In this document: piece after piece, positions 1 through 31,309 of the stretch
Position numbering within the stretch: position 1 is the first letter of the stretch
How the letters are laid out: every line of letters starts with the position of its first letter
Assembly: GCA_028715585.1 (NCBI GenBank)
Contig: JAQURN010000001.1
Location: 1 to 31,309, forward strand
Direction: 5' to 3'
From: Actinomycetota bacterium
GTDB taxonomy: Bacteria; Actinomycetota; Geothermincolia; Fen-727; JAQURN01
Length of the DNA stretch: 31,309 bases
Position numbers and translations under genes: made by a program
Notes under the pieces: generated by a model
What the model saw: only the letters and a program-made list of their open reading frames with translations
Database searches by the model: none
What the model was told of the DNA's origin: nothing

Positions 1-208
1 CATTTATCAATGAGAAGATATCCGCAATTAAGTCACAGTGCTGTTTGTCTATTTCACTGATAGAAGGAATGTGCTCCTTTGGAAAAATGAGAACATGAAC
101 CGGAGCCACGGGGTTTATGTCCCTTACAGCCATAGCATTTGGTCGCTCATCTACCTTCTCGCTTTCAATCGCTCCGCTAGCCATTCTGCAAAATAAACAT
201 TCTTCCAA
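1..208 (-). CDS. HIT (histidine triad) family nucleotide-binding protein, N-terminal part; runs off the left window edge
   Basis: Not in the ORF track. Manual translation from TTG at 208 (SD GGAAGGTGA upstream) gives MEECLFCRMASGAIESEKVDERPNAMAVRDINPVAPVHVLIFPKEHI, the typical Hint N-terminus (CxFC, DINPxAPxHVLIxPKxH). mtaB followed by hit is a common order. Confidence 0.9.
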   Translation of the reverse strand, partial: MEECLFCRMASGAIESEKVDERPNAMAVRDINPVAPVHVLIFPKEHIPSISEIDKQHCDLIADIFSLIN

Positions 209-213
209 TTTGC

Positions 214-1494
214 TCACCTTCCAGAAAAGTTATTGCATCCCATCGTTAAATCCTCTAATCTTCCTTTCAAACCATTGCTATTAGCCTCTTCGATGACAGC
301 AGGCACTTTCTTTCCCACAAGCTCCGGCCAACCTCGGACACTTACTTGCATATACGGCATCGCTCGACCCCTGAGTACTCCGCCGTCTTCTTCGCAGAAG
401 CTCTCCATCAGCACCATGATTATACGTCCCACGAACCCATGGTGAAAATCGCAGGCACTCGAGCTGGCGACTTCTCGCGCTCTTCTGGCTCTCTCGGATT
501 TTTCCCGCGGACTAACTACGTCACCAAAGGCTTCTGCCTTTGTCCCAGGTCGGGGTGAATATTTGAACACATGGGTTCTAGAAAAGCCTGCTTCTTTCAA
601 GAAATCCAGCGTATGGAGAAACTCCTTCTCGCCCTCTGTTGGAAAACCAACCATGGCATCCGTACTCACTGCTACATCGGGGATTCTCCTTTTTATGCGC
701 GATAACTTCTCAAAAAATTCTTCCCTCGTATAACCTCTTCCCATGTCGAAAAGAACTTTATTGTCCGCGCTTTGAAGAGGTATATGCAGATGAGGACAAA
801 TGTTGCCTGGATTTCTTTCCGCAAGAAGGGAAATTACCCCCTCACTTACTTCCGAGAGTTCTATCGAGCTAAGCCTTATCCACGTGTCAGGCACTTCCTC
901 AGCCAAGCCAAGAAGAAGCTCTTCTAACCCTTTTCCGCTCTCAGGATCTTCGTAACGCCCGACGTCTATGCCACAAAGAACAATCTCGCCGGCTCCACCC
1001 TGTGCCAACTCACGAGCTCGAGCCAACACCTTTTCCATCGGGAGACACACCCTTTGCCTCAGCCTGGGAATAACGCAGTAACTGCATCCCCTCTCACAGC
1101 CGTCCTGGATTTTGAGTGGCACCCTTGTTCTCTCCCTAACCAATGCGTGGTTTGCGCGCTCCCCTCTAGTGATGAAATAGCCTGGGATATTTTCCTTATG
1201 GATATTTTTGACCGCGTAAAAAACTCCAATCTCCTCGAATGCTTCGGGTTTCATTTCAACCGCGCAGCCAGTAACGGCGATGCGCGCCCCGCTCTTCTTC
1301 GCCCTTTTGACCTCTTTTTTAGACTTTCTGAATGCCTCCTCGGTTACGGCACAAGTGTTAACGACCCATACCTCAGGGGGTTCCCCTTGAGGAACTGGAA
1401 CGTAGCCTCTCTGGCAAAAACCTTCCTCTATCGCAAGTGAATCCGCTTTATTCACTTTACATCCAAGTGTGGTTATTCGGTAGGTCCCATCCAT
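214..1494 (-). CDS. mtaB: Radical SAM tRNA methylthiotransferase, MtaB type (ms2t6A37)
   Basis: UPF0004 N-terminus TLGCKVN and NTCAVT; radical SAM motif KIQDGCERGCSYC; HLHIPLQS; DAMVGFPTE; HVFKYSPRPGTKA; position downstream of dnaJ. Confidence 0.85.
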   Translation of the reverse strand: MDGTYRITTLGCKVNKADSLAIEEGFCQRGYVPVPQGEPPEVWVVNTCAVTEEAFRKSKKEVKRAKKSGARIAVTGCAVEMKPEAFEEIGVFYAVKNIHKENIPGYFITRGERANHALVRERTRVPLKIQDGCERGCSYCVIPRLRQRVCLPMEKVLARARELAQGGAGEIVLCGIDVGRYEDPESGKGLEELLLGLAEEVPDTWIRLSSIELSEVSEGVISLLAERNPGNICPHLHIPLQSADNKVLFDMGRGYTREEFFEKLSRIKRRIPDVAVSTDAMVGFPTEGEKEFLHTLDFLKEAGFSRTHVFKYSPRPGTKAEAFGDVVSPREKSERARRAREVASSSACDFHHGFVGRIIMVLMESFCEEDGGVLRGRAMPYMQVSVRGWPELVGKKVPAVIEEANSNGLKGRLEDLTMGCNNFSGR

Positions 1495-1597
1495 CGTTTC
1501 TCACCAGGTAGGGCTTTCACTTACAAATTGCATCGTCAGAAAGCATTTTTGACGGGTCCCGTTCTGGGCTTGGCAAATTTGTTTTCGAGAAGAAGAG

Positions 1598-2692
1598 CTA
1601 CCTCCCACTTTTCCCCTTGCGCGCCTGAAGGTAGGATTCTAGGATCTTCCTCTGGCCAGAAGTAAGATGTCTGGGAACCGAAACGTCAACCCGAACCAGG
1701 ATATCGCCTTTCTTCCCTCTATGGAGTTCAGGGAGCCCCTTACCCTTTATCTTAAGCGTGCTGCCAGGTTGAGTCCCCGGAGGTATATCAAGCCGCAAAT
1801 CGCCATCGAGAGAGGGTACTTTGACATTCGTACCTAGAGCCGCCTCAGCTATATCAACTGTAACCGTAGTAAGCAAATTTTCCCCTTCGCGCTCGAAGTG
1901 AGGGTGAGGCTCAACTTCAACCGTTACATAAAGATTGCCGTTTCCTTCTCCCCTACCCTTGATGAGTAGCCTGTCTCCGTTTTCGACCCCCGGCGGTATT
2001 TCCACTTCAATTTTGCTATCTTCCCACTCAAAACCGTTCCCCCCACATTTACGACATCTTTCCTTTATAACTTCTCCGGAACCACCACATTCCGGGCAAA
2101 CCCTCGAGCTCATGAATGTGCCGAAAAAGCTTTGCCTAGAAGTCTCAACTCTCCCGCTCCCCTGGCACCTCTGGCAGACAATGAGACCTCCCGGCGCCAC
2201 CCCCCTCCCACCACAACTTTCACAGGAGACTCTTCTTCGCAAATTCAGCTCCCTCTTCGTCCCGGTCAAAACTTCCTCGAGACTAATAGTGATTGAGGTG
2301 TGGACGTCCTTCCCCGTAAAGCGCCTGGGCCTCGTGGCAGAACGCGTGGTCCTGAATGGACCGCTGCCAAACCCTCCGTTGAAAAAAGCTTCAAAGAGAT
2401 CGGAAATAGAACCGAAATCATCGAAACCAAAACCTCCAAAATCTGGAGTAGCCCGCCCATTTACTCCCTCGAGCCCCCACGTATCGTAAACCTTCCTCTT
2501 CTCCGGATCGGATAAAACCTGGTACGCAAAATTGAGCTCTTTGAATTTACCCTCACTATCAGGATCGTCAGGTGCTACATCCGGATGGCATTCTCGAGCC
2601 TTTGCGCGATATGCCTTCTTGATTTCTGACTGATCCGCGCTAGGCGCTACACCTATGATTTCATAGAGATCTCTGGGAGTTTTTTCCGCCAT
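1598..2692 (-). CDS. dnaJ: Molecular chaperone DnaJ (class A, with zinc finger)
   Basis: J domain with HPD; G/F-rich linker; four CxxCxGxG repeats (CESCGGRG, CQRCQGSG, CPECGGSG, CRKCGGNG); C-terminal IPPGTQPG and KGKGLP. Confidence 0.97.
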   Translation of the reverse strand: MAEKTPRDLYEIIGVAPSADQSEIKKAYRAKARECHPDVAPDDPDSEGKFKELNFAYQVLSDPEKRKVYDTWGLEGVNGRATPDFGGFGFDDFGSISDLFEAFFNGGFGSGPFRTTRSATRPRRFTGKDVHTSITISLEEVLTGTKRELNLRRRVSCESCGGRGVAPGGLIVCQRCQGSGRVETSRQSFFGTFMSSRVCPECGGSGEVIKERCRKCGGNGFEWEDSKIEVEIPPGVENGDRLLIKGRGEGNGNLYVTVEVEPHPHFEREGENLLTTVTVDIAEAALGTNVKVPSLDGDLRLDIPPGTQPGSTLKIKGKGLPELHRGKKGDILVRVDVSVPRHLTSGQRKILESYLQARKGKSGR

Positions 2693-2740
2693 TTCTAATT
2701 CCTCGATAACTCGTACCCCTCAAACAAAAACAATGTCCTA

Positions 2741-3781
2741 TCAATCTTCCGTGATGAAAAGGCTTCTTCCCATTTTATCCGCCACATGCTGAACCAGGCC
2801 AATAGTGCGAGCGTAATCAATACTCGTAGGTCCTAAAACTCCAAGTGACCCTCGTATACCAAAACCAAGTTGAAAACTCGTTCCTATCAACGCGCATTTT
2901 TTCAATTCGCTGAGTTTGTTCTCCCTGCCAATTCGGACTGTCAAGTGTTCCTCTCCAATCAACTCCTCCAGGAGGTCAAGGATGAAGTATTGTTTTTCTA
3001 TCGCCTCCAAGAGAATTTGGACCCACTCAGTTCCCATAGTCCGCATTTCCTTGGCGATATTTGCCGTTCCGCCTATAAAAACCCTATCGTCAAACGAACT
3101 CAGATATTCTCGCGCGGCATCAAGCGCCCCAGAAAAAAGTTTAGACGCGGGGGGAGCAAACCCAGCCTCCTCGATGCTAGAATTGACAATCTTCTGGCTT
3201 AACTTCTTCCCGGAAAAATTACAATTTATATACTCGGCTACCTGCTCCACCTCTTCGACAGAAACTGATTCCTCAAGGGTGAGAAGCTGGCGGCCAACTT
3301 GACCTTTGCGAGTAATAAAAACCGCCATGACCCTTTTTGCCCCAAGTCTCACTAACTCCAGTTTGTAGAGAACATCGGTTTCGCTAATCGGAGAAAAGAC
3401 CATGGCAGTCGCCTTTGTTAGTTCTGAAAGTAGGCGAGAGACTTCCTGAAACATTGCTTCCAATTCTCTAGTTCTCGCGGCGAACAGTTTTTCAACTGCC
3501 TTCCTGTCCTCGACAGTCAGCAATGGCTTTCCCATTAGCATGTCCACGTAGTATCGGTAAGCCATGTCGGTGGGAATTCTCCCGGCAGAAGTATGGGGCT
3601 GCTCGAGAAAACCAAGTTCCTCGAGAACCATCATGTCGTTTCTCACGGTTGCCGCGCTGACGCCAAGGTCATATTCCTTGGCAACTACCTGGGAGCTAAC
3701 CGGCTTCCCGCTGAGAATAAAGTTTTTGGCGACAGCGCCCAGTATTCTCTTTTTTCTCTCGTCGAGGTCTGGAACATCCAT
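2741..3781 (-). CDS. hrcA: Heat-inducible transcription repressor HrcA
   Basis: PVSSQ...VSAATVRNDMMVLEELGFLEQPHTSAGRIPTDMAYRYYVD and GSLGVLGPTSIDY; CIRCE element upstream. Confidence 0.97.
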   Translation of the reverse strand: MDVPDLDERKKRILGAVAKNFILSGKPVSSQVVAKEYDLGVSAATVRNDMMVLEELGFLEQPHTSAGRIPTDMAYRYYVDMLMGKPLLTVEDRKAVEKLFAARTRELEAMFQEVSRLLSELTKATAMVFSPISETDVLYKLELVRLGAKRVMAVFITRKGQVGRQLLTLEESVSVEEVEQVAEYINCNFSGKKLSQKIVNSSIEEAGFAPPASKLFSGALDAAREYLSSFDDRVFIGGTANIAKEMRTMGTEWVQILLEAIEKQYFILDLLEELIGEEHLTVRIGRENKLSELKKCALIGTSFQLGFGIRGSLGVLGPTSIDYARTIGLVQHVADKMGRSLFITED

Positions 3782-3821
3782 TTTGCCTAGCTCAAGATTT
3801 CAAGCGATTCTTTTTCTAATT

Positions 3822-3848
3822 TTAGCACTCCACACCACGGTGTGCTAA
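3822..3848 (-). promoter_or_regulatory. CIRCE operator (HrcA binding site) overlapping an extended -10 of hrcA-dnaJ
   Basis: TTAGCACTC-cacaccacg-GTGTGCTAA has one mismatch to TTAGCACTC-N9-GAGTGCTAA. On the minus strand TGcTAAAAT (TAAAAT at 3824-3819) overlaps the arm nearest hrcA. Confidence 0.92.
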
Positions 3849-3865
3849 AGCCATCCCACCTTATA

Positions 3866-5662
3866 TTAATACTTACTTCTCATCATCTGAACGAATGCTT
3901 CCTCGGGAATGTCAACTTTTCCCACGCGCTTCATTCTTTTCTTCCCAGCTTTTTGCTTTTCCCAGAGCTTTCTTTTTCTGGTGATATCTCCTCCGTAACA
4001 CTTAGCAGTTACATCCTTTTTTAGAGCTGGAATCGTTTCTCTCGCAATAATACGGCCGCCAACCGCGGCTTGTAGGGATACCTCAAACAGTTGCCTTGGC
4101 AATATCTTCCTCAATTTTTCTAACATTTGCCTCCCATACCTGTAAGCTTCATCCCGCATAACTATCGCGGAAAACGCGTCTACCACCTCCCCCTGCACCA
4201 GAATCTCGAGCTTCACCAGAGGATTTTCCCTATAATCTCCCACCTCGTAGTCGAGAGAGGCATATCCCCTGGATCTACTCTTGAGCTGATCGTAAAAGCC
4301 AATAATCATTTCCGAGAGAGGCATCTCATACGCAAGCTTAACCCTATTGCTCGAAAGGTAGCGCATATCCTTGAAGACACACCGCCTTTCCTTGCAAATT
4401 TCCATCACATTTCCAACTGCCTCATCGCGAGTGATAATGATTAGGGAAACATATGGCTCCTCAATTTTCGAAATTAAATTCGCAGGCGGCATCTTTGCGG
4501 GGCTGTCAACGTGAGACACTCTTCCATCCTTGTCAGTAATTCTGTAATCAACACTTGGGGAAGTGATAAGGAGATTCAGGTTATATTCTCTTTCAAGCCT
4601 TTCCCTTACTACCTCTAGATGAAGGCTGCCTAAAAATCCGCACCGAAAACCAAAACCAAGCGCTTGTGAAGTTTCGGGCGCGTAAGTAAAAGCAGAATCG
4701 TTGAGTCGCAGTTTAGCAAGAGAGTCCCGTAAACGCTCATAATCAGAGCTGTCCACAGGGTATATTCCCGCAAAAACAACAGCCTTCGGCTCTTTGTAAC
4801 CGGGCAATGGCTCTGGAACGCCTCCCTGGGCACTTGTAATGGTATCTCCGACAGGAACTCGGGAAACATCTTTTATTCTAGTTACCACGAACCCAATTTC
4901 TCCAACTGAAAGATTATCCACCTCCCGCATCACGTCCGCGTAGTAACCGACTCTCTCGATCTGGGAGCTTACCCCTGCCTGAATCAGCTCTATTTCCATC
5001 CCACTGGTAAGCGTGCCCGAAGATACCTTCACCAATCCCACGACCCCTTTATAGGAATCGTAGCTGGAATCAAAAACCAATGCGCGCAATCTGTCGTCTT
5101 CACCTCGAGGTGGAGAGGGAATCCTCTGGATAGCCGCCTCCAGAAGTTCCTTTACTCCTTCACCCGTCTTGGCGGAACACAAAAGTACATCTTCGGGATT
5201 CGCCCCTGTCAACTCGACTATTTCCCTCATCGTCTCTTCTGGCATCGCTGTGGGGAGATCTATTTTGTTTATGACCGGGATTACCTCTAGCCCGCTTTCG
5301 CAAGCAAGATTGAAATTTCCAATGGTTTGCGCCTCTACCCCTTGAGTCGCGTCCACCAACAATATAGCGCCCTCACAAGCGGCAAGAGATCTGGACACCT
5401 CGTAAGAAAAATCAACATGCCCAGGAGTATCAACTAGGTTCAACTGGTATTCGATGCCTTCATGGGTGTAATACATCCTTACAGTTTGGGCCTTTATGGT
5501 AATTCCACGTTCTCTTTCTATATCCATCTTGTCGAGAAACTGAGGCAGCGTTTCTCCTTGTTTTGTCACGCCAGTAAGCTCGAGAAAACGATCCGCCAGG
5601 GTGGATTTCCCATGGTCGATGTGCGCGATTATGCAGAAATTCCTTATCCTAGAAGTTTCCAG
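3866..5662 (-). CDS. lepA: Translation elongation factor 4 (LepA), 598 aa; start extended beyond the ORF track to a CTG codon at 5662
   Basis: The frame upstream of the track start (5569) encodes LETSRIRNFCIIAHIDHGKSTLADRFLELTG (G1 P-loop). Also ERERGITIKAQ, DTPGHVDF, NKID, GFRCGFLG and C-terminal KCYGGDITRKRKLWEKQKAGKKRMK. SD GAGGTGA lies 6 nt before the CTG, with an in-frame TGA three codons upstream. Confidence 0.96.
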   Translation of the reverse strand: METSRIRNFCIIAHIDHGKSTLADRFLELTGVTKQGETLPQFLDKMDIERERGITIKAQTVRMYYTHEGIEYQLNLVDTPGHVDFSYEVSRSLAACEGAILLVDATQGVEAQTIGNFNLACESGLEVIPVINKIDLPTAMPEETMREIVELTGANPEDVLLCSAKTGEGVKELLEAAIQRIPSPPRGEDDRLRALVFDSSYDSYKGVVGLVKVSSGTLTSGMEIELIQAGVSSQIERVGYYADVMREVDNLSVGEIGFVVTRIKDVSRVPVGDTITSAQGGVPEPLPGYKEPKAVVFAGIYPVDSSDYERLRDSLAKLRLNDSAFTYAPETSQALGFGFRCGFLGSLHLEVVRERLEREYNLNLLITSPSVDYRITDKDGRVSHVDSPAKMPPANLISKIEEPYVSLIIITRDEAVGNVMEICKERRCVFKDMRYLSSNRVKLAYEMPLSEMIIGFYDQLKSRSRGYASLDYEVGDYRENPLVKLEILVQGEVVDAFSAIVMRDEAYRYGRQMLEKLRKILPRQLFEVSLQAAVGGRIIARETIPALKKDVTAKCYGGDITRKRKLWEKQKAGKKRMKRVGKVDIPEEAFVQMMRSKY

Positions 5663-5700
5663 CCTTCCTCACCTCGAGTATTATGATAACTCAGGGTGAC

Positions 5701-5729
5701 TCGACGCAGGACAAGCCTCATGCTAAAAT
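5701..5729 (+). promoter_or_regulatory. Putative sigma70/sigmaA promoter of rpsT
   Basis: TCGACG-N17-TAAAAT with an extended TG (TGcTAAAAT), about 56 nt upstream of the rpsT ATG. Confidence 0.55.
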
Positions 5730-5785
5730 GTCTTCGCTTTAGAACTTTTCGATACGAAGATTGCGAGAATTAAAGCGGAGATGCA

Positions 5786-6052
5786 ATGCCAAACATAAAA
5801 TCTCAAAAGAAAAGGTTGATTAAATCGAGGGAAAGCCGAGCAAGAAACAAATCCGCGAAGTCGGCTCTAAAAACGAAAGTCAAGAAGTTTCGCGCTGCCT
5901 GCGAGGAAGGAGACGCTACCAAGGCTGCCGAGCTCTTTCGCGATGCTTCACGCTCGTTCGACAAAGCGGTATCAAAGGGAATCTTGCACAAAAATAAGGC
6001 TGCTAACGAAAAATCCCGCCTAGCGCGGGCTTTGAATTCCCTCAATTCATAA
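5786..6052 (+). CDS. rpsT: 30S ribosomal protein S20
   Basis: MPNIKSQKKR...RNKSAKSALKTKVKKF...FDKAVSKGILHKNKAANEKSRL; SD GCGGAG; usual holA/rpsT/lepA context. Confidence 0.97.
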   Translation: MPNIKSQKKRLIKSRESRARNKSAKSALKTKVKKFRAACEEGDATKAAELFRDASRSFDKAVSKGILHKNKAANEKSRLARALNSLNS

Positions 6053-6056
6053 TTTG

Positions 6057-7100
6057 TCAGCCTACTATCCTGCTGACCAAGGCATCCAAGACAAAAGCCA
6101 TGTAATCACCCTCAGGAAGAAATCGAGTTTCGTGCATCTCCTGCTGGCAGTCGCGGAAGTCGCAAATTATATCCCTCAGGCGATCAGCAGAGAACTTCCT
6201 GGACTGTTTTACAACCTTGGTCGCAAGAAATCCTGGAATTCCAAGGATTTGAGCAATCTGGGAAATATCAGTCTTCTCAGCCGAAAGTGACTTCGCCCTC
6301 GCGATGAAGCGAAACTGCCTCAGAAGAAGGGAAAATATGCGTTCTGGACTTTCTCCCTGTTTCAATATTCTCTCCAGAAGATACAGGGCAACGTCTCTTC
6401 TTCTGTCAGCGACTGAATCTACGAGCTCGAAGATGTCTTCACGGGCGGAAGCCTTGACCGCCTCGTTCACCTGTTCCATTTCTATTTCCCGCTTTTCCTC
6501 TTCTAAAAAAGATAGGCTATCAATCGCGCCTTCGAGCTCTCTTAAATTAGTTCCAACCTTCTCAATCAAAAGTTTCACGGCTGAAGGGCTTATTTTCTTT
6601 TCCCTCTTCGCGAATTCTCTAACAACCCAAGCCTCGAGGTTTCGGTCATCGTAGCCTGCTCCAAGGGAATATTTCACCACTTCGCTAGTTTGTCTCGCCT
6701 TCTTGAAAATGATGGAGTTTTCCGTTTTTTTAACGGAAGCCCTGGACTCTCGAGTCCCCCCCGATGGCGGGAAGTGCGCAATCAACACCAAGATGGTGGT
6801 CTTGTTTGGCCTTTCCAGATAAGCAGAGAGTTTTTTCTGCTCACCCTGCCTGAGTCTATCCACGTTCCTCACTATCACCAGTCTTCTTTTAGCAAAGAGA
6901 GGCAAAGCCTCCGCCGCGTTGATAATTGCCTCCGCGCTTGTTTCATCAGCATCCAGGACTTCCATATCGGAGATTGATTCCTCTGACGAGGAGAAGAGTT
7001 CAATGAGTCTTTTTAAGGCTTTCTCCATGAGGAGCTCTTCATCGCCATAAAGGAAATAGACATTCTTCAGGTCTTCTAAACTTTTTGCTCTCTTCGCCAA
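6057..7100 (-). CDS. holA: DNA polymerase III subunit delta
   Basis: VYFLYGDEELL, AEALPLFAKRRLVIVRNVD, REDIFELVDSV; lies between comEC and rpsT. Confidence 0.9.
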   Translation of the reverse strand: MAKRAKSLEDLKNVYFLYGDEELLMEKALKRLIELFSSSEESISDMEVLDADETSAEAIINAAEALPLFAKRRLVIVRNVDRLRQGEQKKLSAYLERPNKTTILVLIAHFPPSGGTRESRASVKKTENSIIFKKARQTSEVVKYSLGAGYDDRNLEAWVVREFAKREKKISPSAVKLLIEKVGTNLRELEGAIDSLSFLEEEKREIEMEQVNEAVKASAREDIFELVDSVADRRRDVALYLLERILKQGESPERIFSLLLRQFRFIARAKSLSAEKTDISQIAQILGIPGFLATKVVKQSRKFSADRLRDIICDFRDCQQEMHETRFLPEGDYMAFVLDALVSRIVG

Positions 7101-7105
7101 GCTTT

Positions 7106-9469
7106 CTATCTCCCTTTTTGAGTGGACACAACGATTTTACCATCCTTGCGCCCCAGCTCTATATCGCCGTCCTCATCCGTCCTAAAAATTTCAATCCTCC
7201 TCGAGGCAAGCTCGTTCAGGCAAAACTGGGAAGGGTGACCGTAAGGATTGTCTTCCCCCACTGGGATAACCGCAATTTCCGGAGTCAAGAAATCCAACAA
7301 ATCCGGATTCGTTGCGTCTCTGGCTCCCTGATGCGGCATCTTGAGAACATCGCAATCGATTTCGGGGCAAGAGCCAAAAAGCATCTCCTGCGCCTCGTTC
7401 TCGATATCCCCGGTGAGAATCGCTTCCATCTCACCGATACGGGCAAGAATTACGATGCTTGTATCATTTAGCTCATCAGGAACATCCTCAAGGCTTGCCG
7501 GGGCATAAAGCACCTGGAGTTCGATTTCATTTGAGACCCCTAGCTCCATTCCTTCCTCTGCCACTATTCTCTTTATACCCTCGTCATGCGCCTTGTCGAG
7601 GAGGTCTTCATAATTAGCCTTCTCTGAAGGCGTCATCTCCTCGATGCCTTCCTTGTTGATAGAGGGCTCCAAAAGCGCCCCTACAGGGAACTCCGCAATG
7701 ACTTCCATCAAACCAAAGAGGTGGTCCTTGTGTGGATGTGTGAGCACCATGAGGTCTATCTTGCTGACACCTCTCTCCTGGAGCTTTTTAGTTATCTTGC
7801 CTCCCTCGGGACCGCCATCAATCAGCACTGTGGAACCTTCCTTACCCATCAAGAGAATAGAGTCTCCTTGTCCAACATCGAAAACAATCATGCGGCTTGA
7901 GGCTTTCCCCCGAAACAATGGCGACTGATTGAAAAAGATAAGGAAAATAGCAAGGGAGAACGAAATAAGCGGCCGCAATTTGCCCTTCTTCCCAGCGCCT
8001 CTTACCAAAAGAAAAAGTCCAAGAAGATAGAAGAAAAGCGCGAAGCCTCCCAGCAAGCCTTCCCTGAGCCCCGCCTGGGGAACTCTCGAAAGCCTCGAGC
8101 TCACCCCAAAGATATAGCGAGAAATAGCAGTGGGAAAAGCGGCAACGAATTTCGTTGCCCCCAATCCGAAACCTGCGGAAGCGGCAAGTGCCCAGGAAGA
8201 AAAAAACAGCGGACCGACAAGCGGAACAACCAGAAAATTCGCGATAATCGATGTAACGGGCACCATCCCTCCTTTGGCAAGCAGAAGCGGAATTACTCCC
8301 AGTTGAGCTCCCGCGCATACCAAAAAAACCCCACGTTTTTCAGTGAGAGATTTCTTGCCAATGGCGAGAACGATTCCAAGAGTCGCCGCAAACGAAAGCT
8401 GAAATCCTGGATCGAATAATGCCCTGGGGTTGAACCCCAATATCAGAACGCCCGCAAGGCTCAATCCGGAAAGCGGTTGATATTTCCTTCCCAGCACATC
8501 CCCACCAAAAGCCATCGCGAACATAAGAAATGACCTAACCGCTGCTGGTCTGAAACCAGAGAGAGCCATAACCAGCGCTGCCGCGGCAGCCGCGGCAATG
8601 AATCTGAATTTTTTTCCCACTCCCAGAAGTGAAAGCAAAAAAACCACCATGCCCGCCGCGGCCCCAACATGAAGCCCGGAGACGCAAACTATATGTGAAA
8701 TCCCACAACTATCCAGGTGCCATCTTGCCTTTGCGTCTAGTTCGCCGGTCTCGCCCAGAGTAACGCCTAGCACCAACCCCAGAATTTCTCCCCTGAGAGC
8801 TTTGTGGTAGATTGAGAGCAGTTTTTCCCTGGTTCTCTCAACGCGCGACGCAAAAAAATCCGGAGGTCCAGCCAACTCGATGTCCTCGGGGTAACATCTA
8901 ATTCGCGTGGAGGCGCCCCGTTCAAAAAGCCATCCCCTTTGTTCTTCTGGAAACAGTCTTCCGCTCAATTTGACTCTAGAGCCGGCGTATATCCATTTCG
9001 GCAAGTTCACACTCTCGATACTTACCTGCGCCACCTGGTGGAGCGCATATGTTTTGCCAGTGGCACTGCACCGTTCTACTTCGAGGAAAAAACTTTGGAA
9101 GTCGCCCGAGGGAGAGGGAGGGGATTTTACCTTCCCCTCTATTTCCACCATTGAGCGGTTCCGCGCAAGAGAAGGGAGCAATCCAGTTTCTACCGCCTTT
9201 GCCTCCAGACTCATCGAGAAAAAACCGCTAAAAAATACCAGGGTAAGAATCGTAGCAAGCCTGCTTAGTGACTTCCCTCGCCACACCAAGATAGCCGAAC
9301 AAACCGCGGTAAAAGCCAGTATCGAAAAGGAAAGTATTGGGCTGCTTGCCCTTCCCAGGATTATGCCGGCACCCAGAAAAACAAGACATCCCAGGTAGAG
9401 AAAACTTCTAGCCTCAGATGGTGACGAGGTCCTTGATGGATTGGAATTTTTTGGGTCCGATTCCCTCAA
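7106..9469 (-). CDS. comEC: DNA internalization competence protein ComEC/Rec2 (membrane channel plus metallo-beta-lactamase domain); exact start uncertain
   Basis: Multiple hydrophobic segments; HIVCVSGLHVG; PGFQLSFAAT; FDVGQGDS; LTHPHKDH (HxHxDH); LTGDIE; LKMPHQG; YGHP. The TTG start at 9469 overlaps comEA by about 56 nt, so the true start may be downstream. Confidence 0.93.
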   Translation of the reverse strand: MRESDPKNSNPSRTSSPSEARSFLYLGCLVFLGAGIILGRASSPILSFSILAFTAVCSAILVWRGKSLSRLATILTLVFFSGFFSMSLEAKAVETGLLPSLARNRSMVEIEGKVKSPPSPSGDFQSFFLEVERCSATGKTYALHQVAQVSIESVNLPKWIYAGSRVKLSGRLFPEEQRGWLFERGASTRIRCYPEDIELAGPPDFFASRVERTREKLLSIYHKALRGEILGLVLGVTLGETGELDAKARWHLDSCGISHIVCVSGLHVGAAAGMVVFLLSLLGVGKKFRFIAAAAAAALVMALSGFRPAAVRSFLMFAMAFGGDVLGRKYQPLSGLSLAGVLILGFNPRALFDPGFQLSFAATLGIVLAIGKKSLTEKRGVFLVCAGAQLGVIPLLLAKGGMVPVTSIIANFLVVPLVGPLFFSSWALAASAGFGLGATKFVAAFPTAISRYIFGVSSRLSRVPQAGLREGLLGGFALFFYLLGLFLLVRGAGKKGKLRPLISFSLAIFLIFFNQSPLFRGKASSRMIVFDVGQGDSILLMGKEGSTVLIDGGPEGGKITKKLQERGVSKIDLMVLTHPHKDHLFGLMEVIAEFPVGALLEPSINKEGIEEMTPSEKANYEDLLDKAHDEGIKRIVAEEGMELGVSNEIELQVLYAPASLEDVPDELNDTSIVILARIGEMEAILTGDIENEAQEMLFGSCPEIDCDVLKMPHQGARDATNPDLLDFLTPEIAVIPVGEDNPYGHPSQFCLNELASRRIEIFRTDEDGDIELGRKDGKIVVSTQKGR

Positions 9470-10049
9470 CGTTCTTCAGCTCATCAACAGATGTAAACGG
9501 ACCATTTTTTTCGCGACATTCAACTATGCGCTGGGAAAGGGTCGGGCCAATGCCGGGAAGCTTATCGAGTTCTTCTGCTCCAGCAAGGTTTATGTTTACA
9601 AGCCCAGTGCTCTCTTGCCCCCCAGCTGGAAGGGAACCGTTTTGCAATGGCGCCGCGGTGGAAGCCGACGGCACCATGACTTTCTGCCCATCCTTTACCC
9701 TTTCGGCAAGGTTCACACTGTCTATTCGGGCGTCTGGAAGCGCTCCACCGGCCTTGGTCAGGACGTCCGCTACTCTCGAGCCAGAGGGAACGCGATATAG
9801 GCCTGGATTTAAGACAGCACCCGCCACATGCACAGCAAGCATGCGCACTGATTCTTTTTTGCCTGTTGGCTTCTCGGCAACTGTTATCGCTTTAGGTTTA
9901 GAACGTAAGTATCCAAAGGCAGAACCGGCAACGAGTAGAACGCAAATTAGGACTATGATGGCAAGCTGAAAGCGCGAAAGGGATTTCGCGTTTTCAGCGA
10001 TGTCGCTAAAAAAAACTTTTATACGGCTCAGAATCGAACTTGCTTGCAT
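9414..10049 (-). CDS. comEA: Competence DNA receptor ComEA (N-terminal TM helix, SLBB domain, HhH domain)
   Basis: TM segment; VHVAGAVLNPGLY...GSRVADVL..AGG; VNLAERVKDGQKVMVP; VNINLA...LDKLPGIGPTLSQRIV...GPFTSVDELKNVEGIG. Confidence 0.93.
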   Translation of the reverse strand: MQASSILSRIKVFFSDIAENAKSLSRFQLAIIVLICVLLVAGSAFGYLRSKPKAITVAEKPTGKKESVRMLAVHVAGAVLNPGLYRVPSGSRVADVLTKAGGALPDARIDSVNLAERVKDGQKVMVPSASTAAPLQNGSLPAGGQESTGLVNINLAGAEELDKLPGIGPTLSQRIVECREKNGPFTSVDELKNVEGIGPKKFQSIKDLVTI

Positions 10050-10135
10050 TGCTTATATGTTAACACAGCAATTCAAGCAAATACAAGAGTGGCCTACTTC
10101 GAGGATTGTTCTAGGAATAGCGGTTATCTGTCGCT

Positions 10136-12607
10136 TCAGACAACTATATTTACGAGTTTTCCCGGGATGGCGACAAGCTTCTTTATGTCTCTCTCCCCAA
10201 CAAATCTCTTTACCTTCTCAGATTCCAAAGCCAGCCTTTTCATTTCATCCTCGGAGATATCACATCTGGCATTTAGCCTGTCGCGAACTTTCCCATTCAC
10301 CTGGACAACAATCGTTATCTCCTCTGGCTTTGCAAGCTCAGGGTCGTAAATAGGCCAGGGCGCCTCGTGAATACTCCCCTTATGCCCCAGAGCCTCCCAC
10401 AACTCCTCCGTGATGAATGGGCAAGATGGCGCAAGGAGACCGAGCACCACTTCAACTGCTTCGCGCATTATTCCCACATCAGCTTTTTCACTGCCAAAAT
10501 AACCATATGTCTCATTGACAAGCTCCATTATGAAACTAACCGCGGTATTGAAAGCGAACTCTTCGACATCTCTGGTCACGTTCTGAATCGTCCTATGAAT
10601 AACGCTTTGCATCGCTCTATCCCTTTGGCTGCATCCATTCCCAGCTTCTCCAACCTTCCCTTCCAAAGGAAGGAAGCACTCGTGAACCAACCTCCAAACC
10701 CTAGAAAGAAATCGTCGAGCGCCCCTCACTCCCTCGTCGCTCCAATCTTTATCTTGCTCGGGAGGTCCCATGAATACTATATAGAGCCTGAGGGTATCTG
10801 ATCCGTACATCTCTATGTAGCTAGCAGGGGCAACAATATTCCCTTTAGACTTGCTCATCTTGGCCCCATCTTTGGTAATCATCCCCTGGCACAAAAGGCG
10901 AGTAAACGGCTCGACGAAATCAATCATGCCCATGTCGTAAATTACCTTGGTGAAAAATCGGGAATAAAGAAGATGCATGATTGCATGCTCGATGCCACCA
11001 ATGTATTGGTCAACTGGCATCCAATAAGAAGCTTTTTCCACATCGAACGGGCCTTCACCAAAATGGGGGCTCACATACCGAAAGTAGTACCAGGATGAAT
11101 CCACAAAGGTGTCCATGGTATCAGTCTCTCGCCTCGCAGTAGAGCCGCAGCGAGGGCATTTTGTCTCGTAGAATGACTTCTCGAAAGGAAGGGGCGACTT
11201 CCCACCCTCTCTCAATTGGAGATCCTCTGGCAATATCACAGGAAGCTCTTCTTCTGGAACCGGCACAACCCCACACGAATCACAGTACACAATTGGAATT
11301 GGGGCCCCCCAGTACCTTTGCCTTGAAACAAGCCAATCGCGAAGTCTGTAGTTGACTTTCCTTTCTCCTATTCCTTCTTTCTCAACAAAATCACAAATAC
11401 TTTGGATGCCTTTATCACTAGGAAGGCCACTAAAAGGACCGGAATCAACCATAAGCCCTGGCTCTTCGTATGCCTCTTCCATCTCATCGGGTCGAAGCAG
11501 TCCGTCGGGAGGCTGAATCACCACCCGAATAGGAAGGTTATATTTCCTCGCGAATTCAAAGTCCCTTTGATCATGAGCTGGTACCGCCATAACCGCCCCG
11601 GTACCATACTCCATCAACACGAAATTGGCGGTGTATATCGGGATCTCTTCGCCGGTGAATGGATTTATAACATAGTCCTCCAGAAATATACCTTCTTTTT
11701 CAGCCTCCAGGGCGGTTCTCTCCATGGTGGTTCTCTTGCTCAATTTTCGGCGGAACTCGAGAATGCGGCTGGCAAGTTTCTCGTCCTTCGCCAGCCTATC
11801 AACCAGGGGATGTTCGGGAGCCAGAAGGAAAAACGTTATGCCATACACGGTATCAGCTCGAGTGGTGTAGATTCGAATTTTTTCACCGGTAGATTTGAGG
11901 GTGAAATCTATCTCCGCCCCTTCAGACCTACCAATCCAATTCTTCTGCATGAGAAGGACTCGCTCTGGCCAACCCGAGAGCTTATCCATATCCTCAAGCA
12001 ATCGTTCAGCGTAATCGGTTATCTTGAAAAACCACTGGTTTAGCCTCTTCAGTTCAACTTTGGTTCCACACCTCTCGCAAGTGTCATCCCAAAGCACCTG
12101 TTCATTGGCAAGGACTGTGCCACAAGAAGGACACCAGTTAGCATTGGCATCCGCTTTATATGCAAGATCTCTTTCATACATCTTGAGGAAAAACCACTGA
12201 GTCCATTTGTAATACTCAGGGTCACAAGTGGAAATCTCGCGGGACCAATCGTAGGCGTATCCAAGCCTTTTCAGGTCGTCGCGAATGAGACGTATGTTAT
12301 TTCTGGTCCATTCCGCGGGATGAATACCTCCAGAAATAGCGGCGTTTTCCGCCGGCAAACCAAAGGCGTCATAACCCATCGGATTGAGAACAGAAAATCC
12401 CTTGCGGAAGTAATACCGCGCCATTACATCTCCAAGAGTATAGTTCGCCACATGGCCCATATGTGCTGGACCGCTAGGATAGGGAAACATCACCAGCACA
12501 TACAACTTTTCACGGCTTGAGTCCTCTATTGCCCTGAAATGTTTTTCTTCTTCCCAGCGCTCCAGCCACTTCTTCTCTATTTCGTTATGCTTGTATTCTG
12601 GCGACAT
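10136..12607 (-). CDS. leuS: Leucine--tRNA ligase
   Basis: MFPYPSG..HMGH (HIGH-like), KMSKS, NWIGRSEG, YTTRADT, GTGAVMAVPAHDQRD, DWLVSRQRYWGAPIP, DTMDTFVDSSWY, YIGGIEHA. Confidence 0.98.
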   Translation of the reverse strand: MSPEYKHNEIEKKWLERWEEEKHFRAIEDSSREKLYVLVMFPYPSGPAHMGHVANYTLGDVMARYYFRKGFSVLNPMGYDAFGLPAENAAISGGIHPAEWTRNNIRLIRDDLKRLGYAYDWSREISTCDPEYYKWTQWFFLKMYERDLAYKADANANWCPSCGTVLANEQVLWDDTCERCGTKVELKRLNQWFFKITDYAERLLEDMDKLSGWPERVLLMQKNWIGRSEGAEIDFTLKSTGEKIRIYTTRADTVYGITFFLLAPEHPLVDRLAKDEKLASRILEFRRKLSKRTTMERTALEAEKEGIFLEDYVINPFTGEEIPIYTANFVLMEYGTGAVMAVPAHDQRDFEFARKYNLPIRVVIQPPDGLLRPDEMEEAYEEPGLMVDSGPFSGLPSDKGIQSICDFVEKEGIGERKVNYRLRDWLVSRQRYWGAPIPIVYCDSCGVVPVPEEELPVILPEDLQLREGGKSPLPFEKSFYETKCPRCGSTARRETDTMDTFVDSSWYYFRYVSPHFGEGPFDVEKASYWMPVDQYIGGIEHAIMHLLYSRFFTKVIYDMGMIDFVEPFTRLLCQGMITKDGAKMSKSKGNIVAPASYIEMYGSDTLRLYIVFMGPPEQDKDWSDEGVRGARRFLSRVWRLVHECFLPLEGKVGEAGNGCSQRDRAMQSVIHRTIQNVTRDVEEFAFNTAVSFIMELVNETYGYFGSEKADVGIMREAVEVVLGLLAPSCPFITEELWEALGHKGSIHEAPWPIYDPELAKPEEITIVVQVNGKVRDRLNARCDISEDEMKRLALESEKVKRFVGERDIKKLVAIPGKLVNIVV

Positions 12608-12737
12608 TGTCTAAACCTCAAATCGGCGCTCAATGATATCACAAGAAAAAACTGCTTCTGCGAGAATCCCCGCGAGGAACTCAAACCAAAACTAAGAGAG
12701 CTATGACCTCGCCAGGAAGGCGAATACCGGGCGATAG

Positions 12738-13391
12738 CTACCATCCCTCCCCAATTGTATGTGAAGAGCCGGCTTTCTCGGCGAGCGTCCTCGCAAAGTC
12801 TCCATCGAGTATGCCTGTCGACACAAAGCTAACCACTTCTCGCGCCATCGATTCGACGTCTATCACTCCCCTCTCTCCCCCTAATGCCACCCGGTATGGA
12901 ACCTGGAAAAAAAGCATTAGCATCGCCTTTGCGATGAGGTCAGTATCCATGGGCCTAAAGACTCCCATTTTTATGCCACTATCTAGTATCCCAGCGATGA
13001 GATTGGACATCTTGCGGTCGAAATCGTCCCACAGAGCATATAGCGATGGGTCAGCCGAAAACGCCTCCTGAAAATAAACCAGGACCAAATCCTTGTTTTC
13101 CAGAAACAACCTGTAAAACATCGCGAGTCCCTCATGAATCTTCCCTGTTAGAAGGTCAGGGTCGAGATTTTCCGCCACCACGGTATTCCTGGTTGATTCA
13201 TAGAGATTTCTGAGAAATGAACTCATCAACTCGGAAAATACGTGGCGCTTGCTCAAAAAATACTTGTAGAAGGTCGCTCGGGCAACATCAGCTTCATTGA
13301 TTATGTCCTGTACAGTGGCTTTCTTGAATCCCTTTTCAGAAAAGACTTTTTTGGCTGCGGAAAGAATTTTAGAGCTCGTTTCAGATTTCAT
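12738..13391 (-). CDS. TetR/AcrR family transcriptional regulator; probable start ATG 13391 rather than 13445
   Basis: N-terminal HTH ILSAAKKVFSEKGFKKATVQDIINEADVARATFYKYFLSK; divergent from the flavoprotein gene. Confidence 0.9.
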   Translation of the reverse strand: MKSETSSKILSAAKKVFSEKGFKKATVQDIINEADVARATFYKYFLSKRHVFSELMSSFLRNLYESTRNTVVAENLDPDLLTGKIHEGLAMFYRLFLENKDLVLVYFQEAFSADPSLYALWDDFDRKMSNLIAGILDSGIKMGVFRPMDTDLIAKAMLMLFFQVPYRVALGGERGVIDVESMAREVVSFVSTGILDGDFARTLAEKAGSSHTIGEGW

Positions 13392-13479
13392 CTCTCGTCT
13401 TCCATCAGATGAATAGCGTTCTTCAAAGCATTTTAGCAACAACAAGGCTAATCGTGTGAGATAAGTGCAATTTGCCCTG

Positions 13480-13496
13480 AATCATTTTTGATGATT
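13480..13496. promoter_or_regulatory. Candidate operator (inverted repeat) in the tetR / oxidoreductase divergent promoter region
   Basis: AATCAT-ttttg-ATGATT perfect 6-bp arms, extendable imperfectly to tgAATCAT...ATGATTga, 23 nt upstream of ATG 13520. Confidence 0.35.
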
Positions 13497-13519
13497 GAAT
13501 CGTGAAAAGGTGGTAAGAA

Positions 13520-14605
13520 ATGGCTAAAAAGTCTAGAAAAGTAACCATATATGGCGCAGGAATGTCGGGGCTTATCGCGGCAATCAACTTGAGGAGAGAT
13601 GGCTTCCAGGTCACCGTAAAGGAAAAAGAGCCTACCTACGGTGGCTCTAGCATTTACAACCCATCCACCCACGTAACCCCACTTGACCTCAAGGCAACGT
13701 CAAAATACATAGGCATCGACATATCTAGTGTTTTTCACGAAGTTTCAGCATGTCCCTCTTATTTCGGCAAAACAAAGGTACTTCTCCCCGTACATGAAGT
13801 GTACGCAGTCGAGCGTGGCAACCGAGAAACGAGCCTCGACACGCTTCTTTTCAACGAATGCAAGGAAATTGGAGTCGATTTCGAATTCGATTCTCCGCTT
13901 ACTCAAGAAGAAGTCCAAAATCTCCCTCCTGATTCGATTATTGCCTGCGGCCTTACTCCTTCCGCCTACGAGATGCTCGGCATCCCTTACTTGAAGTGGT
14001 TCGGGTGGATTTCGAGAGGAGAAATCAGATTGAATAGTTACGCCTGGCTATGGTGGGGCAAATGCGTGACGGAATATGGCTATTTCTCTTCGGTGAACAA
14101 CTATTACTTCGACCTCCTTTTCAGCATAAAACCAGTGTCGAAATCCTGTCTGGATGAGTACATCTCATTCATGGCACACGCCGAGGGAATCGAACATAAA
14201 GACTGGCAATACGTATCGGGAGCGGTTCCAATAGCCTCACCTGAAAATCCCCGCCTATTCTGGAAAAATGCCATCCTTTGCGGGACGATATCAGGGGCAC
14301 AGGACCCCTTCATGTGGTTTGGCATATCAGGGGCACTCATAACCGGCAAAATCGCCGCGCTCGCGCTAACCGACAAGGAAAAAGCGGAGAGGGAATTCAG
14401 GCGCTTCACCCGCTGGTTTAGCCAAGCGTTCTGGTTCAAAAACAAAATCTGGTATCGGTTTGTGCGTCCAAATATCCAGCAACTCGAACGTGGAATTAGG
14501 CTAATCGGACCAAAAAGAGTAGAAAAGCTAGCCCACTTAACCGAGACTGGCAAAATACCAGCGAGGATGGCGATTCCTGGCTTCAGCCATTTGAGCTGCC
14601 ATTAG
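13520..14605 (+). CDS. FAD-dependent oxidoreductase, geranylgeranyl-reductase-like
   Basis: Rossmann motif VTIYGAGMSGLIAA...VKEK; VERG motif; C-terminal LCGTISGAQDPFMWFGISGALITGKIAA resembles the GD(A)AG..DP..G.GI..A..SG..AA segment of GGR-type flavoproteins. Confidence 0.65.
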   Translation: MAKKSRKVTIYGAGMSGLIAAINLRRDGFQVTVKEKEPTYGGSSIYNPSTHVTPLDLKATSKYIGIDISSVFHEVSACPSYFGKTKVLLPVHEVYAVERGNRETSLDTLLFNECKEIGVDFEFDSPLTQEEVQNLPPDSIIACGLTPSAYEMLGIPYLKWFGWISRGEIRLNSYAWLWWGKCVTEYGYFSSVNNYYFDLLFSIKPVSKSCLDEYISFMAHAEGIEHKDWQYVSGAVPIASPENPRLFWKNAILCGTISGAQDPFMWFGISGALITGKIAALALTDKEKAEREFRRFTRWFSQAFWFKNKIWYRFVRPNIQQLERGIRLIGPKRVEKLAHLTETGKIPARMAIPGFSHLSCH

Positions 14606-14608
14606 AAG

Positions 14609-16081
14609 CTATCGTTTCTTGAAGATCCTTCGTGCCAAAACAAGCGACATAAGCCCGAGGAACCCATAGGTAAGGGGACGCATTGCTTTGAGAAGGGGCT
14701 CATTGGGTTCAAATTCCACGTTCAAGGATACTTTCTTTGCGAGCTTGTCAGCGGCAATAAGTTCGGATGTCTTGTTGGCGGTCCATATTGCCGCCTCCAT
14801 CCCCCCGGAGCTCACGCTCGTTTGAGTAAAATCGCCAGTGAGATAGAGATTGTCGTAAGGACTCCGCTGGAAAGGGCGCCTGCTTTCCATACCAGGATAT
14901 GGACGATAAACCCCTTGCCTCTCCCGCACCACCTTGTACTTACGAACGCTTGCTTCTTTCGCGGCAGGAAAAAGACTTTTTATTTGCTCGAGGGCAATTT
15001 CGAATATCACGTTATCTGGAAGTCCACGAATGTGGTCAGCGGGCGAAAGGACCATCTCGAACATGCTTCCGCCTTTGAATATATGAGGGAGGACGTTGGA
15101 AAGGTCCGCAAAGGTATTGAAGATGCAGTCATTCGCGAAAAATGTCACATCCACATCGGTCAGTTTTTTGTCGAACCAGATTTGCAGAGAAAGTGAAGGG
15201 GCATATTCGAAATGCCACAAATCGCGAAAGTACTCATATGAGTATGCGCTTTCCGGAAGTATCTTTCTCAAGGCAAAAGGACTCATCGCGGAAACGTAGA
15301 TATCGGCTTCAAGTGATTCCTCGCCGTTGACAACTACATTTTGAACTTTGCCATCTTCCACGTTGATTGCCGTCACCTCTTTTTTTAGGGAGGCCTCTCC
15401 CTCTTTGTTCTTGATGTAATCAACACATTTCTCGACCCATATCTCGCCAAGACCTCCATTGGCAAATCCAACCCTCGCGTTCTGAGCTGACCCCATTACC
15501 TTAAGAACCCAGTTGAGCATGACCTTTGCCGATACGGCATATGAGGGAGTAAACGTGAGTCCATTTACTCCTGGTTCCATGAGCTTCAAGCCGTCGAGAG
15601 GTCCATACCTATAGACGAGGGAAGCCATGCTCACCTTATCGTATTCATTTATTTTTTCTTTGCTCATCAAGAACGCGGAGCCAATTGGAACGCATGCGGG
15701 AAGAAACTTCCACCGCGGAATTCCACGATAATCCTTGAGAAGGTGCATATATCCATAAACCCCATGCAAGGGAGCTGGCAAATCTATAAACTTCAAAACC
15801 GCGTTCTTGCCACCTGGCTGGGCGTAGTAGAATTCAGTGTTCTTCCAGAGGATGTTGTCGTAGATGCCCATCTTCTTGAAGAATTGTATGAGGTTGACAT
15901 AGTAGGGAAAGAAAACGTGAAGGGCATTATCAACCATGTCCCCATCCTCATCCCTCCATGAATTCGCCCTCCCCCCAAATATTTCATCAGCCTCGACTAG
16001 GGATACATCTATCCCAAGGTCTAGGAGATTTATCGCGGTAGCCAAGCCGCTCATTCCGCCGCCCATTATCAGTGCCTTCAA
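14609..16081 (-). CDS. FAD-dependent oxidoreductase, phytoene desaturase (CrtP/ZDS) / HpnE-like amine oxidase superfamily
   Basis: IMGGGMSGLATA...VEADEIFGGRANSWRDEDGDMVDNALHVFF parallels the PDS GG..AAW.D.DGD..ETGLH.FF segment; RPFQRSPYDNLYLTGDFT...GGMEAA; hydrophobic C-terminal tail; TTG start with SD GAGGGGG. Confidence 0.8.
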   Translation of the reverse strand: MKALIMGGGMSGLATAINLLDLGIDVSLVEADEIFGGRANSWRDEDGDMVDNALHVFFPYYVNLIQFFKKMGIYDNILWKNTEFYYAQPGGKNAVLKFIDLPAPLHGVYGYMHLLKDYRGIPRWKFLPACVPIGSAFLMSKEKINEYDKVSMASLVYRYGPLDGLKLMEPGVNGLTFTPSYAVSAKVMLNWVLKVMGSAQNARVGFANGGLGEIWVEKCVDYIKNKEGEASLKKEVTAINVEDGKVQNVVVNGEESLEADIYVSAMSPFALRKILPESAYSYEYFRDLWHFEYAPSLSLQIWFDKKLTDVDVTFFANDCIFNTFADLSNVLPHIFKGGSMFEMVLSPADHIRGLPDNVIFEIALEQIKSLFPAAKEASVRKYKVVRERQGVYRPYPGMESRRPFQRSPYDNLYLTGDFTQTSVSSGGMEAAIWTANKTSELIAADKLAKKVSLNVEFEPNEPLLKAMRPLTYGFLGLMSLVLARRIFKKR

Positions 16082-16116
16082 GCTTTACCCCCCTCGATTT
16101 GCGCCAGGACTAGTTT

Positions 16117-17775
16117 TTACCGCTTCTCTTTCTTTTCCTGCTCGCGTTTTTTCATTTCTTCTTCCAGGAGAGCACGCCTCAACACCTTTCCAACCAGAGT
16201 CTTTGGCAAGGAGTCCCTGAACTCTACGAGCCTCGGTGCCTTATAAGAAGCAAGACGCTCTCTCCCATAAGCAATCATTTCTTTTTCAGTAGCTTCTTCG
16301 CCGGGCTTGAGAACTAGGTACACTTTCACAGTCTCTCCACGGTATTCATCTGGGATGCCTATGGCGACCGCTTCCTGTACCTTTGGATGCGCATAAAAAA
16401 CCTCGTCTATCTCCCTAGGGAATATGTTGAATCCTCCGGCGATTATCAAGTCTTTCTTCCGGTCAACTACATAGAAATAACCATCCTCGTCAACGGTGCA
16501 GATGTCTCCCGTGTAGAGCCATCCGTCTCTAAGAGTCTGGGCGGTTTCCTCGGGCTTGTTCCAGTATCCCTTCATCACTTGTGGACCACGAATGCACATC
16601 TCCCCTGGTTCGTTCAAGCCAAGTTCCACCTCTCCAGTCTCCGTATCGACTATCTTTACCTCGGTGTCTGGGAATGGCATTCCAATAGAGCCTATTTTCT
16701 TCATCCCAAAAACTGGATTGGAGTGGGTAACCGGCGATGCCTCGGTAAGCCCATATCCTTCGCATACGATTCCCCCAGATAGGCGAGAGAAATTCTTTTG
16801 AACCTCGATTGGAAGCGGCGCGGACCCGGAGTTGCACAATTTTATACGATCCACCCCATACTTCTTGGCTTCTGGGTGACTCAATATAGAAACATACAGA
16901 GTGGGAACCCCGGGGAAGAAGTTGGGCTTATATTTCTGGATAGTCTGAAGCATCATGTTTATCTCAAACTGGGGAACCAGAATCATGGTAGAAGCACTAA
17001 AAATAGAAAAATTCATGCAGACGGTTTGTCCGTATGAGTGGAAAAATGGAATCACGGAGAGGCAAACATCTTTACCTCGTTCGACAAATTCCCTTCCCCA
17101 AAAGCTGACCTGCAAGGTATTACTCACTAGATTTTTATGGGTAAGCATTGCCCCTTTTGTCAGCCCCGTGGTTCCTCCAGTGTATTGGATTACAGCGACA
17201 TCTTCGTCGGGATTTATTTCTATGTCTGGCACTTCTGATGAGGACTCCTCTACAAGCTCCTTGAAATAATAGTCGTTTGTGCCCTTCTGGGCGGAAGGAG
17301 TAACAGGGGTCTCCATGTAATCGGTAATGCTGGATATTATTCTCTTCTTTACAGGTGTTTTATCCTTTACCGCATCAATTCTCTCGTGGAAGAGGTCGAG
17401 GTATATAATCGTTTCGGCTCCACAATCGTTGAGTTCGTATTCGAGCTCTCTTTCCACGTGAAGCGGGCTTATTGTGGCAACACATCCCCCCGCGAGCAGA
17501 ATGCCATAATAAGCGATAATCATCTGGGGACAGTTGGGAAGCATAAGCGCAACCCTGTCCCCCTTCTTCACTCCAAGCCCTATCAGGGCGGCGGCAAAGC
17601 GCCGCACCTGCTCACGAAGCTCGCCGTACGTCAACTTCTGATCGAAAAATACAGTCGCTACAGTGTCCTCATAGCGCATGCAAGAAATCTCGAGAATTTT
17701 ATAAAGGGAAATCCGTGGGTATCTTATAGTTTCAGGTACGAAGTAGTCATAGTTCTTGATCCAAATTTTTTCCAT
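16117..17775 (-). CDS. Long-chain fatty acid--CoA ligase (FadD/LcfA-like)
   Basis: YTGGTTGLTKG AMP-binding motif; IPFFHSYG; EGYGLTEASPV; GWLYTGD; VDRKKDLIIAGGFNIFPREIDE; LPKTLVGKVLRR. Confidence 0.93.
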   Translation of the reverse strand: MEKIWIKNYDYFVPETIRYPRISLYKILEISCMRYEDTVATVFFDQKLTYGELREQVRRFAAALIGLGVKKGDRVALMLPNCPQMIIAYYGILLAGGCVATISPLHVERELEYELNDCGAETIIYLDLFHERIDAVKDKTPVKKRIISSITDYMETPVTPSAQKGTNDYYFKELVEESSSEVPDIEINPDEDVAVIQYTGGTTGLTKGAMLTHKNLVSNTLQVSFWGREFVERGKDVCLSVIPFFHSYGQTVCMNFSIFSASTMILVPQFEINMMLQTIQKYKPNFFPGVPTLYVSILSHPEAKKYGVDRIKLCNSGSAPLPIEVQKNFSRLSGGIVCEGYGLTEASPVTHSNPVFGMKKIGSIGMPFPDTEVKIVDTETGEVELGLNEPGEMCIRGPQVMKGYWNKPEETAQTLRDGWLYTGDICTVDEDGYFYVVDRKKDLIIAGGFNIFPREIDEVFYAHPKVQEAVAIGIPDEYRGETVKVYLVLKPGEEATEKEMIAYGRERLASYKAPRLVEFRDSLPKTLVGKVLRRALLEEEMKKREQEKKEKR

Positions 17776-17843
17776 GTCACTCGCCTCTCTTTCTCGATGT
17801 AAAGACCCCTAAGCTCCTAAATAATACAATATCAAACTCGCGG

Positions 17844-19403
17844 CTAACAAAAAACCGAAAGCGCCTCATCTCGTCCTCCAAAGACAAACGCGGTAACTGA
17901 ATGGGCAGGGAAGGTGTAGTTGGAAAGTACATCTCCAACATCAGCGGAAGAACATGAAACGCTGACCTTTCTGTCGTTGGAAACAGTATTCACCGAGAGA
18001 GCGTCAGGAGCGTCGAGAAGATAGATATACACATTGCCGCTGGGGTTGTACCCTTTTAACTCTATTTGCGCCTCGATGTCGTTTGCCCAATCACGGTTTA
18101 TGACGAATAAAACAAGAGTCTCGCCATCCTCACTTAGCTGGGAGCTAACATCGAGAATAGGGACCCCGCTCATCTGTTGAATTCCCCCAAAAGCCGGAGA
18201 CGAAAAGGTTCTGCCTTTGAAATTAGTCTCAACCACCACTGGTTCGGAGAGGTTCGCGTACATGAGAAACGGATAATAAATGGCAGTTCTATGCACCTTC
18301 TCCCCGCGAGCGCTAACTACCCCTAAAACATTGGCAAACTGGGCGATATTTGCCATCTTTACAGTGTTCGCGTGCCGATGAAGAACGTGAAATACCCCGC
18401 TCACAAAAAGCGCGTCTCTCAGATTCCAGCGCGGGAAAAAAAGTTGCGCGGGGTTCCACCACAGATTCCACTCATCTAAAGCGATAACCGGCTTTCCAGC
18501 CGAACCCATAATTTTCTCTATATCCTCTTCGACTTGGATTAGCCTTCTTTCAAGCTCCAGTGGAGCAGACACAATAGCTCGATATACGCCCTCTGGTCCA
18601 TGCTTTGCCGCGGACGCCAACACTCCTAAAATTCTCTCCCATCCTGGAAGATAGACATGGATGGAAAGAAAATCTATCCATTCCCCCGCGATTTCGAGAA
18701 CTTTGCGGTTCCATGTATCGCTGAAATAATGGTCGGCGCCTACAGCCACAAGATTTATTCCATCGTCTGCTTCCTTCATGGCGTCTCTGAATTCGAGGTA
18801 ACCCCTAGCGTACTCTGCTGGACCCCTGTGACCAAGAGCCCAGAATCCATAAATCTCGTTTCCCACCCCCCAAAGTTTCACACCATATGGCTCTTCTCTG
18901 CCATTCGCGGCTCGCTTATTTCCGCCAAAGGTGGACTTGTCTCCGTTCATGTATTCCACCCAGTCTCTGGCCTCCTCGGGAGTCGAAGTGCCAAAATTCA
19001 CGTTTATATAGGCTTGGGCACCTACGGACTCGATAAGTTCCATGAATTCATGGCTACCAAACGCATGGGGGTCCAGAACGCGCGTAAGTGGGCCATATCT
19101 CGACCAATACCTGTTTATCCTCAAAGGCCTACCTTCTACAGGTCCTATACCGTCTCTCCAGTTATAACCATCAGCATAAAGCCCCCCAGGCCAACGAATG
19201 ACAGGGGCACCTACGTCCTTCAAGTATTTCACCATCTCGTCTCTCACAACCCATGGCGAGAGCATGCCAGGTTTTTCTTTCTTCAAAATACCCCCATACA
19301 GCGAGCGGGCCATATTTTCGATGAAATGCCCATATATCTTGGGGTCTATTTCTCCTGTCTTTCGGGAGGCATCAACTTCTATAAGATTTTTTGTCATCAC
19401 CAC
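17844..19403 (-). CDS. Glycoside hydrolase family 51 (alpha-L-arabinofuranosidase-like), no signal peptide seen
   Basis: IYGHFIE, RWPGG..ADGYNWRDGIGP, FGSHEF, WVEYMN, WGVGNE (acid/base Glu), LDEWNLW (nucleophile Glu), VKMANIAQ. Confidence 0.9.
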   Translation of the reverse strand: MVMTKNLIEVDASRKTGEIDPKIYGHFIENMARSLYGGILKKEKPGMLSPWVVRDEMVKYLKDVGAPVIRWPGGLYADGYNWRDGIGPVEGRPLRINRYWSRYGPLTRVLDPHAFGSHEFMELIESVGAQAYINVNFGTSTPEEARDWVEYMNGDKSTFGGNKRAANGREEPYGVKLWGVGNEIYGFWALGHRGPAEYARGYLEFRDAMKEADDGINLVAVGADHYFSDTWNRKVLEIAGEWIDFLSIHVYLPGWERILGVLASAAKHGPEGVYRAIVSAPLELERRLIQVEEDIEKIMGSAGKPVIALDEWNLWWNPAQLFFPRWNLRDALFVSGVFHVLHRHANTVKMANIAQFANVLGVVSARGEKVHRTAIYYPFLMYANLSEPVVVETNFKGRTFSSPAFGGIQQMSGVPILDVSSQLSEDGETLVLFVINRDWANDIEAQIELKGYNPSGNVYIYLLDAPDALSVNTVSNDRKVSVSCSSADVGDVLSNYTFPAHSVTAFVFGGRDEALSVFC

Positions 19404-19412
19404 TCCCTTTCC

Positions 19413-20261
19413 CTATAAAAGTCTCTCTCCACAAAGAGGGGGGCTGGATGAATAAATCTCGTCGATTAAAATCACGCCATATTTTGCCCCAGCGAAACTT
19501 CTCGCCTCTCTAAAATCTCCTTTGATTTGATAACTCACAGCGTCTTGTGTCACGATGCCCAAAGCTATCCTTTTCCCCTCCTCTAGCCTTGCGACTTCGC
19601 TATTGTGTTTCTTTATCCTCAATACGAGTGTTCCGCCCCTCTTCAGGTGAACAGCAAGAGATGGAAATGCCCGCGGAACGCCATCATCGCCCACAAACGC
19701 TATGGCTTTCACACCAAGAAGGCTATTGAATCTCTTTCTCACGGCGGATGGAACGCTAAGATAACTTTTATTCCTCTCTCGGATCAAACTTCCAAAAAGA
19801 TGGGTCGCGAGGAAATCCGATAAGTAGCCAAGATACGAGGCGCCCGCTGGGAGATTTGTTTTTTCGGTGAGGCGTATTATTCCCACGTTGTGGATACCCA
19901 TGTAGGCATTGTATCTAAAGAACTCGATGCTATTTATCTCATCGATAACAGGACCACTATCCACCCATTCCTCCACCTCACCCTCGAAACCAGCAAACTC
20001 GAGCTTTTCAGATACGGCAACACTTGCCAAATGTTTGTCATTAAGAAGGTTCTCTTTCGTCTTCACCATCATGAAATCTCCAAATGCCACCTTCCCGTTA
20101 TCAATTGGCATCTGGCTTATGATGAGCGCGATGTTAGGCTCTCCCTCCGCGGAGACTGTGGCAAGGAATTTAGCCGCTTGGGGCTCTCGATACAAATCGA
20201 GCTCCCGAGGTGAGAGCGTCACGCCTTCTTCACCTTGCAAATCCAGCTTTTTCAAGTTCAA
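19413..20261 (-). CDS. Tandem pyridoxamine-5'-phosphate-oxidase-like (FMN-binding split barrel) protein
   Basis: Two similar halves: AKFLATVSAEGEPNIA...KTKENL and VKAIAFVGDDGVPRAFP...SYQIKGDF. Confidence 0.7.
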   Translation of the reverse strand: MNLKKLDLQGEEGVTLSPRELDLYREPQAAKFLATVSAEGEPNIALIISQMPIDNGKVAFGDFMMVKTKENLLNDKHLASVAVSEKLEFAGFEGEVEEWVDSGPVIDEINSIEFFRYNAYMGIHNVGIIRLTEKTNLPAGASYLGYLSDFLATHLFGSLIRERNKSYLSVPSAVRKRFNSLLGVKAIAFVGDDGVPRAFPSLAVHLKRGGTLVLRIKKHNSEVARLEEGKRIALGIVTQDAVSYQIKGDFREARSFAGAKYGVILIDEIYSSSPPLCGERLL

Positions 20262-20270
20262 ACCCGCGCT

Positions 20271-21236
20271 TTAACTCTTGGTCATTCCAGACCAGTGGAC
20301 ATTTTTTGCCCCGCAAGAAATCGCCTTTCTCGCTAGACTTTCCATCTTTGAGTGCTCGAGAAGAGGCTTTCCCTCCAGCTTCCATTCCATAGAGAGTCGC
20401 TTATACTTCGATGCGCATGTATTGTTGAATGCCAGCAAATCGTATCTCTGGACGTTATCGAGCGAAGAGACAAATCTCAAAATACCTTCGATATTTTCCT
20501 CGGCATCCGTGTAGCCGGGTATTATTGGAGTTCTTATCCACACCGGCTTTCCAAATTCGGAAATGGTTTTTAAATTTTTTGTAACCAGTTCAAGAGGTAT
20601 CCCGGTCCACTCAAGATGCTTTTCTGGGTCAGAAACTTTCACGTCCAACAAAACTATATCAACAAATGGAAGGACTTCCTCTAAAGCCTCCACCTCATAA
20701 CCTCCAGAGGTGTCTAACGCTGTGTGCAATCTGTTCTCTTTGCAAAGGCGAAGGAATTCCTTTACGAAATGGTGTTGAACTAGGGGCTCTCCCCCGGATA
20801 CCGTTATGCCACCCCCAGAATTCTCGTAGAAAGCACTGTCTCTTACTACTTCGCTCAACACTTCCTCGGGAAGATAATATCTACCCACCAGCTCAATCGC
20901 TCCCGTGGGACAAGCTTCCGCGCACTTTCCACAACCATCACATCTTCCTCTGTCTATCAACATACCAGATGGCTCCAGCCGCAAAGCGTCTTGCGCGCAA
21001 ACTCTCACACATTCCAGAGCCGCTATGCACCGCGTTTCAAACCACATTATCTCCTGTTTCTTCTTAAGTCCCTCTGGATTCTGGCACCATGGGCAACGGA
21101 GGGAACACCCTTTCATAAAAACCGTGCTCCTGATTCCAGGGCCATCCTCTATCGAAAACCTCTGGATGTTGAATATGAGCCCTTTTAGAGCGCCTTCAAA
21201 TTCAGAATCCGTGAGATTCTCTGGCGATGATTTCAT
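20271..21236 (-). CDS. Glycyl-radical enzyme activating protein (radical SAM with ferredoxin-like insertion)
   Basis: IFNIQRFSIEDGPGIRSTVFMKGCSLRCPWCQNPE; insertion CDGCGKCAEACPTGA; GGGITVSGGEP; HTALDTSG; IRTPIIPG; overlaps the GRE stop by 35 nt. Confidence 0.95.
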   Translation of the reverse strand: MKSSPENLTDSEFEGALKGLIFNIQRFSIEDGPGIRSTVFMKGCSLRCPWCQNPEGLKKKQEIMWFETRCIAALECVRVCAQDALRLEPSGMLIDRGRCDGCGKCAEACPTGAIELVGRYYLPEEVLSEVVRDSAFYENSGGGITVSGGEPLVQHHFVKEFLRLCKENRLHTALDTSGGYEVEALEEVLPFVDIVLLDVKVSDPEKHLEWTGIPLELVTKNLKTISEFGKPVWIRTPIIPGYTDAEENIEGILRFVSSLDNVQRYDLLAFNNTCASKYKRLSMEWKLEGKPLLEHSKMESLARKAISCGAKNVHWSGMTKS

Positions 21237-23595
21237 CCTGAACTTCTTTCCCTAAAGTAGTGAAGTACGCGTTATACCCCGTTACTCTCACCAAAAGGTT
21301 GGAATACTCGACTGGTTTTCTCTGGGCTTCCTTTAGGGTTTCTGGGTCTATCACGTTTATCTGAAGTGCTGTTCCTCCAACTTCGCCATAAGCCTTGATG
21401 TAGAAAGCGAATTTTTCTATCTTTTCCTCCCCCTTAAGAAGCGAGGGATTGAAAGAAATAGTATGAGAATCCCCACTTGGAGCGGTCTCCAGCCCGAGCT
21501 TTCCGACCGATTTGGCAACAGCGGTGGGTCCATTTCTATCTGTGCCGTTCACGGGACAGACCCCATTGGAAAGGAATGTGCCTCTGTGTCTGCCATCGGG
21601 AGTTGCTGAAGTAAAGGGGGCATACGCAACCCAATAATTCCAGGAGAGATACCCACCGCGATACCTCCTCCCAGTGGGGGTTTGGTGCTTGAAGGCTTCC
21701 TGTGTCCAAAACCTGGAGAGGTATCTCGCTACTTCGTCGGCATAATCATCATCGTTTCCGTATTTTGGGGCTTTGTTTAACAAGAGGCGACGTAGTTTTT
21801 CGTTCCCCTCGAAATTTTCCCTTATGGCACGGGTAAGCTCAGCCATGGATACAGTTTTATCCTCATAGACAAGCTTCTTTATCGCGGCAAGAGAATCGGC
21901 AGCGGTGGCAAAAGCAACCCCTTCCATGGTCACGTAATTGTGCTCGGGTCCAGCATTTGTCACATCCCTACCCGACTCCGCACATCCCCTCACCAGAGCG
22001 GAAAGATAAGGGGTGGGCTCATACTTGCTCCGCAAACCATCCGAGATGTTATAAAGGCTCACCAGCTTTGAGATAAGTGATTTTAGCTGTTCCTCGAACG
22101 CTTCCTTGAAATCATTCCAATCGGCGAAACGCTTTGGGTCGCCAGTGCGTGGTCCAAGCCTCTTCCCGCTTGCGGCATCCTTTCCGTTGAAAAGGGTGAG
22201 CTCGACAGCCTTAGCCAGGTTGATGTTTACATCTACGGTTCCCGACCTATCATTTCCCTGGAGGGTGTTTTCGAGACAGCCAACTGGCGCATAATCCCAG
22301 ACATCCTCCTCAGGTAACCCCTCCCACTTGAGTCCAGCCTCCGACTTTTCGTCGAAGTTCAAGATGAAAGGCGAGCCCTGAGCGGAAGATACCATTCCGG
22401 CAAGGCGCAGAATGAGTTTTGGCGGGGTATTCTTGTGTATGCGCACGTTCGGTTTGGGCTCGAGGAGGTTCATCTCCTCTATGACCTCTAACATAAGCCA
22501 TGTGAGTTCATTCGATACATCTTCACCATTAGGACCATGACCACCCAGAGTTACGAGCTGTCCATAGCCACTGGTTATCCCTCTGGTTCTTCCAACTCGA
22601 TGCATGAAGTCATACGCATAATTTGGCTTTATCCAGAAGCACTCGAGCAACTCCTTTGCCCATTCTCTCGTGAGCTTTCCCTCCTCCAAATCTTTTTTGT
22701 AATAGGGGAACAAATACTGGTCTATCCGACCAAAAGAAAGCCCTGGGCCAGGATAGGACTCCTGGGTCATAACCAGCATGTGCAAAAACCAAAGAGACTG
22801 GAGCGCTTCGTGAAATGTTTCAGCGGGTTTGCCAGGGGTCTTTTCGCAGATTCTTGCTATTTCCCCTAACTCCTGCCTACGCCGTTCATCCGTACAGCTA
22901 GAGGCAAGCTTTTCTGCTTCTTTCGAATATCGCTTAGAAAATGCTTTTGCTCCTTCGCAAGAAATCACCAACGCCTCGAGAAAATCTAGGTGAGACTTAG
23001 AAGCGGCATTTTCTTTCAATCCCTCGAAGTAGGAAATCAGTCCATCAAGCCCAAATCTCAATGCCCTGGGGTAATCTGGAATCAAATGCCCCGGGGTGGC
23101 TCCAGCATTTCCCATCCCAGAGGAGTTGAGCTCGCCCATGAGCTTTATCCACTTTTTCGTAAGCTTTCTCCAATGACGGCTCTCTTTCTTGTTCAGCGAT
23201 CGGGAAAGTACAGCATTGAAATGCCCGCCCACGATGAGCTCTCCATCCAAAATCCTCACGGGAATATAGGTTGAAACGACTTCCCGAAAGAAGATAGCGG
23301 CACGCAGAATGAGTGGTTTGTCCCAGAAATCGCCTGGAAGTTCTACCGTCTTTGCCGCGAGTGGAAGCGTTTCCAAAAAGGCAGGCTGGAATTGGAACAA
23401 TTCCGGTACGACTCCCCATTCGCTGGGAGACCATACGGTATCCCAACCCTTCCCATTCGAAAAGGGAATCAGCTCGTTTCGAAAATACTTGCGGCTCTCG
23501 ATGTCTGCGTACTCCTCGCGGAGCCTCGAGACTCTTTCCGAAAGCTTCTGGGAAGGTCCCCAGATTTCCCTAGCAGCTTGACTACTCTCATTCAT
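21202..23595 (-). CDS. Glycyl radical enzyme (PFL2 / glycerol-dehydratase-like family), substrate unknown; probable start ATG 23595
   Basis: Gly loop LLVRVTGYNAYF; Cys loop YAPVGCLE; ETFHEALQSLWF; SFGRIDQYLFPYY; NKAPKYGNDDDYAD; ATPDGR; LQINV; adjacent activating enzyme. Confidence 0.93.
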   Translation of the reverse strand: MNESSQAAREIWGPSQKLSERVSRLREEYADIESRKYFRNELIPFSNGKGWDTVWSPSEWGVVPELFQFQPAFLETLPLAAKTVELPGDFWDKPLILRAAIFFREVVSTYIPVRILDGELIVGGHFNAVLSRSLNKKESRHWRKLTKKWIKLMGELNSSGMGNAGATPGHLIPDYPRALRFGLDGLISYFEGLKENAASKSHLDFLEALVISCEGAKAFSKRYSKEAEKLASSCTDERRRQELGEIARICEKTPGKPAETFHEALQSLWFLHMLVMTQESYPGPGLSFGRIDQYLFPYYKKDLEEGKLTREWAKELLECFWIKPNYAYDFMHRVGRTRGITSGYGQLVTLGGHGPNGEDVSNELTWLMLEVIEEMNLLEPKPNVRIHKNTPPKLILRLAGMVSSAQGSPFILNFDEKSEAGLKWEGLPEEDVWDYAPVGCLENTLQGNDRSGTVDVNINLAKAVELTLFNGKDAASGKRLGPRTGDPKRFADWNDFKEAFEEQLKSLISKLVSLYNISDGLRSKYEPTPYLSALVRGCAESGRDVTNAGPEHNYVTMEGVAFATAADSLAAIKKLVYEDKTVSMAELTRAIRENFEGNEKLRRLLLNKAPKYGNDDDYADEVARYLSRFWTQEAFKHQTPTGRRYRGGYLSWNYWVAYAPFTSATPDGRHRGTFLSNGVCPVNGTDRNGPTAVAKSVGKLGLETAPSGDSHTISFNPSLLKGEEKIEKFAFYIKAYGEVGGTALQINVIDPETLKEAQRKPVEYSNLLVRVTGYNAYFTTLGKEVQDEIIARESHGF

Positions 23596-23629
23596 CCTTC
23601 GACACCACCACTTGCGAACGTGCCAACAC

Positions 23630-24889
23630 TCAACTTTGTTCGAGGTTCTTCTCAACCCAAGAGAGCATCGAATCGAGGCGCTCGATAACCTCCAGCGCTT
23701 CCTCCTTTTTTATGATAAGGGGAGGAAGTATCTGGCTTATCGACGTGTCATTGTTAGCGTAAATCGTAAGGATACCGTTCTGGAACCCAGCAAGCGTCAG
23801 CATCGGTCCGCACCACTCGGTTGCCATTTTCAAGCCAATCATAAGCCCTTTTTGTCGAACCTCCACGAGGAGTTCGGGATATTTAGCCTTCAACTCCAAG
23901 AGCCCTTTTTCAAAAAGGCTAGCCATGCTTCTCACATGCTCTAGAAATTCAGGACGCTCGAGTATTTCCACCACCTTGAGAGCAACACGACAGCCAACCT
24001 CTGACCCTCCAAAAGTAGATATATGAATGAAGGGATTTTCATGGAAAAAGCCATCTAGCTCATCGCTATAAACCACGGCTGACATGGGATAAATTCCTCC
24101 AGAGAGCCCTTTCCCGGTAACAATCATGTCTGGAACGACCCCGTAGGTGTCGATTGCCCAATATGCCCCGCATCTCCCAAGCCCGGTTTGCACCTCGTCG
24201 CAAATCATCACCGCGCCTTTTTCCTTTGTAATCCTACGTACCTCCTTAAAATAGTCTTCTGGAGGAATAGCCATCCCTAAAGTGGCGGGAATGGTTTCGA
24301 AAAGAACCGCCGCCGTGTTTTCATTCACAGCCTGTTCCAATTGTGAAACATCCCCAAATTTAACTTTCTTATATCCGGGGACCAACGGCTCGAAGGGTTT
24401 GGAATACAGTTCGTCTCCCGCTGGAAGAGCAAAGCCAGTGTGCCCATGAAATCCGCCGATGGCGGAGACTATCTCCGCCCTTTTCGTGTAACCCCTTGCA
24501 AGCTTGATAGCAATGTCTATTGCCTCACCTCCACCAGCAGCGAAAACAACGCGGTTTACATCCCCTGGACAAATGCCCGCCAGCCTTTCACCAAGTATTG
24601 CTTTTTGCTCGCTCATGAAGTGATGGTTACCGATATCAAGCTCGCCAAGTGCCTCTTTCAGAGTATCGACTATTTCTGGATTGCGGTGTCCGAGGTTGAA
24701 CACGCCCCCGTTGCAGTGACAATTGATAAGTTTCATCTTCTCATCCATGTCATATATGTATATTCCCTCTCTCCTACCAGGGATGAAATCCAACCCTGCC
24801 TTGGTAAAAAAATCCGCCTTCCCGCTCGAGACATATCGCCCAAATTTCTCGATTGCTTCCTTTTTACTCAAACTCCCAATCAAACTCAT
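23630..24889 (-). CDS. Class III aminotransferase-fold PLP enzyme (PatA/ArgD/HpnO-like)
   Basis: GVFNLGHRNP, GGGEAID.AIKLAR, GFHGHT, DEVQTGLGR, GKGLSGG (PLP lysine), STFGG; SD AGGAGG. Confidence 0.93.
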   Translation of the reverse strand: MSLIGSLSKKEAIEKFGRYVSSGKADFFTKAGLDFIPGRREGIYIYDMDEKMKLINCHCNGGVFNLGHRNPEIVDTLKEALGELDIGNHHFMSEQKAILGERLAGICPGDVNRVVFAAGGGEAIDIAIKLARGYTKRAEIVSAIGGFHGHTGFALPAGDELYSKPFEPLVPGYKKVKFGDVSQLEQAVNENTAAVLFETIPATLGMAIPPEDYFKEVRRITKEKGAVMICDEVQTGLGRCGAYWAIDTYGVVPDMIVTGKGLSGGIYPMSAVVYSDELDGFFHENPFIHISTFGGSEVGCRVALKVVEILERPEFLEHVRSMASLFEKGLLELKAKYPELLVEVRQKGLMIGLKMATEWCGPMLTLAGFQNGILTIYANNDTSISQILPPLIIKKEEALEVIERLDSMLSWVEKNLEQS

Positions 24890-24946
24890 CTCTCCTCCTA
24901 AAAATCCTCAAAAGCCACATAGGGGCATCGAAATGCATCCCTCGCA

Positions 24947-25963
24947 TCACACCGTTTTCTTAAACTGCCAATGGCGTTTTACCCTGGGCGGAAGTACATA
25001 TGGATAATCTTTTCTTAGCACTTTGGTTCGAAAGAATCTATCCAGCTTTCTCAAGTCGAGGTACACACTCCATACAGCAGCGTCTTTTCTGTAAAAACTA
25101 TCCACCTCCTTTTGGGAAATCGGAAACACTCCCAATGTTTTCCCCTCTTGTGAAAAGAAATCATTTGCGACCTCGACAAGTTCTCCCACTAGCTCTGACA
25201 TGCCTTCCTTGTGAAAATTGGCAATCATGTCCACGACAAGTCCCCTCAAATCATAGTAATGCCCAACCACATCCTCCAGCACCAGATTGCCAAGAAGTCG
25301 CGCAAGAAGCGGAGGAGAATTTCTCAGGAACAATTCCGTGTTGAGTTGCTCAACACCGTCAATTCTGTAAAGGGGTGTAGAGGTGTCGAAGTATTTCAAC
25401 TGAATATCATCGCCAAGCCCGGGATTCTGCTGGTCGAAACCCATAATCGACCAGTTAGAGACTTGTCCATCTATCGCAATCTGAACATCCGGATTTCTCT
25501 GGTTAAATTCCCAGACTTTCATGAACTCCCCAAGGACTGCGCGCACGAGTTTGGCTATTTCTTCCTTGGCGAGAACATGGATAGCTCTGTGCCCAATGGA
25601 AAGTGGGTCCAGTTTCTCTTGGATGATGTAGAATACCGGTCTCCCAGCGCTAGAAACAAAACCTACTCCCCAGTAACGGGGAAGCTTCAAGCCAGCTTGC
25701 AAAAGCAGGTCGCAATAGGTTTCATAAACCGCCTCATACCTGCGTAGTTCGAATTCGCTTACAAACATTGGCATCCGCTTGAAAGCAAAATCTTTGACTT
25801 CTTCCTTTTGAATCTCCAAGACGGTCCCTATTTCCCCATAGCCAAGAATTTTAGCTGGTATCCCGCTCCTCTCTGGGTGTTTGGGGTCTAAAGAATCCTC
25901 GAACCTCTTTATTAGTTCGATTTTCACAGGGAGATCCGCGACATAGCTTTTCTCATCACCCAT
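24947..25963 (-). CDS. DUF6206-like protein with protein-kinase-like motifs; probable start ATG 25963 rather than 26038
   Basis: FEDSLDP.HPERS.IPAKILGYGEIGTV...AFKRMPMF recalled as DUF6206 (from memory, not searched); GxGxxG, beta3 Lys, DGQVSN and YFD motifs. Confidence 0.65.
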   Translation of the reverse strand: MGDEKSYVADLPVKIELIKRFEDSLDPKHPERSGIPAKILGYGEIGTVLEIQKEEVKDFAFKRMPMFVSEFELRRYEAVYETYCDLLLQAGLKLPRYWGVGFVSSAGRPVFYIIQEKLDPLSIGHRAIHVLAKEEIAKLVRAVLGEFMKVWEFNQRNPDVQIAIDGQVSNWSIMGFDQQNPGLGDDIQLKYFDTSTPLYRIDGVEQLNTELFLRNSPPLLARLLGNLVLEDVVGHYYDLRGLVVDMIANFHKEGMSELVGELVEVANDFFSQEGKTLGVFPISQKEVDSFYRKDAAVWSVYLDLRKLDRFFRTKVLRKDYPYVLPPRVKRHWQFKKTV

Positions 25964-26078
25964 TCTCACCACTCGCAAATCCTCTTTATTTCCAAACGAA
26001 TGGTGTAAGCTTACCTCATTGTGCATTGATTTTTCCAAAGATAAAAGCTCTCAAGAAGGCAAATGGAAGGTAAAAAAA

Positions 26079-27302
26079 CTGAAAGTGGCCGAGCTGGATA
26101 ACTTTTTCGCCTTTGAAAAATGTGACTCTTGTGGGGAATGCCTCCTCCGGTGTCCCGAGTTCGGGAGCAATCTTCCAGGTGCAAAGAAAGCTTTTCAAGA
26201 TCTCCTGGATGGGTGGGAATCATCGGAAATCCTCTCGAGATGCAATTCCTGCATGAGCTGCAATGTTTCCTGCGACAAAGGGGCTAATCCATATGGTTTG
26301 ATACTCTACCGCTGGCATCAAAGAAACGCCTCAAAGGGTTATCCCTTAAGAGCATCTCTGGTAATGCCCCTAGAACCGGAAAACGTATGGCAGAGGGTAC
26401 TAAGGAAACTACCACCCGATGAATGGGCAACATTGGAGGAGTGGAAAAATATCGAGAGAGCATCCATCAGGAACATAGCACTTTTTGCGGGTTGCAATCT
26501 GCAGATATTTCCTTATCTCGCGCATCCTTCAATTGTCGGCGATATCCCTATTTTTGGGAGACCTGATTTGTGCTGTGGAGAGGTCTATTATCGCGTTGGA
26601 GCGCTAGGAAGGGTAGAAAAAATTGCCCAGAGGCTCGTGGAAATATACTCAGAGTTTCCTATAAAGCAACTCGTATTCTACTGCCAGGCTGGCTATAACA
26701 TGCTCAAAAATATCCTCCCGACATATTTCGGAGCTTCTTTCCCATTTCGAATTACATACCTGGGGGATGAGCTATATCAAAAGGTCATGTCCGGAGAGCT
26801 GGATGTAAAGGACAAGCTCGCTGGGCTCAAGGTAACCCTTCATGACCCGTGCCATTCAAAGGTCCTGGGAAGAAATTTCCAAAGCAAACCGAGAGAGATC
26901 CTCGAGCATATGGGGTGCCGTGTCATCGAGATGGAACACAACCGCTCTTACGCGCGTTGCTGTGGCCTTGGAAATGGAGCAGCACGCTTCAATCCCATTG
27001 ATATAACCCTCGGCTGCGCAAAACGGCTTTTAGAAGCCAAGAAAACGGGGGCAGACAGGCTCATCACTTATTGCAACACATGCTTTTTGCTCTTTTCCAT
27101 TGGAAGCGAGCTCACTCCATTTGGAGTCGAGCCATATCACCTGAATGAACTAATCCTCGAGGCTCTTGGAGAAAAATACGAACGCAGAAACCTCGCCAGG
27201 GGGCGCTTGATGCTAAAAGAACTCGCCCTTGGCGGTTTCCCTACGGTCTTGTCTCCCAAACGCTTTCAGCTGGACGATTTCCACTCCCCAGCGCAGCAAT
27301 AA
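26079..27302 (+). CDS. (Fe-S)-binding protein with 4Fe-4S dicluster and two CCG domains (HdrD/GlpC/GlcF-like); start CTG 26079 or GTG 26085
   Basis: CDSCGECLLRCP and CNSCMSCNVSC; FAGC, LCCG, YCQAG; LHDPCH, RCCG, YCNTC. The ORF-track start at 26019 overlaps the divergent gene's extended ORF. Confidence 0.85.
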   Translation: MKVAELDNFFAFEKCDSCGECLLRCPEFGSNLPGAKKAFQDLLDGWESSEILSRCNSCMSCNVSCDKGANPYGLILYRWHQRNASKGYPLRASLVMPLEPENVWQRVLRKLPPDEWATLEEWKNIERASIRNIALFAGCNLQIFPYLAHPSIVGDIPIFGRPDLCCGEVYYRVGALGRVEKIAQRLVEIYSEFPIKQLVFYCQAGYNMLKNILPTYFGASFPFRITYLGDELYQKVMSGELDVKDKLAGLKVTLHDPCHSKVLGRNFQSKPREILEHMGCRVIEMEHNRSYARCCGLGNGAARFNPIDITLGCAKRLLEAKKTGADRLITYCNTCFLLFSIGSELTPFGVEPYHLNELILEALGEKYERRNLARGRLMLKELALGGFPTVLSPKRFQLDDFHSPAQQ

Positions 27303-27309
27303 ACGGAGG

Positions 27310-28374
27310 CTACATTCTCCACCTGTTGTACTCGCAAATGCCAACAACATTGGGAACTTGGATGTGGTCCCCATCAACTCCTGGAATCCTGCCCTCGAAT
27401 TTTCCGTAGAGCTGATGAAACTCAGACGCGACCACGCCCAAATTTAACTTTTTTGCGTGCTCCCCCATCGGGCTGAAGGTAAGATCTAGTTCGCCATCAG
27501 TAGAGCGAATCTTCCAGGTCGAGAACAGGTTTTCAGGGTCGATTTCGAACCTGACAGCAGGCATCAGTCCTATCTTTCCGTCGACCCACACACAATTCTC
27601 GTTGAATTCTTCATCATTTCGTATCAAGTTCTCGCAAGCGTTCATGGCAATGAGTTTGCCACTGTCATCGTAAAAGCCGAAGGTAGCCCAGTTCCAAAAA
27701 GTGTGGTAAGGATAATAGCCCTTGTGAACATCAATTAGGCAGACTGTTTTATCTGCTTCTAGTATTATGTCATCCATTCCGGGAATACTTACCCTGCCCT
27801 CACAAGGGCAAGCCGCTTTGTGGGTATATAAAGGTCTGTTTTCGCCAAGTGGACTTACTAGCACCAGGGGCTGAATCTTCTTTAAATCTTCCTGCACCAG
27901 AAACTCAGCGGATACATATCCCCTTTCTCTTGGCGACAAAACCCGAGCCGTCAGGCGATGAAAACCTTTCGAAAGGCGATTATCAAACTCCATGAAATAA
28001 CCAGGATGGCTGAAGTAACACTCCCCATGAAATAACTCCCTCGACAAGACTCGGTATGCAAAGAGGGGGTTGCGGCTGAAATCAAAAAGCTTTCCCCTAG
28101 AAAGATCAATTCCGTAAAAAAAGGACATCGAGGAAAACTTAGCATCGAATATAATCATCCCGAAATAATACTTTTCCCCAATGATTCCAAAATGCTGCCA
28201 CTCCTTCAACCGAAAGTTCTTCAGCCTCCACGGAAGCTTCAAGTCAAAAACCTTGAGGTCGGTGTCCAATATGTTCAACTCGTTAAACGGATGGGTCATG
28301 ACTCCAAATTGGGTTACCCTTCCATCTTCCACTAATCTATCGGGCGTAGCCTTCAATGTACGGTTCACCTGCAA
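27310..28374 (-). CDS. DUF2804-like protein of unknown function
   Basis: RLKEWQHF, LYTHK, DVHKGYYPYHTFWNWA, NENCVWVDG, FHQLYGKFEG motifs recalled for DUF2804; TTG start with SD AAAGGAGG. Confidence 0.7.
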   Translation of the reverse strand: MQVNRTLKATPDRLVEDGRVTQFGVMTHPFNELNILDTDLKVFDLKLPWRLKNFRLKEWQHFGIIGEKYYFGMIIFDAKFSSMSFFYGIDLSRGKLFDFSRNPLFAYRVLSRELFHGECYFSHPGYFMEFDNRLSKGFHRLTARVLSPRERGYVSAEFLVQEDLKKIQPLVLVSPLGENRPLYTHKAACPCEGRVSIPGMDDIILEADKTVCLIDVHKGYYPYHTFWNWATFGFYDDSGKLIAMNACENLIRNDEEFNENCVWVDGKIGLMPAVRFEIDPENLFSTWKIRSTDGELDLTFSPMGEHAKKLNLGVVASEFHQLYGKFEGRIPGVDGDHIQVPNVVGICEYNRWRM

Positions 28375-28453
28375 TTTGAAACCCTCCTTTCATCCAGAAC
28401 GGCAAAGCCATAAGGCTTGAAAAAAGAAAAGGGAAACCTAGAACGCCGACGCA

Positions 28454-30778
28454 CTAGCGAGTAAGAGCCCTGCGCGCGGCGTTTCTTATCAACAAACTTT
28501 CACACTTGAGAAGTTTTTTCAATGCCTTTTCCACTTCTTCTCCGCCTATCTTCCCAAGCGCCTCAGCCGCGACAGCGCGGATTTCCTCGGGAGAATCCCG
28601 ATATGGTTTTTCCCCCAAGGCAATCCGAGCGAGGATAGGAACAGCTTCCCTCACGCCAAGCTTTCCAAGCGAGTAACATGCTGCCATCATTACTCCCTTT
28701 TCCTCGGGAAGCTCGCCCTTCTTCTTCGGTGAAATTATCTCCATGAGCCTCTTAACCGCAAAGTAATCCCTAAAATTACCGAGCTCGCGAACCGCCACGG
28801 CTTTCAATTTTGGATCCAGCCCCCCGCTTTCGGCCAATAAGCTCTGAAGCGCTTGTTTCCCCCCCAGATTTCCAAGCGCCTCTATGACGGCTTCACGAAT
28901 ATCAGGGTCTTCTTCCACAAGAAGAGGATTCAGAACCGAGACAGATGTCTCGTCGCCAACCATGCCCAGGAGCTTAACCAGGTTTACGGTCTGATAGGGC
29001 TCGAGCTCCTGAGCCATAGCTCTAGCAATTTGGGGAACCGGATCGGATTTCATTTCCTTGAGTGACGCGGCGACGGAATCGAGGGTTTCCTCATCGGTAG
29101 CGTTTGTTGCCGTCTCGATAAGAGCAGGAATCCCTTTGTCTTCCATCTCTAGAAGAACGCGCGCGACAGCCTTTTGCGCTTCCTCATCGCCAGCCGAAAA
29201 AACAGCTTGAACCACCTTTCCCGCATCGGATGACATAAGTTTGCTCACCAAGCTAGGGGAGACGCCCAAGGCATCTGCCGAGGGGCCGCTTAATTCCTCG
29301 ACTTTTTCTGAAAGTGTTTCCAAGGTTCTTTCGGCAGTTTTGGTCTCATCCATAACTTGTGAAACTTCATCTATAAAATCCGCTATGGTGGCTTCCTTGC
29401 CAATTTCTCGCATTCGTTGAAAAAAAGACCAGATTTGCTCAGCGGCAACCTGCTTGGATTCAGGCCCCTGGACGCGAAATCTACCCATAACTTTTTCCAT
29501 CACCTTTGAGCCGAGCTCGTCATTTCCATTCTCGAACAGTCGCCTTACGGCGCCAACGAGCGCGGGGCCCGAGAAGTTGTCACACACATCCATGCTGGCA
29601 CCGGATGCAAGCTTTTTAGCAAGTTCCCCACCCGATATTTCTGCCTCTCTCTCGGGGGTCTCTCCGACGATTGCAAGAGCTTCCCCAAAGCCAGAGACCT
29701 CTCCCCCAGACCCACCTTGAGCTCCGGAAGCAGCTTCCTCTATGAGTGACTGCAAAGCTAACATTCTCTTTGTTGGCCAGTCTCCGCCTCCCCTGGTTTC
29801 CTTTATTCCTTTGTATTCACCAACGAGAGATTCCATGAGCCCAGAAAGTTTCTCGTCGCTCATGGCGGGCAAAAGCAATTTTGCAAGCCTATCTCCCATT
29901 TCCACATCGCCAGACTTAAGAAGTATCTCGGAAAGCTCAGGGGTCTCCATCTGGGAGGCAATTTTTCCAATCTCCCGGTTCAGTTTCGCTGCAAGCAGGG
30001 GGTCTTCCACGTTCTCGATGAGCTCGGAAACGCGTTCCAAAATCGCCCTCGTCTCCTCCACCCGGTATGGGAGCACTTCCACACCTGAATCCCACCCCTT
30101 GGCAGAAACAACAGACTGCAACATGGAAGCCATTTTTTCGGGGTCGGATGTAAGATCTTTGATAGTTTCCTCTCCTACTTCCCCCAAGGAAATCTCCCCC
30201 GCGAGAAATCTGGTAAATACCTCATCCTTTAGAGCTTTGAGGCTAACATCCTCTTCGCGCTCGACTGCCGCGGCTGCCGAGACTACCTTTTCCCTCTTGG
30301 AAATTGCCACATATATTTGCTCGTCCACCTCAACATGCTTTATGTCCTTCTCCTCAAAAAGGCTATCCAGGCCTGTGCTCTCCTCGGCCCCAAGGGTAGG
30401 TGCCTTGGTTCCCAGTATCGCCAGGAATTCCCTGAGCTCTCCCTCCTCCAACCCGCTCCAGAAAGTAACGCTGGAAATTTTTCTATTCTTCATGAGCTCC
30501 TGGAACTTTTTTGTGATTCCTTTCTTCTGAATGAAATCATCAGCCACCTCTCCATTTATCACCAGCTTGTCCTCCATGAAACTCAAATCCAGGGCTCCAC
30601 CCTCTGGTATCATGGACATGAGGGACTGATAGACGTTTTCGACCGCTCTTTTAACGGTCGGGCTCTCGGGAGGGTAAAGTAAAACGGTTCGGCAACCCGT
30701 ATAGAGATACTGGATTAGGTCGAGCACATCGGAAGAAATTTCCTCAAGTAATTTTCGCGAAATCTCCTCATCCGCCAA
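28454..30778 (-). CDS. HEAT/PBS-lyase repeat domain protein with an N-terminal helical domain
   Basis: C-terminal repeats IREAVIEALGNLGG, LKAVAVRELGNF, ACYSLGKLG, IRAVAAEALGKIGG, LIRNAARRAL; N-terminal LYPPESPTVKRAVE...DKLVINGE; TTG start with SD GAGGTGA. Confidence 0.8.
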   Translation of the reverse strand: MADEEISRKLLEEISSDVLDLIQYLYTGCRTVLLYPPESPTVKRAVENVYQSLMSMIPEGGALDLSFMEDKLVINGEVADDFIQKKGITKKFQELMKNRKISSVTFWSGLEEGELREFLAILGTKAPTLGAEESTGLDSLFEEKDIKHVEVDEQIYVAISKREKVVSAAAAVEREEDVSLKALKDEVFTRFLAGEISLGEVGEETIKDLTSDPEKMASMLQSVVSAKGWDSGVEVLPYRVEETRAILERVSELIENVEDPLLAAKLNREIGKIASQMETPELSEILLKSGDVEMGDRLAKLLLPAMSDEKLSGLMESLVGEYKGIKETRGGGDWPTKRMLALQSLIEEAASGAQGGSGGEVSGFGEALAIVGETPEREAEISGGELAKKLASGASMDVCDNFSGPALVGAVRRLFENGNDELGSKVMEKVMGRFRVQGPESKQVAAEQIWSFFQRMREIGKEATIADFIDEVSQVMDETKTAERTLETLSEKVEELSGPSADALGVSPSLVSKLMSSDAGKVVQAVFSAGDEEAQKAVARVLLEMEDKGIPALIETATNATDEETLDSVAASLKEMKSDPVPQIARAMAQELEPYQTVNLVKLLGMVGDETSVSVLNPLLVEEDPDIREAVIEALGNLGGKQALQSLLAESGGLDPKLKAVAVRELGNFRDYFAVKRLMEIISPKKKGELPEEKGVMMAACYSLGKLGVREAVPILARIALGEKPYRDSPEEIRAVAAEALGKIGGEEVEKALKKLLKCESLLIRNAARRALTR

Positions 30779-30850
30779 CTAGGTCACCTCGCAAAATCTT
30801 CAAGCCTAGGCTCTGCCACAAAAGCCAAAAATAAGCTATATCTTGGAATT

Positions 30851-30881
30851 ATTATACCTCACACAACCACTCCTCTGCCAA
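30851..30881 (-). promoter_or_regulatory. Putative promoter of the HEAT-repeat gene
   Basis: Perfect TATAAT (30856-30851) on the minus strand with TTGGCA 19 nt upstream; the spacing is non-ideal. Confidence 0.35.
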
Positions 30882-30950
30882 GTAAACAAACAACCTGTGT
30901 CAACGTGAGTGAGACAACTGCCACCCAGTAGTTTAGTGTCCAATTGAGGG

Positions 30951-31309
30951 TGGGTTCGAATCCCACGGAAAGTGGGGAAAAAGAAAATGGTGGAGCTGGC
31001 GGAGTACGAACCGTCGCTCGCGGGAAACCGATGAACACTTATCTTTGGGCAGATGCACTACGCCCGCTCGCTCTTCCAGGGGGGACTCGCGTCCCCCCTA
31101 GGACGGTCGCTTACGCGACCTCTACCCCCCTAAGTTAGATTGCTGGGGGGAATACTCCCCCCGCAAGAAAAACAAGCCCCCCTGGGTTCGAATCCCACGG
31201 AAAGTGGGGAAAAAGAAAATGGTGGAGCTGGCGGAGTACGAACCGTCGCTCGCGGGAAACCGATGAACACTTATCTTTGGGCAGATGCACTACGCCCGCT
31301 CGCTCTTCC
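30951..31309. repeat. Direct tandem repeat with 232-bp period: copy 1 at 30951-31182, copy 2 at 31183-31309 (127 bp, truncated by the window end)
   Basis: 30951-31077 is identical by eye to 31183-31309, starting TGGGTTCGAATCCCACGGAAAGTGGGG and ending CGCTCGCTCTTCC. Confidence 0.95.
30988..31012 (-). other. Degenerate tmRNA/tRNA-Ala 3'-end fragment (att-like), repeated at 31220-31244
   Basis: The minus strand reads GGTTCGTACTCCGCCAGCTCCACCA, close to the typical ssrA 3' end GGTTCRAYTCCCGCCAGCTCCACCA. The T-stem pairing is broken. Confidence 0.6.

Follow-up and report, generated by a model that had tools for sequence, protein, structure and literature searches.

Glycyl-radical enzymes (GREs) carry out some of the hardest oxygen-free reactions. 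According to a 2026 review, entire clades of GREs are still without an assigned function, the known accessory subunits of GREs are HiPIP-like or rubredoxin-like Fe-S proteins, and no tandem split-barrel partner is described among them (PMC13450708). The best PDB sequence matches to the GRE analysed here are the B12-independent glycerol dehydratase system DhaB1/DhaB2 of Clostridium butyricum (1r8w, E 1.8e-118) and 1,2-propanediol dehydratase (5i2a, E 7e-111); HypD (6vxc), an eliminase-type GRE that hands its product on to P5C reductase and thus provides a model for a GRE with a redox partner, is also among the best matches. GREs with co-inherited small proteins in their operon are found in HPAD (gamma), BSS (beta/gamma), MASS (delta) and the cut/GRM1-6 loci. 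Finally, hydroxylysine kinase/PHYKPL and ethanolamine kinase/ETNPPL (6tor) offer a parallel for a kinase-fold gene beside a class III-fold PLP gene.

The window, i.e. the whole stretch of 31,309 nucleotides that was analysed, derives from a landfill MAG of Geothermincolia (Actinomycetota) with a genome of 1.4 Mb at 84% completeness. Genes were identified in Pfam and NCBIfam profile searches, in which 21 large ORFs on the 31-kb contig were scanned, and the starts of the GRE and DUF6206 genes were corrected by comparison with the 92%-identical relative L064. In these searches, every gene named in a preliminary description of the locus was recovered where that description had placed it:

10136-12607, minus strand: leuS, flank of the block
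12738-13445, minus strand: TetR-family regulator (TetR_N 54 bits, TetR_C_24), divergent from the FAD gene
13520-14605, plus strand: GGR-like FAD protein with an N-terminal Rossmann match, convergent with the oxidase gene
14609-16081, minus strand: CrtP/HpnE-like flavoprotein of the Amino_oxidase family (Pfam 141.8 bits), here the oxidase
16117-17775, minus strand: AMP-forming acyl-CoA ligase, FadD-like (AMP-binding 331.7 bits)
17844-19403, minus strand: GH51-type alpha-L-arabinofuranosidase-like glycosidase, cytoplasmic (full-length match to 3s2c and 3ug3)
19413-20261, minus strand: tandem split-barrel (PNPOx-like) partner protein (weak Pfam PNPOx_N match)
20271-21236, minus strand: GRE activase, a radical SAM protein with a ferredoxin-like insert (TIGR02494 335.6 bits)
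21202-23595 (ORF to 23655), minus strand: orphan GRE of 797 aa from the orthologue-supported start (PFL-like and Gly_radical)
23630-24889, minus strand: atypical class III PLP enzyme (Aminotran_3 263 bits)
24947-25963 (ORF to 26038), minus strand, start probable: DUF6206 protein with a protein-kinase-like fold (Pfam DUF6206 72.7 bits)
26019-27302, plus strand: CCG-domain Fe-S protein (CCG 44 bits, 4Fe-4S motifs), divergent from the DUF6206 gene
27310-28374, minus strand: DUF2804 protein (Pfam 181.7 bits)

The tight, co-directional run that had been described was confirmed for the eight genes from DUF6206 to the oxidase (25963 to 14609), which share one direction with a spacing of 0-68 bp (in this order 57, ~34, an 11-nt overlap, 9-51, 9, 68 and 35-65 bp); the activase gene overlaps the GRE stop by ~11 nt. 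The arrangement of these eight genes is identical in L064. Also as described, the profile scan detected no microcompartment shell proteins among the 21 large ORFs of the contig; the locus thus differs from the cut/GRM1-6 microcompartment loci as well as from the DhaB and propanediol dehydratase loci, having no dha, pdu or shell genes. The notion that the block was inserted after leuS did not hold. The GC content is 0.45-0.50 within the block and outside alike, and other families of the order have the same block beside TetR-leuS, supporting that this is an old neighbourhood rather than a recent island.

The GRE belongs to the superfamily by its matches to PF02901 (PFL-like, 481.5 bits) and PF01228 (Gly_radical, 89.2 bits). 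Among 34 orthologues, each position of the RVTGYNAYF loop is at least 90% conserved with the radical Gly793 present in 34/34, C460 and E462 of the VGCLEN motif, i.e. the Cys-x-Glu signature of eliminases, are kept in 33/34, and H190, C460, E462 and G793 are each conserved in 33-34. The GRE therefore resembles DhaB1/DhaB2 in its Gly loop, its Cys-x-Glu thiyl loop, an equivalent of His164 and a ferredoxin-insert activase next door. However, the first ~180 GRE residues do not align with 1r8w, and the TIGR01774 score of 520 is below the subfamily cut-off of 678. Using an HMMER alignment, we mapped onto the GRE the positions H164, H281, S282, D447 and Y640, which we take to be the glycerol-binding residues of 1r8w. 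Only the equivalent of H164 (H190) is kept, while P/A, G, V and L, respectively, stand in place of the others, arguing against a B12-independent glycerol dehydratase; by the same residue comparison, glycerol dehydratase has the less hydrophobic pocket of the two.

The GRE also scored below the NCBIfam cut-off of every named equivalog considered, i.e. HypD (473 versus 1100 bits), CutC (390/1050), HpsG (454/1000), HpfG (419/1000), PFL (371/1109), IAD (317/1100) and HPAD (268/1150), and we rejected all seven as its identity. Several public annotations use the name HypD for this GRE family; however, Asp278 of HypD aligns with Pro304 of the GRE, and the partner of the GRE is a split-barrel protein rather than P5C reductase. 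In total, family cut-offs and PDB matches place the GRE with none of the characterised enzymes, a clustering that would have spoken against the preliminary description, and the public names formate C-acetyltransferase and hydroxyproline dehydratase are unsupported.

Orthologues of the GRE with an identity of 57% or more were detected in 29/31 sampled genomes of the class; they are 60-72% identical across the class and ~61% identical to copies in Chloroflexota. The GRE is absent from G046 (99% complete) and G289 (92% complete), from which we conclude that it is dispensable. The activase scored well above the TIGR02494 cut-off of 174.35 bits, identifying it as a dedicated activase. GRE, activase and split-barrel protein lie side by side in 28/28 loci of the class as well as in two loci outside it, and they occur together in 42/42 loci found by seeding with the partner, including those from Chloroflexota (40 with the GRE, and two on contigs that are cut); the split-barrel gene lies directly after the activase gene in 28/28 and 42/42 loci. 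The window carries such a cassette, with the three genes in this order, GCLE and RVTGY loops, and a two-barrel partner of ~270-285 aa. In the AlphaFold model of the partner (pLDDT 89.8), two barrels are present, each half of which matches HupZ, the D. vulgaris FMN-binding protein and the F420 reductase MSMEG_3380; judged from this model, the protein probably binds flavin, deazaflavin or haem. Such an obligate tandem split-barrel partner sets the cassette apart from DhaB1/DhaB2, and a co-inherited protein of 270-285 aa that lacks Cys clusters sets it apart from the subunits of HPAD, BSS and MASS.

The surroundings of the cassette vary. In Chloroflexota it often stands alone among unrelated genes, in L057 a GH31 glycosidase gene lies right after the split-barrel gene, and, of the 42 loci seeded with the partner, many have an ACAD-like gene beside it (ACADnm in 23, ACADnm2 in 15). 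Lipid-type genes were observed near the cassette in relatives, comprising genes for GPAT and PlsC-like acyltransferases, ACAD-like proteins, B12-radical SAM proteins and expanded GGR-like paralogues. Because the conserved neighbours are only the activase and the split-barrel protein, the cassette clade by itself gives no substrate hint.

DUF6206 and the PLP enzyme form a second unit. The DUF6206 model (pLDDT 82.7) matches kinases in all of the best 50 PDB matches, including WaaP and APH(2''), and D165, N170 and D193 do not vary among 13 sequences, identifying a kinase-like fold with a catalytic motif; by sequence, DUF6206 is not a member of the APH or choline-kinase families, in contrast to the amino-alcohol kinases, and no mention of it was found in the literature searched. 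The nearest solved relative of the PLP enzyme is putrescine aminotransferase (4uox, E 2.5e-62). The PLP enzyme is nearer to putrescine/acetylornithine aminotransferases (E 1e-62) than to ethanolamine-phosphate phospho-lyase (ETNPPL, E 1.2e-33). It keeps the Lys and the DEVQTG motif, while EPIQGEGG is changed to ETIPATLG and the Arg before PPL to Gln, and it is without some features of ordinary 2-oxoglutarate-dependent transaminases. The two genes, which are often translationally coupled, are adjacent in 12/12 genomes of the class, but away from the cassette, and in 35/49 metagenome loci with room downstream.

The remaining genes of the block have a narrower distribution. The glycosidase aligns over residues 8-501 with the Thermotoga GH51 structures 3s2c and 3ug3 (E 1e-79) and contains the GNE and DEWN motifs of GH51, in which we take GNE to hold the acid/base and DEW the nucleophile glutamate; no signal peptide was found in it, and its score against the NCBIfam ArfA equivalog is 270 with a cut-off of 625. 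The acyl-CoA ligase, which is under the NCBIfam cut-offs for long-chain ligases, is present at this position in the window and L064 only, i.e. in this genus. The CCG gene lies upstream of the cassette only in relatives of families f2 and f3, and DUF2804 is a neighbour only in L038, L041, L064, L065 and L076. Altogether, the oxidase, GGR-like, TetR, CCG and DUF2804 genes are neighbours of the cassette within the order only, and the same is true for GH51.

Neither flavoprotein could be given the identity suggested by its name. The oxidase scored 229.7 against phytoene desaturase (cut-off 569.4) and 192.5 against HpnE (cut-off 283), and squalene/phytoene synthase (SQS_PSY, PF00494) was not found in the window genome and four relatives, while a control search was positive in 8/14 genomes; we therefore rejected CrtP and HpnE, and these five genomes of the class apparently do not themselves make hopanoids or carotenoids. 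Similarly, the GGR-like protein scored 30.3 bits against TIGR02032 (GG-red-SF; cut-off 158.8), with only the C-terminal residues 208-281 matching, and is not identified as a geranylgeranyl reductase. Its family is multi-copy, with 12 copies in G016. Orthologues of the oxidase with 66-67% identity are located at other sites in G289 and G016. Both flavoproteins persist in G289, and the GGR-like protein in G046, two genomes that do not have this GRE. A perfect palindrome, AATCAT-N5-ATGATT, is located at 13480-13496 in the intergenic region between the TetR and FAD genes; the window contains no other exact copy and one match with two mismatches (9837-9853), and no such operator-like palindrome was found before the GRE operon.

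A new observation is the joining of the kinase/PLP pair with the cassette, for which at least four distinct layouts were seen. In the window and L064, the pair lies directly upstream of the cassette. In G613 (Chloroflexota), the order is GRE-C69 amidase-activase-DUF6206-PLP-split barrel, and L203 and L130 share the order activase-DUF6206-PLP-split barrel. In L188 and L198, DUF6206 directly precedes the split-barrel gene, in L188 after a second GRE that is fused to an SCP2 lipid-binding domain. Finally, genomes of family f2 carry the pair divergently from the gene for a second GRE of 989 aa. In the DUF6206 tree, these join types are spread over separate clades. Such repeated joining in different arrangements makes a functional link likely, and the two widespread modules, which repeatedly come together in one operon, probably work together. 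The link is not obligatory, since some genomes with the cassette are without the pair: DUF6206 was not found in four Chloroflexota genomes that have the cassette, orthologous DUF6206 is missing from 7/29 class genomes with the GRE, and the orthologous pair is present in 0/42 partner-seeded genome loci. Of what had been proposed earlier, the placing of kinase, PLP enzyme and GRE on one core gained support from independent joins elsewhere. The expectation that homologues of the block co-occur across genomes was borne out for GRE, activase and split-barrel protein, which are universally linked, whereas most of the block is limited to the order or genus.

The modular structure of the locus, the conservation of the cassette across the class and the recurrent joining of the pair with the cassette in several forms are observed, and the locus is a mosaic of separately inherited modules. 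On balance, we favour, with modest confidence, the reading that within this mosaic pair and cassette handle the same small molecule. The core of the mosaic is the orphan cassette of eliminase-type GRE, radical-SAM activase and tandem split-barrel protein. Within the order, the cassette sits in the old neighbourhood beside leuS with GH51, the oxidase, the GGR-like protein and its TetR regulator, CCG and DUF2804, and in this genus the DUF6206-PLP pair and the acyl-CoA ligase have moved in to form the tight eight-gene run. The shared molecule would most simply be a hydroxylated amine, a hydroxyl of which the kinase would phosphorylate. The PLP enzyme, being without the usual carboxylate-binding Arg, would take off the amino group or transfer it, possibly via phosphate elimination; this phospho-lyase step is a guess, because the enzyme is nearer in sequence to aminotransferases. 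The GRE, relying on Cys460, Glu462 and His190 in a rather hydrophobic pocket, would catalyse the radical 1,2-elimination of an adjacent hydroxyl, and the split-barrel protein would then carry out a redox step on the product. Glycosidase, ligase and oxidase, as lineage-specific additions, may widen the range of precursors.

It is possible, if rather unlikely, that unrelated modules became adjacent by streamlining and shared synteny, and that the joins seen in other genomes arose by coincidence where GREs are numerous. Given the small window genome, unrelated genes could plausibly be packed tightly; moreover, cassette and pair each stand alone in most genomes, and up to 12 GRE candidates per family f2 genome raise the odds of adjacency. 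Lineage effects also inflate co-presence. Among 201 genomes of the class of G420, DUF6206 is present in 19/28 partner-positive and 19/173 partner-negative genomes; this signal is confounded, because an unrelated marker of anaerobes, [FeFe]-hydrogenase, is enriched as well (11/28 versus 12/173). However, the odds ratio of ~17 for partner and DUF6206 exceeds that of ~9 for the control. Moreover, the modules are interleaved in G613, L203 and L130, where the pair splits activase and split-barrel genes that are otherwise always adjacent, the C69 gene lies between GRE and activase in G613, and the at least four join types belong to separate DUF6206 clades, all of which argue against coincidence.

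We regard as improbable a more specific version of the link, in which cassette and pair, often with a C69 amidase, are halves of one oxygen-free pathway for N-acylated or glycosylated amino alcohols, e.g. sphingoid-type or other amino-lipid head groups. Here, the amino alcohol would be released by an amidase or glycosidase and would lose its amine to kinase and PLP enzyme by way of a phosphate ester, and the GRE would dehydrate the remaining hydroxylated chain, the window being a variant with a glycosidase and a fatty-acid ligase.

A still smaller likelihood attaches to the pathway of the preliminary description, in which all eleven enzymes dismantle an amphipathic glyco-amino-lipid, with GH51 acting on the sugar, kinase, PLP enzyme and GRE on the amino-alcohol or polyol core, and ligase and flavoproteins on the acyl or isoprenoid tail. 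The tight run shared with L064, the similar recruits elsewhere (C69, a Cys-Ntn amidase, in G613, GH31 in L057, the SCP2 fusion in L188, and ACAD-like genes) and the hydrophobic GRE pocket fit such a pathway; however, GH51, oxidase, GGR-like, CCG and DUF2804 are linked in one order and the ligase in one genus only, oxidase and GGR-like protein occur without the GRE, the C69 amidase was not found in five genomes of the class, including the window genome, nor was SQS_PSY found in five class genomes, the candidate TetR operator lies only beside the FAD gene, and the Chloroflexota cassette is often alone. Equally doubtful is a biosynthetic role, in which an endogenous membrane lipid or cofactor is modified under anoxia by the cassette together with the neighbouring flavoproteins: it would explain a near-universal GRE, and the highly conserved cassette in 29/31 class genomes and the lipid-type genes nearby in relatives fit it, but the GRE is dispensable in view of its absence from G046 and G289, the neighbours differ between orders, the isoprenoid-condensing SQS_PSY was not found in the five class genomes, and the characterised GREs of the clade are all catabolic except ribonucleotide reductase (PMC13450708).

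Annotation of the block as an island encoding one pathway should not be propagated. The cassette clade is very widespread, occurring here in Actinomycetota and Chloroflexota. With the pair, and in Chloroflexota also the C69 amidase, wired into the cassette operon, the search for its substrate is narrowed to phosphorylatable amines and amino alcohols, and the link between pair and cassette provides a concrete, small substrate panel.

The island has a mosaic structure centred on an orphan GRE cassette, consisting of the GRE, its radical-SAM activase and a tandem split-barrel protein (the partner). The window contributes the junction of this cassette with a second module, the pair of a DUF6206 kinase-like protein and an atypical class III PLP enzyme, and the link between the two modules is new here. 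The contig (31.3 kb, taken entire) belongs to a 1.4-Mb, 84%-complete MAG, and DNA matching it was detected in landfill metagenomes only; the datasets listed for the contig included no RNA run. By the names of its close homologues, the contig is assigned to the Geothermincolia (Actinomycetota), in or near the Anoxymicrobiaceae. Using Pfam and NCBIfam, every gene named in the preliminary description was recovered, in the following arrangement:

Minus-strand run, right to left: DUF6206, class III PLP enzyme, GRE, activase, PNPOx-like split barrel, GH51-like glycosidase, AMP-forming acyl-CoA ligase, CrtP/HpnE-like Amino_oxidase protein
One flank of the run: CCG Fe-S gene and DUF2804
Other flank: convergent GGR-like FAD gene, TetR gene, leuS

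With gene starts corrected by comparison with the 92%-identical relative L064, the spacing of the eight genes ranges from an 11-nt overlap to 68 bp, in agreement with the tight co-directional run described initially; likewise, microcompartment shell genes were not detected in the window by Pfam or NCBIfam. We conclude that the initial observation is confirmed. The block had also been described as inserted after leuS; it is not an insertion, because the GC content is uniform along the contig and the same block adjoins TetR-leuS in other families of the order.

From each of 28 genomes, the ~19-kb region surrounding the GRE orthologue was searched with all window proteins. GRE, activase and split barrel adjoin in 28 of 28 loci; one of these comes from outside the class (60% identity), and one is an outlier at 45% identity. 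When species-representative genomes were scanned with a partner alignment, 42 loci were recovered; the activase is present in every one and the GRE in 40. Chloroflexota account for six of the 42, of which five are of readable length, and the Chloroflexota cassette can sit amid unrelated genes, e.g. gltX, WYL regulators and cas3. In the window's order, the typical layout is CCG, (MFS), a secreted prenyltransferase-repeat protein, a small membrane protein, GRE, activase, split barrel, ACAD-like, GH51, (BsuPI, hydrolase), oxidase, GGR-like, TetR and leuS. In a sister order, it is a different Amino_oxidase protein, a B12-radical SAM protein, ACAD-like, GRE, activase, split barrel, GGR-like, an unknown protein and rnf.

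Several accessory genes were observed at the cassette. In the sister-order loci L062:4828-9718 and L063:5308-9648, a 457-aa Amino_oxidase protein, a B12-binding radical SAM enzyme and an ACAD-like protein with N and M domains only by Pfam precede the cassette and the rnf operon follows, a set conserved across family f6. Several Chloroflexota (L098:6913-8196, L099:7612-8760) have a ferredoxin-nitroreductase fusion (2x[4Fe-4S] and an FMN nitroreductase domain) between GRE and activase, another flavin-type accessory gene of the cassette. At the same position, locus L188 has an unusual insertion that appears to be extracytoplasmic, a 749-aa FG-GAP/ASPIC/PKD repeat protein (L188:1888-4137, +). Finally, in a low-GC outlier with a 45%-identical GRE, a GH31 glycosidase gene (L057:5552-8017, -) begins 2 nt beyond the end of the split-barrel gene; here the cassette has recruited a glycosidase a second time, independently.

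The GRE scores under every NCBIfam equivalog cut-off. Its best PDB matches, i.e. glycerol dehydratase, HypD, CutC, A. fulgidus PFL2 (of unknown function) and propanediol dehydratase, are all at a similar level, with alignments that begin only at about residue 185. When the 1r8w alignment was mapped onto 34 GRE orthologues, the His164 equivalent, the Cys-x-Glu motif and the radical Gly were conserved; by contrast, H281, S282, D447 and Y640 of glycerol dehydratase correspond to P/A, G, V and L in the GRE. The GRE thus retains the catalytic apparatus of a dehydratase-type eliminase, in a less polar pocket. The AlphaFold model of the partner (pLDDT 89.8) has two fused split barrels, each of which resembles small FMN-binding proteins, the haem-binding HupZ and an F420 reductase. 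Accessory subunits listed for the GRE superfamily are HiPIP-like and rubredoxin-like only, and whole GRE clades are still without an assigned function (2026 review, PMC13450708). A literature search found no paper linking GREs with Geothermincolia. Genomes of Geothermincolia family f2 contain up to 12 first-look GRE candidates (in a 3.9-Mb genome), and unassigned GREs are unusually abundant in this class.

A second orphan GRE family (969-990 aa) has an N-terminal extension of ~190 aa, with copies at L188:5077-7986 (+), L112:3365-6334 (-), and L116:891-3860 and 3910-6882 (-). In L188 the extension is an SCP2 sterol/lipid-carrier domain (32 bits vs a cut-off of 21.3), and in one copy from genome G211 it gives a weak SCP2 match (15.6 bits). 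To our knowledge, a lipid-binding domain fused to a GRE has not been described. This second family adjoins the DUF6206-PLP pair in family f2 genomes.

The preliminary description had made its catabolic island depend on co-occurrence of the genes across genomes. Co-occurrence held for GRE, activase and split barrel and failed for most of the block, because the outer genes are restricted to the order or genus or are kept without the GRE. GH51, oxidase, TetR, CCG and DUF2804 are neighbours at the order level only, and the ligase occupies its slot in the window and L064 only. The GGR-like protein is one of an expanded family, with 12 copies in genome G016, and is kept in the 99%-complete genome G046, from which the GRE is absent; similarly, G289, also without the GRE, still has a GGR-like copy and an oxidase orthologue at 67% identity. 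Eight tandem GGR-like FAD paralogues form one 14-kb array (G016:C3:83177-97026; 33-35% identity to window 13520-14605); this uncharacterised flavoprotein family is strikingly expanded in Geothermincolia. The 457-aa oxidase of the sister order is not orthologous to the window's oxidase, and therefore the apparent class-wide oxidase link is a family-level resemblance only. The secreted SHC/prenyltransferase-repeat protein upstream of the GRE in relatives was dropped as a pointer to isoprenoids; its N-terminus is a signal/TM segment, its Pfam matches are faint only, and it shows no similarity to the 388-aa neighbour of the cassette in the other order. We rejected hopanoid or carotenoid metabolism of the organisms' own, as squalene/phytoene synthase (SQS_PSY) was not found in five class genomes.

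The 74-bp region between TetR and the FAD gene contains a perfect inverted repeat, AATCAT-N5-ATGATT (window 13480-13496), which has no other exact copy in the contig and is the window's only TetR operator-like palindrome. It is probably the TetR operator of the divergent TetR/FAD pair. With the exact palindrome beside the FAD gene only, TetR control of the GRE operon is unsupported.

DUF6206 orthologues (46-54% identity) are present in most genomes of the class, at chromosomal sites other than that of the cassette, and the class III PLP gene directly follows DUF6206 in 12 of 12 fetched loci, in varying contexts. The best 50 PDB matches listed for the DUF6206 AlphaFold model (pLDDT 82.7) are kinases only, WaaP and APH(2'') among them, and D165, N170 and D193 are invariant. 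The PLP enzyme retains the Schiff-base Lys and DEVQTG, while EPIQGEGG is replaced by ETIPATLG and the Arg before PPL by Gln; its sequence is closer to putrescine/acetylornithine aminotransferases than to ethanolamine-phosphate phospho-lyase. No paper mentioning DUF6206 was found in a literature search. In family f3 and some f2 genomes (L037:14397-15152, L066:2305-2808), the CCG gene and the cassette are separated by a divergent DUF6206-like paralogue (28-38% identity, ORFs ~515 aa), a further kinase-like link to the locus. One DUF6206 copy has internal stops (three TAA; G172:C11:76510-77481) and another remains as fragments only (G323:C25:42361-42785); therefore, loss of the pair is under way in some lineages in which the GRE cassette is retained.

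Scanning metagenomes with the DUF6206 alignment yielded 80 loci. In these and in genomes, four types of pair-cassette join were observed besides the window's own. First, L130 and L203 have the order activase, DUF6206, PLP enzyme, split barrel. Second, a Chloroflexota genome (G613, locus L204) has, on one strand, GRE (56% identity), a Peptidase_C69 Cys-Ntn hydrolase, activase, DUF6206, PLP enzyme (61%) and split barrel. This operon is the full version of the join in L130 and L203; the 82%-identical end of its C69 gene is present in L203. C69 is immediately 5' of DUF6206 in twelve metagenome loci, and this amidase was not found in the window's genome and four relatives. Third, in L188 and L198, DUF6206 directly precedes the split barrel, and in L188 it comes after the 969-aa second GRE with the N-terminal SCP2 domain. 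Fourth, family f2 genomes have the pair in divergent orientation to 989-aa copies of the second GRE. In the DUF6206 tree, these arrangements fall in separate clades with unlinked relatives among them. The junction of pair and cassette recurs elsewhere in other gene orders, and chance is a poor explanation for interleaving of the two, as opposed to simple adjacency. The pair is an optional companion of the cassette, which occurs without it in four Chloroflexota cassette genomes and 7/29 Geothermincolia cassette genomes.

Among 201 genomes of the class of genome G420, the partner is present in 28, DUF6206 in 38 and both in 19, i.e. DUF6206 is found in 68% of partner-positive vs 11% of partner-negative genomes (odds ratio about 17). 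The control [FeFe]-hydrogenase is also enriched (39% vs 7%; odds ratio about 9), and therefore much of the signal reflects lineage or lifestyle. The phyletic association, which would look decisive by itself, is in view of this control suggestive only.

The catabolic pathway proposed initially is supported in part, by the recurrent pair-cassette joins, and not for most of the outer genes. That its substrate is amphipathic is a minority reading; the glycosidases recruited in different lineages (GH51 in the window, GH31 in L057), the C69 amidase in G613, the acyl-CoA ligase in the window and the SCP2 fusion on the second GRE keep this idea alive and do not establish it. The most economical interpretation is that pair and cassette jointly process a hydroxylated amine, which would, not necessarily in this sequence, be phosphorylated, lose or transfer its amino group through the PLP enzyme, undergo radical 1,2-elimination by the GRE and pass through a flavin-type redox step. 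The finding is of interest because the junction of pair and cassette makes an old orphan, the GRE cassette, testable.

Follow-up and report, generated by a model that had tools for sequence, protein, structure and literature searches.

A conserved gene pair of a DUF6206 kinase-like protein and a class III PLP enzyme lacking the glutamate switch: a probable kinase and phospho-lyase

The window (the whole 31,309-nucleotide stretch of DNA analyzed) contains two consecutive minus-strand open reading frames separated by 57 bp. The upstream gene (24947–25963, 338 aa; ATG at 25963, stop codon ending at 24947) encodes a DUF6206 protein with a protein-kinase-like fold, and its start is supported by an 88% identical relative of 334 aa. 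The downstream gene (23630–24889, 419 aa) encodes a class III-fold PLP enzyme. This arrangement bears out the sequence-only reading of the locus, in which a kinase-like gene lay directly upstream of a class III PLP gene. Within the spacer (24890–24946, minus strand) the PLP gene is preceded by a strong Shine-Dalgarno sequence (AGGAGG), and an imperfect hairpin of small size is present, but nothing resembling a terminator was found. A glycyl radical enzyme (GRE) gene with a VGCLEN Cys loop and an RVTGY Gly loop (21202–23595, minus strand) starts 34 bp after the PLP gene, as a neighbor outside the module. On the opposite side is a divergent gene for a CCG-domain Fe-S protein (26019–27302, plus strand), which in relatives is part of the GRE cluster.

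The DUF6206 protein was characterized using Pfam, an AlphaFold2 model, VIA fold comparison, and a homolog alignment. It scores 72.7 bits against PF19709 (cut-off 30.4), the sole Pfam family with E ≤0.01, and no match to APH (PF01636) was obtained. A PDB sequence search gave no match, 6ef6 included, an ESM Atlas search returned DUF6206 clusters only, and no paper on DUF6206 was found in the literature. The AlphaFold2 model (pLDDT 89.6) displays a protein-kinase-like fold, and its best match is amicoumacin kinase (VIA Z 11.5, 236 residues, rmsd 5.0), followed by the aminopropanol kinase 6ef6 and APH enzymes including APH(2'') (VIA Z 11.0). Z scores for Bud32, RIO, and WaaP are within 1–2 of the APH-type enzymes, the top values being tied to within ∼1, so that the fold comparison leaves these kinase types unseparated, with the small-molecule kinases aligning over more residues. 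The P-loop (G41-Y-G-E44), K62, the catalytic loop (D165-x4-N170), and the metal-binding D193 can be assigned. Across 88 diverse homologs G43 is invariant, K62 and D193 are each conserved in 88/88, and D165 and N170 each in 87/88. The β3 Lys, catalytic D-x4-N, and metal Asp of the protein-kinase-like superfamily are all present along with its fold, and given the modeled fold and these conserved catalytic residues the DUF6206 protein is very probably an active kinase. Conserved basic residues in the C-lobe (K252, R305, and R309) may contribute to a putative substrate pocket, and gene context points to a small molecule as the substrate.

A long DUF6206 paralog with a conserved N-terminal extension of ∼190 aa and no PLP partner occurs elsewhere (L044:7879–9420, L121:4406–5929, L218:6091–7629). 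Its kinase motifs are degenerate, with N170 and D193 lost in two copies, suggesting a possible pseudokinase. Weak DUF6206 copies in two genomes (G198, G409) might be taken for degraded forms of the gene in the window; this was rejected, as they are members of the N-terminally extended paralog group.

The downstream gene product was assigned to the class III fold by Pfam (PF00202, 263 bits, cut-off 30.5), and was further analyzed using NCBIfam, structure search, alignment, and phylogeny. Its PLP residues are intact (H148, E198, D231, Q234, K260, T292), and D231, Q234, and K260 are conserved. Both unusual motifs pointed out from the sequence alone were located: ETIPATLG (aa 198–205, nt 24298–24275), which aligns with and replaces the EPIQGEGG of PatA, and LINCHCNGG (aa 54–62, nt 24730–24704). 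According to PMC4244111, the 2-oxoglutarate half-reaction of PatA depends on the pair E243 and R426 (OAT E235 and R413). The window enzyme has T203 and Q386 in place of this Glu switch and 2-oxo-acid Arg, and the loss of the two residues extends across its clade. Among 82 clade sequences, P201 is found in 80, A202 in 81, and T203 in 80. In metagenomic enzymes, Arg at position 386 is present in 0/43 switch-less versus 30/30 Glu-retaining proteins, so that the two losses coincide. K24, N60, H89, H90, and H150 are typical of the clade, K24 and H150 being shared with a Glu-retaining sister group, and K24, H89, and H150 are candidate phosphate-site residues as judged from the alignment.

The top PDB sequence match of the PLP enzyme is PatA (214 bits; 6tor, 120 bits), and the closest solved structures are the PatA, ArgD, and PigE transaminases (Z 52–54). 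PatA/YgjG aligns with Z 54.5 and an rmsd of 1.8 Å over 418 residues at 29% identity, with a conserved PLP site. A predicted PLP-bound homodimer scored 0.96 (best control 0.00; run agreement 98%, pLDDT 95), passing a mark attained by 20/30 solved pairs and 1/23 single chains, and this reflects no more than likeness to solved class III dimers.

The match to PatA, together with the closeness of Bud32 and RIO-type kinases in the fold search, would suit an ordinary putrescine or acetylornithine aminotransferase with a protein kinase next to it that is unrelated or regulatory. We regard this as highly improbable. The enzyme falls under every NCBIfam cut-off, scoring 274.8 versus 612 and 229 versus 658.65 bits with the PatA models, which places it outside the PatA family, and 261 versus 410 bits with the ArgD model. 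Six substrate or switch residues of PatA are all changed (F91 to G61, Q119 to H89, K183 to H150, and L419 to N379, in addition to E243 and R426), and H150 also occupies the position of the substrate Arg (OAT R180). The phylogeny contradicts such an assignment as well, and at other loci small-molecule kinases stand in for the DUF6206 partner, which also counts against this reading.

In the phylogeny the switch-less enzymes form one clade with 100/100 support, which includes the RMM/Aut aminotransferase; its sister group (99/99; L084 type) retains EPIQGEGG and the Arg. Approximately unbiased tests rejected grouping of the DUF6206 partners with PatA (p-AU 5e-7) and with ArgD (p-AU 3e-8), the two placements that the sequence-only reading had named as speaking against it. 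Grouping of the clade with ETNPPL/PHYKPL-type phospho-lyases was also rejected (p-AU 0.0105), the ETNPPL type being represented in this test by two bacterial NF004800 fusion domains (L104 matches 6tor at 358 bits). The Glu- and Arg-retaining sister lineage (L084:5570–7264, L165, L166, L168, L170, L174) adjoins an SCP2 sterol-carrier gene, and is possibly a transaminase for a lipid amine. In other actinobacterial classes (L089–L100) a PatA-like aminotransferase recurs widely in a cassette with cyclase/SRPBCC-like and dehydrogenase-like proteins.

Labels of close homologs suggest that the window comes from an actinobacterium of the class Candidatus Geothermincolia. The PLP enzyme is encoded in 30 of 51 genomes of this class, and all 30 also carry an intact, full-scoring DUF6206 gene (counts from a fuller search, the Pfam first-look genome search having missed several DUF6206 genes). 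The two genes are adjacent in these genomes save where contigs break; a 31st kinase is located at a contig end, and in G323 both genes are fragmentary and side by side. Likewise, the PLP gene adjoins DUF6206 in 22/25 DUF6206 loci, two of the exceptions being contig ends. The pair is also found, in either gene order, in distant actinobacteria, one Leptospiraceae genome, and many metagenomes. This adjacency is far beyond chance, and the DUF6206 kinase and PLP enzyme constitute one module. At two loci (L175, L183) the PLP enzyme lies within one stop-free frame of ∼790–810 codons, which suggests fusion to a downstream domain.

The neighboring C-x-E GRE scores below all NCBIfam cut-offs. One ortholog with 60–73% identity is present in 47/51 Geothermincolia genomes, nearly universal and single-copy in the class, and resides in its own conserved cluster with an activase and a split-barrel flavoprotein (window 21202–23595 and 19413–21236), often joined by CCG, GH51, desaturase, and GGR-like genes. 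This cluster looks like core metabolism. The proposed feeding of the GRE is not supported, and it is improbable that the pair supplies the GRE substrate or shares one pathway with it. The GRE and PLP genes are co-oriented, and elsewhere, in L044, L121, and L118, from three further genomes, a DUF6206-family gene adjoins the CCG gene of this GRE cluster; the AU test did not reject a common origin of those copies with that in the window (p-AU 0.58), and there may be an old positional link between DUF6206 and the GRE cluster. However, these three copies are the long degenerate paralog or a fragment, and the PLP gene is absent from L044 and from 20 further GRE neighborhoods. Seventeen of the 47 GRE-bearing genomes lack the PLP enzyme, some of them 95–100% complete, and the pair adjoins this GRE only in the window and in a near-identical contig (L051). 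A metagenome scan with the GRE gave no match, and none of 80 metagenomic loci contains a GRE. Aldehydes, as the pair would release, are not known as typical substrates of C-x-E GREs, which also counts against the link. In five relatives of one family (L027, L028, L029, L034, L043) the pair lies divergently to another GRE, which is ∼980 aa in length and has a long extension at its N terminus. This arrangement could be taken to favor a connection; adjacency of this kind is cheap, though, because Geothermincolia genomes encode up to 10 GREs.

The gene neighbors of the wider switch-less clade are more informative about the substrate. The locus of the RMM/Aut member (L086/L115) carries an aminopropanol kinase and dehydrogenase, and the kinase at L087 matches 6ef6 at 497 bits. 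Other members adjoin APH kinases (L088, L109), a choline-kinase-like gene (L110), a DAG kinase (L156), or a phosphodiesterase (L107, L108). The partner of one sub-clade, at L083 (L083:7691–9991) and three metagenomic loci, is PPDK-like; at L083, L151, L154, and L196 a PPDK_N and PEP-utilizer protein takes the place of the kinase-fold enzyme. Among 80 metagenomic loci a kinase is nearby for 27/48 switch-less versus 0/31 Glu-retaining enzymes, a contrast that is overstated and indicative only, because the neighbor queries were drawn from clade loci and kin are non-independent; with both flanks at least 1 kb the counts are 13/20 versus 0/16. The repeated swapping of the kinase for unrelated suppliers of phosphate esters is the main argument that the substrate is phosphorylated.

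The kinase linkage would be accounted for equally well by an atypical transaminase, catabolic or biosynthetic, whose substrate is an amine or carbonyl phosphorylated by the kinase and which uses a non-canonical acceptor or donor (aldehyde, pyruvate, or amine). Consistent with this, the nearest solved structures are transaminases, the sister lineage keeps the Glu and Arg, and transamination has been proposed for the Aut enzyme (PMC4207490, PMC6620236), for which no characterized ortholog is described (PMC6620236). We nevertheless consider it rather unlikely, as the clade as a whole has lost the Glu switch together with the Arg that binds the carboxylate. Pyruvate-accepting class III enzymes, as far as we know, retain an Arg near this site, which counts further against it. 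Loss of the Glu/Arg pair required for transamination is the main argument favoring elimination.

A kinase-fold phosphotransferase coupled to a class III PLP enzyme without the Glu switch is likewise found in ethanolamine kinase/ETNPPL, HYKK/PHYKPL, 5g4i, and the NF004800 fusions, and the chemistry proposed for the window pair is the same as that of ETNPPL/PHYKPL. The switch position is Cys in 6tor and Thr in both 5g4i and the window enzyme; none has Glu. In contrast, the C-terminal K-x-K/R of the solved phospho-lyases (KIKPP/KMRPP in 6tor and 5g4i) is Q-I-L in the window enzyme (QILPP), and therefore the phosphate site must be built differently. The window enzyme belongs to a separate lineage by the test above, and its genes are unfused, unlike NF004800. 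The earlier idea of a kinase/phospho-lyase pair survives as the best reading, with two corrections: the PLP enzyme is not of the ETNPPL/PHYKPL lineage, and the kinase is a DUF6206 protein and not a HYKK/APH ortholog.

The closest known system is RMM/AAUM/Aut of Mycobacterium and Rhodococcus. AutA falls in the same clade as the window enzyme (100/100) at ∼40% identity, and both share the ETIPAT, GNHH, and HGHTG motifs and the Glu/Arg loss, whereas position 388 is Lys in AutA and Leu in the window enzyme. AutA is paired with an (S)-1-amino-2-propanol kinase (PDB 6ef6) of the same superfamily as the window kinase, but the latter is DUF6206 rather than APH and has no sequence match to 6ef6. The RMM pathway is proposed to convert aminoacetone to propionyl-CoA (PMC8156839). 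Unlike RMM/Aut, the window locus lacks shell proteins, aminopropanol dehydrogenase, acylating aldehyde dehydrogenase, and an APC permease. Shell genes and genes for aminopropanol kinase, aminopropanol dehydrogenase, and acylating aldehyde dehydrogenase were not found in the window, nor were the aminopropanol kinase and aldehyde dehydrogenase found in the 84% complete genome with the queries used. A phospho-lyase step for the RMM pathway was reportedly proposed by Mallette and Kimber in 2018. As judged from sequence, the window pair would work like HYKK/PHYKPL yet outside that family, as an AutA-clade member with a different kinase family. PbfA, the (R)-1-hydroxy-2-aminoethylphosphonate ammonia-lyase (PMC8154272), is an earlier case in which a supposed class III 'aminotransferase' turned out to be a lyase. 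However, PbfA eliminates water without a kinase, and the window enzyme scores 219 bits against a PbfA cut-off of 525.

It is therefore likely that the pair comprises a kinase and an independently evolved phospho-lyase acting on an amino alcohol, although we infer both activities. The DUF6206 kinase would catalyze ATP-dependent O-phosphorylation of a β-amino alcohol, H2N-CH2-CH(OH)-R. The PLP enzyme would form an aldimine with the substrate amine, and K260 would then take the α proton; elimination of phosphate and hydrolysis of the resulting enamine would yield an aldehyde and ammonium. Such a catabolic two-enzyme module would use ETNPPL/PHYKPL chemistry, arrived at independently from a PatA-like transaminase. 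No assayed activity for any clade member was found in the literature, and two queries did not find an aldehyde dehydrogenase in the 84% complete genome. C69 amidase neighbors at other loci, and one GDPD neighbor, hint at amino alcohols released from amides or lipid headgroups. With the amidase and phosphodiesterase neighbors at those loci in mind, our guess at the substrate is a lipid-headgroup amino alcohol.

It is tempting to extend this further, in a proposal that we put forward tentatively and that may well prove too broad. The switch-less clade could represent a second independently evolved PLP phospho-lyase family whose members have taken on kinases of at least four unrelated types, with DUF6206 a new small-molecule kinase family, and would give anaerobes B12-independent deamination of a common amino alcohol without a known pathway. 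If true, DUF6206 gains a function, the role of the RMM/Aut microcompartment 'aminotransferase' is settled, and many genes annotated as putrescine or acetylornithine aminotransferases need correction.

Away from the pair, the contig end carries a direct repeat of ∼232 bp (window 30951–31309) with tRNA/tmRNA-like 3' ends, which TRF does not report.
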